64,000 nt of DNA from an uncultured Acidobacteriota bacterium (GTDB lineage: Bacteria > Acidobacteriota > Thermoanaerobaculia > Gp7-AA8): assembly GCA_963741955.1 (NCBI GenBank), contig CAVUKB010000001.1, positions 160,001 to 224,000 on the forward strand, in the 5' to 3' direction. The stretch's first letter is position 1, and the number at the start of each line of letters is the position of its first letter. Of this stretch, positions 1 through 64,000 are shown piece by piece. The position numbers were made by a program, and so were the translations under genes. Below the pieces are notes generated by a model. The model worked only from the letters and a program-made list of their open reading frames with translations. It was not told where the DNA came from and made no database searches.

Positions 1-286
1 GGCGCGCGCAACTTCGGCGACGAAGGCATAGTGGTGACTATGTTGAGGAGCCGAAGATGTGCGCAACGTAGTAGACAGGCCGCTATCCGTCTCCGCAGCA
101 AAGACGATGTGAGAAATGCGGGCTAGGAGTCTGCGCGATAGAAACCGTCCTACTGCGAAAGCGGATCAACGGTCCAAATCCGCCCGGATTTTCGGCGAGT
201 AGCCACCGCGTGGCGCCCCTCGGAGAGGGGATCCTTCGCTGCCCAGCAAGCTCGCGACGAGACGGTGTGAGAAATGCGGCCTAAGA
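1..286. repeat. MITE-like structured repeat remnant(s)
   Basis: GTGAGAAATGCGG(G/C)CTA occurs twice (~109-125 and ~268-284); nested hairpins CTTCGGC..GCCGAAG and CATAGT..ACTATG at 12-57; no credible ORF. The element runs off the window start. Confidence 0.35.
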
Positions 287-311
287 ACACGGCTGAGACT
301 GGTAAGCGCCT

Positions 312-373
312 CTGTCACAGTCCTGTTACACACGTGAAATTTTTCACAATGTCGTGCGGATCCTTCGTATAAT
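312..373 (+). promoter_or_regulatory. Putative sigma70 promoter with operator sites
   Basis: Perfect TATAAT at 368-373; palindrome CGTGA-AATTTT-TCACA at 333-348 (CRP/FNR- or Rex-like); 11-bp-period direct repeat CTGTCAC-N4-CTGTTAC at 312-329 (PhoB/OmpR-box-like); AT-rich against a GC-rich background. Confidence 0.5.
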
Positions 374-379
374 CGTCCT

Positions 380-562
380 CGAAAAGAAAACTGGATGGGC
401 AGACAAGGAATTTGCTTCCCTGGTAATTGCCTGCCGATACCTGATGAAAATCAGTCCTGACATCCGCAGTTAAGCCCATCACAAAAAGCCAACCTCCCCA
501 GCGTTCCGGAAGGCTCATCCAGTGAGAATCAGCCCCGGCCGAAAGGCCGGGGCGGTTTTTTT
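380..562 (+). ncRNA. Candidate small RNA (~180 nt, long hairpin; possibly 6S-like)
   Basis: Lies between a TATAAT promoter and a + strand intrinsic terminator; closing stem ACTGGATGGGC/GCTCATCCAGT, inner stems AATTGC/GCAGTT and CTGAT-GAAA-ATCAG; no convincing ORF. Confidence 0.45.
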
Positions 563-1455
563 GTGAGCTGAATGAGGATCTGGTCGAGGACGAGCCGGAT
601 GTCGGCGTTCACGATCATCTTTGCGAAGCCGCGAAGCGCAGCCTCGGATGCTTCGAGGAGTCGGGCAACGTCGATCCCTTTGCGTACGCGCTCCACGGCG
701 GCCGGGTCGACGGAGTGATCGCTCTCCAGCGCGGCCAGATCTCGGAGTGCCGCCGCGAGAATGGTCAACGCAACCCGCGGCTCTCCGATCGCGCTCAGCT
801 CCGCAGAGAGCGCGAGGAGCGCGGCCGTGTCATCCTCCGTCGCGTAGGCCTCGACGGCGTGGACGATGCTCCCCGTCGCTTCCCGGATGGTCTCGAGATC
901 CACTCCCGGCAGGAGCTGCTGCAGCCGGGCGATCTGAAGAGGCAGGCCCTCCGTGCGCGCGAGCTCTCGTGCGGGGATCTCGACGTCGGGGCGAATGGGA
1001 ATGGACTGCGAGCGTGACCTGATGGTCGGGAGGAGGAGATCCGCCGAGCGTGTGAGGAGAAGAAAGATCGAGTTCCCCACCGGCTCTTCGAGAGTCTTGA
1101 GGAGTGCGTTCGCTCCGGAGACGCTCATCGCATCGGCGGGATCGACGATGAAGACCTTGTGCTTCCCCTCGTAGGGACGCAGGGTCGCCTCCGCGATCAT
1201 TCCGCGGATCTGTTCGATGGCGATCAGCTTCCGCTGTTCGGCGACGGCGATGGTCTTCACGTCGGGATGCGCGCCCCGATCGATCCTGCTGCAGGTCGGA
1301 CAGGAGTCGCCGAGCGATCCCTCCGGGCACTGCAGCGCCTTGGCTATTCCGATCGCCACGTCCCGCAGGCGGTTCGGGTCGGGACCGTGGAGGATCAACG
1401 CGTGGTGAAGACCGCCGCGACTGGCGGTCTTGTAGAGCAGCCTGGTCGCGCTCAT
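529..1455 (-). CDS. holB: DNA polymerase III subunit delta'
   Basis: HALILHGP, zinc motif C..SCPTC, HPDV, ANALLKTLEEP, LLPTIRSR; directly downstream of tmk. Confidence 0.93.
   Translation of the reverse strand: MSATRLLYKTASRGGLHHALILHGPDPNRLRDVAIGIAKALQCPEGSLGDSCPTCSRIDRGAHPDVKTIAVAEQRKLIAIEQIRGMIAEATLRPYEGKHKVFIVDPADAMSVSGANALLKTLEEPVGNSIFLLLTRSADLLLPTIRSRSQSIPIRPDVEIPARELARTEGLPLQIARLQQLLPGVDLETIREATGSIVHAVEAYATEDDTAALLALSAELSAIGEPRVALTILAAALRDLAALESDHSVDPAAVERVRKGIDVARLLEASEAALRGFAKMIVNADIRLVLDQILIQLTKKPPRPFGRG
533..562 (+). terminator. Rho-independent terminator
   Basis: CCCCGGCC-GAAA-GGCCGGGG hairpin followed by a T7 run; overlaps the holB 3' end on the opposite strand. Confidence 0.75.
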
Positions 1456-2126
1456 GTCTGCTGCGATGCTCCGATCCCGAGCTGCGGCGCGCGACGGGCG
1501 AGGGTGTCGATCATCGCCGAGTAGACGTCGTCCGGCGATCCCCCCGCCTCGATGACCTCGTACCGCTCCGGTTCCGCTTCGGCCAGCGCGAGATACCCTT
1601 CGCGAACCCGGCGGTGAAAGCGGAGATCTTCTCCTTCGATGCGGCTCTCGCCCTGGAGAAGCTCGGATGTGTCGTTGCGCGTGCGTGCACGCTGCAGTCC
1701 GAGGCTCTCCTGAAGATCGAAGATCAACGTGAGATCGGGATACGTTCCCTCGGTGACCCAGTCGTTGAGGTTCCGCAGCCGTTCGAGCTCCAGTTGCCGC
1801 CCGAACCCCTGATAGGCGAGCGTTGCGTCGGTGTAGCGATCGCAGAGAACGACTGCGCCGCGCTCGAGCGCCGGACGGATCAGTTCCACCACGTGCTGGC
1901 GACGCGACGCTGCGTAGAGAAAGAGCTCGGTGAGAGCATCCATCCCTTCCTCCTGCGGGTCGAGGAGGATGGCGCGGATCCGGTTCCCGAGCGGCGTTCC
2001 GCCCGGCTCTTTGGTGAGAACGACGTTCCGGCCGGAAGTGCGGATGAGATCCGCGAGACGATCGATCTGGGTCGTCTTTCCGGATCCTTCAATACCTTCG
2101 AGTGCGAGGAAATAGCCGATCGACAT
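1452..2126 (-). CDS. tmk: Thymidylate (dTMP) kinase
   Basis: EGIEGSGKTTQ P-loop, KEPGGT, LCDRYTDATLAYQG. Confidence 0.96.
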   Translation of the reverse strand: MSIGYFLALEGIEGSGKTTQIDRLADLIRTSGRNVVLTKEPGGTPLGNRIRAILLDPQEEGMDALTELFLYAASRRQHVVELIRPALERGAVVLCDRYTDATLAYQGFGRQLELERLRNLNDWVTEGTYPDLTLIFDLQESLGLQRARTRNDTSELLQGESRIEGEDLRFHRRVREGYLALAEAEPERYEVIEAGGSPDDVYSAMIDTLARRAPQLGIGASQQT

Positions 2127-2221
2127 AGGGGCGACATTCTATCGTGATTTGGAACCGGCTCCGAACGATGTCGCGAATCGAGGCCCCGGCGTCTCTCTGA
2201 ACTTCTCGACCTGTTCTCCGG

Positions 2222-3157
2222 TCACCCTTCCAGCCCGGCCAGCCCGTCGCGGAGTCCCCTCAGGTAGTGCTGGCGCATCAGCCGTTCGAACGCTTCGTTG
2301 CGGGCGAGGAAGGAGAACTTCTCGCCGAGCCGCGCGCGCCGCCGGAGCCGCGAGAGCGTCTTCTCGTCCGCCACTCCCTTCTCTTCGAGCTCCGCAATCC
2401 CGAGAAAATGCGACAGTTCCGGATGCTTGCGAGCGAAGATCGCACCCGATTTTCCGACCGTGTACTGCCGCCGGGCGAACGATTCGACACTCATCGGATG
2501 GAAGTGACGGGTGATCGCACGGGCGTTGTAGCGGATCTTCAGTCCCTTCGCGTCCAGACGGTACGCGAGCTCGATGTCTTCCCACGCCGCGGCGGGGAAC
2601 GAGGTGTCGAACGGATGCTGCTGCACGAGATTTCTCTCCATCGAGATGTTCGACGTGTAAAAGAAGTTGAACGGGACGATCTCTCCATCGTGGATCAACC
2701 GGTAGCCGAACTGGAGTCCGTAGTCGTTGATGTAGTGCATGAACGCGGTGACCCGCTCGCCGGGAGGCCATCCGGTGTAACCGAGGCATGCGAGCATCGG
2801 ATCGCCTCCCGATTCCTCGTGGGTCCGGTGGTGTTCGGCGAGAAATCGTTCCTCGGGGACGGTGTCGTCGCCGATGAAGACGACGTAGCGTCCGGCTGCG
2901 AGTGACGCGCCTCGATTCCGCGCCTTTCCCGGTCCGGAGTTTTCCTGAGTATGGAATCGGATCGGGTACGAGTGATGGCCGGAAGTCGACTCGTGCTGCA
3001 TCACCGCGGCGGTCTCGTCGCCGGATCCGTCGTCGATGACGATGAGCTCGAACGAAGGGGCGCCGCTCTGCCCGTCGAGTGCGGTGAGGACGCGGCGAAG
3101 TGTGTCGATTCGGTTGTAGGTCGGTACGACGATCGAGAAGAAGGGAGCATCGCTCAC
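2222..3157 (-). CDS. Glycosyltransferase family 2
   Basis: SIVVPTYNR, IDDGSGD, ARNRGA, GDD, WEDIEL motifs. Confidence 0.9.
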   Translation of the reverse strand: MSDAPFFSIVVPTYNRIDTLRRVLTALDGQSGAPSFELIVIDDGSGDETAAVMQHESTSGHHSYPIRFHTQENSGPGKARNRGASLAAGRYVVFIGDDTVPEERFLAEHHRTHEESGGDPMLACLGYTGWPPGERVTAFMHYINDYGLQFGYRLIHDGEIVPFNFFYTSNISMERNLVQQHPFDTSFPAAAWEDIELAYRLDAKGLKIRYNARAITRHFHPMSVESFARRQYTVGKSGAIFARKHPELSHFLGIAELEEKGVADEKTLSRLRRRARLGEKFSFLARNEAFERLMRQHYLRGLRDGLAGLEG

Positions 3158-3897
3158 GCCGACATTCCTCCGTCGACGGTCAGGACCTGCCCGGTGATTC
3201 CGCTCGCTTCATCGGAGAGGAGGAACGCGATCGTCGCGGCCACCTCGTCGGGGCGAATGGCGCGCCGTATCGGAATGTCACGGATCATCGCCTTCCGTAC
3301 CTCCGGATCGAGATCGGCGGTCATGTCCGTCTCGACCAGTCCCGGTGCGACGCAGTTCACGCGTATCCCGCTCCGCGCCACTTCGCGCGCGAGCGAGCGG
3401 GTCAGCGCGATCACTCCTCCCTTCGACGCGCTGTAGTTGGTCTGGCCGACCACTCCGTGCATCCCGGAGAGCGAAGTCACGTTCACGATCGCTCCCTGTC
3501 GCTGGCGCAACATGAACGCGAGCGTTGCCTGGGTGGTGAAGAACACCGCGTCGAGATTGGTCCGGATCACGTCATCCCACGACTCGGGAGTCATCCCGTA
3601 AGCGAGTCCGTCGCTCCGGATCCCCGCATTGTTCACCAGGCCATCGATCGCTCCGAACCGTTCCGCGACCGAAGCCGCGACGATGTCCATCCTCTCTCTG
3701 TCACGGACGTCGGCCTCGAACCCGGCGAGTTGCGGCCGTCCGTCACGCGCACCTGCAGCAACTTCTTCTTCGAACTGCTTCGCCGCTTCCTTCGAGCTCC
3801 GGTAGGTGAACGCGACGTTCCATCCCTCCGCGAGCATGCGCATCGCCGTGACGCGTCCGATCCCGCGGGAGCCTCCGGTGATGAGAACCGTGTTCAT
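3154..3897 (-). CDS. fabG: 3-oxoacyl-ACP reductase FabG-like SDR
   Basis: TGGSRGIG, NNAGI, NYSASKGG (YxxxK), VDGGM. Confidence 0.8.
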   Translation of the reverse strand: MNTVLITGGSRGIGRVTAMRMLAEGWNVAFTYRSSKEAAKQFEEEVAAGARDGRPQLAGFEADVRDRERMDIVAASVAERFGAIDGLVNNAGIRSDGLAYGMTPESWDDVIRTNLDAVFFTTQATLAFMLRQRQGAIVNVTSLSGMHGVVGQTNYSASKGGVIALTRSLAREVARSGIRVNCVAPGLVETDMTADLDPEVRKAMIRDIPIRRAIRPDEVAATIAFLLSDEASGITGQVLTVDGGMSA

Positions 3898-3917
3898 CGG
3901 GAGAATCTCCGGAAGAG

Positions 3918-4068
3918 ACTCGAATTCAGAATGCAGGGTGCAGAATTCAGAATCGAGAAAAGAGACCGCGAGGCAATCCGGATGTGGAGACCCGGCCCCG
4001 GCAGCGTCACCCGCGATTCCGGCCCTTCTTTCTTCATTCTGAATTCTTCACTCTGCATTCTGAATTCG
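3918..4068. repeat. Inverted pair of degenerate heptamer runs (GAATTCA/GAATGCA)
   Basis: GAATTCAGAATGCAG..CAGAATTCAGAAT on the left; complementary ATTCTGAATTC..CTGCATTCTGAATTC on the right; intergenic. Confidence 0.6.
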
Positions 4069-4072
4069 TTCT

Positions 4073-4768
4073 CTACTTCGTTGCCATGTTCTCGGCGATG
4101 GACCTGAAGATCTTCAACCCGTCCGCGTTTCCGAGAAGCTGTTCGGCGCAGCGCTCAGGGTGAGGCATCATGCCGAGCACGTTTCGCTGTTCGTTGCAGA
4201 TGCCGGCGATGTTGCGCGACGAGCCGTTCGGATTCGCGGATTCGACCACTTCGCCGTTCTCGTCGCAGTAGCGGAAGACGACCTGTCCGTTCGATTCGAG
4301 ACGGTCGAGCGTGGCCTCGTCCGCATAGAAGTTTCCTTCGTTGTGCGCGATCTGAAGGCGGAGAATCTCGCCTTCTTCGAGCGTCGACGTGAACGGAGTG
4401 TCCGTCCGATCGGTGCGGAGCCAGACGTCGCGGCAGATGAAGCGGAGGTGAACGTTGCGCATCAGGGCGCCGGGGAGGAGTCCCGTCTCGGTGAGTACCT
4501 GAAATCCGTTGCAGATGCCGAGCACCAGGCCGCCCGCGCCGGCGTGTTTCTTCACCGCTTCCATCACCGGGGCGAACTTCGCGAGCGCGCCGGCCCGAAG
4601 GTAATCGCCGTACGCGAACCCACCCGGTATGATCACGCAGTCGACCCCCCGAAGATCGGTTTCCTTGTGCCAGACCAATCTCGTATCGGCGCCGAGGACG
4701 TCGCTGGCGACGTGGAAGGCGTCGTGGTCACAATTCGAGCCCGGGAGAACGACGACTCCGAATTTCAT
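4073..4768 (-). CDS. purQ: Phosphoribosylformylglycinamidine synthase subunit PurQ
   Basis: [33 protein letters not shown]. Confidence 0.97.
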
Positions 4769-4806
4769 CTCTGCTCCTCTCCTGCGGTTCGGGGCGGTTC
4801 GACCGT

Positions 4807-5994
4807 TCAGTTGCGATCCGGTCGGGGCGGATTATAGATGGTGAACGATCCGGAGGGGTCGGTCGCATAGATCGTCCCGTCGGCGGGGTTGAACGCGAGC
4901 GCCGAGGCGTCGACTCCGTAAAGAGACGAATCGGTGGTCAGCCGCTTCTGCGCGAGGAACGCGCCGCTGTCGCCGCATCGCCTCTCCGCGAAGTAGATGA
5001 TCCTGTCCGATTCGCCGGTGGTGGCGATCTCCGCCCCCGCATGGCCGGGAAGGCAGACCTTGTGACTGCTGGGGAAATCGGCCGGCTCGAAATGAAGCCG
5101 GATCCCGGCCTCGCCGGGAGTGAGCTTCCCCTCCGTCGGGATCCGGATTCTCTTTTCCGCGAGCCAGTCGGGAGCGATCACGACGATCGCGTCGCCGCCG
5201 GCTGCCCAGATGGCGGAGACGATGTTGCGGTCGGTCTGGAGCGGCTGCCGGGTGATCTCGCGGAACCGTTCGGTGTCGTAGATCGCGAGCATGGTGGCAG
5301 GGCCGGTCTGAAACTGCTCGGAACCGATCACCGCGAGGAAGTTCCCGTCGGGGCTCGGCGCGATGGCCATCGGTTCGAGTGAGGCGAGGGTGCGGAGATC
5401 TCGCTCCCCCTTCTCGTCGTAGACGTGCACCGTGCGGCCGAGGACGTAGAGATAGCGTCCCTGAGGATCGGGGACGAAATCGCGGACCGTCTCCCCTTCG
5501 AGAGTGATCTCCCGAAGAATGCCGAGGTCGGGGAGGGAGAGGATCGACGCGGACTCGTCCGAGCCATTCGCGATGAGAAGGCGTTTTCGATCCGGTGTGA
5601 TCCGGAGCGTCAACAGCTCTTTCGTGGATGCGATCTCGGGATGGTCGAGTACGACGCGCTCGAGGATCGTGCCGCTCTTCGGATCGACTGCGACGACCGC
5701 CTGCGGCTTTGCCAGTCCGATATAGGCCGTGCCGTCCGTCCCGATGGCGATCCCGCGAGGCTGGCCGGGAAGCGACCAACTCCGGATCACGCGCCGGTCG
5801 CGAGAGTGGAGCGGCTGGAGCGATTCGGCAGCTGCCACGCCGGCAGTGAGCGCGACCACCAGAGAGGCGATCAACGCCGCACGACGGCTAGCTCTCGATC
5901 GTGTACGAGTAATTCTCCACGACCGGATTCGCGAGAAGCTTCTCGCACATCGACCGGATCCTGCCGTCGAGCTCCTCTTTCGAGACCTTGTCAT
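4807..5994 (-). CDS. Secreted YncE/YVTN-like beta-propeller protein (true start probably near 5875)
   Basis: Signal-peptide-like [17 protein letters not shown]; repeated blade motifs ([44 protein letters not shown]). The 5' part of the ORF overlaps purS. Confidence 0.7.
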
Positions 5995-6136
5995 CGCCTA
6001 ACGTCAGATGAAACACCTTTCCGACGCGGACGTCTTCCACTGCGGGAAATCCGAGTGCGGAGAGTGAATGCTGGATCGCCTTTCCCTGAGGGTCGAGGAC
6101 CGCGCTCTTGAGCTCGACGGTAACGGTGATCTTCAA
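5888..6136 (-). CDS. purS: Phosphoribosylformylglycinamidine synthase subunit PurS
   Basis: TTG start after an AAGGAG RBS; [35 protein letters not shown]. Confidence 0.93.
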   Translation of the reverse strand: MKITVTVELKSAVLDPQGKAIQHSLSALGFPAVEDVRVGKVFHLTLGDDKVSKEELDGRIRSMCEKLLANPVVENYSYTIES

Positions 6137-6394
6137 AGTCGCCTCGTCTCCTTGCTGAGGTGCAGCGGCGCGAATCTTATCAGGATCAAAGACGAATGCA
6201 GAATGACGAATTGAAAAATGAGAAGAAAAGGGAAGAGAGAGAGCGCGACGGTGGCCTCCCTTCGGTATGCCGGCTGCCGCGCAAGACTCTCCGGCAGTGT
6301 TTGTTCTTCGTTTTCCACACTCTGAGTGCCGCGATCCCGCGATGAATTCGTCTTCTCCCTTGCGACGACCGTTCGTCCCCGCTATCTTTGTCTC

Positions 6395-6619
6395 ATGGCG
6401 ACGACCCTCCTCGACGTGGACGGCCTCGGCTGCGACCGCTGCGTGAAAGTCGTGCGGAGGGTGCTCGCGGCTGTCCCCGCGGTCCGCAGTGTCGAAGCGT
6501 CTCCCGGTTCTCCCTCGGTCCGGGTCGAATATGAAGGTTCGACCGCCACCATGGACGCGGTGCTCGGGGTGCTCCGGAGGGAAGGGTTCACCGGACGGAT
6601 CCGCGGAGCGAAGCGATGA
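6395..6619 (+). CDS. Heavy-metal-associated (HMA/CopZ-like) protein
   Basis: VDGLGCDRCV (GMxCxxC-like), 74 aa; stop overlaps the next start (ATGA). Confidence 0.8.
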   Translation: MATTLLDVDGLGCDRCVKVVRRVLAAVPAVRSVEASPGSPSVRVEYEGSTATMDAVLGVLRREGFTGRIRGAKR

Positions 6620-7443
6620 AGATCGCACCGCTCGGTTCCGGAAGCGCGGGTAACTCCTACTACATCGAGAGCGAAGGGACGTCCATCCTCGTCGACGCCG
6701 GTTTCGGTCCGCGCGAGACGGAAAAGCGGCTGAGGCTCGTCGGCGCCTCTCTCGCCTCAGTGTCGGCGATCCTGATCACGCACGAGCACTACGACCACAT
6801 CCGCGGAGCGGCAAAGGTCTCCGCGAAGGCTGGCGCGGCGGTGCACATGACCGCGGGAACGCTGCGCGCGAGCTCGCTCGATCCGGAAGAGACCGTGATC
6901 CAGCTCTTCGAGAACGACACGTCGTTCGAGATCGGCGATCTCCTCGTGCATGCGAGACGGACCAGCCACGACGCGTCCGATCCGGTGTCGTACGTCGTCG
7001 AGTCGCGCGAGGGCGCCCGGATTGGAATTGCCAGCGACCTCGGCGCGGTCGATGCGTCGATCCTCGAGCACCTCTCGGGATGCGATGCTCTCTTCTTCGA
7101 GGCGAACCACGATCTCGACATGCTCCGAAGCGGCACGTACCCGTGGAGCCTCAAGCGCCGGATCATGTCGCGGTACGGGCACCTCTCGAATGATGACTCG
7201 ATGACCGCGCTCGAGCGGATCGTCGGAGAGGATCTCCAGAAGCTCTGCCTGATCCACCTCTCTCAGAAGAACAATCACGAGTCGATCGTCGAATCGATGG
7301 CTCTTGGACTTCTCGACCGTCTCGGCGTCAGACCGGAGCTCCGGATCGCCCGGCAGGAAGGGCCGCTGGAGCCGGTCGAGGTCGTGCGCGGGAAGCGCCC
7401 CGCCCCCCGCCCCGCGGCCTTCGGGCAACTCGCACTCTTCTGA
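6616..7443 (+). CDS. MBL-fold metallo-hydrolase (YycJ/WalJ-like)
   Basis: LGSGSAGN, THEHYDH, EANHD, GHLSN, HLSQKNN. Confidence 0.9.
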   Translation: MKIAPLGSGSAGNSYYIESEGTSILVDAGFGPRETEKRLRLVGASLASVSAILITHEHYDHIRGAAKVSAKAGAAVHMTAGTLRASSLDPEETVIQLFENDTSFEIGDLLVHARRTSHDASDPVSYVVESREGARIGIASDLGAVDASILEHLSGCDALFFEANHDLDMLRSGTYPWSLKRRIMSRYGHLSNDDSMTALERIVGEDLQKLCLIHLSQKNNHESIVESMALGLLDRLGVRPELRIARQEGPLEPVEVVRGKRPAPRPAAFGQLALF

Positions 7444-7498
7444 GCCGTCGGAGCCCGCCCGGATTTGTCGCGCCGCATTCCGCGGGACGAGAGCCCAC

Positions 7499-8743
7499 GG
7501 ATCCCTCCGCGCGGTTCGAGCTTTACGGAAACTGTGGATCCTGCCGAGGGGTGCGGATCCCGCTCGGCGGGATCTGCCGCGCAAAAAGTGTTCTACGCGA
7601 ACTGTGGATCCCGCCGAGGGGTGCGGATCATCCGATCCGCCGCGAGAATCGTGTTGTACGCGATGAAGAGCGCGGCTGTGGGTCTCGCGAAGCGTCGTTC
7701 TTCTTGCGCCCCGCTCCGCTTCTGCCCGGGGCGCGGGTGAGGCTGCGTTCGCGCATGCGCCATGATCCGCGCGGCGGATCAGAGGATCCGCTCCCCACGA
7801 CGAACGTGGATCCCGCCGAGGGGTGCGGATCCCGCTCGGCGGGATCTGCCGCGAGAACCGTGTTGTACGCGATGAAGAGCGCGGCTGTGGGTCTCGCGAA
7901 GCGTCGGTCTTCTTGCGCACCGCTCCGCTTCTGCCCGGGGCGCGGGTGAGGCTGCGGTCGCGCACGCGCCGTGATCCGCGCGGCGGATCAGAGGATCCGC
8001 TCCCCACGACGAACGTGGATCCCGCCGCGCGGTTCGAGCTGTACGCGAACTGTGGATCCCGCCGAGGGGTGCGGATCCCGCCCCGCGGGATCCGCCGCGA
8101 GAATCGTGTTGTACGCGATGAAGAGCGCGGCTGTGAGTCTCGCGAAGCGTCGGTCTTCTTGCGCCCCGCTCCGCTTCTGCCCGGGGCGCGGGTGAGGCTG
8201 CGGTCGCGCACGCGCCGTGATCCGCTCGGCGGATCAGAGGATCCGCTCCCCACGACGAACGTGATCCCTCCGCGCGGTTCGAGCTGTACGCGAACTGTGG
8301 ATCCCGCCGAGGGGTGCGGATCCCGCCCCGCGGGATCCGCCGCGAGAACCGTGTTGTACGCGATGAAGGCGGAGGCTGTGGATCACGCGAAGCGTCGGTC
8401 TTCTTGCGCCCCGCTCCGCTTCTGCCCGGGGCGCGGGTGAGGCTGCGGTCGCGCACGCGCCGTGATCCGCTCGGCGGATCAGAGGATCCGCTCCCCACGA
8501 CGAACGTGATCCCTCCGCGCGGTTCGAGCTGTACGCGAACTGTGGATCCCGCCGAGGGGTGCGGATCATCCGATCCGCCGCGAGAACCGTGTTGTACGCG
8601 ATGAAGAGCGCGGCTGTGGGTCTCGCGAAGCGTCGTCGATGCTTCCGCCCCCGCTGCGCTTCTGCCGCGGACGCCGGTGAGGCTGCGGTCGCGCACGCGC
8701 CGTGACTGGCGCGGCGGATCAGAGGATCCGCTCCCCACGACGA
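7499..8743. repeat. Tandem array of ~5 REPIN/BIME-like units (~210-300 bp; typical 245 bp)
   Basis: Each unit ends in CGGCGGATCAGAGGATCCGCTCCCCAC (reverse complement GTGGGGAGCGGATC-CTCT-GATCCGC) and contains GAGGGGTGCGGATC..GATCCGC; units are near-identical. Confidence 0.9.
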
Positions 8744-8931
8744 GGTCTCTCCGGGGTGGGGATCATGGGCCGGAACGTGAATCGAGCCGAGAATCGCGAA
8801 GTTACCCGCAACCCGTAACCCGCGCAACGCACAATGCCGGCTCCACTCGTGATAAAAACCTCTCCGAAACGGACGCGGATGCAGTGGCTGGCCGGGGGAA
8901 TGCATGGCTCCGCTCTTCCGGGAGGGATCGG

Positions 8932-10218
8932 ATGCAGAGATTCATCGTCGAAGGAGGAAGACGCCTGGAGGGGACCATCCGCCCGGGCGGGAACAAGAAT
9001 GCCGCGCTGCCGTTGATCGCTGCATGCCTCCTCACGGACCAGGCGGTCGTCCTGCGCAACCTTCCCCGGATCCAGGATGTCGGGATCATGCTGGAGATCA
9101 TGGAAGGACTCGGCGTCTCGGTGGAGCATCTGGAGCCGAACGTCGTCCGGATTCACGCTCGGGGTGCGATCGCGTGCACGCCGGACGTGAAGCTCTCGCA
9201 ACGCGTCCGCGGATCGCTTCTCTTCGCCGGCCCGCTCCTCGCCCGCTGCGGCGAGGCGGCGATCACCCGCCCGGGTGGCGATGCCATCGGACGCCGCCGC
9301 ATCGACACTCATCTGACTGCGCTCGAAGCGCTCGGCGCGCAGATCGTCGTCTCCGCGTACGAGTACCGGATGAGCGCGATGGGGCTCACCGGGCGGAAGA
9401 TGTTCCTCGACGAGGCGTCGGTGACCGCAACGGAGAACACCGTGATGGCGGCGGTGCTCGCGGAAGGCGATACGCAGATCTACAACGCCGCGGCGGAACC
9501 GCACGTTCAGGATCTCTGCCGTTTTCTCAATCAGCTCGGCGCGAACATCGAAGGGATCGGGACCAACTCTCTCCTGATCCATGGAGTGGACGAGCTCCAC
9601 GGAGGCGAGTTCACCATTCCGAGCGACCACATCGAGGTCGGCTCCTACATCGGGCTCGCCGCGGTGACGCGCGGGGAGATCCTGATCGAGAATGCGGTGA
9701 CTGAGCACATGCATTCGGTTCAGCTCATGTTCGAGAAGCTGGGCGTGGCGATCCAGATCGAAGGGGACGACATCCGGGTCCCGCGCGATCAGGAGATGCG
9801 GGTCCGCTACGACGTCGGCTCGGCGGTGCCGAAGATCGACGACGGACCGTGGCCGCTCTTTCCGGCCGACCTCCTCTCGATCATGATCGTCGTGGCGACG
9901 CAGGCGGATGGGACGGTGCTGATTTTCGAGAAGATGTTCGAATCCCGCCTCTTCTTCACCGACAAGCTGATCGGGATGGGCGCACGGATCATTCTGTGCG
10001 ACCCGCATCGCGCACTGGTGGTCGGCGGCAACCGGCTGGTGGGAGCCGAGATCACCAGTCCCGACATCCGGGCCGGTATGGCGCTGCTCATTGCAGCGCT
10101 CTGCGCGAAAGGCGACAGCGTCATCCACAACATCCAGCAGATCGACCGCGGCTACGAGCGGATCGACGAGCGCCTCACGCCGCTCGGAGCGCGCATCACG
10201 CGTGAGGGGGAGCCTTGA
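8932..10218 (+). CDS. murA: UDP-N-acetylglucosamine 1-carboxyvinyltransferase
   Basis: [23 protein letters not shown] (Asp at the position of E. coli Cys115), SVTATEN, DIRAG, IDRGYE. Confidence 0.96.
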
Positions 10219-11123
10219 GTCTTTCCGCGTCACCTGGAGCAGCGACGCCGCCCGCTCGCCCCGATGCGGGCTCGCCGCTTCGACTCTCGCTTCCGCACGG
10301 ACGCACTCTCGAGATCGCCAGCTTCCCGGCAGTGATGGGCATCGTCAACGTGACTCCCGACTCGTTCTCCGATGGAGGGGTGAACTTCGACACGGAGCGT
10401 GCGATCGGATCGGCGCTGGCGATGGAGCGCGACGGCGCGGCGATCGTCGACGTCGGTGGAGAGTCGACCCGTCCCGGTGCAGAGCCGATCGGGACCGATG
10501 ACGAGATCGCACGCGTGGTTCCCGTCATCGAGGGTATCCGCCGCCACAGTTCCGTCGTAATCTCCATCGATACCATGAAAGCGGCGGTCGCGGAGGCTGC
10601 GCTCGATGCCGGTGCGGATCTGGTGAATGACGTCACCGCACTCCGATTCGATCCGGCCATGCGGGCTCTGGTCGCGAGGCGCGGAGTGCCGGCCATCCTC
10701 ATGCACATGAGGGGGCAGCCGCGTACGATGCAGCAGGCGATCCATTACGATGATCTCCTCGCCGAGATCTCCGCAGAGCTCGGCGCCTGGCGCCGCGAAG
10801 CAGTGGAGGCCGGGATTCCGGCGGATGCGATCCTGGTCGACCCGGGCATCGGATTCGGTAAGACTTTCGAGCAGAATCTCGAGATTCTCGCGCACGCTGA
10901 TCGGTTCCGCTCGCTCGCTCCCGTCGTGATCGGTGCGTCACGGAAGGGTTTCATCGGTAAACTGACGGGACGGCCGGCCGGAGCGGAGAGGATGGCGGGA
11001 TCGCTTGCCGCAGTGGCAGCGGCGGCTCGGGGTGGTGCAGCGTTCGTGCGGGTTCACGACGTGAGGGAAACAGCCGACTTTCTCGAGGTCTACCGGCGGA
11101 TCGTGGAGAGGCGGGAAGGATGA
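10215..11123 (+). CDS. folP: Dihydropteroate synthase
   Basis: [40 protein letters not shown]. Confidence 0.96.
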
Positions 11124-11902
11124 CCCTGTTCGACAAATTTCAGGCGCTTCAGTTCACGTGGCGTGACGCGGTCGACGTGATCGTCGTGTCGTTCGTGATC
11201 TACAACGTCCTCGTGCTGATCAAAGGGACGAGAGCGATGCAGATGGCGATCGGCCTGATGATCGTCAGTGCGACGTATTTCGTCGCGCATGCGCTCGATC
11301 TGATCGCGCTCGAGACTCTCTCCCGGGAAGTTCTGTTCTATCTTCCGTTCGCGATCATCGTCCTCTTTCAGCATGAGATCCGCCGGGCCCTCACGACGGT
11401 CGGTCGAAAACCGTGGGTGCGGCTGTTCGGCCATCGCACCGACGTCGAGCTCGAAGACCTGGTGCGCGCGTCGGTCGAGCTGGCCCGCGAGCGGGTCGGA
11501 GCGCTGATCGCCATCGAAGGGAGCGAAAGTCTTCGCACCTTCGCCGAGAGCGGGAAGAAGCTGGACGCGGTGGTCTCGGAGGCGTTGGTCCGCAACATCT
11601 TCACTCCCGGGACTCCGCTCCACGACGGCGCGGTGATCATCAACGGCAATCGCATCGTCGCCGCCGGCGCGTTTCTTCCGCTCAGCTCGAATCCGCAGCT
11701 TCCTCCTTCTCACGGGACGCGGCACCGCGCCGCCCTCGGATTGAGTGAAGAAACGGACGCGCTGGTCATCGTGATCTCCGAGGAAAACGGCACCATCGCC
11801 GTCGCGGTGGAAGGAACGCTGCACGAGAATCTGAGTGCGGTCAGCCTCCGCGGCATTCTCAACGAGCGCTTCCATCCCGAGGGTGAGCAGAATGCGGCTT
11901 GA
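11120..11902 (+). CDS. cdaA: Diadenylate cyclase CdaA
   Basis: Three N-terminal TM segments, LHDGAV, GTRHRAALG, SEE. Confidence 0.94.
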   Translation: MTLFDKFQALQFTWRDAVDVIVVSFVIYNVLVLIKGTRAMQMAIGLMIVSATYFVAHALDLIALETLSREVLFYLPFAIIVLFQHEIRRALTTVGRKPWVRLFGHRTDVELEDLVRASVELARERVGALIAIEGSESLRTFAESGKKLDAVVSEALVRNIFTPGTPLHDGAVIINGNRIVAAGAFLPLSSNPQLPPSHGTRHRAALGLSEETDALVIVISEENGTIAVAVEGTLHENLSAVSLRGILNERFHPEGEQNAA

Positions 11903-12629
11903 TTTTCTCTACCGGAACTTCTGGCTCAAGCTGGTCGCGGTGCTCTTTGCGGCGGTGATCTGGATCGTCGTCTCGGGTGAGCGGAGGGAGCGCGTTCTCG
12001 AGCGCGCATTCGAGGTCCCTCTCGCTCTGGTCGGAGTTCCGCGAGATCTGGTGATCACCAGCCAGCTCCAGGACGCCATCGACGTGCGCCTCCGCGGCCC
12101 GGTCTCGAAGCTCCGCTCGCTCTCCTCGCAGAATCTCGAATCGACGCTCGACATGAGCGAGTTGAAAGCGGGAGAAGCTTCGGTTCCGATCCGTCCGGAT
12201 ACTCTCAACCTGCCGCCCGGCGTGGAAGTGGTCTCCATCGACCCGAGCCACATCAGGATCCGCCTCGAAGCGCGACGGCAGAAGATGGTCCCGATCCGGC
12301 CGTATCTGGTCGGAGCCATTCCGGATGGATTCGAGATCGGCACCATCGACGTGGCCCCGCGGATGGCGCTGATCAGCGGCCCGGGCAGCACCATACGCGA
12401 GACTACCGAAGTGGCGACCGAGAGGCTGATTCTCTCCGGGCGCTCGAATACGTTCTCCGTCCGGGTCGGACTGATCGCCGATTCGCCGCTGGTTCGCGTG
12501 GTCGAGCCGCTGAGCGCTCTGGTGACCATCGAAGTCCGGCAGCAGGCCCTGAATTCTCCTCCGACGGAGCCGCCGGCGACTCCGGAAAAATCGCCGGCCC
12601 GAAAACCGGGAGGGAAACGATCGCAATGA
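11892..12629 (+). CDS. cdaR: CdaR/YbbR-like regulator
   Basis: N-terminal TM (NFWLKLVAVLFAAVIW), YbbR-like repeats, position between cdaA and glmM. Confidence 0.85.
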   Translation: MRLDFLYRNFWLKLVAVLFAAVIWIVVSGERRERVLERAFEVPLALVGVPRDLVITSQLQDAIDVRLRGPVSKLRSLSSQNLESTLDMSELKAGEASVPIRPDTLNLPPGVEVVSIDPSHIRIRLEARRQKMVPIRPYLVGAIPDGFEIGTIDVAPRMALISGPGSTIRETTEVATERLILSGRSNTFSVRVGLIADSPLVRVVEPLSALVTIEVRQQALNSPPTEPPATPEKSPARKPGGKRSQ

Positions 12630-13976
12630 GAAAACTCTTCGGCACGGACGGAATCCGCGGCAAGGCGGGCGAATTTCCGCTCGATCTCCCCACCATGGTC
12701 GCGCTCGGATCCGCGCTCGCGCAGCGGCTCGGCGAGCACGACGACCACGTCCCGATGGTTCTTCTCGGAATGGATACCCGCGAGTCGGGCCCTCGAATCG
12801 CGAATGCCCTGATCTCCGGAATCGAAACCGGAGGAGGGCGAGGCTGCTTCGTCGGAGTGGTTCCGACTCCCGCCGTCGCGTACCTTTGCCGCGCCACGAA
12901 TGCCGATGCAGGAATCTCGATCTCCGCCTCACACAATCCGTTCGAGGACAACGGCGTGAAGATCTTCGGTGGCGACGGAATGAAGCTTTCCGACGCGCTG
13001 GAGCTCGAAGCTCGAGAACGACCTGATGAAACTCCGCGACGACTCCACCGTTCCCGAGGCGGTCGAGAACCCTCCCGAGGAAACGTCGGAGCTGATCGGA
13101 AAATACGAGAAGTTTCTTCTCGAAGGAATCTCGGCGAACGCGCTCGCGGGTCAGAAGGTGGTTCTCGATACCGGGAACGGTGCGGCATACCGAATCGCAC
13201 CGGAAGTCTTCCGCTCCGCAGGCGCCGAGGTCGTGGTCATGAACGACGCGCCGGATGGACGGAACATCAACGAGAACTGCGGCGCGCTCCACCCGGAGTC
13301 GATGGCGGCGCGAGTGGTGGAAGAGCATGCCGACTTCGGTGTCGCCTTCGACGGCGACGCAGATCGCGCGATCTTCGCCGATGATGTCGGCGCGATCCGG
13401 GACGGAGACGAGATCATCTTCCTCTGGGCGAAACGCGAGCTGAACGACGGCTTGCTCTCCGAGAACACCGTGGTCACGACCGTGATGTCGAATCTCGGGT
13501 TCGAGCGGCAACTCGAGCACGAAGGAATCCGCCTGATGCGGGCGCAGGTCGGCGACAAATACGTCCTCGAGACGATGCTCGTCCACGGAGCGGTCCTCGG
13601 CGGAGAACAGTCGGGGCACATCATCGACCTGAACGTCCACACCACAGGAGATGGAATCCACACCGCTCTGGTCATCGGTGAGCTTCTGGCCGCCGAGGGA
13701 CGCCCCTTCTCCGGCCTCGCGACGTTCGAGCCGGTCCCGCAGATCCTCCTGAACGAGCGGGTGCAGTCGAAACCGCCGCTGGAAGAGCTTGCCGGATACA
13801 TGGAAGAGATCGAGCGCGCGCGCGACCAACTCGGCGACCGCGGCCGCATCCTCGTCCGCTACTCCGGGACGGAGAACCTGGTGCGGGTGATGGTGGAAGG
13901 GGACAGCGACGCGGAGATCAAAGCGGTCGCCCGCAAGCTCTGCGACGTTCTCAAGAGGGAGATCGCCGGCAAATAA
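12626..13976 (+). CDS. glmM: Phosphoglucosamine mutase, split by a +1 frameshift at ~13008
   Basis: LFGTDGIRG and SASHNP in frame 1; DGDADR, GGEQSGH and RYSGTE in the next frame. Removing one A from GAGCTCGAAGCTCGAG restores ..ELELENDLMKL.. Confidence 0.92.
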
Positions 13977-14065
13977 ACCTCTGGCCTTCCGGGTAACTCA
14001 TTGGTATATTGCGCCATCCGCTTTTCGGACCCTGCAATAAACCCGGTGGGAGTGAGGTCACTCAG

Positions 14066-15280
14066 ATGGCGGTCGTGAACGGGAAAAAGCCCGGCAGAAC
14101 CGGCAAAAAAGGTAACGCCAGGAACGTGAAACCCGCAAAGAAGTCGTCGGGCGCGCGTCCGGCGTCGAAATCGGCAGCGAAAAAGCCCGCAAAAAAGGCA
14201 ACGAAGCCGAAGAGCGCTGCGAAGTCGCGTAAAGCGCCGGCCGCAGCAAAAGTGAGCCCGAAGTCGACGAAGCGCGCCACCGCAGCCCGGGACGCCAGGA
14301 AGTCCGCGCCCAGATCCGCGAAGAAGTCCGCCCCGAAGAAACCAGCGGTGAAGAAGTCTCCGGCGAAGAAGTCTCCGGCAAAGAAGGTCGCGGGGAAGAA
14401 GGCTGCGGTCAAGAACCGAGCCGCGAAGAAGGCTCCGGTCAAGAAAGCCCCGGCGAAGAAAGCCCCGGCGAAACCGGCGAAGAAGCCCTCCGCGAAGAAA
14501 GCCGCAGATTCGAAGGCAGCCGCGAAGAAAGCGGGCTCCCGCACGACCCCGCGCAAGCCTGAAACGAAGGCGAAGCGGGCCGGCGCGAAGGACGACGGCA
14601 CGAAGAGCGCGCGGCGTTCCGAGCGGAAAGAGCAGAGCAAGTCCGCTCCGGCGTCTGTCGAGCCGTCAGCAGAAGCGACCAGCCCGAAGACACCGAAGAC
14701 GCGGAGCACTCCCGGGGAACCGAAGCGCCCGCGGCGATCCCGCCTCCGCTACGTCGAGTCGGACCAGCCTTCGGCTGCATGGTTTCCGCAGAACGACACG
14801 GGACGGAGATTCGCTTCCTTCATTCCCGCCCCGATGCGACTGGAAGCACCCTCGACCACCGCTGCGCCGCCGGCTTCGGCAGACCGGGAGTTTCTCCCGG
14901 GCGACATCGAGACTCCGACCAAGGCGATCCGGGTGATTCCGATCCGCGTGGAGATCGAGCAGGCGGGCGGACGAACGCAGATCTTTCTCACCCCGGTCGA
15001 GCAGCCGATCCATCAGGGCGAAGGGCTGGAGTGGGACTTCCGCTATTTCGGGGCGGCCGACGTCGTGATCCAGAACATCGTGATCGAGTTCGACAAGCCG
15101 TCGCCATTCACGAAGACGACGTTCGCGTCGCCCAAGCCGGGAGGAGCGAGGCCGCACCGGCAGGTGTCAGGCCCGCTTCGTGCCGAGCTCGCGCCGGGAC
15201 GTCGGGACTACGAGATCCGGGCGTTCGACCTGGTCAGGCGGCAGGTCGCCAGCGCAAAGGGGACGCTCGTCGTCGAGTAG
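14066..15280 (+). CDS. Histone H1-like Lys/Ala/Pro-rich protein with a C-terminal globular domain
   Basis: Many KKAPA/KKSPA pentapeptide repeats over ~200 aa, followed by a beta-rich C-terminal domain. Confidence 0.75.
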   Translation: MAVVNGKKPGRTGKKGNARNVKPAKKSSGARPASKSAAKKPAKKATKPKSAAKSRKAPAAAKVSPKSTKRATAARDARKSAPRSAKKSAPKKPAVKKSPAKKSPAKKVAGKKAAVKNRAAKKAPVKKAPAKKAPAKPAKKPSAKKAADSKAAAKKAGSRTTPRKPETKAKRAGAKDDGTKSARRSERKEQSKSAPASVEPSAEATSPKTPKTRSTPGEPKRPRRSRLRYVESDQPSAAWFPQNDTGRRFASFIPAPMRLEAPSTTAAPPASADREFLPGDIETPTKAIRVIPIRVEIEQAGGRTQIFLTPVEQPIHQGEGLEWDFRYFGAADVVIQNIVIEFDKPSPFTKTTFASPKPGGARPHRQVSGPLRAELAPGRRDYEIRAFDLVRRQVASAKGTLVVE

Positions 15281-15307
15281 ATCGCGAGGTGGATCCGTTG
15301 TTTTGAT

Positions 15308-17344
15308 TGTGGGGGTGCAGATCCTCCGATCTGCGGCGGGAATCGCGTTCGAGCGCAATGAGACGACGCCGTTGGCAGCGGCGCAGCCGCTCTCCTGACA
15401 ATCGCGATTCACACCGACGCTCCGCGCAGAGCCGGATTCTCCGTCTTCCCCGGCTTCGATACGATTCTCGCGGCGGATCAGAGGATCCGCGCCCCCTCGG
15501 GAGTGATGCGCTTTGTGGGGTGCAGATCCTCCGATCTGCGGCGGGAATCGTGTTCGAGCGCAATGAGACGACGCCGTTGGCAGCGGCGCAGCCGCTCTCG
15601 GGACAATCGCGATTCACACCGACGCTCCGCGCAGAGCCGGACTCTCCGTCTTCCCCGGCTTCGACACGATTCTCGCGGCGGATCAGAGGATCCGCACCCC
15701 TCGGGAGTGATGCGCTTTGTGGGGGTGCAGATCCTCCGATCTGCGGCGGGAATCGCGTTCGAGCGCAATGGGACGACGCCGTTGGCAGCGGCGCAGCCGC
15801 TCTCCTGACAATCGCGATTCACACTGACGCTCCGCGCAGAGCCGGACTCTCCGTCTTCGTCGGCTTCGATACGATTCTCGCGGCGGATCAGAGGATCCGC
15901 ACCCCTCCGGAGTGATGCGCTTTGTGGGGGTGCAGATCCTCCGATCTGCGGCGGGAATCGCGTTCGAGCGCAATGGGACGGCGGCGTCGGCCGAGGCGCA
16001 GCCGCTTTCGTGACAATCGCGATTCACACCGACGCTCCGCGCAGAGCCGGACTCTCCGTCTTCCCCGGCTTCGATACGATTCTCGCGGCGGATCAGAGGA
16101 TCCGCACCCCTCGGGAGTGATGCGCTTTGTGGGGGTGCAGATCCTCCGATCTGCGGCGGGAATCGCGTTCGAGCGCAATGAGACGACGCCGTTGGCAGCG
16201 GCGCAGCCGCTCTCCTGACAATCGCGATTCACACCGACGCTCTGCGCAGAGCCGGATTCTCCGTCTTCGTCGGCTTCGACACGATGATCACGGCGGATCA
16301 GAGGATCCGCGCCCCTCGGGAGTGAACCGGATTGTGGGGTGCAGATCCTCCGATCTGCGGCGGGAATCGCGTTCGAGCGCAATGAGACGACGCCGTCGGC
16401 CGAGGCGAAGCCGCTTTCGGGACAATCGCGATTCACACTGACGCTCCGCGCAGAGCCGGATTCTCCGTCTTCCCCGGCTTCGACACGATGATCAAGGCGG
16501 ATCAGAGGATCCGCGCCCCCTCGGGAGCGAACCGCTTTGTGGGGTGCAGATCCTCCGATCTGCGGCGGAAATCGCGTTCGAGCGCAATGAGACGACGCCG
16601 TTGGCAGCGGCGCAGCCGCTCTCCTGACAATCGCGATTCACACTGACGCTCTGCGCAGAGCCGGATTCTCCGTCTTCCCCGGCTTCGGTACGATTCTCAC
16701 GGCGGATCAGAGGATCCGCACCCCTCGGGAGTGATGCGCTTTGTGGGGGTGCAGATCCTCCGATCTGCGGCGGGAATCGTGTTCGAGCGCAATGAGACGA
16801 CGCCGTTGGCAGCGGCGCAGCCGCTCTCCTGACAATCGCGATTCACACTGACGCTCCGCGCAGAGCCGGATTCTCCGTCTTCCCCGGCTTCGACACGATG
16901 ATCACGGCGGATCAGAGGATCCGCGCCCCCTCGGGAGCGAACCGCTTTGTGGGGTGCAGATCCTCCGATCTGCGGCGGGAATCGCGTTCGAGCGCAATGG
17001 GACCGCGGCGTCGGCCGAGGCGAAGCCGCTTTCGGGACAATCGCGATTCACACCGACGCTCCGCGCAGAGCCGGACTCTCCGTCTTCGTCGGCTTCGACA
17101 CGATGATCAAGGCGGATCAGAGGATCCGCGCCCCCTCGGGAGTGATGCGCTTTGTGGGGGTGCAGATCCTCCGATCTGCGGCGGAAATCGCGTTCGAGCG
17201 CAATGAGACGACGCCGTTGGCAGAGGCGCAGCCGCTCTCCTGACAATCGCGATTCACACCGACGCTCCGCGCAGAGCCGGACTCTCCGTCTTCGTCGGCT
17301 TCGACACGATGATCACGGCGGATCAGAGGATCCGCGCCCCTCGG
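15308..17344. repeat. Tandem array of 10 x ~205-bp REPIN-like units
   Basis: Unit starts at ~15308, 15514, 15718, 15923, 16128, 16333, 16538, 16742, 16948, 17153. Each unit has GTGGGGGT-GCAGATC-CTCC-GATCTGC and an inverted GCGGATC-AGAG-GATCCGC. Lies between convergent genes. Confidence 0.95.
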
Positions 17345-17381
17345 CCCGAGTCCTCGAGGTGCGAATCCCGCCGAGCTCCCC

Positions 17382-20642
<3,261 letters not shown>

Positions 20643-20735
20643 TGGGGCGAGAGGATAATATAAAAGAGTATTCGCGTCTGCGAGATTTCCGAGCGGACGG
20701 AACGGCATTCGCACGGGAAATCATCGGAAAAACGT

Positions 20736-21215
20736 ATGGATCGATTGATCGAGTGGGACCGGATCGAAGTGCGCCTCCGCGGGGAGAAGCTCGCCGCTGC
20801 GGCGGGGGAGATCATCCGGGGAAAGCGGATACCGATCCGGCAGCTGACTCTGCAGTTTCTCGCAGGAGAGCTGAAAATCGAAGGAACCGCGCAGAAAGGG
20901 ATTCCGATCCCGTTCCGCCTCTCCATCCGGAGGATCGAAGCGCTGGATGGAACGTTGCGAGTGCCTCTCGAATCGATGTCCGCGTTCGGATTCCTCCCGG
21001 TCCCGAAATTGCTGCTTCAGATCGTCGACGCCGCCGGTCTGATGAAGGGCGGCATCTCCATCGATCCTCGGGAGAGTACGATCGTCATCCGTCTTGCCGA
21101 GATCGTTCCCGGATTCGTGGACGTCGAGATCGAAAAGATCCGTCTGGTGGACGGCGGAGTCGAGGTGAAGCTGGGGCGCGGCGGCGCAGATCTTCCGGAG
21201 GGATTCCATGGCTGA
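20736..21215 (+). CDS. Hypothetical protein
   Basis: Divergent from carB; normal coding composition; overlaps the next gene start. Confidence 0.65.
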   Translation: MDRLIEWDRIEVRLRGEKLAAAAGEIIRGKRIPIRQLTLQFLAGELKIEGTAQKGIPIPFRLSIRRIEALDGTLRVPLESMSAFGFLPVPKLLLQIVDAAGLMKGGISIDPRESTIVIRLAEIVPGFVDVEIEKIRLVDGGVEVKLGRGGADLPEGFHG

Positions 21216-21783
21216 AGACGAGAAGAATGGAGCGGGACCCGTGCCGCCCGGCGAGCCGGAGATCGATCCGTTCGCCACCGAAGAAACGGACGAAGAGATC
21301 GACCAGGAGATCGAGCGTGAGGCGGAGGCGTTCGTTCCCCTTCCGCAGGAGCACGCCGCGCGCGTCTACGACCGCATCCGGCGTTCGATCGTCCGCTATC
21401 TCGAAAAGCGCGGGAAGAAGGCGGGGAAAGCGGGAGAGTTTCTCCTCCTCGCACCGGACGTCTTCGTTCTCCTCTGGCGCCTCACACGGGACCGCCGCGT
21501 GAGCGCGAAGAACAAGGTCCTCCTCGGGACGGCGATCGCGTACTACGTCTCGCCGTTCGACATCATCCCCGAAGCGATCGTCGGCCCGATTGGCTACATC
21601 GACGATCTGCTGGTCGGCGTCTACGTGTTGAACCGGATCCTCGCGGACACGGACGAAGAAGTGGTGCGCCAGCATTGGAGCGGGCGAGGGGATCTGCTGG
21701 AGATGATCCGCAGCGTTCTCGGCTCCGCCGACGAGCTGGTTCCGAGCGGCGTGGTGAAGGCGATCCGCAAGATCGTGAAGTGA
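21208..21783 (+). CDS. YkvA/DUF1232 family protein
   Basis: AIAYYVSPFDIIPE..GPIGYIDD motif. Confidence 0.88.
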   Translation: MAEDEKNGAGPVPPGEPEIDPFATEETDEEIDQEIEREAEAFVPLPQEHAARVYDRIRRSIVRYLEKRGKKAGKAGEFLLLAPDVFVLLWRLTRDRRVSAKNKVLLGTAIAYYVSPFDIIPEAIVGPIGYIDDLLVGVYVLNRILADTDEEVVRQHWSGRGDLLEMIRSVLGSADELVPSGVVKAIRKIVK

Positions 21784-21789
21784 GACTTC

Positions 21790-22928
21790 TCGGGAGCGAA
21801 CCGGATTGTGGGGGTGCAGATCCTCCGATCTGCGGCGGAAATCGTGTTCGAGCGCAATGGGACGGCGGCGTCGGCCGAGGCGAAGCCGCTTTCGTGACAA
21901 CCGCGATTCACACCGACGCTCCGCGCAGAGCCGGACTCTCCGTCTTCGTCGGCTTCGACACGATGATCACGGCGGATCAGAGGATCCGCGCCCCCTCGGG
22001 AGTGATGCGCTTTGTGGGGTGCAGATCCTCCGATCTGCGGCGGGAATCGCGTTCGAGCGCAATGAGACGGCGGCGTCGGCCGAGGCGAAGCCGCTTTCGG
22101 GACAATCGCGATTCACACCGACGCTCCGCGCAGAGCCGGACTCTCCGTCTTCGTCGGCTTCGACACGATGATCACGGCGGATCAGAGGATCCGCGCCCCT
22201 CGGGAGCGAACCGGATTGTGGGGGTGCAGATCCTCCGATCTGCGGCGGGAATCGCGTTCGAGCGCAATGGGACCGCGGCGTCGGCCGAGGCGAAGCCGCT
22301 TTCGTGACAACCGCGATTCACACCGACGCTCCGCGCAGAGCCGGACTCTCCGTCTTCGTCGGCTTCGACACGATGATCACGGCGGATCAGAGGATCCGCG
22401 CCCCCTCGGGAGCGAAGCGGATTGTGGGGTGCAGATCCTCCGATCTGCGGCGGAAATCGCGTTCGAGCGCAATGGGACCGCGGCGTCGGCCGAGGCGAAG
22501 CCGCTTTCGGGACAATCGCGATTCACACTGACGCTCCGCGCAGAGCCGGATTCTCCGTCTTCGTCGGCTTCGACACGATGATCACGGCGGATCAGAGGAT
22601 CCGCGCCCCCTCGGGAGCGAACCGCTTTGTGGGGTGCAGATCCTCCGATCTGCGGCGAGAATCGCGTTCGAGCGCAATGAGACGACGCCGTCGGCCGAGG
22701 CGCAGCCGCTCTCCTGACAATCGCGATTCACACCGACGCTCCGCGCAGAGCCGGACTCTCCGTCTTCGCCGGCTTCGACACGATGATCACGGCGGATCAG
22801 AGGATCCGCGCCCCCTCGGGAGCGAAGCGGATTGTGGGGTGCAGATCCTCCGATCTGCGGCGGAAATCGTGTTCGAGCGCAATGGGACGACGGCGTCGGC
22901 CGAGGCGAAGCCGCTTTCGTGACAACCG
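21790..22928. repeat. Tandem array of ~5.5 copies of the same ~205-bp unit as 15308-17344
   Basis: Unit starts at ~21807, 22013, 22217, 22423, 22628, 22833 (last partial); between convergent genes. Confidence 0.95.
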
Positions 22929-22946
22929 GCGCCCGCGCGCTGCCCT

Positions 22947-23345
22947 TCACCCCGCCACGAGCGGCGCGAGCTTGCGGAACGTCACGCTCGAGTCGGTGCT
23001 GATGCTGGTCCATTCGTCGGGATCGAGGATCGGGTGATCGTCCACCGCGATGACCAGGAGTCTTTCCCGGAACGCGTCGAGCGCGAATCGCACCTGAGCC
23101 GCCGCGTCGATCTCGCGGGAATCGTGCATTCGGAACGAGTCACCACTCTCGGTGGCCGTCGCCGGCTGAACGAGTCCCTTGAAGATTCCGGAGCAGTTGC
23201 GGTTGTACTCCTCGACCTCCTGCGCGATCCGATGTTCGATCAGATCCGCCGCGGTGACGCGGTCGCTGATCAGCCGGAGCTTCGTCCGCTCCACTCGATG
23301 ACCGCTCTGCGTCTCGTCCCAGACGGAGACGGTGACGGCGCCCAT
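22947..23345 (-). CDS. Conserved hypothetical protein, possibly ubiquitin-like (C-terminus PLVAG)
   Basis: GAGGAGG RBS; RIAQEVEEYN..GLVQP..VTFRKLAPLVAG resembles a family I recall ending in PLVGG. Confidence 0.65.
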   Translation of the reverse strand: MGAVTVSVWDETQSGHRVERTKLRLISDRVTAADLIEHRIAQEVEEYNRNCSGIFKGLVQPATATESGDSFRMHDSREIDAAAQVRFALDAFRERLLVIAVDDHPILDPDEWTSISTDSSVTFRKLAPLVAG

Positions 23346-23539
23346 GGAATCCCTCCTCGATCGGCGATTGAATGTCCCGTGAATAATCCGCGTCAATCAT
23401 GTCACAGATGCGGCCTTCCCGGTCAGGGGGCCACAGCCGGAGCGGACCGCCTCGTCGTCACCACAGTATGACGATGCTCTTGTCTTTTCGTCGTTCCGGC
23501 CACAGAGTGAACGCACACAGATCAAAAGGAGGGCTCACG

Positions 23540-24895
23540 ATGCGAGGCACGTCGCGCATTCATACCCTGGTCGCTCTGGTGGTGTTCCTGCTGACTCCGG
23601 TCGTTCTTCTCGCCGGCACCGCTCCCGGCGACGCTAGCGGTACGGTGGTGGTGAACGGCAAGAGCATCTCGATGAAGTTCGCGTGCGGGAAACGCACGGT
23701 CGAGGACGGCGAGAAGACCACGTCGATCATCCTCACCGATCGTCCTGCGTCGCGTGCGCTCCTCGGCGACTCCAACCGCTTCTACCGCGCGGTGAAAGAG
23801 GGAAAGCTCCAGGCGATGGTCATCGACCTCGCCGCGGACGGCACCGTGAAGCAGGTGAGTCTCTACTCGAAACTGTTCCAGAACGATTCGATGCCGGTCG
23901 GAGCGTCACGGACGTCGTATCAGCCGTCGACGGTCTCCCCCGGGCTGATCACGGCGAAGGCGAGATCGACCGAGGAGCAGACCTTCTTCGACGACACTGC
24001 GACGTTCGACGTCGTCTTCTCCGCCCCCATCGGTGACGGGAAATTTGCCGACAGCCCCTCTGCGGTGGCACAGCTCGCCGCGAGCGCGCCGAAGATCGGA
24101 GAGGGCGGAGCGGCCGGAACGCTCACGTTCGACGGGAAGGTGGCGAAGCTCGGCTACGCCCTCGCGACCACCCAGCCGGATCCGTTCGACAAGAGCAAAA
24201 AGGACGTGGTGGTGTATCTGACCGATCGTCCGATGGAGAAGGAAGCGGTTCTCAGCTTCCGCAAGATGGCCAATGCGATCGAGAGCGGCCTGCAGGGGAT
24301 GGTGGTCACCATCGACGAGAGCGAGACGCCGACCCATCTCGAGCTCCTCCGCAGCCCCTCGATCCAGGTCAGCGGATCGGGGATCTTCAGCTTCGATCCG
24401 CTGCAGTTCGACGCGAGACAGGTCGAGGGACGCTTCTACACCACCGGGACGGAAGAGTTCATGGACCACAAGTACGCGTACGACGTCACGTTCCGGGTCC
24501 CGGTGCAGACGGTCGTCGACCCTCAGAAACCGGAGGTCGACGCGTCGAGCGGCAAGAAGCTTCCGTCCGGAGGCGGCGAACCGGGAAAGGCTTACCTCGC
24601 GCTCGACAAAGCGATCCGCGGCGGCGATCTCAAAGGAGTTCTGAAACTCGCCGCAAAAGGAGTCGATTCGCCGCTCAATGCCTCGCCGGAAGAGCAGAAG
24701 CAGATGATGGAAATGCTGAAGATGATCCATCCGACGAACGTGAAGATCGTGGATGGATTTTCCGACGGCACACACGCGACGCTGCACGTGGTCGGCGACG
24801 ACCCGATGGAAGAGGGAAAGAAGGCGAAGGGAACCATCCATCTCGTCCTCGAGGACGGCGGGTGGAAGATCGCCGGCCAGGAGTGGAGCAACTGA
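23540..24895 (+). CDS. Secreted hypothetical protein with two internal repeat domains
   Basis: AGGAGG RBS and signal peptide; duplicated G.ASGT..(I/Y)LTDRP domains; C-terminal LVLEDGGWKI motif. Confidence 0.75.
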   Translation: MRGTSRIHTLVALVVFLLTPVVLLAGTAPGDASGTVVVNGKSISMKFACGKRTVEDGEKTTSIILTDRPASRALLGDSNRFYRAVKEGKLQAMVIDLAADGTVKQVSLYSKLFQNDSMPVGASRTSYQPSTVSPGLITAKARSTEEQTFFDDTATFDVVFSAPIGDGKFADSPSAVAQLAASAPKIGEGGAAGTLTFDGKVAKLGYALATTQPDPFDKSKKDVVVYLTDRPMEKEAVLSFRKMANAIESGLQGMVVTIDESETPTHLELLRSPSIQVSGSGIFSFDPLQFDARQVEGRFYTTGTEEFMDHKYAYDVTFRVPVQTVVDPQKPEVDASSGKKLPSGGGEPGKAYLALDKAIRGGDLKGVLKLAAKGVDSPLNASPEEQKQMMEMLKMIHPTNVKIVDGFSDGTHATLHVVGDDPMEEGKKAKGTIHLVLEDGGWKIAGQEWSN

Positions 24896-25064
24896 CGGGG
24901 ATCGCGGAGATGTGGGTCGTGCGTCCCGCACGAGGCTCCCCGGCATGCTGCCGGGGAGCGATGGTCTCACGCCTCTGTGAAAACCCTCGCTCCGAGGGCT
25001 GCGCGCTTAGAGCGTGCGCCCTCGTGCAGTCGCGACGATCGTGCGCGTTCGACGCCTCCCCCTC

Positions 25065-26027
25065 TCACGCCTCGCGCCGAGCGAAGTACGATCGCGTACT
25101 GAAGATCACGGCGAGGAGGATTCCCCAGCTCACTGCGATCATGATGTAGAAGAACGGCGATCGGTACAGGCCGGCGACACGTTCGACGTTCGGCACCACC
25201 ATCCCCATCGCTTCGTACATGCGCGCCATGTCGACCGTCGGAAGGACGGCGACCGTATAGAGGATGAAGAGCGCCGAGATTCCGATCGTCCCCCACCACG
25301 CGAACCGCCTTCCGGTGAAATACCCCCAGGCGAGAGCGAGCATTACGGCGCCGATCGCGGCGTATATGGCCACTGCCGCAGGCCCGGTGAGGAAGCGGTC
25401 TCCGCCGAGTGCGATGACCCCGTAGAAACCGGCGAAGAAGATCCCCACACCGGTGGTTGCGAGCCAGAGGGCCGCGCCGAGTACCGTCAGTGGATAAGGG
25501 TCCGTCCACCGCGGCTGCGGGTCGAGAGACTCGAACGTCGCGCGGACGTTCGCACCTTTGTAGAGGAGGAAGAGGACGAGCGGAAGGACGATGCCGAAGA
25601 GCGCCATGACCACGCCCATGCAGCCGAAGACCACCAGACCGACTTGTGGCTGACCACTCGTTCCGAGTGTGTCGCGCATCAGAGGCCATTGGGCCCCCAT
25701 CATGATCAGCGTCATGATGCCTGCGAGAAACCAGATTGCGGAGAGCACCAGCGTCAGTGGGCGCGCCCAGCGGCGGACGCGGAGCGATCCGACGCCGAGG
25801 GTCACCAGGAGCGCACCGATGATGAAATAGAACGAGAAGGAAATAGCCATGGTGGAGCGCGGCATCATCGCCGCTGCATTGGGGGCCCCGCTCTGCGCCG
25901 CAAGCGGTCCGGCGACGTTGAACGCGAAGATCATGAACGCGCCCATCAGAGCGGCGAGCGCGCCGAGAATCAGCTGCACCACCCCGACCAGAATGAGCGT
26001 CCCTCGACGAGTGCCGTATTCGGACAT
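25065..26027 (-). CDS. Multi-pass membrane protein
   Basis: About 8 hydrophobic segments; AGGAG RBS. Confidence 0.75.
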   Translation of the reverse strand: MSEYGTRRGTLILVGVVQLILGALAALMGAFMIFAFNVAGPLAAQSGAPNAAAMMPRSTMAISFSFYFIIGALLVTLGVGSLRVRRWARPLTLVLSAIWFLAGIMTLIMMGAQWPLMRDTLGTSGQPQVGLVVFGCMGVVMALFGIVLPLVLFLLYKGANVRATFESLDPQPRWTDPYPLTVLGAALWLATTGVGIFFAGFYGVIALGGDRFLTGPAAVAIYAAIGAVMLALAWGYFTGRRFAWWGTIGISALFILYTVAVLPTVDMARMYEAMGMVVPNVERVAGLYRSPFFYIMIAVSWGILLAVIFSTRSYFARREA

Positions 26028-26481
26028 GATGTTCTCCTGTATGCGAGAGTCTGTGGAACGATCATACCGCGTTCCATGTCGTCCGGAGCCTGGGCGGCCG
26101 TGCGGGAGGCGCGAGGGATTCCGCCAGCTACGAACAATGTCGCTGAATCCCCGCGCCCGCGACGACTCGGGGTCGCGAGATCCGATTCCGACGAATCACT
26201 CTCGGAAAAATTGGGGCTTCCGAGCTCCGTGAATGTTTCACGCCGCAACGAGAGAACCGACAAGATCCGCTTGAGAATGAAAGAAGATTTCGATCTCTCG
26301 AGTGAGTTGTTCGCCGCGTTCTCGAGGAGGCGATGAAGAAACGCGCCGCCATGCCGTTGCTCCGGTACACGCCGTTCCGAGCCGTCGGACATGGACGACG
26401 GGTCCGACAGGTCCGACGATTCCCCCACGCTCCCTGACCGAACCTGACATCCCACGGCGCTACGCTGCGGGATTATGAGCA

Positions 26482-27573
26482 TTGGGGGGTGCAGCGCGGC
26501 GCGCTCCGCGATACGATGGGTGCGGCGACCCCGAATGGTCCGGGAGGTCTTTCGTGACTGTGACACGACTCGAATCCGAGATCGACGCGCTTCTCGCGAG
26601 ACCACCACGCAATCGCACGGCGCTGTGGCAGCTTCTCCCACGGGACCCTTCTCCTCTGATCAATGCGATGATCCGTCGCCTCCTCGACGTGCGCTCCAGC
26701 GCCGACGAGCGTCGACGGCTCGGGCAGTTCGTCTGTTGGGCCGGTCCTTCGAACGAGAGCATCGAGCTGCTCACGCGCGTGCTGACCGATTCCGCGGAAA
26801 CCCCTCACGCCCGTGGCTCCGCGTTTCTCCTCCTCCAGGAGATGGCCGGTGACATCCTGCCGTTCGAGATGATGGAGAGGATTTCCCACACCGTCAGGAC
26901 CGCCGTGCTCGAGGCGGCGCAGCGGGAGAACTGCGAGCTCGCGCAGGCCGAGGCGCGCCGCGCGAAGGGATCTCCGAGAAGGAAGCGAAAGCGCCCGGCA
27001 GGCTCCGGACCGGCCGCGCTGCTCACCCTGAAAGTCACGCTCGCCGGTTTTCGTCCTCCGGTGTGGAGGCGCCTCGAGGTGCGGGAGGATCTGACCTTCG
27101 CAGAGTTTCACTCGGTCCTGCAGACGGCGTTCGGGTGGACCAACAGTCATCTGCACGAGTTCGAGGTAGGGAAGGAACGGATCGCCCCACCTGACGACGA
27201 GGACGAATTGCCGGCGAGGGATTCCGCCGAGGTGCGGCTGCGCAGCGTCTTCCGCGGACGGACGCGCCGGATCCGGTACGTCTACGATTTCGGTGACGAG
27301 TGGGTGCACACGATCGAGCTCGAGAAGTCGGAGCGGCTCGCGCCGGACGAGCGTCCGCCGGTGCGGTGCACTGCCGGGCGGCGCGCCACGCCTCCGGAAG
27401 ACTCCGGCGGCCCGTGGGGGTATGCGGAGCTGCTGAAGGCGATCTCCGACCCGAAGCATCCGGACCACACGGACATGCTCTGGTGGGCCGGGGAGATCGA
27501 CCCGGAGGCGTTCGACCGGGAGGGGCTCAACGGGCGGCTCCAGCGGCTCAGTGACTTGTTCCGGTTCCACTGA
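26482..27573 (+). CDS. Plasmid pRiA4b ORF-3 (MM3350-like) family protein (start uncertain, perhaps GTG 26554)
   Basis: PPVWRRLEV, FGWTNSHLHEF, YVYDFGDEWVH, PPEDSGGPWGY. Confidence 0.85.
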   Translation: MGGAARRAPRYDGCGDPEWSGRSFVTVTRLESEIDALLARPPRNRTALWQLLPRDPSPLINAMIRRLLDVRSSADERRRLGQFVCWAGPSNESIELLTRVLTDSAETPHARGSAFLLLQEMAGDILPFEMMERISHTVRTAVLEAAQRENCELAQAEARRAKGSPRRKRKRPAGSGPAALLTLKVTLAGFRPPVWRRLEVREDLTFAEFHSVLQTAFGWTNSHLHEFEVGKERIAPPDDEDELPARDSAEVRLRSVFRGRTRRIRYVYDFGDEWVHTIELEKSERLAPDERPPVRCTAGRRATPPEDSGGPWGYAELLKAISDPKHPDHTDMLWWAGEIDPEAFDREGLNGRLQRLSDLFRFH

Positions 27574-27654
27574 CAGGATCTGACAGGGCCACGGCATACC
27601 GTGTGCGGATCGCGACGCCGGAGAGGCTGGCGGCGCTCGAAAGGAGATCCGCAC

Positions 27655-28059
27655 ATGAAGATTCGACCGCTCACGTTACCGCTCCTCGCCCTTCTCACTC
27701 TGAACTGCGGCAGCATCGTCCATCAGACCACGCAGCAGGTCCGGATCGACTCGGACCCCGCGGGGGCCGCGATCACCGTCTCGTGTGGTGATGCGGTCAA
27801 CGACCCGAAGCTCGTCACCCCGGCGGTCGTCACACTGCATCGAAAACCGGCGCATTGCGGGGTGAAACTGTCGAAGGAAGCCTACCGCGACAAGGAGATG
27901 CTCTTCACGAAGTCTCTTTCCCCGACGTACCTCGGCAATGTCGTCTTCGGCGGCGTGATCGGACTCATCGTCGATGCCGCGAACGGCGCGATGTGGAACC
28001 GCGTCCCCGGGAGGGACGTGAAGGTCACACTGGAGAAGAACACCGCGGAAGAGGAGTGA
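27655..28059 (+). CDS. Lipoprotein with a PEGA-like domain
   Basis: AGGAG RBS; lipobox LTLNC; IDSDPAGA; GLIVDAANGA. Confidence 0.75.
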   Translation: MKIRPLTLPLLALLTLNCGSIVHQTTQQVRIDSDPAGAAITVSCGDAVNDPKLVTPAVVTLHRKPAHCGVKLSKEAYRDKEMLFTKSLSPTYLGNVVFGGVIGLIVDAANGAMWNRVPGRDVKVTLEKNTAEEE

Positions 28060-28261
28060 TGGGAGCGACCACCACGGAAAGTGGTGGTCGTGAGGGGAGG
28101 GGGTGTGCGAACCGACTCTCGAGGGTGGGCGGACCTTTGACGGTGCGGTCGCCGCCCTCTCCCCTGACGATTCGAGGTCGCGCCGCTTCATACGGCGATG
28201 CAAAGTTCTTCGAGCGGGTTGCGCTTCGTGGGGACCACGCGAGCTGCTTCGGCGTCGGATC

Positions 28262-28950
28262 CGACTTTCGGGGTTGCCCCTCACCCTTCCCTCTCCCCGA
28301 ATGTCGTTCCTCGGCTGAAGACATGACCCCGGACGGGGAGAGGGTGCGTCCCGCCGAGCGGCGCGGTCATCGCGTTGGCGGCTCGGCGAAGGCCGGCCTG
28401 GATTGCACGATCTTCGGATTCGGCTCTCGGGGTCGCCCCTCACCCTTCCCTCTCCCCGAATGTCGTTCCTCGGCTGAAGACATGACCCCGGACGGGGAGA
28501 GGGGAGGCCGCGCGAGTGGGAGAGGGTGATGCTTCGTGGGGAACGGGGCTCAAAGTTCCGGACTGGGGATGGTTCGGGGTCCATCGCCTCAATCCCGCCC
28601 GGCGTACGTATGTTCCGCTCGACTCTGCGGTCGCGTTCGTCGCTCCCATCGGCGAAGGCCGGCCTGGATTGCACGATCTTCGGATTCGGCTCTCGGGGTC
28701 GCCCCCTCACCCTCCCCTCTCCCCGAATGTCGTTCCTCGGCTGAAGACATGACCCCGGACGGGGAGAGGGGAGGCCGCGCGAGTGGGAGAGGGTGATGCT
28801 TCGTGGGGACGGGGCTCAAAGTTCCGGACTGGGGATGGTTCGGGGTCCATCGCTTCGATCGTGCCAGGCGTACGTATATTGCCGCTCGACTCTGCGGTCG
28901 CGTCCGTCGCTCCCATCGGCGAAGGCCGGCCTGGATTGCACGATCTTAGG
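28262..28950. repeat. Cluster of CCCTCACCC..CCTCTCCC..GGGAGAGGG palindromic repeats (left part, split by the phage element)
   Basis: Cores at ~28278, 28437, 28704; long duplicated linkers; the cluster continues at 46094-46230. Confidence 0.85.
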
Positions 28951-29001
28951 TGTGAGCGCGCGTTTCGTTTGGCAAAATTTTGCGTTTCGTTTGGCAAAAA
29001 A
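28951..29001 (+). promoter_or_regulatory. Element end with two tandem putative transposase-binding sites
   Basis: GCGTTTCGTTTGGCAAAA repeated with a 22-bp period (cores at 28961 and 28983) right after TGTGAG. Confidence 0.8.
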
Positions 29002-29168
29002 TACTATTGTTGAATTTCGCCCGTCGGGGGAGGCGCGGCGCTGATGCGAATAACAGCGTTCCCGGCCAGCGAGCTGGCCCGGCGGCATGGCCGCCCAGCC
29101 GAGGGCGGTTCCAATATTCACCATGGCCGATGAGCTCCGCCGCTCACCTGGGTCGAGGCGATGCGCCC

Positions 29169-29402
29169 CTACAAGATAACGACCCGAAGCTGCTGGGCGG
29201 GGATGCCGGAGAGTGAGGAAATGCGGTCCGAGGCGGCGGCGACGAGAGCGGATCGGATTTGGCCGACGGTGTCGATCGCGACGGAGAGAGTCAGATGCGC
29301 GTGGAGGCCGGCGTCGCTCGTGGCGGCGGTCATTCGGACGGTCACGGTCTCGCCCGCGGACGCGAACGCGACGTCCTGGATGACGCAGATCGCCGTCGTC
29401 AT
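29169..29402 (-). CDS. Small phage hypothetical protein
   Basis: MTTAICVIQ.. start overlaps the upstream stop; last gene of the late operon. Confidence 0.5.
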   Translation of the reverse strand: MTTAICVIQDVAFASAGETVTVRMTAATSDAGLHAHLTLSVAIDTVGQIRSALVAAASDRISSLSGIPAQQLRVVIL

Positions 29403-29920
29403 CGGCCGGCTCCGTGGAGGCACTGGATTGCGGTGATCCGATATTCGGGGCCCGGCCCGGATCCGGAGGCGGGATCGCAGCAGATGAACGACCCCACCCC
29501 GAGCGCCGTCGTCAGAATGTTGCCCGCGAGGGCTCCGTCGTAGATGACCGTGCCATTGGACGAGGAAAACCGAATGTACCAGGTCGATCCGCTCTGGTAT
29601 GTTTCGATCCGGACCTTCGCCGCCTTCGTGCCCGCAATTACACCCTCGCTCAAACAGGCGAGCCCATCCAGCCCGGTGTCGACGACCGTCGCCAGTCCAC
29701 CGGCCGTCTCGCGCTTCACAAATTGCAAGTGATCACCGGAGGCGACATCGTCCGTGCCCTTGTAGTTGTACGCGAGGCGAACGAATGCACCGACTCCGGT
29801 CGAGTAGATCGCGTCTTCGATGTTTCCGGTGCCGTCGAAGAGCCCCACGATGACGAGCGTGCCCGCGGGACGGAAATACCCGTTGTTACCTAGGCTCGAT
29901 GTCGAGAGCGTGAGTAACAT
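29399..29920 (-). CDS. Phage tail-associated protein, probably the frameshifted C-terminus of the upstream tail protein
   Basis: Beta-rich sequence; overlaps the upstream ORF by 35 nt next to a CCAGGGGAATATG G-run. Confidence 0.5.
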   Translation of the reverse strand: MLLTLSTSSLGNNGYFRPAGTLVIVGLFDGTGNIEDAIYSTGVGAFVRLAYNYKGTDDVASGDHLQFVKRETAGGLATVVDTGLDGLACLSEGVIAGTKAAKVRIETYQSGSTWYIRFSSSNGTVIYDGALAGNILTTALGVGSFICCDPASGSGPGPEYRITAIQCLHGAGR

Positions 29921-32453
29921 ATTCCCCTGGCGTCGCTTGCTGCCACCCAGCTTTCGTCGGCCCGGCGAAGGATGCCTGTAGCCTGACGGTCGGAGTCATG
30001 TACGCGGACCAAAAAATCGCGGTGCCGAACTGGTTCGGCGCGACGATGCCCTTCGCGCCGGGCGTGGTGAGCCCCGGTTGCACCTGCCATGTCCAGTCGG
30101 GCTCCGGAGAATACACCGCGGAGTAGCTTCCGGACTTGTGAGGACCTTCGAGGTTGCTCGCGAACGCCACGGCTGCGACCTCGAAATTGATAGTCACCGT
30201 GCCGGATCGGTCGTATCCAATCGCGCGGTCGGTGAGCGGCTCGAGCTGGAACGGAGTCGCCTCGGCAATCGATCGAGCGTCCACGGACGCTGCGACCTGT
30301 AGCGAACCCGATGCGAAGTCGTAGATCCGGTGCTGCGTCGCATATTTGAACTTCTGACCCTCGATCCATTGGAGCTCCCGGAACGGTACCGCGCCTGTTG
30401 TGGGTTTCGCGAACCGCCAATAGCGGTGTGCGCCCGGAGGCATCCATTCGATCGTCGCGTATCCGGGTTGCCGGTCGTAGTTCTTCGTCGTGATCCCCGT
30501 CCATGCCGCACCATCGTCAGACCAGGAGATCGCCGCGAGGAAGCCGGCCGCCGCCGTGTAGGCTCGGCACGACACGAATTCCTTCGCGTTTCCGGCGCCG
30601 AGATCGATCTGCACGTAGGATGCACCGGACGAATTCCAGGTGAAGGCATTCGTCGCGGGGTCGCCGTCGTTGACGGCCGACGGGGTGAAGAGCGAGCATC
30701 CGGAGGAGCTCCAGTATGCCGCGGACCAGAACTGCTCGATCCGATCGTAGGGCGCAGTCCACCAGGCCGTCTTTCCGTCGGCCGAGACGAACGGGCCGAG
30801 GACCGCAGGCGGCGTCTGGATCACGTCGACGGCGGCCGGATTGATCGTCACTCCGACCGATTTCCCATACCTCCCGACGAGATACGCGGTGATCTCATAG
30901 TTTCCGCCGTTGTTCACGGGGTCGATCAGCACCGGCGAGCTCGCGGCGGTCGTGATGAGCCGAGCCTCGCCTCCGTCGACCGCAGACCAGATCTCGACAC
31001 CGGTGAGCCAGGCGTAATTCGGGAGGTCGAACGAGACGCGGGCCCGCGCTCTCGCGACCCCGTCACCATCCACGTATAGCTCCGGAGCGAAGGCGAGATT
31101 CGCGACGTCCGGCGGATCGTCAGACGGCGACGGAATGGAGCTCGCAATTTTCCCGGGATCAGCGACCACGGCGTCGGAATAGCAGGCGGCGGAGTACTCG
31201 AGGAGGGAGACGTTCGCGGTCACGTTCGGCTGGCGATTGCGCGCCCACACTAGAAAGTCCTGCGCGGCAATCCCGCGGCGCGTTACCGTCTGTTGCACGC
31301 GCGCACCGATCGGCTGATCGGCTGTCGCGAGCCATCCGGCCGCGAGCCGGAAATCGAACTGCAGGCGGTTCAGATAGTAGATCGCGAGCCGGCGGGCTTG
31401 CGATCGCGAGCGGATCCAGGGGAGCTGGTAGACCACAGGCCGTCGCTCCTCCGTCCCCGCCGTGACTGCCGCCGTCTCGACGGACTCGAAGTCGCGGGTC
31501 AGCGCGTTCGCCTCGTCGGTGAACCAGACCTCGACGTAGTTCGGCCGCTGGGTCGGATCTTCCCGTGCCCCAGAATCCGAATCCTTGATGAGGTCCCCGT
31601 CGGAGTAGATAGCGGCGACGGCCTGCGGCCGGTCGAGCCAGAGCCGCCACTGATTCCCTTGGTAAAAGTGATAGCCGCCCATGAGGAGCCCGAACGTCTT
31701 CTGCCAGTCGCTCGCCGATGTTGCGTCCTGCACCGCGACGTGCGACGCGTATCGCGGCTTTCCGCCCACGACCTCGTCGCAGACGTCTGCCGCGTCAATC
31801 CAGTCCTGGGTGACGAGACGCGAGGCGTCGAGATTCTTCCCCTCTGCATCGAGGTGCCAGTCGTAGTCCTGCAGGGCCGTGTTCTCGCTGTAACCGACAA
31901 GCATTGATCGGAGGTCGAGCACCTTCCGGCCTCGGATCGAAATATCGATCGTTGGGAACTCGGGCCAGAAGTAGCTGATGATCCCGAGCCAGACGACGAG
32001 GTAGGCGATCCCGTCGAGCGTCTCCGCCCAGCTCGCATCCACGGCCGCGAGATTCGGATCGGCCGTCTGGCCGGCGGCACCGCGGTAGGTCCAAATCCTG
32101 AGACGCGAGGCGGGGAAGGTCGCGTAATCCTTCTTGTTCACGAGGATCGACGTGAACGCATCGATCTCACCACGACCGACCGGCATCACCGCCCAGAGAG
32201 AATTCGTGGCCGAGGGATTCCCAAAGGTGTAGAGGGGATTCGAGATTGGGATCGTGTGCTTGCCGTAGTAGATCGGGACGGGCCCGCTCGCACCGCCGAT
32301 CTGCGTCTCGCCCTTCGTGATCGTATGCGCCGTGCGGTTGGTGACGAGCGGATGCGTGACGGTCGGAGTGGTCGGCACGTCCCCGCCGAGGTTCGGCGGC
32401 GTATAGAACGGCGGAGGAGGCGCCGGCCCGCGAACGATGCGCCCGCGAGACAT
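29886..32453 (-). CDS. Phage tail tip/host-specificity protein (lambda J/GTA-like) with FN3-like and F5/8-type C-like domains
   Basis: PVPIYYG, IRGRKV, AADVCDE, RSQARRLA; VNDGD..YVQIDLG..SDDG..RYWRF discoidin-like motif. Confidence 0.8.
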   Translation of the reverse strand: MSRGRIVRGPAPPPPFYTPPNLGGDVPTTPTVTHPLVTNRTAHTITKGETQIGGASGPVPIYYGKHTIPISNPLYTFGNPSATNSLWAVMPVGRGEIDAFTSILVNKKDYATFPASRLRIWTYRGAAGQTADPNLAAVDASWAETLDGIAYLVVWLGIISYFWPEFPTIDISIRGRKVLDLRSMLVGYSENTALQDYDWHLDAEGKNLDASRLVTQDWIDAADVCDEVVGGKPRYASHVAVQDATSASDWQKTFGLLMGGYHFYQGNQWRLWLDRPQAVAAIYSDGDLIKDSDSGAREDPTQRPNYVEVWFTDEANALTRDFESVETAAVTAGTEERRPVVYQLPWIRSRSQARRLAIYYLNRLQFDFRLAAGWLATADQPIGARVQQTVTRRGIAAQDFLVWARNRQPNVTANVSLLEYSAACYSDAVVADPGKIASSIPSPSDDPPDVANLAFAPELYVDGDGVARARARVSFDLPNYAWLTGVEIWSAVDGGEARLITTAASSPVLIDPVNNGGNYEITAYLVGRYGKSVGVTINPAAVDVIQTPPAVLGPFVSADGKTAWWTAPYDRIEQFWSAAYWSSSGCSLFTPSAVNDGDPATNAFTWNSSGASYVQIDLGAGNAKEFVSCRAYTAAAGFLAAISWSDDGAAWTGITTKNYDRQPGYATIEWMPPGAHRYWRFAKPTTGAVPFRELQWIEGQKFKYATQHRIYDFASGSLQVAASVDARSIAEATPFQLEPLTDRAIGYDRSGTVTINFEVAAVAFASNLEGPHKSGSYSAVYSPEPDWTWQVQPGLTTPGAKGIVAPNQFGTAIFWSAYMTPTVRLQASFAGPTKAGWQQATPGEYVTHALDIEPR

Positions 32454-32842
32454 CAGGAGACATCCTCGATGAGCTGGACGTCGAGCTTCCACAGATCCGC
32501 CTCGAAATGAGACGGAACGAACCCTTTTTCCGCGAGATACCAGACCGAATACCTCGAGCGAGCTCCTGCTGAGGTGAACGTTATCGCCGCTCCGTTCGCG
32601 GGCGCCGCCGCGAATGTGATCTGGTCCTCGCCCTCCGGCCCCGCGCCGGCCGTCAGCACGACTCCGGTCAGCACGCCCGCCACATAGACGGACGGGGCGT
32701 CGACCTCCTTCGCAGGGAGGTAAAACACCGTCGTCACTCCGTCACCGGTTCCGACGACGCCATCCGAGACAGGCAACGTCCAGAAGTCGAAGAATGAGAA
32801 CTTCGTCGCGCGGTTCGCGAGCCAATGCTGCCAGAGGTGTAA
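32453..32842 (-). pseudogene. 5'-truncated DUF2460-like distal tail protein
   Basis: FSFFDFW..GTGDGVTTVF..ITFAAAPANGAAIT..LIE; no start codon, fused behind the protease gene. Confidence 0.65.
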
Positions 32843-34151
32843 TCGTCGATCGCAATCCCGGCGGCGCGAGCCCCCGCGAGGGCGAGTGGAGCTGCGCGGC
32901 CTCGGGGTCGATCGCGACTTCCTTTCCCGCAACCCTTACCGTGCCGCCCACCTGGCCGGCCTGCACCGGAGGCGCCTCCGGCGCCGGATCCGTCCCCCGC
33001 GCCTGGGCGCGCGGGAGCTCGTCGGCCATCTTCGAGATGACCTCTTTCGCGTGCTCGATCCCGTGCTTCTTCGCGAGCTGCCTGACCCATGGTTCTTTCG
33101 CCGGCGTCACCTTCGGCCGGTTGGCGGCGATGAGCGCGTCGAGCTGCTCCTCCGCGGACTTCGCGGAGAGTTGCGCGAGCTCCGCCTTCGCCGCATCGCG
33201 CTCTGCGATGACGGCGTCGTGCTCCTCGCGCGTGACGACGCCCGCCGGCGAGCGGAGCTCGATGAGCTTCGCCTGAACCGTCGCGAGGTCCGCGTCATCC
33301 TCGATCTCGAGCAGCTCGAGCACCTCGGCCGATGCAACCGGGAGCTCGACGGCTCCGGCATCGTCAGGCTCTGATTTCGCGGTCTGCATCAGCACTTCGG
33401 CGATCGTCGCCGGAGACCCGTCGGATTTCGCCGCGCCGACCTCGAAGAGCATCTGATCGCCGTCCGGCAGTGCGTCGATAACCCGCTGAACAGCAGCCTT
33501 CAGCTCGCTCAGCGTCGTGGTGACTGGCAGCCCCAGCATGTACTGCAGGCGTTCGATGATCTCGTCCATCCCGTTTCCTCCCTTTGCCTTGATCGTCTTC
33601 ATTCGCGCGACCGCCTTCGCGGCGATCTGTTCGTAGAGCTCCGCCTGGTTGTGCGATGCGGGGAGATTCGTGAGAGCCAGCGAGAGCAGAGCCCGGATCC
33701 TCATAGTCTCGGGGTCGTAGAGGTAGACCGGCGAATGGTAGCGATACTCGCCGGAGCGGACCATCTCCGCCGCGCGATCGTTCCACTCGATGGACTTCGC
33801 GATCAGTCCCGCCGTCCCGCCCGCGACGAGTTCCCCTATGAACCCCGCGGCTGGCGCAATCTCGCCGGTGTGCGTCTGGTGCTCGTAATCGATCGGGATC
33901 TTGACGCCCCGGTCACTAAACCCGCCGACGATCTCCTTCTGGCTCGCCGCGTCGGTGACGTAGGTCCCGTGGTCGTTCTCGTAAGTCGGGAACGGGAACA
34001 CAAGGAGCTCGGACGGCAGCCCGTCTGCACCCGCTTTCGCCCCCTTTCGGCGGATCTCGACCGCCTTACCGACGAGCACGGCCAGCCCCGAGCCGTCCAG
34101 ATCCACAGAACCCGCCTTATGTCGTGCTATTTTTTGCGATCGCCCCTTCAT
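32742..34151 (-). CDS. Mu-like prohead protease I/scaffold (3' end disrupted)
   Basis: IPIDYEHQT..APAAG, EWNDRA..EYRYHSPV, ALTNLPA; in-frame internal start MDEIIERL at 33569 with AGGAGG RBS (gpZ-like scaffold). Confidence 0.88.
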   Translation of the reverse strand: MKGRSQKIARHKAGSVDLDGSGLAVLVGKAVEIRRKGAKAGADGLPSELLVFPFPTYENDHGTYVTDAASQKEIVGGFSDRGVKIPIDYEHQTHTGEIAPAAGFIGELVAGGTAGLIAKSIEWNDRAAEMVRSGEYRYHSPVYLYDPETMRIRALLSLALTNLPASHNQAELYEQIAAKAVARMKTIKAKGGNGMDEIIERLQYMLGLPVTTTLSELKAAVQRVIDALPDGDQMLFEVGAAKSDGSPATIAEVLMQTAKSEPDDAGAVELPVASAEVLELLEIEDDADLATVQAKLIELRSPAGVVTREEHDAVIAERDAAKAELAQLSAKSAEEQLDALIAANRPKVTPAKEPWVRQLAKKHGIEHAKEVISKMADELPRAQARGTDPAPEAPPVQAGQVGGTVRVAGKEVAIDPEAAQLHSPSRGLAPPGLRSTITPLAALAREPRDEVLILRLLDVACLGWRRRNR

Positions 34152-34307
34152 GGCTCCCGTCCTACCCTCTCACGCCCGATCGCGCCCCAGAGGGCCGCCT
34201 TGCGCGATTTCGATTCCTGACCGATACTGGATGTGCACCCCTCGTCACCCGGATGCCGCGTGCGGCTGCCAACGGAGCGAGGCGTGAGTCCAGGCACGCT
34301 CTGCGAC

Positions 34308-35585
34308 TCACTCTTTCCTCCCCGCCCGGCTGAACACGAGCAGCCCGTTCCTCTCCCGCCGTTCGATACCCTTCCAGTCGCTGGGAGATTCGGGCGACGA
34401 TCTGTAGATCGTGCGGAGCCGCAACCAACCTTCGGCCGAGCGTTCGAAGTAGATCGCGACGATCTTCTTTTTGTCCTCGATCGTGTAAATCCCGAGGTAG
34501 CGTTTGATGTAGTAGGGAGCTCCGTCCGGGCGGTTTCGTCTCACGTACCAGACCTCGGCCGGATTCTCGAGAACGTGCTGGATGAGCGGGAGCACGATGC
34601 CTCGCTCAGCGCGCGCGGCCGGCGAGAGCTGCTCGCCCGATGATGCGTATCCGGCGAGATGCAGAAAGGTGTCTTCATTGACGCGCACGCCGTCGGACGC
34701 ATAGTCGACGAACCAGGCCCCGGTCGCTCCCTCACCGATGCCTGTCGCCTCGCGGAAGGCGTTCCAGTCTGCAGCGCGATCGCCGCGAAAGGGCGACCCG
34801 AGGCGCGGAGGTGAATCCGGCGGCAACGTGTCGAGTGACGCGAGTCCATAGTCCGCCGCCGTCTTCATCGGGATCTCGGGGCCGAGGTCCGCGAGCGCTT
34901 TCGCGAAGAACCGGTCATCCGCCGCCATGACGTTCTTCGGCGCGAAATCGAACCCCGGATCCGGCAGGATCTCGCGCCCGTCGATCACCGGGCCGAGTTT
35001 TGGGTTTTTCTCCCCGTGCTCGTAGAGCTTCCCGCTCTCGCCCGCCTGCTCCGCTGTCAGCGATGTCACGTTGTAATGGCGTTCGTTGTGGTGATTCGGC
35101 GGATAGATGTGATCCCAGATCGGGTCATCGTGGCGCGCGACCAGGCCCTCGAGCTGCCGGCAGATCGCGCTGGTCCGTCCGTCGTGCGGCCCGAGCGGAT
35201 ACTGCCAATAAGGGCGCTCGTCGAGGACGTCGGGATCGCTCAACTGCTGATAGCGCCCGGCCGCGGTCGCGGTGGCGATCGCGTTCTGGTGGATAAGCTC
35301 GAGCCGCTGGGGCGACAGGATCGTCCCACCCTGGGCATCGACGATCTCGCCCAGGTGATCCGCGAAATCGCTCTTCGTCATACCGCTGGCCAGCGCCTCC
35401 TCGACTAAACGATTCGCCTCGAGCAGAGACGAATAGCGCTGCAAGCCGGTGATCGTGAACGCTCTCGGACGGGCTTCCGGAATGAGCGAATAGAAGTTGT
35501 CCGCGACCATCGGCGAGCGCTTCCGCTGAAAGAGGAGCGCCTCCTGGAAGGGCTTGAGGACCTTGCGGACCGCGGGCGTCGTCAT
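34308..35585 (-). CDS. MuF (gpF) minor head protein with a C-terminal PBECR-like nuclease extension
   Basis: RAFTITG, RLELIHQN..AGRYQQ..PYWQY..DGRT, YPPN, PDPGFDF; extension VLENPAEVW..KRYL..RNGLLVFSR. Confidence 0.82.
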   Translation of the reverse strand: MTTPAVRKVLKPFQEALLFQRKRSPMVADNFYSLIPEARPRAFTITGLQRYSSLLEANRLVEEALASGMTKSDFADHLGEIVDAQGGTILSPQRLELIHQNAIATATAAGRYQQLSDPDVLDERPYWQYPLGPHDGRTSAICRQLEGLVARHDDPIWDHIYPPNHHNERHYNVTSLTAEQAGESGKLYEHGEKNPKLGPVIDGREILPDPGFDFAPKNVMAADDRFFAKALADLGPEIPMKTAADYGLASLDTLPPDSPPRLGSPFRGDRAADWNAFREATGIGEGATGAWFVDYASDGVRVNEDTFLHLAGYASSGEQLSPAARAERGIVLPLIQHVLENPAEVWYVRRNRPDGAPYYIKRYLGIYTIEDKKKIVAIYFERSAEGWLRLRTIYRSSPESPSDWKGIERRERNGLLVFSRAGRKE

Positions 35586-37126
35586 GCCGACTCCTCCGCC
35601 ACGTCGCCCGCGCCCATTGCTTCCGCGACCGCCATTGCCTGCGCGAGGATCTCGCCGTGGCGCGCCGAGTCGAGCTGGTCTACGCTCTCCCACAGCCGGT
35701 CGATCGCCTCGTCGAGCGTCTCTGCTCCGCGGACGAGCTCGAGGATCTTTTGAGTCTGCTCGCGGTTCGCGATCGTCCCGAGCTCGAGGACGAGGGCGGC
35801 GACATCCTCCGCCGTTTGGAGCTTTGGCTTCTTCGGCCCGCTCGCCGCGGCCGTACCGGTCCGCCTCTTCGCGGCGCCGAGCCCCGCGGGCGGCGCCGGA
35901 GCGGTCGCCTCGACCGTGCGCACCTGAAACACGTCCTCGATCTGCGAGGGGTCGATGGCTCGGCCCACCGAGGCGAGCGCCTCGTTTACGATCACGTAGA
36001 CTTGAGACGTCTTCGTGAGATCGGCCGGCGGCGCTGCATTGATGCGGAAATTCGGGATCTCTCCGCTCTCGACCTGGTCCCATCCCCGGTTGAAACCCCA
36101 CCACACGGCGACGACCTGTTCCTGCACGCTCTCGGCAATCTGCCCAGCGACGGCTTCGATGTTGTCGTTCGCGACTTCTTCGGCGTGATTGCCAGCGAGC
36201 GTGCCCGTCCCGCTCTTCGCCTCTGAGTTGAGCACGTGCCCGTTGATCAACTTCGTGATCGCTTCGTCGGATGCGGAGATGATCGCCTGGTAGAGCGACG
36301 TCGTGCCGTAGCGCTGCGCCTCCTGGAGTTTGACCTCGGTACCGGCTGGGAATGCCGCCCGCGCGTTCGCGGCGAGCCCTGTGATTGCTTCGAGCACCGA
36401 GTCGCGCGATTCGGCGCGGTCGAAGAACGCCCAGATCATCGGGTTCCCGTAGGCGTTCGCAAAGCGCATGAGCCATTCCCAGGAGGAATGTTTGAAGAGC
36501 CAGTACCAGGCGATCTTCCTCCACAGTCCGCGCTCGGTGAGCCGGCCGTCGGAGAGTCCACCCGAGTGGAAGACGAACCCTCGAGGGTTCACAGGCTCGC
36601 CGGCGGACGGACTCGCGATCGTGCGGAGTCGCAGCTCCCTCGTCGTCGGATCCTGACGCCAGCGCGGAGCGTCGACGACCTCCCACCCGGAGACCTTGTA
36701 GTCACGCGACCAGAGGATCTCCGGAGCGACGAATGGATAATGCTCACCGAAAACGAGGTGATACCGGAGACCGGAAAACGTGCGGAAGCCGTTCAGCATC
36801 GCGCTCACGTCCTCCGCGTCCTTCTTCGCGCCGGCGGAATCGTCGAACGGCTCGATGGACCAGTCGAGCTTCGAGACTGCGGACGCGAGATTGCGATACG
36901 ACGAGAAGACGTGCGCGTCCTCCAGGAGCTTCTTCGCGACGAGCATCTGTTGCTCGAGCGCAGCGTTGCCGCGCAGGACTCGCGCGAGGAACTCGGGGGT
37001 GAGCGTGCCGGTCGTGAGCCCCGCCCACGGATCGCGCACCCGTCCAATCTCCGCCTGCCGGTCCGGCGGGCGTTTGTCGAACGTGACGGTGTTGCCGAAA
37101 GCGTCGTAGAGGACCGTCTCAGCCAC
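35582..37126 (-). CDS. Mu gp29-like portal protein (DUF935)
   Basis: LTPEFLARVLR, DAHVFS, GLWRKIAWYWLFK..W..FANAYGNP, GTLAGNHAEEV. Confidence 0.88.
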   Translation of the reverse strand: MAETVLYDAFGNTVTFDKRPPDRQAEIGRVRDPWAGLTTGTLTPEFLARVLRGNAALEQQMLVAKKLLEDAHVFSSYRNLASAVSKLDWSIEPFDDSAGAKKDAEDVSAMLNGFRTFSGLRYHLVFGEHYPFVAPEILWSRDYKVSGWEVVDAPRWRQDPTTRELRLRTIASPSAGEPVNPRGFVFHSGGLSDGRLTERGLWRKIAWYWLFKHSSWEWLMRFANAYGNPMIWAFFDRAESRDSVLEAITGLAANARAAFPAGTEVKLQEAQRYGTTSLYQAIISASDEAITKLINGHVLNSEAKSGTGTLAGNHAEEVANDNIEAVAGQIAESVQEQVVAVWWGFNRGWDQVESGEIPNFRINAAPPADLTKTSQVYVIVNEALASVGRAIDPSQIEDVFQVRTVEATAPAPPAGLGAAKRRTGTAAASGPKKPKLQTAEDVAALVLELGTIANREQTQKILELVRGAETLDEAIDRLWESVDQLDSARHGEILAQAMAVAEAMGAGDVAEESA

Positions 37127-38825
37127 GATACGCCCCCCATCCATCGCGACTCTGGCCCCACGCGGGGACCTGTGCGCCACGCGGTGTGACGATCTCGAAC
37201 GGCATGAACGCCGGAGCGACGAGCTCCGCGATGCGCGCCGAGTTGCCCGCCATCCCGAAGTGGTTCGCGACGCCCTTCACGTACCGATCGACCGCGCGTC
37301 CCTTCGCGTCGATGACCCGCTCCTTCCGGAGGTTCTTGAGATGCTGCGAGAGCGTCGAGAGGACCTCGCTCTCCTTCGCCGGGAGGATCAGCCCGAGCGG
37401 TCCGGTGATCTCGGCGGTGAAGTCGTCCAGCGACTCGTCGCGGTTCACCTTCACGCACCGATAGGTCCGCGACTCATGCTGCTCTTCGACGAGCTTCTGC
37501 TCGGACGAATCGGTGAAGTCCTGCAGGACGACCGTTCGCGGGAACCGGTATGCGAGCGCTCGCGCGACCGTGGTCAGCGGCTTCTTGTCGATCACGAGTT
37601 GAGTGATCCCGATCCGGTCGATGATCTCCGATACCCGCTCGACCGCCCGATCGCTGTCGATCTCTTCGATCCAGACGAGGCGCTTCCGGCCGTCCGGGAG
37701 CCGCTCGTCCACCCAGAGATGACACAGGTCGCCCGTGTCCATCCCGCCGTAGCGCGGAAGAAACCCGCGCGCCCCGGACAGCACGCACTCGGACGACCGC
37801 ATCGCGGCGAGCTCGGCGTCGCTCACGGGCTGCATTGCCCCGGCGTCCGGGATCGCGAGGACCGAGCAGCGAAACTTCGCCATCTCGGATTTCTTTCGCT
37901 GCGCTCGCTGCCACCGATGCCAGATCGCGTCGCCCGGCATCGATCCGACCGCGAGCGCGGAAAGACGGAACGAATAGCGACGGGATTTTTCCCGGTTTGG
38001 GAAGGTCGCGACCCACTCGCCGCGGGAAAGATCGAGCTCGCGCCTGCAACGCGGACAGACCCGCGTCCAGTGCCCGCCCAGCTTGGCCATGCACTCCGGA
38101 AACGTCTCCTCGAGACAGATCCCGCGTAGCCGGCAATGCGCGCAGCGGAACAGTATCCGGCGCTGCGAGCCTTCTTGCCACTTCGAATCGATGCCCGCGC
38201 CTGGCGTGTAGCCGGCGGAGAAATAAATCGCAAGACGGAGAGGCGAGCGAGCCACGCGGCCGCGTGACCATTCGAGGTTCTCTTCCGGCAGTAGGTCCAC
38301 CTCGTCATAAGCGAGGACGTCGAGCGGAATCGAGACCGCGCCGAGCATCGCCTCGAGGCCGAGGACGTACAGGAACCGGCCGTCGAACTCTTTGATCGTC
38401 GCCTGGCTTACGACCTCGCGATCGCGAAGATGCGACGAGAGGAACGGAGAGCGGCTGATCATGCGCTTCAGCCGCGTGCGGCCGAATCGGTGCGCGAACT
38501 TGTCGGTCGGCAAAAAGTATCCGACGTTGTACTGGCGATCGGCGACCAGATGCAGAGCGGCCCCGATTCCGATCGTCGTCGCGCCGACCTGCTCGGCCTT
38601 GAGTAGCGTGATCTCGCTGTCCGTCTCTCTCCTGCGCACCGCGCGATCGAGGATCCCCAGGAGCTCGCCGAAGGGCTCGTATCCCGTGAGCGACCAGCGG
38701 CCGTTCTCGGTGTCGACGTCCTGCTCGAGGAAGTCCTGGATGGTCGAGGGACGAGCGGCGACGCCCGGGGCGGTCGCATCTACGGACAGAGTACCCAGCC
38801 AGTCTGCGGTGGTGTTGCGCGTCAC
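37119..38825 (-). CDS. Terminase large subunit (lambda GpA-like)
   Basis: LKAEQVGATT Walker A, YDEVD Walker B, CAHC/CPRC zinc motifs, GMDTG nuclease motif, NHFGMA. Confidence 0.85.
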   Translation of the reverse strand: MTRNTTADWLGTLSVDATAPGVAARPSTIQDFLEQDVDTENGRWSLTGYEPFGELLGILDRAVRRRETDSEITLLKAEQVGATTIGIGAALHLVADRQYNVGYFLPTDKFAHRFGRTRLKRMISRSPFLSSHLRDREVVSQATIKEFDGRFLYVLGLEAMLGAVSIPLDVLAYDEVDLLPEENLEWSRGRVARSPLRLAIYFSAGYTPGAGIDSKWQEGSQRRILFRCAHCRLRGICLEETFPECMAKLGGHWTRVCPRCRRELDLSRGEWVATFPNREKSRRYSFRLSALAVGSMPGDAIWHRWQRAQRKKSEMAKFRCSVLAIPDAGAMQPVSDAELAAMRSSECVLSGARGFLPRYGGMDTGDLCHLWVDERLPDGRKRLVWIEEIDSDRAVERVSEIIDRIGITQLVIDKKPLTTVARALAYRFPRTVVLQDFTDSSEQKLVEEQHESRTYRCVKVNRDESLDDFTAEITGPLGLILPAKESEVLSTLSQHLKNLRKERVIDAKGRAVDRYVKGVANHFGMAGNSARIAELVAPAFMPFEIVTPRGAQVPAWGQSRDGWGAYRG

Positions 38826-39454
38826 GCGGCACCTCCGAGCTGACGCTGACGGACCTCTTCGACCTTTGCGAGCACACGCCGGAGGAGCGGAGGATCGTCG
38901 CGGAGGAGCTGCTCGAGCTCCGCGCGCAGGATCTTGAGCGCGCGGTCGACGCCTCGCGTGACGGCGAGGCGCGTCCGCTCGCGCGCCGCGCTCGAGCTCT
39001 GCAGCTTTGCGGCCGCGACGACGGTCGAGAGCTCCTCGTCCGAGAGGGCTTTCGGCTTCCCGTTCTCATCTTCTCCGAGAAGCGACTCGAGGATCCGCGT
39101 ATTGAGGAGCTGCGAGACGGCCTCCTCGAGCGCGAGCACCTCGTCCTGGTCGGAGGTGCGGAGGAGCTTGGCCTTCTCGACGAGCATCCGCACCGCGCGG
39201 CGCTGGATCTCGAATTTGTAACCGTATCGCGCGAGCGCGCTGCGCGAGACGTGGTAGCCCGTACCGCGGAGCCGCTCGATCATCTCGTCGTAGGTCGGCC
39301 GCGGGATCTCGAGGAGCCACGAATCGATGAGCTGCGCGAGGCCGACGTGCAGCTCGACCGCCGGATGGCCGCGACGCGGCTTCCCGGCCGGCCGCTTGTC
39401 CGCCGGTTTCTTCGCCGCCGGCTTCCGGCCCGGCTTCTGCGCCGCTCGCGTCAT
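38822..39454 (-). CDS. Mu gp27-like (DUF3486) putative terminase small subunit
   Basis: TYDEMIERL...GYHVSRSALARY; directly upstream of the large terminase. Confidence 0.8.
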   Translation of the reverse strand: MTRAAQKPGRKPAAKKPADKRPAGKPRRGHPAVELHVGLAQLIDSWLLEIPRPTYDEMIERLRGTGYHVSRSALARYGYKFEIQRRAVRMLVEKAKLLRTSDQDEVLALEEAVSQLLNTRILESLLGEDENGKPKALSDEELSTVVAAAKLQSSSAARERTRLAVTRGVDRALKILRAELEQLLRDDPPLLRRVLAKVEEVRQRQLGGAA

Positions 39455-39735
39455 GCGGTGCGCTCCCGTTTCAGCGCACGGTGTACGCCCGCGAACCCGT
39501 CGCGCATCTGATCTGCCAGGTCGATCCGCTGCCGGACTTCGCCGAGCTGCTCACGCGTCGCGTATTCCTCGCGGATGTCGCGTGCGAGCTGACCCTGCAG
39601 CTGGAGGAGAGCATTTGCCACCTCGAGCTTCTCCTGTCGGAGTGTCGTCCGGATCGAGTAGACGAGGAGCGCGACGATGCCGTTGAGGAGCATCGTCGCG
39701 ATGAGCGAGGCGAGAGAGATGACCAGCGGCGTCAC
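39451..39735 (-). CDS. Phage membrane protein (Mu gp25/DUF2730-like position)
   Basis: N-terminal TM then coiled coil with YATREQL; GTG start overlaps the upstream stop. Confidence 0.55.
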   Translation of the reverse strand: MTPLVISLASLIATMLLNGIVALLVYSIRTTLRQEKLEVANALLQLQGQLARDIREEYATREQLGEVRQRIDLADQMRDGFAGVHRALKRERTA

Positions 39736-40046
39736 TGCGCAGCACCCCCGGCGCCGCGGCATTTCGCGAGCTCGCCCTGGAGGCGCGCGATCTTCTCCCT
39801 TAGCGCTGCATATGTCGCCGCGTCGAGCAGAATGCCATCGAACGGAGCGGCCTCGCCGGACGCGATCCAGTGGACGCGGACATCGACGGGCGTGACCGGA
39901 GCTGCGGCGACGATCGGGCCGCGGGCGCGGATCCGCATTGCCCCGCACCCGGCCGCGAAAGCGAGAACCAGGAGGAGACAAAGGGCGACCGAGGCCGCGC
40001 AGCGGCTACCTAAGAGCCGCTTCGATGTCTGACTTGCTGCGGTCAT
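39732..40046 (-). CDS. Putative o-spanin lipoprotein
   Basis: Lipobox LAFAAG-C; overlaps the upstream TM gene; start uncertain. Confidence 0.5.
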   Translation of the reverse strand: MTAASQTSKRLLGSRCAASVALCLLLVLAFAAGCGAMRIRARGPIVAAAPVTPVDVRVHWIASGEAAPFDGILLDAATYAALREKIARLQGELAKCRGAGGAAQ

Positions 40047-40209
40047 CGTCCTTTCTCTCCACCTCATTCGCGATTTCCGTGAGCGCCTCCGACACCTGCG
40101 TGTCGGTCTTCGCCGCGCGCCGCGCCGGATCAGAGTTCCCGCGGATCAGCATCAGGATCAGCGTCACGATCCCGCTGAGCAGAGCGACTACCGCGCCGAG
40201 AGTCGTCAT
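40006..40209 (-). CDS. Putative i-spanin-like membrane protein
   Basis: Single N-terminal TM followed by a charged helical region; overlaps the lipoprotein gene. Confidence 0.45.
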   Translation of the reverse strand: MTTLGAVVALLSGIVTLILMLIRGNSDPARRAAKTDTQVSEALTEIANEVERKDDDRSKSDIEAALR

Positions 40210-40727
40210 TTCGCCGCCCATGCGCCGGCTTCGCATACGTACCATGTCGAGCCTGCGCCGCCCTCGGTTCGCGAGTAGAACGAGCCCGTCGTGCATGCGC
40301 CCGACGGAGCTCCGGCTCCCGCGGTCCAGGACGGACCCGCAGATAGGGCGAAAGAATCAGAGATCGTTCCGCCGGTGACGTTCGCGCCTCCGGCAGATAC
40401 GTACAGGCCTCCGGCATCAACATCGAGACCACCGGTGGTGATCTCCAGCGCGTCGGTGACCAGTGAGAAGGCGTTCCCCTGGGTGCTCGTGATCTGCATC
40501 AAGTCGACCCAATGGCCAACCGGAAACTGAACGAATTGGTGTTGGTTGGTGATGCCGACGCCGCCGATCGTCACGTTCTGGCCGTTCAGGCTGGTGATGC
40601 TCAGAGTGGCGGTCGAGATCGAATCGACTGAGAGATTCTGCGAAACGCCCTTGCGCGTCTCGGTCCCGGCAGCAAGCGTCGCCGTCGTGAAGGTCAGGAG
40701 CAGGATGGCGATCAGTCGTCGTTTCAT
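40206..40727 (-). CDS. Exported protein with a fibre/tailspike-like C-terminal motif
   Basis: GAGGAG RBS; Sec signal MKRRLIAILLLTFTTATLA; C-terminal GAGAPSGACTTGSFYSRTEGGAGSTWYV..W. Confidence 0.65.
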   Translation of the reverse strand: MKRRLIAILLLTFTTATLAAGTETRKGVSQNLSVDSISTATLSITSLNGQNVTIGGVGITNQHQFVQFPVGHWVDLMQITSTQGNAFSLVTDALEITTGGLDVDAGGLYVSAGGANVTGGTISDSFALSAGPSWTAGAGAPSGACTTGSFYSRTEGGAGSTWYVCEAGAWAAK

Positions 40728-40739
40728 CGTGGTCTCCTC

Positions 40740-41060
40740 TCAGGCGTGGCTCTTGTTGAGTGCGACGACGATCGTGCATTGCGCATCGGCAAAGAACCGC
40801 AATTGCTGCGATAGCAGCCAGCTCGAGTTGTTCACCTGAAACACGTCGCCGGCACTCATCGGCATGTCGTTCGCGTCCGCGTCGGTGCCGTCGTTGTTGC
40901 GGTAGACGGTTCCTGCCGTCACCTGAATCTCGGCATCGCTGCATCCGTCCGGAAGTGCGGCGAGGCCGCAGAGATCCGCGAGGGTCGTCGTGCCGGCGAG
41001 TGCAGCGGCCGAGGTCGTGTAGGTGCCGAGGCCGATCGTGGCCGCCTGGACGATGTGCAT
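40740..41060 (-). CDS. Phage hypothetical protein
   Basis: GGAGG RBS; operon-like spacing. Confidence 0.6.
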   Translation of the reverse strand: MHIVQAATIGLGTYTTSAAALAGTTTLADLCGLAALPDGCSDAEIQVTAGTVYRNNDGTDADANDMPMSAGDVFQVNNSSWLLSQQLRFFADAQCTIVVALNKSHA

Positions 41061-41062
41061 TG

Positions 41063-41152
41063 CTATTTCCTCCGCCGGCGCGCGCGCACCATCGCGACGC
41101 AGAGGAGCGCGATCAGCGCGAGCAGGATGTATTCGGTGATCAAGTAGGGCAT
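41063..41152 (-). CDS. 29-aa single-TM peptide (MPYLITEYILLALIALLCVAMVRARRRRK)
   Basis: GAGGTG RBS; fills the gap between neighbours; TM followed by a basic tail. Confidence 0.5.
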   Translation of the reverse strand: MPYLITEYILLALIALLCVAMVRARRRRK

Positions 41153-41156
41153 CCCT

Positions 41157-41555
41157 TCACCTCGGGTCTTCGGCGGTTGGCAAATGCGGCGGCGCGAGCT
41201 GCGGCGCCGGCTCCCGGTTGATCTCGAGCGCCTTCTCCCACCAGGCCCGCGTCGGCTTTTCCTTCATCGTTGCGTGGCCGTATTCGTCTGCGAGCAGGAT
41301 GGCGGTCCGCTCGCCGAGCCATTCGCCGTGCGGGCCGCGGTCCGTCACGCGCACTGTGTCGACGACGCGAGATAGATCGAGCGTCACGATCGCGTAGTGC
41401 TTCCCGCACTCCTGGACTCGGAGAATCTTTGCGCCGTCGCGCCAGGGCACGGTCCATCCGCGATGGGAAGGCCGCGGCGGCCCGATCTCACTCGCTCCCA
41501 GCACGCACGCGATCAGGCTCGCGACGGCGACGACGGCGCAAAGGTGTTTTCGCAT
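41157..41555 (-). CDS. Exported phage hypothetical protein
   Basis: N-terminal hydrophobic signal-like segment; 4-nt gap from the upstream gene. Confidence 0.55.
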   Translation of the reverse strand: MRKHLCAVVAVASLIACVLGASEIGPPRPSHRGWTVPWRDGAKILRVQECGKHYAIVTLDLSRVVDTVRVTDRGPHGEWLGERTAILLADEYGHATMKEKPTRAWWEKALEINREPAPQLAPPHLPTAEDPR

Positions 41556-41559
41556 CGCG

Positions 41560-41799
41560 TCAGTTTCCGCCGAGTGACGCCTTCACCGCGCTCCGACCAG
41601 CGATGTACTTCGCGCCGGGCCAGGCCATGAGGACGAAGGTCAGCACCTTGTCGAGGACGCTGACGATCGCCGCGATCGCAGGGCTCGCCGTGACCGTCCC
41701 AACATCGACGTTGCCCGCCATGCCGAACAGGTGCAGCACCGCGACGATGAAGATGACGACGACCGTGAGAAACTCCGTGCTCTTCCATCCAGGCTTCAT
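41560..41799 (-). CDS. Putative holin
   Basis: AGGAG RBS; MKPGWKSTEF start, two TM segments, basic YIAGRSAVK tail. Confidence 0.6.
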   Translation of the reverse strand: MKPGWKSTEFLTVVVIFIVAVLHLFGMAGNVDVGTVTASPAIAAIVSVLDKVLTFVLMAWPGAKYIAGRSAVKASLGGN

Positions 41800-41885
41800 G
41801 CTCTCTCCTTTGAAGTCCCGCCGAGCGGCCCTGATCCGCCCGGCGGGCGAACAACAACATCGTGCGCGCATCGCGCTCTGGAAAT

Positions 41886-42525
41886 TCAATCGATTGATGC
41901 GAACGGGATCACGCGCGGCGTCCCGGCCCTCCGGTCGGTCACCACCGCGAATCCATAGATCTGCTGCGAATACGCTGCGACGCTCCCGGGGAACCCGACG
42001 CCAGAGCCCTCGGTGAGCTCGATCCGCCCGACGCTCACCCGCGTCGCGAGCTCGACGAATGTGAGCTCGCCGTCGCCGGCCACGTCGAAACTCTCGGTCC
42101 CGGCCAACTGGTTGTCGTGGTCATAGACTCGCGCGGTGACGACGCTCGGCGTCCCCTCGTCGAAGAAGGCCAGATGGGTGACCCAACGGTCATCGTTCTG
42201 GATGATCCGCACGTCCTGCGGATCCGGGAGGTGAGCAGTCAGCGGTGGCACTTCGAAGGAGATTGACAGGCCGCCTTCGACGAATCGCATGAGCGAGGTC
42301 ACGCGCGCGGAGCCTTCGAGAATCTTCACCTGGGTGATCCCGGCGCGCGGGCCGCAGACGTATCGTCCGAAGTCCTCCGCGATCGCCGAGCCGTTCGGCG
42401 GGATCGTGATCTGCCAGGATTCGGACCAGCACCCGGACGGCGCGATCGTCGCGCCATCGGTGGTCGTGATCAGCAGATCCGTGTCGTAGAGATCCGTGTC
42501 GGCGTAGACCAGGCGCGGGGCGCTG
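41886..42525 (-). pseudogene. 5'-truncated beta-sandwich surface-protein-like gene
   Basis: Protein-like sequence from APRLVYADTD to YGFAVVTDRRAGTP; upstream codons look like the antisense of the + strand ORF. Confidence 0.45.
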
Positions 42526-43017
42526 GAAAATCTGGACGAAAAATCAACGCGAGGAGCTCTCGGACCTCGAAAGGACGCCAGGAGCGGAGATTCGCCCACG
42601 GAGTGGAAAAGGCGTCGCCGCGGTCCCGGGGGACCGCTCTCGGCTCAGTCAGTTCGCCGCCGATTGGAATTCGCGCAGTCGCTCACGCGCCGCCGGCGAG
42701 AGTCTCCCGCCGGCGACAGCGGCTCTTCGTCATTTCGTGGCCCTCGCGGCCTCAATCTCATTGAGCTGAAACTGCTGATAGTCGATCTCGAGCTTCGCGA
42801 TCTCGAGCGAGTCGCCAGCTTCGTCCTGGGAATGGCTGAAGCGTATTCGGCGGGCGTCGCCGGATACGCGAGCGGCCATCATTCACATCAATCGAATTCA
42901 CCGAAGCCGGACTGGCGCGTCTTCGTGGAAGTCCGGCCAGCGCCTCCGGATGCCCCGGCGGAGCAGCCGTTGGCAGAGCAGGAGTCGATCGAGGCGAGCA
43001 TTTCGAGCGCGCCATAG
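42525..43017 (+). pseudogene. 5'-truncated early-operon gene fragment
   Basis: Frame stays open from ~42508 (LENLDEKSTRG..) to TAG at 43017, with no RBS-supported start. Confidence 0.4.
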
Positions 43018-43106
43018 ATCCCTCTGCGAAACCGCGTGCTCGCCCGAGTGCGCGGTCGTCCGCTGGTGGCTCGGCGGGCCTGATGAGCAGCCCAGGAGAT
43101 GACGCT

Positions 43107-43376
43107 ATGGAATCGCTCACACCACAGGCAGCACGGGAGGTTGAGGTGCGAAGGATCGTCGCCGGCGTATGCGGACGATCGGTCGTCGGCACGACGGCAG
43201 GGACGCGGATCCGTCGAGATCTCGGGCTCACGGTCGACCAGGAGCGCGAGATCGCATGGCAGCTCTCGAATGCGTTTGGGATCGATCTCCGTGCGATCGA
43301 GTGGGCCGACCTCGTGACAATCGGGGACCTCCTTAATCGTGTCGATATCGCGATCGAACGGGAGCGATTCGCATGA
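43107..43376 (+). CDS. Acyl-carrier-protein-like protein lacking the Ppant serine
   Basis: AGGAG RBS; gapless by-eye alignment to ACP, with DLGLTVDQ in place of DLGADSLD, plus FGIDL and TIGDL. Confidence 0.65.
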   Translation: MESLTPQAAREVEVRRIVAGVCGRSVVGTTAGTRIRRDLGLTVDQEREIAWQLSNAFGIDLRAIEWADLVTIGDLLNRVDIAIERERFA

Positions 43377-43645
43377 CCGCGCTCGCGCAGCTGCATGTCG
43401 CAGTACTGGCGGCGACTTGCGCCCGCGAGGACGGACGTCCTCAGTCGTTCATCGACGTCATCAATATCCTCGCCGCCGCGGATCCGAGCGACATCGCTGC
43501 GGCAGTACTGGTTCTCGAGAGGGCAGGCTTCGTGCGCGTATTCGACCGCGACGGGCGCACTTGGGTGCGGCCGCAACGGACCGCCTGGATCGTGATCGCT
43601 GCGCACCTGAAACTCGCCAGAAGAGGCACGGAGTACGCGGCATGA
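43373..43645 (+). CDS. Phage hypothetical protein (winged-helix-like)
   Basis: ATGA overlaps at both ends; LVLERAGFVR wHTH-like motif. Confidence 0.6.
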   Translation: MTALAQLHVAVLAATCAREDGRPQSFIDVINILAAADPSDIAAAVLVLERAGFVRVFDRDGRTWVRPQRTAWIVIAAHLKLARRGTEYAA

Positions 43646-44040
43646 GCGGGTCCTGGCTCGAGCGTGGAAGCGTCGATCGGGCGCATGCAGTCAGCGTGGT
43701 CAAGATTATCTGGCGCCGTCTCGGCCGGGCCTCTGCGATTTCGATGCACGCGATCCGCCGTCAGACCGGTATCCCGACTCGCGAGATTCAATCGATCGTG
43801 AAATGGCTGGTCGAAGAGCGATCTCTCCCGATCGGCACGTCGCCCGCGCGGCCGTGGGGTTACTACTGGATCTCGACCGAAGACGAGCGACGAAAGGTCC
43901 GAAACCACTTCATCCGGCGCGCTCTCTCGACCCTCGAGCACGCGAAAGCCTATGACCGGGATTCGATCGTGGCCCCGCTGGTCGGACAACTCAAGCTCAT
44001 TTCGGAGGAGGGCGAGCATGAGTCGCAAGAAATACGGTGA
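43642..44040 (+). CDS. Winged-helix DNA-binding phage protein
   Basis: AISMHAIRRQTGIPTREIQSIV..LPIG..GYYWISTEDE. Confidence 0.7.
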   Translation: MSGSWLERGSVDRAHAVSVVKIIWRRLGRASAISMHAIRRQTGIPTREIQSIVKWLVEERSLPIGTSPARPWGYYWISTEDERRKVRNHFIRRALSTLEHAKAYDRDSIVAPLVGQLKLISEEGEHESQEIR

Positions 44041-44713
44041 CCGTGAGCGTCGGATCGCGATCGAGATCTACGAGGCGACCGGAAGCCACTTAAAGGCAGC
44101 AGCGGCCGCCGGAACCTCGCCGTGTTGGGTATATGAGCTCCTGCGCCGGGAGGGCCGCGTGAAGCGTGCGTGGCCAACCTATACCGCGCGGCAAGCGCAT
44201 CGGGCGGTGGAGCTGTATCGCTCTGGTCTAAGCACATCTCTCGTGGCACAAGAGATCGGCGGCGTGTCACGTGAATGGGTGCGCGTGCAGGTCGTGGCTG
44301 CTGGAATCCTTCGTTCGAAATCTCACGCGATGCGGCTGCGTATGGCTAGGGAGAAGGGCCGAGACTACGAGCAGCTGCGGCGAGAGGCTCTCGAGCTCGC
44401 GACAGAGCAATTGATGTCCGTGCGTGCCATCGCAAAGTATCTCAGCGTCTCGACGAACTTCGTGAAACAGGCGATCCCTCGGGAGCTGCGTTGCAATCCG
44501 AAGGACGCAACGCTGCGCCGCAAGTGGCAGGCCTTCCTTCCCGACGTCGAGGCCCGCCGGGAGCGGCGTGAGCGGGTAATTTTGATGCGGCGCGGAGGTG
44601 CGACCTACGCGCGGATCATCGCCGAAACGGGTGTCTGCCAGGCGACCGTCTACCGTTATCTCTCCGAGGCCGGGCTCACCGGCTCGCTGCGCGACCAAAG
44701 GAGGATGAGGTGA
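44018..44713 (+). CDS. Multi-HTH DNA-binding protein
   Basis: GGAGG RBS; four HTH-like segments (AAAAAGTSPCWVY, VAQEIGGVSREWVR, IAKYLSVSTNFVK, IIAETGVCQATVY). Confidence 0.75.
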   Translation: MSRKKYGDRERRIAIEIYEATGSHLKAAAAAGTSPCWVYELLRREGRVKRAWPTYTARQAHRAVELYRSGLSTSLVAQEIGGVSREWVRVQVVAAGILRSKSHAMRLRMAREKGRDYEQLRREALELATEQLMSVRAIAKYLSVSTNFVKQAIPRELRCNPKDATLRRKWQAFLPDVEARRERRERVILMRRGGATYARIIAETGVCQATVYRYLSEAGLTGSLRDQRRMR

Positions 44714-45573
44714 TTACTTCTGCGCAAATTCGCATGCTGCATATCGCCCAGCGGCAGCTCGAGATTCCGCGTGAGCACTACGAGGCGATCATGCTCGAGG
44801 CAGCCGGGGTGACGAGCTCAAAGGCGCTCGACAACGCGGGCTTCGACGCGGTGATCCGGAGGTTCGAGGAACTTGGATTCCGCAACACGGCCCGTCATTC
44901 GCGGCGTCCATATCATCCAGCCGAGCCAATCACTCATGCCCAGCAGCAGTTGATCGAGGGACTCTATCTCGAGCTCGGATGGGACGACCGCGATCGGCAG
45001 ATCGGCTTCAACCGCCGCCAATGCCGGAAATCCTGGCCACAGACCCGCCGCGACGCGAACCGGGTGATCGAAGGACTGAAGGCGATCCGCGCAAGATCGA
45101 GCCGGTCAGCCGGCCTGGGCCTCCTGGAGCTTCTTGTCGTGATCGCGGTGCTTGGGCTTCTTTTATGCGGCGCCGCGGTGGGGAAGGATCGCACGGCCAC
45201 CCCGCCCGCCCGTACCGTCATCCCGTACCTCGAAGCGTCCACTCATCCGTATCTGGCGACTGAATTCTCGGCCATCCGTGACGCCGAGAATTACATCGAG
45301 TTGCTCCCACTCCAGGAGGCGGTTACGGCCGTGATCACGCGGTGGGACGATCCCGACGATACGTCTAACACCTTCATCGTCCTGCACCGGACGAATCCCT
45401 GGCCAGCTCACGCAGCCCGAATCCCCTTGCGTGTTGGGGTATTGGATTTCGATTCCCCTGCCGCCCTGTTTAACACGCGCGAATGGTACGCTATGCAGGG
45501 CTACAAGACCGCGATGGCAACCGGGGTCGGCACGCGCCGTTACCTGCTCGTGATCGACCAGGGACCGCTCTAA
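44710..45573 (+). CDS. GemA (Mu gp16/DUF1018)-like regulator fused to a prepilin-like TM domain
   Basis: QIRMLHIAQRQL..Y..GVTSSKAL..FEELGF..ANRVIEGLKAI, followed in frame by RSSRSAG-LGLLELLVVIAVLGLLL. Confidence 0.78.
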   Translation: MITSAQIRMLHIAQRQLEIPREHYEAIMLEAAGVTSSKALDNAGFDAVIRRFEELGFRNTARHSRRPYHPAEPITHAQQQLIEGLYLELGWDDRDRQIGFNRRQCRKSWPQTRRDANRVIEGLKAIRARSSRSAGLGLLELLVVIAVLGLLLCGAAVGKDRTATPPARTVIPYLEASTHPYLATEFSAIRDAENYIELLPLQEAVTAVITRWDDPDDTSNTFIVLHRTNPWPAHAARIPLRVGVLDFDSPAALFNTREWYAMQGYKTAMATGVGTRRYLLVIDQGPL

Positions 45574-45703
45574 GGAGCGGTCACCGATCGCCGCCGGTAG
45601 TGCTCGGGCCGCCTGCTGGCATCGTGATCCCTCCGGCCTCTCTTCTTCGTCGACGTTTACTGTAGATTCACCCCTGTTTTTGCACAATTCCTTGTGCACT
45701 TTC

Positions 45704-45830
45704 ATGTCCGCTGATCAGTGCACAGCGATCGGGAGCTCGCCAGGGGTATCCTCTTGAGGCGCGGTAGTTTGCGCCGATGTCCGCTGATCGGACGCGCTTG
45801 CGCGAAAAGCCCGCAAAATGTCCGCTGATC
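45704..45830 (+). repeat. Three 13-bp direct repeats ATGTCCGCTGATC near the element end
   Basis: Exact copies at 45704, 45777 and 45818; palindrome TGCACAA-TTCC-TTGTGCA at 45681-45698. Confidence 0.75.
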
Positions 45831-45946
45831 GGCCCCGGATGATGACGGTAGGTGAGGCGTAGATGGGGCTTAATTGTCGGGTCTAGCGCGACTTACGGTC
45901 TCCATTAGGCGGGTTCGGCGATGCCTCGGGTCCGGCCGTCGCCCGT

Positions 45947-46093
45947 TTTGCGTTTCGTTTGGCAGAAAGATCGTCGGCGCGCGTCGGCGCGCGGCGTAAC
46001 CGCTGAACGTGGCTGAGGTTACGACGAGCGGCGATCCGTCCCGCCATGTCCCCTGTTATCCCGGCGTTTTGCCAAACCATCCGCAAACTCACA
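45947..46093. promoter_or_regulatory. Element end with putative transposase-binding sites
   Basis: TTTGCGTTTCGTTTGGCAGAAA at 45947-45968; terminal inverted site (reverse complement TTTGCGGATGGTTTGGCAAAAC) at 46066-46087, then CTCACA. Confidence 0.8.
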
Positions 46094-46230
46094 TTAGGCT
46101 TCGACTTTCGGGGTTGCCCCTCACCCTTCCCTCTCCCCGAATGTCGTTCCTCGGCTGAAGACATGACCCCGGACGGGGGGAGGGTGCGTCCCGCCGAGCG
46201 GCGCGGTCATCGCGTTGGCGGCTCGGCGAA
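46094..46230. repeat. Right part of the CCCTCACCC..GGGAGAGGG repeat cluster
   Basis: 46102-46230 is nearly identical to 28262-28390. Confidence 0.85.
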
Positions 46231-46333
46231 CGCGCCGAGTCACAGGAGCCGTGCGAAACCGAGTGCCGCTCCCCTGACGGGCCCGGCTGAACGAGGTGGC
46301 GTCCTTCGGTCTTCCGCGAGTCATCAGGCTCTT

Positions 46334-46560
46334 CAAATCGCGCAAATGAGATCGCTCTCGAAGCCGCTGCTCGCTCCGTCACCGCGATCGTTTTCATGGA
46401 AGACGCCAGAACGGGCTATGGCAAATCGCGCAAATGAAATCGCTCTCGAAGCCGCGAATCGCTCCGTTACCGGCGATCGTTCTCAGAGAAGACGCCCGAA
46501 CGAGCTATGGCAAATCGCCCCAATGAGATCGCTCACCAAGCCGCTGCTCGCTCCGTCACC
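46334..46560 (+). repeat. ~88-bp tandem repeat (2.6 copies)
   Basis: CAAATCGCGCAAATGAGATCGCTCTCGAAGCCGC.. at ~46334, 46422, 46511. Confidence 0.75.
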
Positions 46561-46674
46561 TCTCAGATCCACGATCCACGATCCTCGATCCGCGATGCTT
46601 TTCGTTTCATCTCCGTGACCGTCGCGCCGTTTCCTCCGCGGTATGGTGAAGATTCAATCGAAAAGGAGGATGCG

Positions 46675-47568
46675 ATGCGGCACGCCGGACCATGGGCGCT
46701 CGTGGCCGCCGTCGCGCTGACGATCTCGATCGTCGCCGCGCCGGCACAATCGGAGACGGCATCGGATCAGGCCGCGAGGCTGATCCAGACCCGCGACTGG
46801 AAGAACATCGAGCCGCAGCTCGAGCGCATCACGCGCGAGCATCCCGACGATGCGGAAGCGTGGTACGGACTCGGGCGATCGCTCCAGGAGATCGGAAAAT
46901 ATCGCGAGGCTCTCGTGCCGCTGACGAAGGCGCTGGAGCTCGGATACCGACCCGCGTTCATGCAACTCCTCCTCGCCCGCTCCTACGCCGCACTCGGCGA
47001 CGCGAGAGCCGTCGCGAGCCGGCTCGAGAAATCGAATGCGGCGGGATTCCCGGTGTGGGTCGTGGCGAAACAGTTCCCTGAATTCGAGCCGCAGGAGGCG
47101 GCGCTCGAAGCGTTCCGTCCCTGCTCCACCGCCGAGTACCGCCAGTTCGACTTCTGGATCGGAGAGTGGGACGTCTACAACCCCGCCGGGCAGCAGGTCG
47201 GATCGAGCCGCATCACGCCGATCAACGACGGTTGTGCCATTCGGGAGGAATGGACCAGCGCAACGGGGACGACCGGCAGCAGTTTCAACTTCTACGACCC
47301 GCGCACGAAGAAGTGGAACCAGTTCTGGGTCGGTAGCGGCGCCCCTCTCTCCCTCGACGACGAAGGAAACGCCGCGGTGATCACCGGAGGGCTGCGGAAC
47401 GGAAGCATGATCCTCTCGTCCAACGGCCGCGTCTCCCCGATGAACCGCATCACCTGGACGCCTCTCGACGGGGGTGCGGTACGCCAGCTCTGGGAACAGT
47501 CGAAAGACGACGGAAAGACGTGGAGCACCGCGTTCGACGGAAAGTACGTTCCGAAGAAGAAGCCCTGA
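46675..47568 (+). CDS. Secreted TPR-repeat protein with a C-terminal FDFWIGEW beta-barrel domain
   Basis: AGGAGG RBS and signal peptide; PDDAEAWYGLG TPR; CSTAEYRQFDFWIGEWDV; SKDDGKTW. Confidence 0.8.
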   Translation: MRHAGPWALVAAVALTISIVAAPAQSETASDQAARLIQTRDWKNIEPQLERITREHPDDAEAWYGLGRSLQEIGKYREALVPLTKALELGYRPAFMQLLLARSYAALGDARAVASRLEKSNAAGFPVWVVAKQFPEFEPQEAALEAFRPCSTAEYRQFDFWIGEWDVYNPAGQQVGSSRITPINDGCAIREEWTSATGTTGSSFNFYDPRTKKWNQFWVGSGAPLSLDDEGNAAVITGGLRNGSMILSSNGRVSPMNRITWTPLDGGAVRQLWEQSKDDGKTWSTAFDGKYVPKKKP

Positions 47569-47569
47569 C

Positions 47570-47752
47570 GTGGATCGAGGATCTGAAAGGCATCGAGGAT
47601 CGAGGATCGAGGATCGAGGATCGTGGATTGAGGATCGTGGATTGAGGATCGTGGATCGTGGATCGAGGATCGTGGATCTGAAAAGCATCGAGGATTGTGG
47701 ATCGAGGCTCGAGCCTCGAGCCTCGAGCCTCGACTCTCGAGCCCCGATCCTC
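47570..47752 (+). repeat. Heptamer tandem repeats (GGATCGA/GGATCGT; GAGCCTC)
   Basis: More than 15 consecutive degenerate 7-mers; intergenic. Confidence 0.85.
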
Positions 47753-47852
47753 GCCGGAAACAGCTTCGCACAGCGTTGACGAGTCCGCTGGTTCACACGG
47801 CCGCGGAACGTGGTAACGTCTCCCCGCGCCAGCGGGCGCCGGAGGGAAACCC

Positions 47853-48878
47853 TTGCTGCGAAAGCCTGCCATTCTGATCACCGGCGCGAGCGGAGAGATC
47901 GGCCACGGCCTGATCACGCGACTCGCCGAGGCGGGAGACCGTCCCGTCATCACCCTCGACCTCAAGCCGCTCGAGCCCGAGCTCGGACGACTCGTCGCGC
48001 ACGAGTTCGCCGGCTCGATTCTCGATCCGAATCTGCTCGAGCGGATTCTCTCGGAGTACCAGGTGGAGATGGTCTTCCACCTCGCCGCTCTCCTCTCCAC
48101 CCGAAGCGAGTTCACACCGGTGACCGCGCATCAGGTGAACGTCGAGGGGACGATGAATCTCCTCGAGTTCGCACAGAAACAGGGAGAGTCTCACGGCCGT
48201 CCGGTGGTCTTTCTCTACCCCTCGTCGATCGCGGCGTACGGGATGCCCGACCTCGAGACGAAGAAACGCGTCGGCCGCGTTCGCGAGGACGAGTTCAACA
48301 CGCCGACCACGATGTACGGCTGCAACAAGCTGTATTGCGAGATGCTCGGCCGCTATTACGCGCGTTTCTACAAGCAGCTCTCGGCGGACTCCCTCGCGGG
48401 ACGGGTCGACTTCCGCTCGATCCGCTTCCCCGGCCTCATCTCCGCAGTGACGGTCCCGTCGGGAGGGACGTCCGACTTCGCGCCGGAGATGCTGCATGCC
48501 GCCGCAGAGGGAAAGCCGTACGCCTGCTTCGTCCGGCCGGACACGCGGATTCCCTTCATGGCGATGCCGGACGGCGTCGCTGCCCTTCTCGCGCTCGCCG
48601 CCGCGCCGAGCGAGCGTCTCACTCGGACGTCGTACAACATCGCGGCGTTCAATCCGTCCGCCGCGGAGATTCAGGAGATCGTCGAGCGCGCATTTCCGGG
48701 GCCGCAGATCACGACGAAGGTGGACGAGAAGCGACAGGGGATTCTCGACTCCTGGCCGGAAGACGTCGACGACTCGGCGGCGCGCCACGACTGGAACTTC
48801 GCGCCGCAGCTCGGGCTCGAAGCAGCGTTCAACGATTACCTGATCCCACGAATCCGCGAGAGATACGGCGCCGCCTGA
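47853..48878 (+). CDS. NAD-dependent epimerase/L-threonine 3-dehydrogenase-like SDR
   Basis: ITGASGEIG, HLAALLS, PSSIAAYG, MYGCNK, GGTSD, DSWP. Confidence 0.88.
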   Translation: MLRKPAILITGASGEIGHGLITRLAEAGDRPVITLDLKPLEPELGRLVAHEFAGSILDPNLLERILSEYQVEMVFHLAALLSTRSEFTPVTAHQVNVEGTMNLLEFAQKQGESHGRPVVFLYPSSIAAYGMPDLETKKRVGRVREDEFNTPTTMYGCNKLYCEMLGRYYARFYKQLSADSLAGRVDFRSIRFPGLISAVTVPSGGTSDFAPEMLHAAAEGKPYACFVRPDTRIPFMAMPDGVAALLALAAAPSERLTRTSYNIAAFNPSAAEIQEIVERAFPGPQITTKVDEKRQGILDSWPEDVDDSAARHDWNFAPQLGLEAAFNDYLIPRIRERYGAA

Positions 48879-48889
48879 AAGGCGATCCG

Positions 48890-48924
48890 AAAAAAAAGCG
48901 GTCCGGCGGGGGCTGCCGGACCGC
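48890..48924 (-). terminator. Rho-independent terminator
   Basis: GCGGTCCGGC/GCCGGACCGC stem with an A-run on the + strand (T-run on -), just downstream of the 63-aa peptide gene. Confidence 0.75.
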
Positions 48925-48943
48925 ATGGACCGAATTGGAGGAG

Positions 48944-49135
48944 CTACTTGCCGAGGGTCGGGATCTCGGTGAGGTTCGGGAGCTGTTGCGGCTCCTGGAC
49001 CGCGGGAAGCGACGTCAGGGATGACGGCTTGAACGGTTGATTGAGCCCGATCAGAACGCCGCCACTCACGTCTTCGAGCTCGGCCTGTTCGAGCTCGTGT
49101 TCTTTCGTGGTTTCGGGGGTTTTCTCGTCTTCCAT
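48944..49135 (-). CDS. Double-glycine-leader peptide (RiPP/bacteriocin-type precursor)
   Basis: AAGGAG RBS; leader ..ELEQAELEDVSGG; 37-aa core; own terminator. Confidence 0.7.
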   Translation of the reverse strand: MEDEKTPETTKEHELEQAELEDVSGGVLIGLNQPFKPSSLTSLPAVQEPQQLPNLTEIPTLGK

Positions 49136-49199
49136 GTGTTTCTCCTTCCCGTCCGTACTGCAGACAGATTCGAATATCGGCCCATCCCGGAGGAGCGAG

Positions 49200-49215
49200 C
49201 GTGATTCAGATCACG
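49200..49215. promoter_or_regulatory. CRP/FNR-family-like palindrome
   Basis: CGTGA-TTCAGA-TCACG, 65-80 bp upstream of the peptide gene. Confidence 0.45.
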
Positions 49216-49476
49216 GAATGACGATTTTCCGGGATTTTCCGGGCAGCCTCGGGTTTTCGGCGACTCTCGTGTTTCTGGCGATGGGGCGCCGCGGCCGGCA
49301 CGGCGGGAGCCGTGCCGCTCCTCGGGAGGCGGGTTGCTGGCGACGTGTTGCTGCGCGGATTCCGCGACGGGTTGGTGCGGGTAGGCGGGAGGGGTCAGAT
49401 CTTCACTAATGCTCTCGTGTTGCTGGCGGCGGGAGCCGTGCCGCTCCTCGTGATGTCGGTTGTGCGGCGCGCGGGG

Positions 49477-50334
49477 TCAGGCCTTTACTAGAGGGTCCAG
49501 CTTCTCGATGACATCGGCGAGGCGCCGCGCGGTCTGCCCCAGCTGGTGGAGTTGCGAAGAGCGGAGATGTCCCGGGCGGGCGAAGTGAGTGGAGAGAACG
49601 CCGACGCAGCGGTCGCTGCTGGTGACGAGCGGTGTCGACTGCACGGACCGGAATCCGGAGGAGGCGGCGATTGCGCGGTGCTCGGCAAACTCCGGATCGG
49701 ACTCGACGTCGTCGATCAGAATCGTGCTCCCGTTGCGAAGCGCGCGGCCGCATGCCGACCCGTCGAACGCGCTCACGCTCTTGAAGTGCTCGAGGAAATC
49801 GCGGCCGAAACCGCGCTGCGCGATGATCCGTAACGAGTGGTCGCGCGGGTCGAGGATCTGAACGTTCCCGAGCGTGGTCCGGTGGAGGGAGATGGTCCGA
49901 TCGAGCATCCCGTAGATCTGCCGCCGCGGCTCGTATGGCACCCGGAGCGCGCCGTCGCCGTTCGATCCGCCATTCACGCAGGCCCGGACCGACTCGAAAA
50001 GCTCCTCCAGATCGAACGGCTTCGGAAGGACGTCGAACACCGATCGTGGATCGAGATTCTTCCTCGCGCGAGGCGAGAGCCCGGTGACCACGAGGACTCG
50101 CGAGCCGATGTTCCCGTCGTGGCGCTGCATTTCCGCGAGGAGATCGAGCCCTCCTTTCCCTGGAAGCGCGAGGTCGAGGAGCACTGCGTCGTAGCGGAGC
50201 TCCCGCGAGAAAAGCGAGAGTGCCGCCCGGGCATCGGCCGCTTCATGGACTACGTAACCCTCGCGAGCAAGGGCGACATTCAGAAGCTGCCTGGTCGCAT
50301 GGTCGTCTTCGACGACGAGCAGATGGTGTGTCAT
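49477..50334 (-). CDS. Response regulator receiver + GAF domain protein
   Basis: LVVEDD, LLDLALP, KPFD; GNVQI..AQRGF..SACGRAL..VQSTPL..GVLSTH. Confidence 0.85.
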   Translation of the reverse strand: MTHHLLVVEDDHATRQLLNVALAREGYVVHEAADARAALSLFSRELRYDAVLLDLALPGKGGLDLLAEMQRHDGNIGSRVLVVTGLSPRARKNLDPRSVFDVLPKPFDLEELFESVRACVNGGSNGDGALRVPYEPRRQIYGMLDRTISLHRTTLGNVQILDPRDHSLRIIAQRGFGRDFLEHFKSVSAFDGSACGRALRNGSTILIDDVESDPEFAEHRAIAASSGFRSVQSTPLVTSSDRCVGVLSTHFARPGHLRSSQLHQLGQTARRLADVIEKLDPLVKA

Positions 50335-50462
50335 GGATTCTTATTAGGATACATCAACGCGAGCCCATTCGTGGTCGGATGGGGCATTTCCCCGATCCGG
50401 CGGGCTCGACATTCAGGGCTTTTTCCTACGCTCTCGCCCCGCCAGCGTTGATTGAAGCGCCG

Positions 50463-50497
50463 GTGGATATTTGTGGACAAAAGTGGGATTAGGTGGT
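50463..50497 (+). promoter_or_regulatory. MraZ-binding direct repeats (dcw promoter)
   Basis: GTGG at 50463, 50473, 50483, 50493 (exact 10-bp period) upstream of mraZ. Confidence 0.75.
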
Positions 50498-50551
50498 AGC
50501 TTCTTCGGGAAATCGAAGGGAAATGGCGGATACGTGGAACTGACGGAGCTG

Positions 50552-50986
50552 ATGGGGCATGCCCCGGCGAAAGTCGACGAGAAGGGTCGGATCAAGATCC
50601 CGACCTCGTTCCGTCGCGTCGTCGAGGAGCGCTACGGCCCGGACTGTTTCATCACGTCCATCGATGGAGAGAAGGGGTTGATCTATCCCCTTCCCGTCTG
50701 GCGCGAGTTCCAGGCGCGTCTGGCGAGGGTGCCATCCACCTCCCTCGCGAAGACGAAGCTCCTCGAGCGGGTCAATTACTTCGGCCAGCTCTCGACCATG
50801 GATACTCAGGGGCGCCTCCTGGTTCCCGCGGTCCTGCGGAATGTCGTCGGGATCTCGGAAGACGTGGTGGTGCTCGGACAGGAAGATCACCTGATCGTCT
50901 GGAACGACGAGAAGTTCAGGCAGCGGTTGACCCAGACGCCGTTGACGCCGGAAGAGATGAAGGAGCTGGAGCTCCACGGCGTGTAG
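50552..50986 (+). CDS. mraZ: Transcriptional regulator MraZ (start may be GTG 50534)
   Basis: VDEKGRIKIP and MDTQGRLLVP repeats; first gene of the dcw cluster. Confidence 0.93.
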   Translation: MGHAPAKVDEKGRIKIPTSFRRVVEERYGPDCFITSIDGEKGLIYPLPVWREFQARLARVPSTSLAKTKLLERVNYFGQLSTMDTQGRLLVPAVLRNVVGISEDVVVLGQEDHLIVWNDEKFRQRLTQTPLTPEEMKELELHGV

Positions 50987-51034
50987 TGATCCGTCGGGGC
51001 CCGATCCGGCCCGGACGGGCGGAGCGCGGAGCCG

Positions 51035-52018
51035 ATGGCTGACAACGAAGCGACGAATGCGGACGCAGGCCGTCACGCACCGGTTCTTTTGAAAGAGGTG
51101 ATCGCGCTCCTTCGTCCCGGGAGGGAAGAAGGGACGGTGGTCGATGCGACGGTGGGGCTCGGCGGACACGCCGAGGCTCTTCTGAAGAGCTGGCCCCGAA
51201 TCCGGCTGCTCGGCATCGACCGCGATCCGGACGCGCTCGCGATCGCGACGCGCCGGCTCGAGATCTTCGGAGATCGCGTGACGCTCGTGAGGGGTCGTCA
51301 CGAGAAGCTCATTGAAATTCTGAAGGATCACGGCATCACGGAGATCGACGCGCTTCTCGCGGACCTCGGCGTCTCTTCTCTGCAGTTCGACGAAGCTTCC
51401 CGCGGTTTTTCGTTCCGCGCGGAAGGGCCGCTCGACATGCGGATGGGGCAGGAGGGTGAGAGCGCGGCGGATGTGGTGAACCGGCTCGACGAGACGGATC
51501 TGGCCGATCTGATCTGGCGGTGGGGCGAGGAGCCGATGTCGCGACGGATCGCGCGGGCGATCGTCGCCGCACGCGCCGAGGAACGGATCGAGACCACGAT
51601 GCGCCTGGCGGAGATCGTCCGATCGGTGAAGCGGCGAGGCGCGGGAAGAGGCCGCGGCGCTGCGAGAGAACGGATCGATCCGGCGACGCTGACGTTTCAG
51701 GCGCTGCGGATCGCAGTGAACGAGGAGCTGGTCGGGCTGGAGTCGTTCGTGGAGAACGCCGTCGAGGCGATCTCTCCGGGGGGCCGGATCGCCGTGATCT
51801 CGTTTCACTCGCTCGAAGACCGGATCGTCAAGCGGACGTTCCGGAGACTGGAGGGAGAGTGCATCTGTCCGCCTCGCATCCCGCTCTGTCGCTGTGGTGC
51901 GGTGAAGAAGGTGAATGTGCTCACCCGCAAGCCGGTCGAAGCGGGCGCGGAAGAGACAGCGAGCAATCCGCGGGCGCGAAGCGCGAGGCTTCGGGTCGCG
52001 GAGAAGGTGGAGTGGTGA
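51035..52018 (+). CDS. rsmH: 16S rRNA m4C1402 methyltransferase
   Basis: HAPVL, DATVGLGGH, DLGVSSLQ, SFHSLEDR, NPRARSA. Confidence 0.96.
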   Translation: MADNEATNADAGRHAPVLLKEVIALLRPGREEGTVVDATVGLGGHAEALLKSWPRIRLLGIDRDPDALAIATRRLEIFGDRVTLVRGRHEKLIEILKDHGITEIDALLADLGVSSLQFDEASRGFSFRAEGPLDMRMGQEGESAADVVNRLDETDLADLIWRWGEEPMSRRIARAIVAARAEERIETTMRLAEIVRSVKRRGAGRGRGAARERIDPATLTFQALRIAVNEELVGLESFVENAVEAISPGGRIAVISFHSLEDRIVKRTFRRLEGECICPPRIPLCRCGAVKKVNVLTRKPVEAGAEETASNPRARSARLRVAEKVEW

Positions 52019-52271
52019 AGTATGAAGGAGGAAGAGGAGCCGGGCGGCTCTCTTTCTCCGGCACCGGGGAGTTCGGCGTGGCAGTGAGAGAAGCCGGAGT
52101 CGAGGTGCAAGGGTGAAGGTCGGGGAAGGGTTGGGCGTGTGTGATCGGCCGTTGGGATCGTGGGAGGGGTGGCGCGTGTGGGGTGGGTGTGAGTGAAGAC
52201 GGTCTCGCGGTCGTTGCCGGCAGGCAGATCTTCACCCTTGTACGTCGACTCCGGAGGTCGGCGGCGGGTCC

Positions 52272-52631
52272 ATGTACGCACAGAAGAAAACCATCGAGAA
52301 TACCCACATCGTTCGCGAGCGCGACCGCCGGCGCTTTCGTGAGCTCCTCGCCGTCCTGACCATCGGGGTTCCTCTCGGTCTGTTTCTCCTTCTTTTCACC
52401 TGGCAGAATCTCGAAGTGATCCGGCTGGGGCGCCAGTCGACCCGGCTGGCGAAGGTCAAGTCGGAGCTCGAGGACGCGAACAAGAATCTCCGTCTGGAGA
52501 TCGAGCGGCTGACTGCGCTGGACGAGGTCCAGAAGAAGGCAGAAGCGCTCGGATTCACCCGGACCGACCCCCGACAGATCGTGGTGGTGCGGCGCACGGC
52601 GGCGCCTCCCACTGCAGCAGGGAGGCGATGA
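52272..52631 (+). CDS. ftsL: Cell division protein FtsL
   Basis: TM plus coiled coil; lies between rsmH and ftsI. Confidence 0.8.
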   Translation: MYAQKKTIENTHIVRERDRRRFRELLAVLTIGVPLGLFLLLFTWQNLEVIRLGRQSTRLAKVKSELEDANKNLRLEIERLTALDEVQKKAEALGFTRTDPRQIVVVRRTAAPPTAAGRR

Positions 52632-54586
52632 TGCCCGGAACGCGTCGCCGCTTCGCCGTGATCATCGCGTTTCTCCTCGGCTGGGGTGCAGTCGTCGTCG
52701 GGCGCCTGGTGCAGGTGCAGCTTCTCCGGCACGACGACTACCTCAACCGCGCACAGAAGCAGCAGGAGCGTACTGTAGAGCTGACCCCGGTGCGAGGATC
52801 GATCTTCGACGTGCGCGGACGGGTGCTCGCCGAGAGCATCATCGCGGATTCGATCTACGCCGATCCGCAGAGCATCGAGGATCCGGACGATGCGGCCCGC
52901 AGGCTCGCCTCGATCAAGGGTCTCGGCGTCGACCGGAAGGATCTCGCGCGCCGTCTCCGGGGGCGGGGAGAGTTCGCCTGGATCGCGCGGCAGGTGACGC
53001 CGGAAGTGAGCGAAGCGGTCGCCGAGCTGCGCCTGCAGGGAGTGCACCGGCTGACCGAGCATCGCCGCTCCTACCCGAAAGGTGAGCTGGCGGCGAACGT
53101 GATGGGATACGTCGGCATCGACGGGGAAGGCCTGGGAGGGCTCGAGCATTCGCTCGACTCGTGGGTACGCGGACGCCCGGGACGGGTGACTCTTCTTCGC
53201 GACGCGCGCAAGGAGATGTACCAGGTCGGCGGCGAAGGAAGCAACGCTCCTGCGGACGGAATGAACGTGGTGCTCACCATCGACGAGGTGATCCAGTTCA
53301 TCACCGAACGGGCGGTGGAGAAGGCGGTCCGCGACCAACGGGCGACCAGCGGCGTCGCGATCGTGATGGATCCCCGGACCGGCGACATCCTGGCCATGGC
53401 CTCGGTGCCGACGTTCGACCCGAACCACTACGGTGACGCGTCGCCGGCCCAGTGGCGGAATCGTGCCGTCCAGGACATCTACGAACCGGGATCGACATTC
53501 AAGATCGTCACTGCCTCGGCGGGGCTGGAAGAAGGGCTGATCACGCCCTCACAGATCGTCGACTGCGGCGCGGGAAGTATCCAGGTCGCGAGCGTGAGGA
53601 TTCGGGAGCACGGAGGGAACGCATACGGGCGGATGCCGTTCGAGGACGTGATGGTGCACTCGTCCAACGTCGGAATCATCAAGGTGGGTCTCGCCCTCGG
53701 GCCGCAGCGTCTGTACGACTACATCCGCCGATTCGGATTCGGCGAAGATACCGGAATCGATCTTCCCGGCGAATCGGGAGGGATTCTCCGCAGTCCGTCG
53801 CACTGGTCGCTCGTGTCGAACGCGTCGATGTCGATGGGACAGGAGATCGCGGCGACGCCGCTCCAGGTGCTGCGGGCGATGGCAGCTCTGGCGAACGGAG
53901 GACGGATGGTGCGGCCGCGGATCGTGAGCCGCGTGGTCGACGGGGCTGGAAACGTGGTCTACGCCTCCCCGCCGGATCCGGGCGTGCAGGTGGTCTCGGA
54001 CCGCACCGCCGCGATCATGAACGAGATCCTCAAGGCGGTGGTGGCGCGCGGCACCGGAATCCATGCTGCACTCCCCGACTATGTCGTGGCGGGAAAAACC
54101 GGGACCGCGCAGAAGGCGGTGCGGGGAGGGTACTCCGCCGATCAATTCGTCGCCTCGTTCGTCGGTTACGTCCCGGCGGACCGCCCGCGACTCGCAATCA
54201 TCGTGGTGGTCGACGATCCGAAGCAATCCGAGTACGGGGGAACGGTCGCGGCGCCGGTGTTCCACGACATTGCAGAGGCAGCGCTCCGCTATCTCGACGT
54301 GGAGCCGACCATGCCTGCACGCGAGCTCGTCACTTCCCGGACACTTCTGGCGACGTTCTCGCAGGAGTCCGCCGTACCGGCCGGCGCTGCGGCGCCCGGC
54401 ATGGTTCCGGATCTGCGGGGGTTGGACGGGAGGGACGCGGTCGCGAGAGCGACGGCGGCGGGACTGCGGGTCAGCCTCACCGGGAGCGGGCGGGTGGCTT
54501 CACAGTCGCCGCCTGCCGGAGAGCCGCTCCCGGGAACGCAACGGATCGAGCTGACTCTTTCGACGACAACGGGGTTCGTTCCATGA
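52628..54586 (+). CDS. ftsI: Class B PBP FtsI with a C-terminal PASTA domain
   Basis: EPGSTFK, SSN, GKTGTAQ; VPDLRGL PASTA motif. Confidence 0.93.
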   Translation: MMPGTRRRFAVIIAFLLGWGAVVVGRLVQVQLLRHDDYLNRAQKQQERTVELTPVRGSIFDVRGRVLAESIIADSIYADPQSIEDPDDAARRLASIKGLGVDRKDLARRLRGRGEFAWIARQVTPEVSEAVAELRLQGVHRLTEHRRSYPKGELAANVMGYVGIDGEGLGGLEHSLDSWVRGRPGRVTLLRDARKEMYQVGGEGSNAPADGMNVVLTIDEVIQFITERAVEKAVRDQRATSGVAIVMDPRTGDILAMASVPTFDPNHYGDASPAQWRNRAVQDIYEPGSTFKIVTASAGLEEGLITPSQIVDCGAGSIQVASVRIREHGGNAYGRMPFEDVMVHSSNVGIIKVGLALGPQRLYDYIRRFGFGEDTGIDLPGESGGILRSPSHWSLVSNASMSMGQEIAATPLQVLRAMAALANGGRMVRPRIVSRVVDGAGNVVYASPPDPGVQVVSDRTAAIMNEILKAVVARGTGIHAALPDYVVAGKTGTAQKAVRGGYSADQFVASFVGYVPADRPRLAIIVVVDDPKQSEYGGTVAAPVFHDIAEAALRYLDVEPTMPARELVTSRTLLATFSQESAVPAGAAAPGMVPDLRGLDGRDAVARATAAGLRVSLTGSGRVASQSPPAGEPLPGTQRIELTLSTTTGFVP

Positions 54587-56061
54587 GATTGCAGACGTTA
54601 CTCGAGCGTGTTCCGGTAGTCGCGATCCGCGGCGACGCGAATGCGGAGATCATCGACGTGACCGATGATTCGCGGCGGGCCCGTCCCGGCGCGCTCTTCA
54701 TCGCCGTTCCGGGGCTCACTGTCGACGGAGCGCGCTTCATCGACGCGGCGGTCGAGAAGGGAGCGACGGCGATCGTCAGTGAGCTTGGAGAGGAGGATCG
54801 CCCCGGTGTGACCTGGGTCTCGGTCGCGGATGCGCGGCGTGCCCTCGCGCTGATCGCCGCGAATTTCTACGGCCGTTCCGCGGAGAAGCTCGAGCTGGTC
54901 GGCGTGACCGGCACCTCCGGAAAGACGACCACCACCAAGATGGTGGAGTCGATTCTCGACGCGACGGGCGAGCCGGCGGGACTGATCGGAACCATCGAAT
55001 ACCGCGCGGGGGAGAACCGGGAGATCGCGGACCGGACCACTCCCGACGCGATCGTGCTGCAGAAATGGTTCGGGATGATGGTGGAATCCGGTGTGAGGCG
55101 CGCGGTGATGGAGGTCTCCTCGCATGCACTCGCTCTCGGAAGAACGTACGGAATCCCGTACGCCGCTGCGGTCTTCACCAACATCACCCGCGAGCACTTC
55201 GACTTTCACGGAAACTTCGAGAACTACTTCGCGGCGAAGAAGATCCTTTTCGACCAGATCGACCGGAGCCGGAAGAGCGCGGTCGTGAACCGGGACGACG
55301 AATGGGGCCGTAAGCTCATCGAAGAGCTGGGCGATGCGGCGGTGACTTTCGGGAACGGAAGCGACGCGGACATTCATCCCGACCAGGGATTCGTCGTGTC
55401 CGTCGAGGGGCTGCACGGCGATCTGATCACTCCGGCCGGTCGGGTGGTGATCGATTCGCCGCTGCTCGGGATGCCGAATCTCTACAACTGGATGGGCGCG
55501 ATCGGCGCCGCACTGGCAATCGGTATCGAGCGGTCCCGGATCGAGGAGGGAGTCCGGAACCTCGCCGCAGTCAAGGGACGATTCGAGCGGATCTCCGTCG
55601 AAGGAGGTCCGACGGTTCTGGTCGACTACGCGCACAAGCCCGATGCGCTGGAGAAGCTTCTCCACGCGGTGCGGGATCTCGCGGGAAAGCGTCGCATCGT
55701 GGTGGTATTCGGCTGCGGCGGCGATCGCGACCGGGGGAAGCGGCCGGTGATGGGAGAGATCGCGGGAAGGCTGGCGGACTACACCATCATCACCAGCGAC
55801 AATCCGCGCAGCGAGGATCCGCAGAAGATCGTCGAGGAGATCGAGCGCGGCATCGTCGGCACCGGACGGCCCTACGAGACGATCCTCGACCGGCGGAAGG
55901 CGATCGAGGCCGCGGTGCACGTGGCGGACGAGCGGACGGTGGTGGTGGTGGCGGGAAAGGGACACGAGAACTACCAGGTGATCGGCGACCGGATCGTCCA
56001 TTTCGACGACCGGGAAGAAGTCGAAGCAGTGCTCGCGAAGCGAGCTCAAAAAGGATCGTAA
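54583..56061 (+). CDS. murE: UDP-MurNAc-tripeptide synthetase (mDAP-type)
   Basis: GVTGTSGKTT, MEVSSH, DYAH, DNPR, AGKGHE. Confidence 0.96.
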   Translation: MRLQTLLERVPVVAIRGDANAEIIDVTDDSRRARPGALFIAVPGLTVDGARFIDAAVEKGATAIVSELGEEDRPGVTWVSVADARRALALIAANFYGRSAEKLELVGVTGTSGKTTTTKMVESILDATGEPAGLIGTIEYRAGENREIADRTTPDAIVLQKWFGMMVESGVRRAVMEVSSHALALGRTYGIPYAAAVFTNITREHFDFHGNFENYFAAKKILFDQIDRSRKSAVVNRDDEWGRKLIEELGDAAVTFGNGSDADIHPDQGFVVSVEGLHGDLITPAGRVVIDSPLLGMPNLYNWMGAIGAALAIGIERSRIEEGVRNLAAVKGRFERISVEGGPTVLVDYAHKPDALEKLLHAVRDLAGKRRIVVVFGCGGDRDRGKRPVMGEIAGRLADYTIITSDNPRSEDPQKIVEEIERGIVGTGRPYETILDRRKAIEAAVHVADERTVVVVAGKGHENYQVIGDRIVHFDDREEVEAVLAKRAQKGS

Positions 56062-56286
56062 AAATCAGTGATGTTCGCAACGATTGAAAAATAGCTTGGT
56101 ATCTACGATGAAAATGCATTACGATATCTGCGTTGTTTCGAGCTGGCGTCGTGTTCAGGCTCCGTTGTCGGACGGGTGGCGCGATGAGCGGCCGGTGATC
56201 ATCAGGCAGTGTGACGGGGAAGGGATGATCGCCGGTGGATGGATACAGCGGAGCCCGAAGACGTTGCCAGCAGACGGAGGCCGGCC

Positions 56287-57660
56287 GTGCCGCGGCTGAG
56301 TCCCATCGAGATTGCCGCGATGTGCGGCGGTGAGCTCGTGCAGGGTGGCGAGGTCTCTTTTCCCGCCTTCGTGATCGACAGCCGCGAAGCGACCGAGGAT
56401 TCGCTCTTCTTCGCCATTCGCGGCGAGCGACTCGACGGCCACGACTATCTCCCGGAGGCGCTCGGCACGGCCCGAGGGGCGGTGGTGAGTCGCGTTCCGG
56501 ATCCTCTTCCCGCCGGCAAAGTGATCATCCGCGTCGCGGACACCACGCGTGCGCTCCAGGATCTGGCGAGAGGGGTCAGGTCTCGATTCGACTGGACGCT
56601 GATCGGAATCACCGGTTCCGCAGGAAAGACGACCACCAAGGAGATGATCGCGACGCTGATCGCGACGGAACGGCGGACCGCACGTTCGCGCGGCAACTTC
56701 AACAATCACATCGGACTTCCGCTGGGCATCGTCAACGCACCCGACGATACCGAGGTGTACGTCAGTGAGATGGGAATGAGCGCGAAGGGAGAGATCGAGT
56801 TTCTCGCCACGCTCGCCTCGCCGGACCTCGGCGTCTACACCACCATCAAGCCGGTGCACCTCGAGTTCTTCGGCTCTCTGGACGGGATCGCCGCCGCGAA
56901 GCGCGAGCTGCTGGAGAACATGAAGCAGGACGGGACGATCGTGATCAACGCCGACGATCCGAAGGTGATGGAGATCAGCAGAGGATTTCCGGGGCGGAAG
57001 GTGACGTACGGCTCGGACGCCGGGGCGGAGTATCGCGCCGAGGAGGTCCGGGAGCGCGGACTCCTCGGTACGTCGTTCCGGCTGAGCGCGGAAGGGACGT
57101 CGCGCACGTTCGATCTCCCGATGCCCGGACGGCACAACATGGAGAACCTTCTCGCCGCGATCGCCGCCGCACGTGCGATCGGTATCGGATGGGAAGGAAT
57201 CGAGAAGGGCGTGGCTGCAGTCCGTCCCGCCGCGCACCGCGGCATCGTGATTCGATGGAACGGGGCGACTCTCTACGACGACACCTACAACTCGAATCCG
57301 TATGCGCTCGGGAGGGCGCTCGAACTGCTGGCCCATGCCGATTGTGAGGGACGCCGGATCGCAGTGGTCGGCGACATGCTGGAGCTCGGCGGAGACGAGA
57401 TCGAGTTCCATCGTGAAGCGGGGAGAAAGATGCCCGAGGTGGTCGACACCGTCGTGGCGGTCGGGCCGCGGTCGAAGGCGATGCTCGACGGAGCGGCGGA
57501 GGCGGGATTCGAAGCGAGCGTGCTCCATCACTTCGACGATGCATCCGCGGCGACGGAGTTCCTGCGCACATTCATCACCGCCGGCGATCTGGTGCTGCTG
57601 AAGGCTTCCCGCGGAATCGGACTGGACAAGATCGTGACCACACTCGAGAGCGAGGTGTAG
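56287..57660 (+). CDS. murF: UDP-MurNAc-pentapeptide synthetase
   Basis: GGAGG RBS plus GTG; [33 protein letters not shown]. Confidence 0.95.
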
Positions 57661-57661
57661 A

Positions 57662-58750
57662 TTGCTGTACTACCTCCTGTTTCCGCTTCGGGAGTACATC
57701 TCGGGATTCAACGTCTTCCGGTACATCACGTTCCGGTCGGCGTGGGCAGCGCTCACCGCTCTGCTGATCTCGTTCGTTCTCGGCCCGTGGCTGATTCGCC
57801 GGATGACCAGCATCAAGCTCGGTCAGTACATCCGCGAAGAAGGACCGCAGTCGCATCAGAAGAAGGCCGGGACGCCGACCATGGGCGGGATCCTGATCAA
57901 TCTCGCCATCCTGATTCCGACCATCCTCTGGGCGGACATCATGAACCCGTACATCTGGATCATCCTGTTCGTCACGTTCTCGTACGGCACGATCGGATTC
58001 ATCGACGACTTCCAGAAACTGGTCAAGAAGCGGAACCTCGGATTGACCGCGAAGCAGAAGTTCTCCGCGCAGATCCTGGTCGCGCTGATCGCGGGAATGG
58101 CGATCGCTTACCTGCCGCAGATCCACAATGCGTACTCCACGGTCCTCACATTCCCCTTTCTGAAGCGGTTCGTCCTCGACCTGGGGCTCCTCTACATACC
58201 GTTCATCGTGGTGGTGATCGTAGGAGCTTCGAACGCGGTGAATCTCACGGACGGCCTCGACGGGCTGGCGATCGGCTCGACGCTCATCGCGGCGGCGACC
58301 TACACCATCCTGACGTATGCGGCGGGACACTACCGGGTGGCCGACTATCTGAAGATCGCGTGGGTTCCAGGGGCCGGAGAGCTGGCCGTCTTCTGCGGCG
58401 CGATGATGGGTGCCTCGCTCGGCTTTCTCTGGTTCAACGCGCATCCGGCGGAGATCTTCATGGGTGACGTCGGGTCGCTCGCGCTGGGTGGAGCGATCGG
58501 CTGCCTCGCGGTGATGATCAAACAGGAGATCCTCCTGGTGTTCGTCGGCGGGCTCTTCGTGCTCGAAGCGCTCTCGGTGATCATCCAGGTGATCTCGTTC
58601 AAGTCGACCGGACGGCGGGTCTTTCGAATGTCTCCGTTGCACCATCACTTCGAGCTCTCCGGCTGGGACGAGACGAAGGTGGTGGTGCGCTTCTGGATCA
58701 TCGCGATCATCTTCGCGCTGCTCAGTCTCTCCACACTGAAGCTGAGGTGA
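57662..58750 (+). CDS. mraY: Phospho-MurNAc-pentapeptide transferase
   Basis: [36 protein letters not shown]. Confidence 0.97.
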
Positions 58751-58939
58751 TCGGAGATCTCGAATTGAGGATGTGAGGGTTTACGGACGGTGGAAGTGAT
58801 GGGAGCAGTGCAGAGGAGCGAACGTTCATCGCGAGCGGAGAGGGACGTCGCGAGTTGAAAGAGTCCGGATGGCTGGACCGAAGGCGCGTGGCGGGACGCA
58901 CGCGCTCCTTGGCAAGAGGAAAGGCGAACTGAGTCGGAG

Positions 58940-60286
58940 ATGAGACGAGTTCTGATCATGGGGGCCGGCAAGTCCGGAGTCGCGGCGGCGAACTTTCTCG
59001 CCGGGCGCGAGGTCGACGTGTCGATCACCGACGCGAAACGGGAAGAGGAGCTCCCGCTCGCGTCGTCCATCGACCCGCGCGTGCATCGGGTGCTCGGTGA
59101 GCAGTCGTCCGCGCTGCTCGATGGCGCCGATCTGGTGGTTCTGAGTCCGGGGATTCCGCCGGATGTCCCGCTTCTGATGGAGGCGCACGCGCGCTCGCTG
59201 CCGGTGATCTCGGAGATCGAGCTCGCGTTCCGCCATCTGCAGGGGAAAGTCGTCGCGATCACCGGATCGAACGGGAAATCGACCACGACGGCACTGATCG
59301 GAGAGATCCTGAAGGTCGCCGGCTATGAACCGATCGTTGCGGGAAACATCGGAGAACCGTTGATCGGATCGATCGATCCCACCCGCTCCCGGCATTACGT
59401 GATCGAGCTCTCCTCGTTCCAGCTGGAAACGGTGGAGAGCTTTCACGCGGACGTCGCTCTTCTGCTCAACATCACTCCGGACCACATGGACCGCTACCGG
59501 TCGATGGAGGAGTATGCGGCCGCGAAGCTCCGGATCTTCCGCAACCAGGCGGCGACCGACACTGCGATCGTGAACGCGGACGACGTGCGCACCTCGACTC
59601 CTCCGACGCCGGCGCGGGTCTGGCGTTTCTCCTCCCGCCATCCGGTGGATCGTGGAGCGTGGCTCGAGGGCGAAGCGCTGGCCGTGTCGTTGGGCGACGA
59701 GGATCGGCGGATTCCGCGGAGCGCGCTCCGGATCGAAGGGACGGCCAACGTGGAGAACGCGCTCGCGGCGTGGCTCGCGGCACGAGCGATGGGGATCGGC
59801 GACGTCGACGTGCAGATCGCGTTCGGCAGCTTCACCGGCCTGCCGCATCGGATGGTGAAGGTGCGTGAGCTCGACGGAGTTCGATGGATCAACGACTCGA
59901 AGGGGACGAACGTCGACGCGACGGTGAAGTCGCTGGAAGGGATGCCGGACGGGCGGGTGATCCTGATTCTCGGCGGGAAGGACAAGAAGGGGGAGTTCGA
60001 GCGTCTGCGTGATCTGGTCTCGAGAAAAGCGCGAAACGTTCTCACCATCGGAACCGCAGCGGGACGGGTGGAAGAGGCGCTCGCCGGGACGGTGGAGATC
60101 GTGCCGTGCGGCGACATGAATCGCGCCGTGGAATGGGCGCATTCGCACGCTGCGGAACGTGACGTGGTGCTTCTGTCACCGGCTTGCGCCAGTTTCGATC
60201 AGTACAGGAATTTCGAGCAGCGGGGAGAGCATTTCGAAGAGCTCGTCCGTGGTCTGCGCGAGGGTGCGAGGGAGGGAGACCGATGA
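58940..60286 (+). CDS. murD: UDP-MurNAc-L-Ala:D-Glu ligase
   Basis: SPGIP, TGSNGKSTT, ELSSFQLE, NDSKGTN, SPACASFDQY. Confidence 0.96.
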   Translation: MRRVLIMGAGKSGVAAANFLAGREVDVSITDAKREEELPLASSIDPRVHRVLGEQSSALLDGADLVVLSPGIPPDVPLLMEAHARSLPVISEIELAFRHLQGKVVAITGSNGKSTTTALIGEILKVAGYEPIVAGNIGEPLIGSIDPTRSRHYVIELSSFQLETVESFHADVALLLNITPDHMDRYRSMEEYAAAKLRIFRNQAATDTAIVNADDVRTSTPPTPARVWRFSSRHPVDRGAWLEGEALAVSLGDEDRRIPRSALRIEGTANVENALAAWLAARAMGIGDVDVQIAFGSFTGLPHRMVKVRELDGVRWINDSKGTNVDATVKSLEGMPDGRVILILGGKDKKGEFERLRDLVSRKARNVLTIGTAAGRVEEALAGTVEIVPCGDMNRAVEWAHSHAAERDVVLLSPACASFDQYRNFEQRGEHFEELVRGLREGAREGDR

Positions 60287-61380
60287 GCCGGAAGCTGGCG
60301 TTCGATCGTACGATCTTCGGAGCGGCAGTGGTGATCCTGGTGGTCGGTCTGGTGATGATCTACAGCGCCTCCGCGATGATCGCTTCGCAGAAGGTGGGCG
60401 TCGACAATCCGTACTACTTTCTGGTGCGGCAGTGCGTGTGGCTTCTCGCGGGAGGCCTGGTCGCCCTCGCGGCGATGTACTTCGACAGCTCACTGCTGCG
60501 TGACCGCCGAGTGGTCTATCCGATGGTCGCTGCGGTGGTGGTGGCTCTGGTGCTGGTTCTCTTTCAGGCGCCGGTCAACGGCACGCATCGCTGGTTCATT
60601 CTTCCGGGATTTCAGTTTCAGCCTTCAGAGGTCGCCAAGCCGGTGGTGATTCTCTTCCTCGCGCTCTTTCTCTCTCAGCGCGAGGAGAGGATCAACGAGC
60701 TCTCCGGAGTTCTGGTGCCGGTCGTGTCGGTCCTGGCGATCATCTCCGGGTTGATCCTGCTGCAGCCGGACTTCGGAACGGCGGCGACGATCCTGATCGT
60801 GGCGACGTGTCTGATCTTCGCGGCGGGAATCTCGTGGCGGAGGATCGCGCTCTTCGCCATCCCGCTCGTCCCGGCGGGACTGGCGATTCTTCTCTCTGCC
60901 GATTACCGGCGCGAGCGGCTCCTCTCGTTTCTCAACCCGCAGGCGGATCCGCTCGGAAAAGGGTTCCAGGCGATGCAGTCGCTGATCGCACTCGGGACGG
61001 GAGGTCTGACCGGGCTGGGGATCGGCAACGGGCGGCAGAAGCTGTTTTTCCTTCCGGAGCCGCACACCGACTTCATCTACTCGATCATCGGCGAGGAGCT
61101 CGGCTTCATCGGAGCGTTCGTGGTGCTGACGCTCTTCGGAATCATCGCCTGGCGGGGGCTGCGCATCGCGGCGCTCGCGCGGGACCGCTTCACATTTTAC
61201 GCGGCGCTGGGACTGACGCTGATGATCGCGATCCAGGCGCTGCTGAACATCAGCGTGACGCTCTGTCTTCTGCCGACCAAGGGGCTGCCGCTCCCGCTGG
61301 TCAGCTATGGCGGCTCGTCGCTGATCGCGACGCTGTTCGGACTCGGAATTCTGCTCAACCTTTCGCAGCAGACGACGTGA
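60283..61380 (+). CDS. ftsW: SEDS polymerase FtsW
   Basis: QPSEVAK, QPDFGT, LPEPHTDFI, GEELG, SYGGSS. Confidence 0.95.
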   Translation: MSRKLAFDRTIFGAAVVILVVGLVMIYSASAMIASQKVGVDNPYYFLVRQCVWLLAGGLVALAAMYFDSSLLRDRRVVYPMVAAVVVALVLVLFQAPVNGTHRWFILPGFQFQPSEVAKPVVILFLALFLSQREERINELSGVLVPVVSVLAIISGLILLQPDFGTAATILIVATCLIFAAGISWRRIALFAIPLVPAGLAILLSADYRRERLLSFLNPQADPLGKGFQAMQSLIALGTGGLTGLGIGNGRQKLFFLPEPHTDFIYSIIGEELGFIGAFVVLTLFGIIAWRGLRIAALARDRFTFYAALGLTLMIAIQALLNISVTLCLLPTKGLPLPLVSYGGSSLIATLFGLGILLNLSQQTT

Positions 61381-61391
61381 GGAGAGAGGGC

Positions 61392-62513
61392 GTGAAGGGC
61401 GTGACGGAACGGAAGAGCAACGACGGGCGGCATCCGCTGCTGCTGATCGCCGGCGGCGGCACCGGGGGACACATCTACCCGGCGATCGCGATCGCACGGG
61501 GATGGCTCGCCCGCGAGGAGGGACGGGAAGTCGTCTTCGTCGGGACGGAGTACGGTCTGGAGAAGACCATCGTGCCGCGAGAAGGTTTCCGCCTGGAGTT
61601 CGTTTCGGTCGGAGGCTTGAAGGGAAAGTCTCTCCTGCAGACGGTGAAGAACCTCCTCCGGCTTCCGGTCGGACTCGCCGGCGCGTGGCGCCTCCTCGGC
61701 CGTTACCGCCCCGCCGCGATCCTCGGCGTCGGAGGTTACGCCTCCGGGCCGGTGCTCCTGCTCGGTGCGCTCCGCGGCATCCCGACCCTGATCCACGAGC
61801 AGAACGCATTCCCCGGCGTGACCAATCGGATACTCGCGCGATTCGTACGGCGGGTGGCGGTGGGATTCGCGGACGCGCTGCCGCGGCTGAAACGCGACGA
61901 CGGAGAAGTGACCGGAAATCCGGTGCGCACGGAGTTCTTCGAATCCGGAGTGCCGCATCCGGCGGACGTCAACGTGCGGCTGCTGGTGTTCGGTGGAAGC
62001 CAGGGATCGCGAGTGCTGAATCGCGCCGTCACCGGCGCTCTGTCGACACTCGCGCCGCTCGCCGGCCGGATGGAGATCGTGCACCAGACCGGGCCGACGG
62101 AGCTGGAGAGCGTCGAAGCCGCGTATCGGAACGCGGCGTTCGCCCGGGCGCGGGTGGTGCCGTATCTCGATGCGATGGCCGGCGAGATGAAGGCGGCGGA
62201 TCTGGTGGTCTCGCGAGCCGGCGCGATCACCATCGGAGAACTGGCGGCGACCGGGCGCGCGGCGGTGCTCGTCCCTTTCGCTCAGGCGACGAACAATCAT
62301 CAGGAACTGAATGCACGAGTGCTCGAGCGGGCCGGCGCGGCGGTGGTGATCACCGAAGCGGAGCTCACTCCGGAGCGACTCGGCGAGGTGATCGGAGCAA
62401 TCGTCGCGGAGCCGGAAACAATCGTCCGGATGGGTGCCGCGGCGAAGTCGCTCGCGTCACCGGACGCGACGGAAAGGATCGTCAAAATCATCGAGCAAAT
62501 TCAAAGAAATTAA
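61392..62513 (+). CDS. murG: Lipid I GlcNAc transferase
   Basis: GGGTGGHIYP, GGYASGP, HEQN, GNPVR, GGSQG. Confidence 0.95.
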   Translation: MKGVTERKSNDGRHPLLLIAGGGTGGHIYPAIAIARGWLAREEGREVVFVGTEYGLEKTIVPREGFRLEFVSVGGLKGKSLLQTVKNLLRLPVGLAGAWRLLGRYRPAAILGVGGYASGPVLLLGALRGIPTLIHEQNAFPGVTNRILARFVRRVAVGFADALPRLKRDDGEVTGNPVRTEFFESGVPHPADVNVRLLVFGGSQGSRVLNRAVTGALSTLAPLAGRMEIVHQTGPTELESVEAAYRNAAFARARVVPYLDAMAGEMKAADLVVSRAGAITIGELAATGRAAVLVPFAQATNNHQELNARVLERAGAAVVITEAELTPERLGEVIGAIVAEPETIVRMGAAAKSLASPDATERIVKIIEQIQRN

Positions 62514-62542
62514 TTGCTTTGCCTGGCCTGCAACTTTAGAAT
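62514..62542 (+). promoter_or_regulatory. Internal sigma70-like promoter upstream of murC
   Basis: TTGCTT-N17-TAGAAT in an AT-rich spacer. Confidence 0.55.
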
Positions 62543-62569
62543 GAATGAATATAAATCCAACTATTTCGC

Positions 62570-63949
62570 ATGAATTTCAATCACATTAAGAAGATCCATT
62601 TCGTCGGTATCGGCGGAATAGGAATGAGCGGAATCGCAGAGATTCTGGCGAGGTCGGGATTCACCGTCTCCGGATGTGACCTGAAGGGCTCCTCGGTGAC
62701 CGAACGGCTGGTCCGGGACGGCATTCCCGTCTTCATCGGTCACGATGCTGCGCACCTCGCGGGGGTGGACCTGGTGGTAACCTCGTCCGCGATCCGCCGC
62801 GACAACGGCGAGAGGATCACCGCCGAAGACATCGGGATCGAAGTGATCCGCCGGGCGGAGATGCTCGGCGAGCTGATGCGGCTGAAGAAGGGGATTGCGA
62901 TCTCCGGGACTCACGGAAAGACGACGACCACGGCGATGACCTCGGTCGTCCTCCAGGAAGGAGGGCTCGAGCCGACGGTCATCGTGGGAGGAATGATCCG
63001 GGAGGTGGAAACGAATGCGCAGCTCGGCGCCGGAGAGTATCTGGTCGTGGAGGCGGACGAATACGATCGCTCGTTCCTCTCGCTGCATCCGGCCGTCGCG
63101 GTGATCACGAACATCGAAGCCGACCACCTCGACACGTACCGGGATCTGGGCGACATCCGCGATGCGTTCACCGAGTTCGCGGGTCACGTTCCCGCACGTG
63201 GTGTGGTGATCGGCTGCGCGGATGACGCGGAGGTGGCGGCGTTGCTCGATGCGGTGAAGGCGCCGAAGATCTCTTACGGGCTCGGCGAGGCGGCCGACCT
63301 CCGCGCGACCAATCTCACCTTCGATCGGGAGGGAACGAAATTCGAGGTCGAGCTGCGAGGGGAGACGCTGGGACCGGCGCGGCTCAAAGTTCCCGGGGAG
63401 CACAACGTACGCAACGCACTCGCTGCGATCGGAGTCGCGGTGCATCTGGAGATTCCGTTTGCGGCCGCGGCGCGCGCACTCGAGCGCTTCGGCGGTGTCG
63501 AACGGAGATTCCAGATCCTCGGCGAGATCAACGGAGCGATTCTGGTCGATGACTACGCCCATCATCCGACGGAGATCCGCGCGACGCTCGCCGCGGCCCG
63601 GCGCTCCTATCCCGATCGCCGGTTGATCGCGCTCTTCCAGCCGCACCTCTACTCGAGGACGCGTGATTTCGCGGAGGAGTTCGGCGAAGCTCTCTCGCTG
63701 GCCGACCTGGCGCTGGTGGCGCCGATCTATCCGGCGCGTGAAGAGCCGATTGCCGGAGTCGACGCGTCGTTGATCACCCGGGCGGCGGAGAAGAGGGGAC
63801 ATGCGAACGTGCAGCTGATCGATCTCTCGCTCGAAGAGATCGTGGCGGAGCTGCGGAAGAACCTGGTGTCGACGGATCTCCTCCTGACCATGGGAGCGGG
63901 AGACATTCATCGGGCCGGTGAAGCGCTGGCCGCCGGAGGTGCCGCATGA
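62570..63949 (+). CDS. murC: UDP-MurNAc-L-alanine ligase
   Basis: GIGGIGMSGIA, GTHGKTTTT, EADEYD, DDYAHHPTE, FQPH. Confidence 0.97.
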   Translation: MNFNHIKKIHFVGIGGIGMSGIAEILARSGFTVSGCDLKGSSVTERLVRDGIPVFIGHDAAHLAGVDLVVTSSAIRRDNGERITAEDIGIEVIRRAEMLGELMRLKKGIAISGTHGKTTTTAMTSVVLQEGGLEPTVIVGGMIREVETNAQLGAGEYLVVEADEYDRSFLSLHPAVAVITNIEADHLDTYRDLGDIRDAFTEFAGHVPARGVVIGCADDAEVAALLDAVKAPKISYGLGEAADLRATNLTFDREGTKFEVELRGETLGPARLKVPGEHNVRNALAAIGVAVHLEIPFAAAARALERFGGVERRFQILGEINGAILVDDYAHHPTEIRATLAAARRSYPDRRLIALFQPHLYSRTRDFAEEFGEALSLADLALVAPIYPAREEPIAGVDASLITRAAEKRGHANVQLIDLSLEEIVAELRKNLVSTDLLLTMGAGDIHRAGEALAAGGAA

Positions 63950-64000
63950 ACGGGACCGTCGGGATGAACGACCGCTTCATGCGGCCGCTCGATCTCGATT
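63946..64000 (+). CDS. Next dcw gene, partial (identity not determinable)
   Basis: GGAGG RBS and an ATGA overlap with the murC stop; the frame runs off the window. Confidence 0.5.
   Translation, partial: MNGTVGMNDRFMRPLDLD

Follow-up and report, generated by a model that had tools for sequence, protein, structure and literature searches.

How a chromosomal segment can be bounded like an inserted Mu-type phage and carry no recognisable transposase, and whether such a segment is a decayed prophage, an element that can still move or an error of assembly, is the question raised by this locus. In the window, the 64-kb stretch of DNA analysed here, the element occupies positions 28951-46093 (17,143 bp), starting with TGTGAG and ending with CTCACA. 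Two copies of the pentamer TTAGG, identical to each other, flank it, one abutting TGTGAG (28946..28950) and the other following the opposite terminus (46094..46098), so that the structure TTAGG|TGTGAG...CTCACA|TTAGG, proposed in an initial annotation of the sequence, was found at both ends. The terminal arms match at 16 of 22 bases as imperfect terminal inverted repeats (5'-TG...CA-3'), and when +/-1.5-3 kb around both ends were scanned for TG..CA arms accompanied by a 5-bp direct repeat, 28951/46093 was the only pair. The insertion site is a tandem array with a 267-bp period. Since uninterrupted paralogous units of this array (window ~28405 and ~28672; G000:C5 ~1,094,6xx) read GCACGATC-TTCGG-(A/C)TTCG... 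and contain the pentamer once, the 5-bp duplication is real and not a product of the flanking repeat.

The two ends differ in their internal layout. At the tail-side end (28951..28999, plus strand), the TGTGAG terminus is accompanied by two direct 18-bp repeats, putative transposase-binding sites, at 28960-28977 and 28982-28999 with a spacing of 22 bp. The GemA-side end (45703..46093, minus strand) comprises a terminal site at 46067-46093 that ends in CTCACA, a second, inverted copy of it at 45947-45967, and, in addition, four ATGTCCGCTG-type repeats. The 64-kb window contains three exact copies of the 15-mer GCGTTTCGTTTGGCA, none of them more than 150 bp from one of the element's two ends, and a further copy with three mismatches lies at the right terminus; with up to three mismatches allowed, five matches were obtained against 1.7 expected, a count reached by 5 of 100 shuffles. 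The two-site layout of the tail-side end recurs in two full-length relatives, G029 (41,273 bp) and G008 (42,821 bp), which reside in genomes of the same host family, and on the GemA side both of these and a further relative, G062, likewise have a terminal site with CGGGAC/CCGGAC repeats after it. We infer that the end repeats are transposase-binding sites, and the cis ends of the element look complete.

Between these ends, the late genes lie on the minus strand and run toward the left end, and the early genes lie on the plus strand and run toward the right end, the opposed orientation that had been described at the outset. The late arm retains a Mu-type head module, all five members of which scored above the Pfam cut-offs: a Mu gp27-like small terminase (TerS, 38822..39454; Phage_Mu_Gp27, E 4.1e-14; phrog_426), the terminase large subunit (TerL, 37119..38825; GpA_ATPase, E 3.8e-18; phrog_675, E 7.5e-81), a Mu-type portal protein (gp29, 35582..37180; Portal_Mu, E 1.3e-55; phrog_113), a MuF-like minor head protein (gp30, 34308..35582; Phage_Mu_F, E 2.6e-11; phrog_220) with a C-terminal PBECR2 nuclease-like domain (E 1.3e-9), and a gpI-type head protease/scaffold (32871..34151; Mu-like_Pro, E 6e-46; phrog_328). 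With GemA in the early arm, these matches bear out the earlier assignment of Mu-type head and early genes. Judging from their lengths, TerL (568 residues versus 570 and 600 in homologues), portal (532 versus 517 and 507) and MuF (424 versus 416 and 416) are full length. Toward the left end follow an 868-aa central tail/host-specificity-like protein (29886..32492, minus strand), which matched Phage-tail_3 at E 1.2e-4 (22.4 bits, just below the 23-bit cut-off) and is 31-36% identical to its homologues in G061, G062 and G029 and 26% identical to that in G008, and, as the final gene before the end, a 173-aa ORF without a family (29399..29920, minus strand) for which no homologue was found in the relatives.

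On the other side of the head module, small ORFs without a family occupy 39451..41060 (minus strand), a slot in which the relatives carry an N6/N4 DNA methylase. Two small late-arm genes at 41157..41889 (minus strand) encode a 132-aa protein with a hydrophobic N-terminus that is conserved in G062 and a 109-aa protein with hydrophobic segments; profile searches matched neither to a family, and both are possible lysis genes. The missing endolysin noted in the initial annotation is uninformative, because the ORFs scanned in the same late-arm stretch of fuller relatives, three in G062 and one in G061, also lack an endolysin family. The conserved first late-arm gene (41886..42524, minus strand) lacks ~45 N-terminal residues, and alignment indicates that the lost segment includes a signal peptide present in three homologues.

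Homology to the relatives breaks at two positions. At junction 1 (32837..32870), gpI has lost its last ~30 residues by alignment, its ORF continuing to 32742 via unrelated sequence, and the distal-tail gene persists as its 3' part (32453..32836, minus strand) with the first ~60 codons gone; tblastn homology of this 159-aa ORF starts at residue 33, equivalent to residue 61 of the 195-aa G061 homologue. The end of gpI, the major capsid, head-tail genes, tail tube, tape measure and the start of the distal-tail gene are gone, an estimated ~12-14 kb. Junction 2, with ~0.5 kb of unassigned sequence, spans 42525..43023, and tblastx detected no homology to G061 or G062 across 42,525-43,083; here an estimated ~9 kb has been removed, comprising the repressor, transposase A, ATPase B, Gam and other early genes. 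Both sizes are estimates, and the right border of junction 2 is placed within ~0.5 kb, because the relatives are only 25-55% identical at the protein level. The breaks coincide with the positions guessed beforehand (~32845 and ~42525) and agree with the proposal of a doubly deleted prophage. Given that both deletions cut through genes, they look accidental rather than like a selected design. An evolved phage satellite or domesticated packaging module, whose terminase, portal and ends would be kept by selection, would accord with the intact TerS-TerL-portal-MuF block, but the junctions cut short gpI, the distal-tail gene and the first late gene, there is no capsid, own regulator, integrase or transposase, and no second example was found in the genome, viral and metagenome collections; we regard this origin as extremely improbable.

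In the early arm, a predicted type II hammerhead ribozyme that the initial annotation did not note (43024..43096, plus strand; RF02276) is situated directly upstream of the first kept early gene. Its score over the full model (1-66) was 55 bits, with a gathering score of 37 and E 1.3e-8; it contains the complete core CUGAUGA...GAAA, and its minimum-free-energy fold is a three-way junction with three stems. Two of the three relatives scanned at the homologous early-arm position also carry hammerheads, G029 with two copies and G062 with one. Prophage-borne type II hammerheads have been described between genes of a long phage transcript, as here, and in clustered copies, as in G029, and in the part of that report available to us no link to transposable phages is drawn, whereas those found here lie in transposable prophages (PMC3088659). 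Downstream, all on the plus strand, are two small early genes (43107..43645), the first with a G062 homologue; a phrog_2113 early protein conserved in G062, G008 and G029 (43675..44040); and a 253-aa protein with a C-terminal helix-turn-helix (43952..44713; HTH_23, E 5.2e-9), which lies directly upstream of gemA, likewise in G008, and shares 40% identity with its G008 homologue; it is possibly a regulator. The gemA gene (44710..45573), 520 bp from the right end, encodes GemA in residues 1-129 (E 2.9e-11; 44.8 bits versus a cut-off of 27), followed in frame by a pilin-like N-terminal-methylation segment (N_methyl, E 7e-4) and a unique 135-aa tail; this extension has no paralogue in the genome and none in the relatives. 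The Mor/C family was not matched among the element's ORFs, and Gam is absent.

A rearranged locus of this kind could be an artefact, the metagenome-derived assembly having collapsed or mis-joined a full-length prophage. Among sequencing runs, the only holder of the element found was a soil-metagenome run (X1), the flanks are highly repeated, and the read-derived Logan contigs of X1 are fragmented at ~10x, with two contigs having unexplained loose ends at 33024 and 42548; these ends may be chance partial matches, like those in runs X2 and X3, or possibly a variant form. Six of the seven listed X1 pieces match the element without differing letters and one has a 1-base gap. Junction 1 is bridged by record 2 (30558-32940), and junction 2 together with the right end, including the right copy of the duplication, by record 7 (40452-46126), both without differences. 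Against a collapse, these contigs were built independently of the assembly's own assembler, Logan depth is even across the element (mostly ~9-14, and 6-7 at 38.8-40.0 kb), and tblastn with 53 G061/G062 proteins (E <= 0.05) located the missing genes on none of the 16 contigs of the assembly, eight of which are 8.7-23.5 kb long. The X1 contigs are not independent support, however, because X1 is probably the assembly's source sample, and runs X2 and X3 are uninformative on presence or absence because their pieces are 31-40-letter partial matches. None of the listed X1 pieces bridges the left insertion junction; record 1 begins at 28946, and its opening 26 letters disagree with the flank in the window, that flank being a repeat. 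A Logan gap at 32941-32974, considered as a break at junction 1, was rejected, as the gpI alignment puts the junction at ~32,840-32,870, spanned by record 2; a 16-bp palindrome lies in the gap, and several other gaps occur at this depth of ~10x. Collectively, we consider an assembly artefact very unlikely.

Families for transposase, ATPase B, repressor, capsid, tail tube and tape measure were matched by none of the 24 element ORFs in profile searches. The predicted absence of MuA/MuB, repressor, capsid, tube and tape measure held in all 24, and a search that could have revealed a transposase inside the element revealed none. Because A and B are absent here and present in the relatives, the element is a remnant of the Mu-like class and not a functional member of it; on its own, the remnant is non-autonomous and cannot transpose, replicate, build a capsid or tail, or repress. 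No potential helper was detected in the genome: profile searches with Mu-transpos_C and DDE_2 were negative (as they were in control genomes), the A and B proteins of the relatives had no tblastn match (E <= 0.05), and the 99.1%-complete assembly has no Portal_Mu match other than the element's own portal. Within its own genome, the end pattern is confined to the element's two ends, a whole-element DNA search there returned the element itself and two short repeat matches, and in genome, viral and metagenome contig collections the end pattern had 0 matches, although the window's own record was perhaps excluded there. The suggested search for the same ends at other sites, and for a helper in the assembly, came back empty.

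These results bear on whether the 17-kb form is a mini-Mu that is still mobile, having moved here, or being able to move, with the transposase of a full-length relative. In favour of mobility, no end feature that the full-length relatives conserve is missing from either end, the copies of the duplication do not differ from each other, and the kept ORFs show no decay. Mu has an enhancer in its central control region, and any such enhancer here would be deleted; moreover, the single copy of the element, the accident-like cuts of both deletions through genes, and the empty searches of the assembly (Mu-type transposase, B ATPase, second Mu portal) and the collections likewise argue against mobility. 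Mobilisation in trans is possible in principle, and engineered mini-Mu and mini-D3112 elements work in this way, as described in the available text of PMC8705779. Packaging, in such a case, would be by the helper's headful machinery together with adjacent host DNA. Weighing both sides, we consider a still-mobile form unlikely.

The full-length G029 prophage (G029:C75 49171-90443) is bounded by the duplication CATTC with 19 of 22 arm matches and the G008 prophage (G008:C69 26266-69086) by CCGCG with 17 of 22; in the two boundary scans, chance candidates reached 14-15 of 22 at best. Scans for 6-bp duplications gave chance-level arms only (13-15/22), the duplications of the window, G008 and G029 all being 5 bp. 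Both prophages are collinear with the element, have TGTGAG-type ends, and encode counterparts of the transposase, B ATPase, capsid, tube and tape measure named by Pfam in G061/G062; the transposases of the relatives match Mu-transpos_C, DDE_2 and HTH_Tnp_Mu_2. Gam was matched in neither G008 nor G029 and is present in G062, and the scan for a LexA-like repressor covered only G061, which lies on a 450-kb metagenome contig. The divergent-arm layout with gemA near one end is shared by G008, G029 and G062. In G062, the left end was not found, and the first 10.6 kb run opposite to the order expected, perhaps through an artefact of the contig or perhaps through a genuine inversion. The relatives encode a Phage_tube_2 tube and a long tape measure, and a sheath family was found in neither of two viral records. 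For TerL, the best match among 50,697 phage records was ~25% identical; closer matches came only from two IMG/VR contigs (50-51%) and, within the phylum, from 3 of 400 other genomes (41-45%), a metagenome search recovered the same two sequences as the viral search, and the genome contig collection held no relative. This is consistent with the poorly sampled siphophage lineage envisaged at first.

Together, these observations suggest that the element is very probably a doubly deleted remnant of a ~41-43-kb Mu-like transposing siphophage. A temperate phage of B3-type organization, with late and early arms leaving a central control region and gemA at one end, would have entered one unit of the host tandem repeat through Mu-type DDE transposition, creating the TTAGG duplication. 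One deletion would then have stripped ~12-14 kb from the end of gpI through the tape measure into the distal-tail gene, and another ~9 kb with the repressor, transposase A, ATPase B, Gam and their neighbours, leaving 17.1 kb with both ends intact. The ends, duplication, gene content, junction positions and full-length relatives are observed; that insertion came first and the deletions later, in place, is the most parsimonious order.

The inverted early region, likened beforehand to that of B3/BcepMu-type phages, matches the B3-type layout, whereas the duplication length is that of Mu. As far as the available text of PMC8705779 describes them, B3-type phages have divergent arms around central regulatory genes and gemA near one end; they and B3-like Leptospira transposable prophages share with the element arms that diverge from the centre, gemA and the tail module lying at opposite genome ends, and with its group TG..CA termini, a full length of ~36-43 kb and siphovirus-type tail genes. 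The B3 target duplication, by the same source, is 6 bp, unlike the 5 bp of the element, G008 and G029 (PMC8705779). The element further differs from B3-type phages in lacking the whole transposition and control module and in a TerL only ~25% identical to the phage collection. With phage Mu, it shares the 5-bp duplication, TG..CA ends, the head module (gp27, terminase, portal gp29, gp30/MuF and gpI) and GemA, while its relatives have Mu-type transposase families and, in one case, Gam. The end sites of Mu attR/attL lie next to each other on the late-gene side and apart on the early-gene side, and the element's uneven layout resembles this. The early arm of Mu runs inward from its end, whereas that of the element runs outward; Mu is a myovirus, whereas the relatives are siphovirus-type, and no Mor/C family was found in the element. 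Both ends with putative transposase-binding sites and no A or B, the combination that defines a mini-Mu, are what the element has. Laboratory mini-Mu and mini-D3112 likewise keep both ends without lethal and structural functions, and depend on A and B in trans, as the element would; they were, however, engineered and shown to transpose, whereas the element has two untidy natural deletions and keeps half of the head module. In the accessible full-text literature, we found no report of a natural mini-Mu that has kept both ends and a duplication while lacking a transposase.

Defective Mu-like prophages are common, and the remnant itself therefore changes little: it is a tidy but ordinary case of prophage decay in a little-sampled phage group. 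There is a slim chance that it is a live non-autonomous element, replicated and headful-packaged upon infection by a full-length relative; if so, each particle would carry ~24 kb of adjacent host DNA, a fixed chromosomal neighbourhood would be mobilised, and the element would be a natural counterpart of laboratory 'mini-Mu-duction'. As a decayed prophage, it offers a cleanly delimited case of a transposable phage disarmed by loss of its transposition-control and capsid-to-tail modules. The comparison has also delimited two complete reference prophages, G008 and G029, for a little-sampled lineage of soil and metagenome-derived genomes in which a B3-type layout goes together with a 5-bp duplication of the Mu type. 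Finally, the early-arm hammerheads are of use as a possible, testable example of a transposable phage whose early transcript would be processed by ribozymes.

The element occupies positions 28951-46093 of the window (17,143 bp) and lies between two copies of TTAGG, the left one (28946-28950) followed by TGTGAGCGCGCGTTTCGTTTGGCAAAA... at the left end and the right one (46094-46098) preceded by the right end TTTTGCCAAACCATCCGCAAACTCACA (46067-46093). The window itself corresponds to G000:C1:160001-224000 in the host assembly. Its terminal arms, those of the element, are identical at 16 of 22 positions, and scanning 1.5-3 kb around each end for TG..CA arms with a 5-bp direct repeat turned up no other pair. 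The 15-mer GCGTTTCGTTTGGCA has exactly three copies in the 64-kb window, at 28960, 28982 and 45950, and a copy with three mismatches lies on the opposite strand at 46070-46084. Allowing up to three mismatches yielded five matches against 1.7 expected, a count reached by 5 of 100 shuffles; the signal is the clustering of the three exact copies at both ends, not this loose count. The insertion site is a tandem array with a 267-bp period (28255-28950 and 46094-46560), belonging to a dispersed, hairpin-rich repeat family that has more than 130 matched places in the host genome (G000) and forms long arrays on contigs C1, C4, C5, C6, C7, C10 and C13, for example at G000:C5 ~1,093,600-1,096,600. A further array of 89-bp period lies at 46334-46560, and no Rfam family covers the flanking arrays. 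Since the element sits inside the 267-bp-period array, it was necessary to rule out a chance repeat as the source of the pentamer. The two uninterrupted units directly left of the element read ...GGATTGCACGATC-TTCGG-ATTCGGCTCTCGGGG... and those on contig C5 ...GCACGATC-TTCGG-CTTCGACTTTC..., whereas the unit that the element interrupts is ...GCACGATC-TTAGG-[element]-TTAGG-CTTCGACTTTCGGGG. Paralogous 'empty' units thus have the pentamer once, and it occurs twice only around the element, the outcome expected of a 5-bp staggered cut, which upholds the intact ends and 5-bp target-site duplication proposed in the initial annotation.

Profiling of 24 ORFs against Pfam and PHROGs identified, on the minus strand, a gp27-like small terminase (TerS, 38822-39454), the large terminase (TerL, 37119-38825), a Mu portal (35582-37180), MuF with a PBECR2 domain (34308-35582), the gpI protease/scaffold (to 34151) and a long Phage-tail_3-like protein (29886-32492), and, on the plus strand, a phrog_2113 protein, a 253-aa HTH protein and GemA (44710-45573). 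None of the 24 matched transposase, AAA+ ATPase, repressor, Gam, capsid, tube or tape-measure families. The element had been described as carrying Mu-type head and early genes and lacking these families, and that description was correct; the internal transposase raised as a possible objection is likewise absent from the 24 ORFs. The GemA domain (residues 1-129) continues in frame into a prepilin-type N-terminal methylation/transmembrane segment and a 135-aa tail with no paralogue in the host genome or the relatives, which could be a fused moron or the product of a lost stop codon. The MuF-gpI spacer (34219-34385) matches G000:C5 at ~1,097,300 and ~1,098,500 with 87% and 73% identity, which suggests a host repeat unit within the prophage. 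Between TerS and the late-arm genes, 39451-41060 holds small ORFs unrelated to the N6/N4 DNA methylase that relatives carry in this slot (G062 28097-28945, G008 50689-51498, G029 64172-64987; 58-61% identical to one another).

Among 50,697 phage records, TerL matched 455, all below 60% and the closest at ~25% identity, and a public collection of genome contigs gave no relative. IMG/VR yielded two contigs with TerL 50-51% identical, G061 (a 35-kb provirus) and G062 (44 kb), and a metagenome collection returned the same two sequences. TerL matches at E <= 1e-20 were also present in 11 of 400 other genomes sampled from the host phylum, one of which (G204) is unpublished and supports no result here; in three, G008, G095 and G029, identity was 41-45%. 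Mapping of the element, G061 and G062 proteins showed that G008 and G029, of the same family as the host, carry complete prophages collinear with the element: gpJ-like, distal-tail genes, tape measure, tube, capsid, gpI, MuF, portal, TerL, TerS, methylase and late-arm genes, then transposase A, ATPase B, early genes, (HTH protein) and GemA. In G061 and G062, the transposases (720 and 743 aa) are of Mu type, matching Mu-transpos_C, DDE_2, HTH_Tnp_Mu_2 and, weakly, rve in Pfam. The same profiling identified a 350-aa AAA ATPase, a LexA-like repressor with HTH and Peptidase_S24 domains, tubes of the Phage_tube_2 family and tape-measure proteins of 1258 and 1459 aa, as well as Gam in G062. A sheath family was found in neither viral record, consistent with a siphovirus lineage; together with the TerL searches, this agrees with the poorly sampled siphophage lineage first suggested. 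In G095 (C33, 18084-19685) the TerL is 44% identical, and its contig matches no other element or relative protein, so that this terminase appears to lie in a different phage background. Within positions 1-10,697 of G062 (L016), the distal-tail and gpJ-like genes run in the opposite direction to the rest of the late arm and converge on the tape-measure gene, and the first 7 kb are lower in G+C; this reflects either a genuine inversion or an artefact of the contig.

Comparison with these relatives located two deletions. Homology of gpI runs to about residue 428, beyond which the conserved last ~30 residues give way to ~40 unrelated ones, and the adjacent 159-aa ORF is homologous only from its residue 33, equivalent to residue 61 of a 195-aa homologue; these breaks place junction 1 at ~32,837-32,870. 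The interval replaced there measures ~12.0 kb in G029, 12.7 kb in G061 and 14.3 kb in G008. At junction 2, the N-terminal signal peptide that all three homologues have is missing from a 237-aa late protein, whose homology begins at residue 26 (~42,525); the first recognisable feature to the right is a hammerhead at 43,024, and translated comparison with G061 and G062 detected no homologue in the 0.5 kb between. The matching interval is ~9.3 kb in G062 and ~8.7 kb in G029. Added together, the retained 17.1 kb and the lost 12-14 and ~9 kb come to 38-40 kb, a total near the size of complete relatives (41-43 kb). The breaks proposed for a doubly deleted prophage, ~32845 and ~42525, coincide with these limits of homology.

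Alternatively, the 17-kb form could be a full-length prophage collapsed or mis-joined in assembly, which we regard as highly improbable. The soil-metagenome run X1 contains 96% of sampled words; the assembly probably derives from it, so that it is not independent support, but its Logan contigs are the product of a separate build. Seven listed pieces of these contigs cover 28946-46126 without a mismatched letter, one of them having a 1-base gap; record 2 (30558-32940) crosses junction 1 and record 7 (40452-46126) crosses junction 2 and the right insertion junction, giving contig-level support across both breaks, where the initial annotation had sought read support. Depth in X1 is mostly ~9-14 along the element, falling to 6-7 at 38.8-40.0 kb. 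Searches by tblastn with 53 G061/G062 proteins (E <= 0.05) found the missing genes on none of the 16 contigs of a genome 99.1% complete, and the sole significant match beyond the element was an HTH protein on C10. On the side of an artefact, the listed pieces leave the left insertion junction unbridged, since record 1 opens with 26 letters that disagree with the repeated flank, and two loose contig ends lie at 33024 and 42548.

The same TG..CA/duplication scan delimited the relatives' prophages at G029:C75 49171-90443 (41,273 bp, duplication CATTC, arms 19/22) and G008:C69 26266-69086 (42,821 bp, CCGCG, 17/22), with runner-up pairs at 14-15/22; scans for 6-bp duplications gave only arms of 13-15/22. 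The G029 arm TGTGAGTTCGCGGAATCTTTGG is close to TGTGAGTTTGCGGATGGTTTGG of the window. All three tail-side ends (window, G008, G029) present, reading inward, two adjacent ~18-bp putative sites spaced 22-24 bp apart and then AATA(A)CT, while every gemA-side end, including that of G062 (44250), has one terminal putative site followed by short CGGGAC/CCGGAC-type repeats, ATGTCCGCTG in the window. The element thus retains every cis feature conserved at the ends of complete members. The initial annotation had proposed searching for copies at other sites with different duplications and for a full-length helper. The genome has a single copy, Portal_Mu, Mu-transpos_C and DDE_2 had no match elsewhere in it (the transposase profiles being silent in control genomes too), and the end pattern had no match in three public collections (genome, viral and metagenome), from which the window's own record may have been left out. 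Mobilisation in trans is therefore a possibility to which only the intact ends point.

The early arm also retains a complete predicted type II hammerhead ribozyme (43024-43096, plus strand; 55 bits, gathering score 37), whose 3′ end lies 10 nt upstream of ATG 43107, where the first retained early gene probably begins. Prophage hammerheads flanking genes in long transcripts are described in PMC3088659. Equivalent positions hold two in G029 (63.7 and 55.4 bits; L035 8558-8623 and 8864-8935, minus strand) and one in G062, between gam and the next gene (39.8 bits; L017 3215-3291, plus strand); the G008 early arm has none at the gathering threshold.

Defective Mu-like prophages are already on record. 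A search of full-text literature, whose coverage excludes most older Mu work, found no description of a natural derivative with both ends and no transposase; mini-Mu and mini-D3112, as described in PMC8705779, are engineered tools. According to the same paper, B3 typically has divergent arms with gemA near one end and a 6-bp duplication, and Mu a 5-bp duplication. The lineage resembles B3 in layout but differs from it in duplication length, in which it resembles Mu, and its transposase domains are MuA-like; it combines a B3-type layout, a 5-bp duplication and MuA-like transposase domains. Collectively, the original observation is confirmed and its interpretation largely right: the element is a decayed prophage from a Mu/B3-like lineage that has been little sampled.

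Follow-up and report, generated by a model that had tools for sequence, protein, structure and literature searches.

A GemA-like protein joined in frame to a prepilin-type motif at the right end of a defective Mu-like prophage from an uncultured Acidobacteriota bacterium

GemA acts on host gene expression and DNA topology in phage Mu. Class III (prepilin) signals combine a Gly at position -1, a Glu at +5, a hydrophobic stretch and basic residues ahead of it, and the characterised prepilin leaders reach, to our knowledge, ~30 residues. Type IV pili are used as receptors by Mu-like Pseudomonas phages, and phage proteins other than the prophage-encoded mimics considered below have reportedly been found to block these pili.

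A passage of the study by Sztanko et al. (Cell Rep 2026, PMC12952977) describes the prophage-encoded pilin mimics P-FimU and P-PilA, which block pilus-binding phages. Accessory slots of the kind discussed here are known in Mu-like phages of Pseudomonas, where they are termed 'regions of genomic plasticity' in a passage of PMC4378225.

The window analyzed here, a stretch of 64,000 nucleotides from an uncultured Acidobacteriota bacterium, contains an open reading frame (ORF) in which a GemA-like module runs in frame into a prepilin-type motif. The first-pass annotation of this ORF postulated that GemA serves as the 'leader' of a pseudo-pilin, and named an accidental fusion or an indel as the main alternative. 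As discussed below, the locus is best explained by an accidental, lineage-specific in-frame fusion of gemA with a pilin-like accessory gene, in which the function of the join was not selected (probability of roughly 0.68).

The chimeric reading frame and its prepilin-type motif

The ORF and its parts are as follows.

44710-45573, plus strand: chimeric ORF (P0001) of 287 aa, comprising GemA, a prepilin-type motif and an orphan C-terminal part; ORF, family, re-assembly and codon evidence
44698-44704, plus strand: Shine-Dalgarno sequence AAGGAGG, 5 nt ahead of the GTG start, read from the letters
44710-45087, plus strand: GemA module, aa 1-126; Pfam match, and ~80% DNA identity to gemA of the relative G041 up to this point
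45088-45114, plus strand: junction zone, aa 127-135 (RARSSRSAG), ending in Gly135 (-1)
45115-45183, plus strand: pilin-type hydrophobic helix, aa 136-158, with Leu at +1 and Glu at +5 (45127-45129); profiles and AlphaFold2
45184-45570, plus strand: orphan C-terminal part, aa 159-287, with a Pro-rich linker followed by a predicted alpha/beta region of low confidence

The ORF is a single uninterrupted frame of 287 codons that extends from GTG 44710 to TAA 45571-45573, its start and the stop of the HTH gene ahead of it overlapping in GTGA. The codon score over aa 135-287 is best in the ORF frame (+0.17, with values of -0.08 to -0.86 in the five other frames), and high GC3 is kept in this frame across the C-terminal half. 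An intact ORF with normal codons over its full length is also compatible with a selected gene. Within aa 95-135, the sole in-frame start codon is a GTG at V119 (45064), with no purine-rich Shine-Dalgarno sequence ahead of it. Separate translation of the pilin-like half was therefore ruled out for want of a usable internal start, which suggests that this half is made only within the fusion. An antisense ORF (45163-45705) was rejected as a real gene because it has no family match and a poor codon score. A promoter and terminator scan of 42400-46300 yielded nothing exceeding shuffled sequences, and PADLOC left the chimeric ORF unmatched.

The sequence derives from a 16-contig genome assembly from a soil metagenome and the fusion is unique, as might be expected had two genes been merged by a false indel or by chimeric joining in this metagenome-assembled genome. 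However, from run X1 another assembler produced a Logan contig of 5,675 bp (word depth 11.1) that spans 44400-45900 with no differing letters and no gaps; run X1 is probably the source sample, and the contig represents a re-assembly rather than independent biology. Its identity across the junction makes a false indel, the sequencing error considered in the first-pass annotation, unlikely. Three short pieces from a second sample (run X2) are identical to the window, none of them crossing the junction, and run X3 contributed one 34-nt piece with three differences, beyond which the sequences diverge. Furthermore, alternative frames past 45087 reach stops at 45137-45139 and 45261-45263 and offer no GemA-like tail, and the coding score stays in one frame. 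An artefact of this type is highly improbable, and the joining of GemA and motif in one frame, as originally annotated, is upheld by the uninterrupted ORF and by the exact match of the X1 re-assembly.

The GemA/gp16-like domain had been described as complete, and this is confirmed by the Pfam GemA family (PF06252), which matches aa 22-129 with 44.8 bits (E 2.9e-11), exceeding the curated cut-off of 27 bits over the whole domain (profile positions 4-119 of 119). The chimeric ORF also matches phrog_286 (E 1.9e-20). A small stand-alone protein that ends soon after the 'VIEGLKA' helix is the norm for GemA, and the 287-aa chimera departs from it.

The translation reads Gly135, Leu136 and Glu140, then LLVVIAVLGLLLCGAAV, and the entire motif is RARSSRSAG/LGLLE-LLVVIAVLGLLL, where the slash marks the putative cut site. 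Thus, Gly(-1), Glu(+5), the hydrophobic stretch and the preceding basic residues are all there (RARSSRSAG/LGLLELLVVIAVLGLLL). When the whole protein is scored, the motif falls slightly below two curated cut-offs: the N_methyl model PF07963 aligns to aa 131-152 with 19.5 bits (E 7e-4; cut-off 21.2) and TIGR02532 yields 16.2 bits (cut-off 16.3). The corresponding scores for aa 130-287 alone are 20.6 bits for PF07963, against the cut-off of 21.2, and 17.4 bits for TIGR02532. In a six-frame scan of the bacterium's own 5.4-Mb genome with PF07963, the motif scores 23.0 bits, over the cut-off, and ranks 11 of 15. Thirteen of the 14 other N_methyl matches follow a short basic leader with a Met or GTG start close by, and the lowest-scoring one has no evident start. 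Because the genomic matches are mostly ordinary prepilin N-termini, the segment in the chimera appears to be truly pilin-like and abnormal solely in its position; rather than a short leader, 134 residues precede Gly135. Within the same phylum, a pilin-like gene (L049) likewise encodes a Leu at +1. The class III-type motif with an extra C-terminal part after GemA, as first described, is therefore retained on the basis of Gly135, Glu140, the N_methyl and TIGR02532 scores and the 130-aa C-terminal part.

Pfam and NCBIfam contain no pilin globular family that matches the chimera. No homologue of the region past the helix was found in the bacterium's own genome, in a word-indexed search (277 candidates), in the Atlas, where the structural TM of all candidates was at most 0.40, or in 50,697 records of cultured phages, five of which matched in the GemA region only. 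A tblastn search of the own genome with aa 130-287 and aa 160-287 gave a best non-self E of 0.53, confined to the helix, and similarity of aa 130-287 to a host pilus component was accordingly not found. As the C-terminal part is without homologue, the pilin nature rests on ~25 residues. Alignments of aa 129-249 with GspG-like pseudopilins were discounted, as they involve single loci, lack composition correction and are driven by the helix.

AlphaFold2, using 28 GemA sequences, models aa 1-130 with pLDDT values of 95-98 and depicts the hydrophobic segment as a continuation of the final GemA helix (one helix, aa 113-154). The pLDDT values drop to 33-42 over aa 161-240, and the mature part modelled alone averages 46.5, values that do not warrant a fold search. 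The predicted helix stops ~20 residues past the cut site and is followed by the Pro-rich linker. In type IV pilins and pseudopilins, a long N-terminal helix packs on a beta-sheet; the typical pilin helix comprises ~50 residues, and the shorter helix and Pro-rich linker of the chimera are unlike typical pilins. The continuous helix, its early end and the lack of a detected pilin globular family are consistent with an uncleaved bitopic membrane protein, in which the segment would be an anchor only, with GemA active or silenced at the membrane and an external C-terminal domain, in the manner of ToxR-type single-pass regulators. In contrast, the E values of the motif against prepilin models are 3e-4 to 7e-3, every other six-frame match with a comparable score is a pilin-like N-terminus, and none of the 149 other listed GemA homologues described below combines a hydrophobic segment with the motif. 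Such an uncleaved membrane protein is considered unlikely.

The carrier prophage and its right-end slot

No gene follows the chimeric ORF at the right end of a Mu-type insertion, which has the following features.

28951-46093: defective Mu-like prophage of 17,143 bp with termini TGTGAG...CTCACA
28946-28950: TTAGG, left copy of the 5-bp target duplication
46094-46098: TTAGG, right copy of the 5-bp target duplication
43642-44040, plus strand: winged-HTH early gene (phrog_2113), 59% identical to the G041 gene
43952-44713, plus strand: HTH_23/HTH_7 protein directly upstream of the chimeric ORF; G041 has an unrelated 88-aa ORF here
45704-45832, plus strand: three direct copies of ATGTCCGCTGATC[GA]G (at 45704, 45777 and 45818), candidate right-end protein-binding sites

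Mu-type termini (TG...CA) and the 5-bp target duplication are both present in the element. Its minus strand encodes, between 29.9 and 39.5 kb, the gp27 small terminase, the large terminase, Portal_Mu, Mu F, the Mu I protease and one tail protein. The insertion site is a copy of a 267-bp repeat, and joining the flanks rebuilds a normal unit that matches the neighbouring units. A tblastn search with 17 G041 proteins showed MuA, MuB, Gam and the repressor to be absent from the element and from the 99.1%-complete host genome, and 15 G041 ORFs at 4167-16443 have no counterpart in the window. These absences indicate a deletion derivative, which is predicted to be unable to transpose or to build particles alone. 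The element retains both Mu-type ends, the target duplication and intact terminase, portal, MuF and protease genes, and is devoid of the transposase and most structural genes. This layout would also be expected of a mini-Mu-like element that can be mobilised by a helper phage.

The nearest relative, the viral contig G041 (40,991 bp), is collinear with the element in the window and has a full early region that includes an S24 repressor, MuA (779 aa), a MuB-like AAA ATPase, Gam, a winged-HTH protein, the 88-aa ORF and GemA. The counterpart of the winged-HTH gene at 43642-44040 is located two genes upstream of the G041 gemA, with the 88-aa ORF between them. The GemA of G041, which is 59% identical to that of the chimera, comprises 145 aa and has its own stop, and a Peptidase_M64 gene starts 1 nt later. 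The encoded peptidase is IgA-peptidase-like, with an HELGH motif and a hydrophobic N-terminus (L033 17648-18406; G041 39647-40405). Thus, the same slot carries unrelated cargo in the two elements, the pilin-like half in the window and a secreted-protease gene in G041. The 15-mers ATGTCCGCTGATCGG occur in three copies in the window and in two copies in G041, downstream of the cargo gene, and the two elements also have similar terminal sequences. Because the right-end 15-mers, the right copy of the target duplication and the right terminus are all located downstream of the ORF, its 3' half lies inside the phage and is best described, from its position, as phage-borne cargo in a variable slot. 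A host gene disrupted by the phage insertion was ruled out, with the phage right-end sequence and the target duplication located 130-520 bp downstream of the ORF.

Of three identically oriented copies of a 17-mer, TTGCGTTTCGTTTGGCA, two lie immediately within the left end (28958-28996) and the third close to the right end (45948-45964). The prophage also contains a type II hammerhead ribozyme (RF02276) at 43024-43096 (plus strand), upstream of the wHTH-HTH-GemA genes, which scores 55 bits compared with a gathering score of 37. G041 carries a 37-bit hammerhead (L033 16335-16398, plus strand) 4 nt before its winged-HTH gene, and the ribozyme looks like a conserved feature of the early transcript of this phage lineage. 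The Mu F-like head protein (34308-36686, minus strand) exhibits a C-terminal PBECR2 nuclease-type domain (E 3.8e-9), a fusion of the MuF-toxin type.

The repeat family is both dispersed and tandem, with units of ~130-267 bp that are 88-98% identical, and occupies 28262-28947 and 46094-46268 of the window. The same family of 130-267-bp repeats is found elsewhere in the host genome (G000) at C5:1093679-1096447 and C7:1232308-1233146, with an array of at least eight copies on C5. Just outside the prophage, an 89-bp tandem repeat (2.6 copies, 46334-46560) overlaps the annotated start of a TPR gene (46507). A PRiA4_ORF3-like protein (26482-27573, plus strand; E 2e-60) and a phrog_6823 protein (27601-28059) are encoded just left of the repeat array, and their genes may be remnants of another mobile element.

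Occurrence and proposed origin of the fusion

A HMMER search of 1.84 billion representatives yielded 435 matches at E<=1e-3. Among the best 150, which reach E ~1e-6 and beyond which any weaker C-terminal matches would fall, all 149 non-self matches align within query residues 1-140. The hydrophobic segment and the Gly/Glu motif occur together in none of these 149 listed homologues, whose median length is 150 aa; P0138 alone exhibits a weak hydrophobic window, without the motif. A profile search of a 5.8-billion-cluster set gave 169 matches, 120 of which were listed. The 119 non-self entries among those listed are 95-196 aa long with at most 48% query coverage; 118 contain PF06252 only, one is without a Pfam family, and PF07963 is found in none. 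Each listed GemA homologue terminates at a stop codon of its own, close to query residues 126-140. A single-sequence word search returned only the chimeric protein itself. GemA-only loci were found in viral_contigs (three) and metagenome_contigs (six), and a search of genome_contigs with a 6-sequence alignment as the query returned nothing. Among 400 other genomes of the phylum, three contained GemA-only matches and five were matched just in the surroundings of the hydrophobic helix; four of these five matches correspond to ordinary N-termini of the pseudopilin-like type, and the fifth was not reproduced. No match past residue 137 is joined to GemA in the viral or metagenome loci or in the 400 phylum genomes. 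The GemA-pilin architecture is thus a singleton in the sequences searched. The conserved pairing of GemA with N_methyl for which the first-pass annotation had suggested a search did not emerge (0/149 and 0/119 listed homologues, and none in the 400 phylum genomes).

DNA identity between the window and G041 is ~80% through gemA and is lost after the codon of I126 (~45087). Close GemA homologues end 4-20 residues past 'GLKAI', the soonest after 4-7, so that the join could be anywhere within aa 127-135. RARSSRSAG is either a GemA tail or the remnant of a prepilin leader. The 'RARSSR' sequence is shared with the leader of a pilin-like ORF in G083, a short low-complexity match that provides a hint only. 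The join itself could be a deletion, a recombination or a stop loss, and by comparison with the homologues it appears to have taken nothing conserved from GemA. The searches revealed no donor pilin-like gene with its own start, and a two-gene ancestor is therefore postulated from the slot.

The accidental fusion may be envisaged as follows. A Mu-like transposable prophage would have carried a pilin-like accessory ('moron') gene in the variable slot that separates gemA from the phage right end, where this gene may have acted in the same way as the prophage mimics that block pilus-dependent phages. A complete gemA would then have become joined to it in frame, at the cost of the start and most or all of the leader of the pilin-like gene, and of no more than a few non-conserved residues from the end of GemA. 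The chimera, presumably translated from the gemA start only, is probably made as a membrane-anchored protein. It would insert into the inner membrane via the pilin-type helix, its one transmembrane helix (aa 136-158), with GemA in the cytoplasm, as the basic RARSSRS would remain inside, and the C-terminal part outside. With Gly(-1) and Glu(+5) both in place, the chimera may be a substrate for the host prepilin peptidase, and a cut after Gly135 would separate the halves and render the fusion harmless or tolerable. Accidental fusion, initially raised as the alternative, fits best with the singleton architecture, homologues that have their own stop and a defective prophage.

The own genome encodes one Peptidase_A24 (prepilin peptidase) homologue (66.1 bits), located on C5 around 1341302-1341652, and contains 10 T2SSE ATPase matches in addition to the 14 other pilin-like N_methyl matches. 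Judged by these families, the host is equipped with both substrates and motors for pilus or secretion systems. The presence of a host peptidase gene bears on the model originally proposed, a selected pro-protein in which GemA, as a 135-residue membrane 'leader', is released by the peptidase, which would yield a pilin decoy, link phage regulation to piliation and bring about superinfection exclusion. The complete set of motif elements is compatible with this model, as are a motif score within the range of the genome's own prepilins, the Leu at +1 shared with the L049 gene and the known prophage pilin mimics that block phage adsorption, as described in the passage of PMC12952977. However, the architecture is a singleton, the G041 slot holds an unrelated gene, and a prophage without transposase, B, Gam, repressor and most structural genes leaves little phage development to regulate. 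Moreover, the cleaved leader is described only as 'short' in a review passage, the literature found on unusually long prepilin leaders was limited to review usage for conjugative propilins, and a literature search linking GemA with prepilin found none. A selected role of GemA as leader that couples phage regulation to piliation is therefore quite improbable, and this part of the original proposal finds no support in the comparisons.

It is also unlikely that the chimera is a working prepilin-peptidase substrate with a folded 135-residue 'leader', in which the pilin-type helix inserts the protein into the membrane and a cut at Gly135 frees an intact GemA into the cytoplasm, the remaining 152-residue pilin-like protein being available to the pilus or secretion machinery. 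If such cleavage takes place, both modules would survive the fusion, GemA release would hinge on the host peptidase, and prepilin peptidases would accept whole domains as leaders, which would widen their substrate range from short leaders to a folded 15-kDa domain. Accident is much more likely than the peptidase-cleaved reading because the fusion occurs once, in a defective prophage of an uncultured bacterium. If the fusion is accidental only, it provides a clean, well-delimited case of a phage-end accessory gene captured into a core gene. It also adds a pilin-like cargo gene to the Mu-like phages of a probable Acidobacteriota host, an assignment of the host that is a hint only.

Comparison with described systems

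The GemA half shares a full-length domain match with GemA/gp16 of Mu and Mu-like phages (PF06252, DUF1018), and its gene is likewise located late in the early operon, with neighbours as in the relative G041. In contrast to the listed stand-alone homologues (62-392 aa, with a median of 150 aa, in one search and 95-196 aa in the other), the chimera runs 150 residues further. With the class III signal peptides of PF07963 and TIGR02532 it has in common the basic residues, Gly(-1), Glu(+5) and ~20 hydrophobic residues, with scores at or near the cut-offs, whereas its motif lies 134 residues inside the protein and has no short leader.

As in the plasticity slots of Mu-like phages described in the passage of PMC4378225, a non-homologous insert occupies a fixed position between conserved phage DNA. 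Compared with the cargo described there, the cargo in the window has lost its own start and is read as part of a core gene. The features shared with P-FimU and P-PilA, as these are presented in the passage of PMC12952977, are the pilin-type N-terminal motif, the nature of an accessory prophage gene and a host with type IV pilus or type II secretion genes. According to the same passage, P-FimU and P-PilA are similar to a component of the host pilus and are translated from starts of their own, whereas the pilin-like half of the chimera has no host paralogue, no recognisable pilin globular domain and no separate start. Pilin-like prophage cargo is already known, and what is new at this locus is confined to the fused form.
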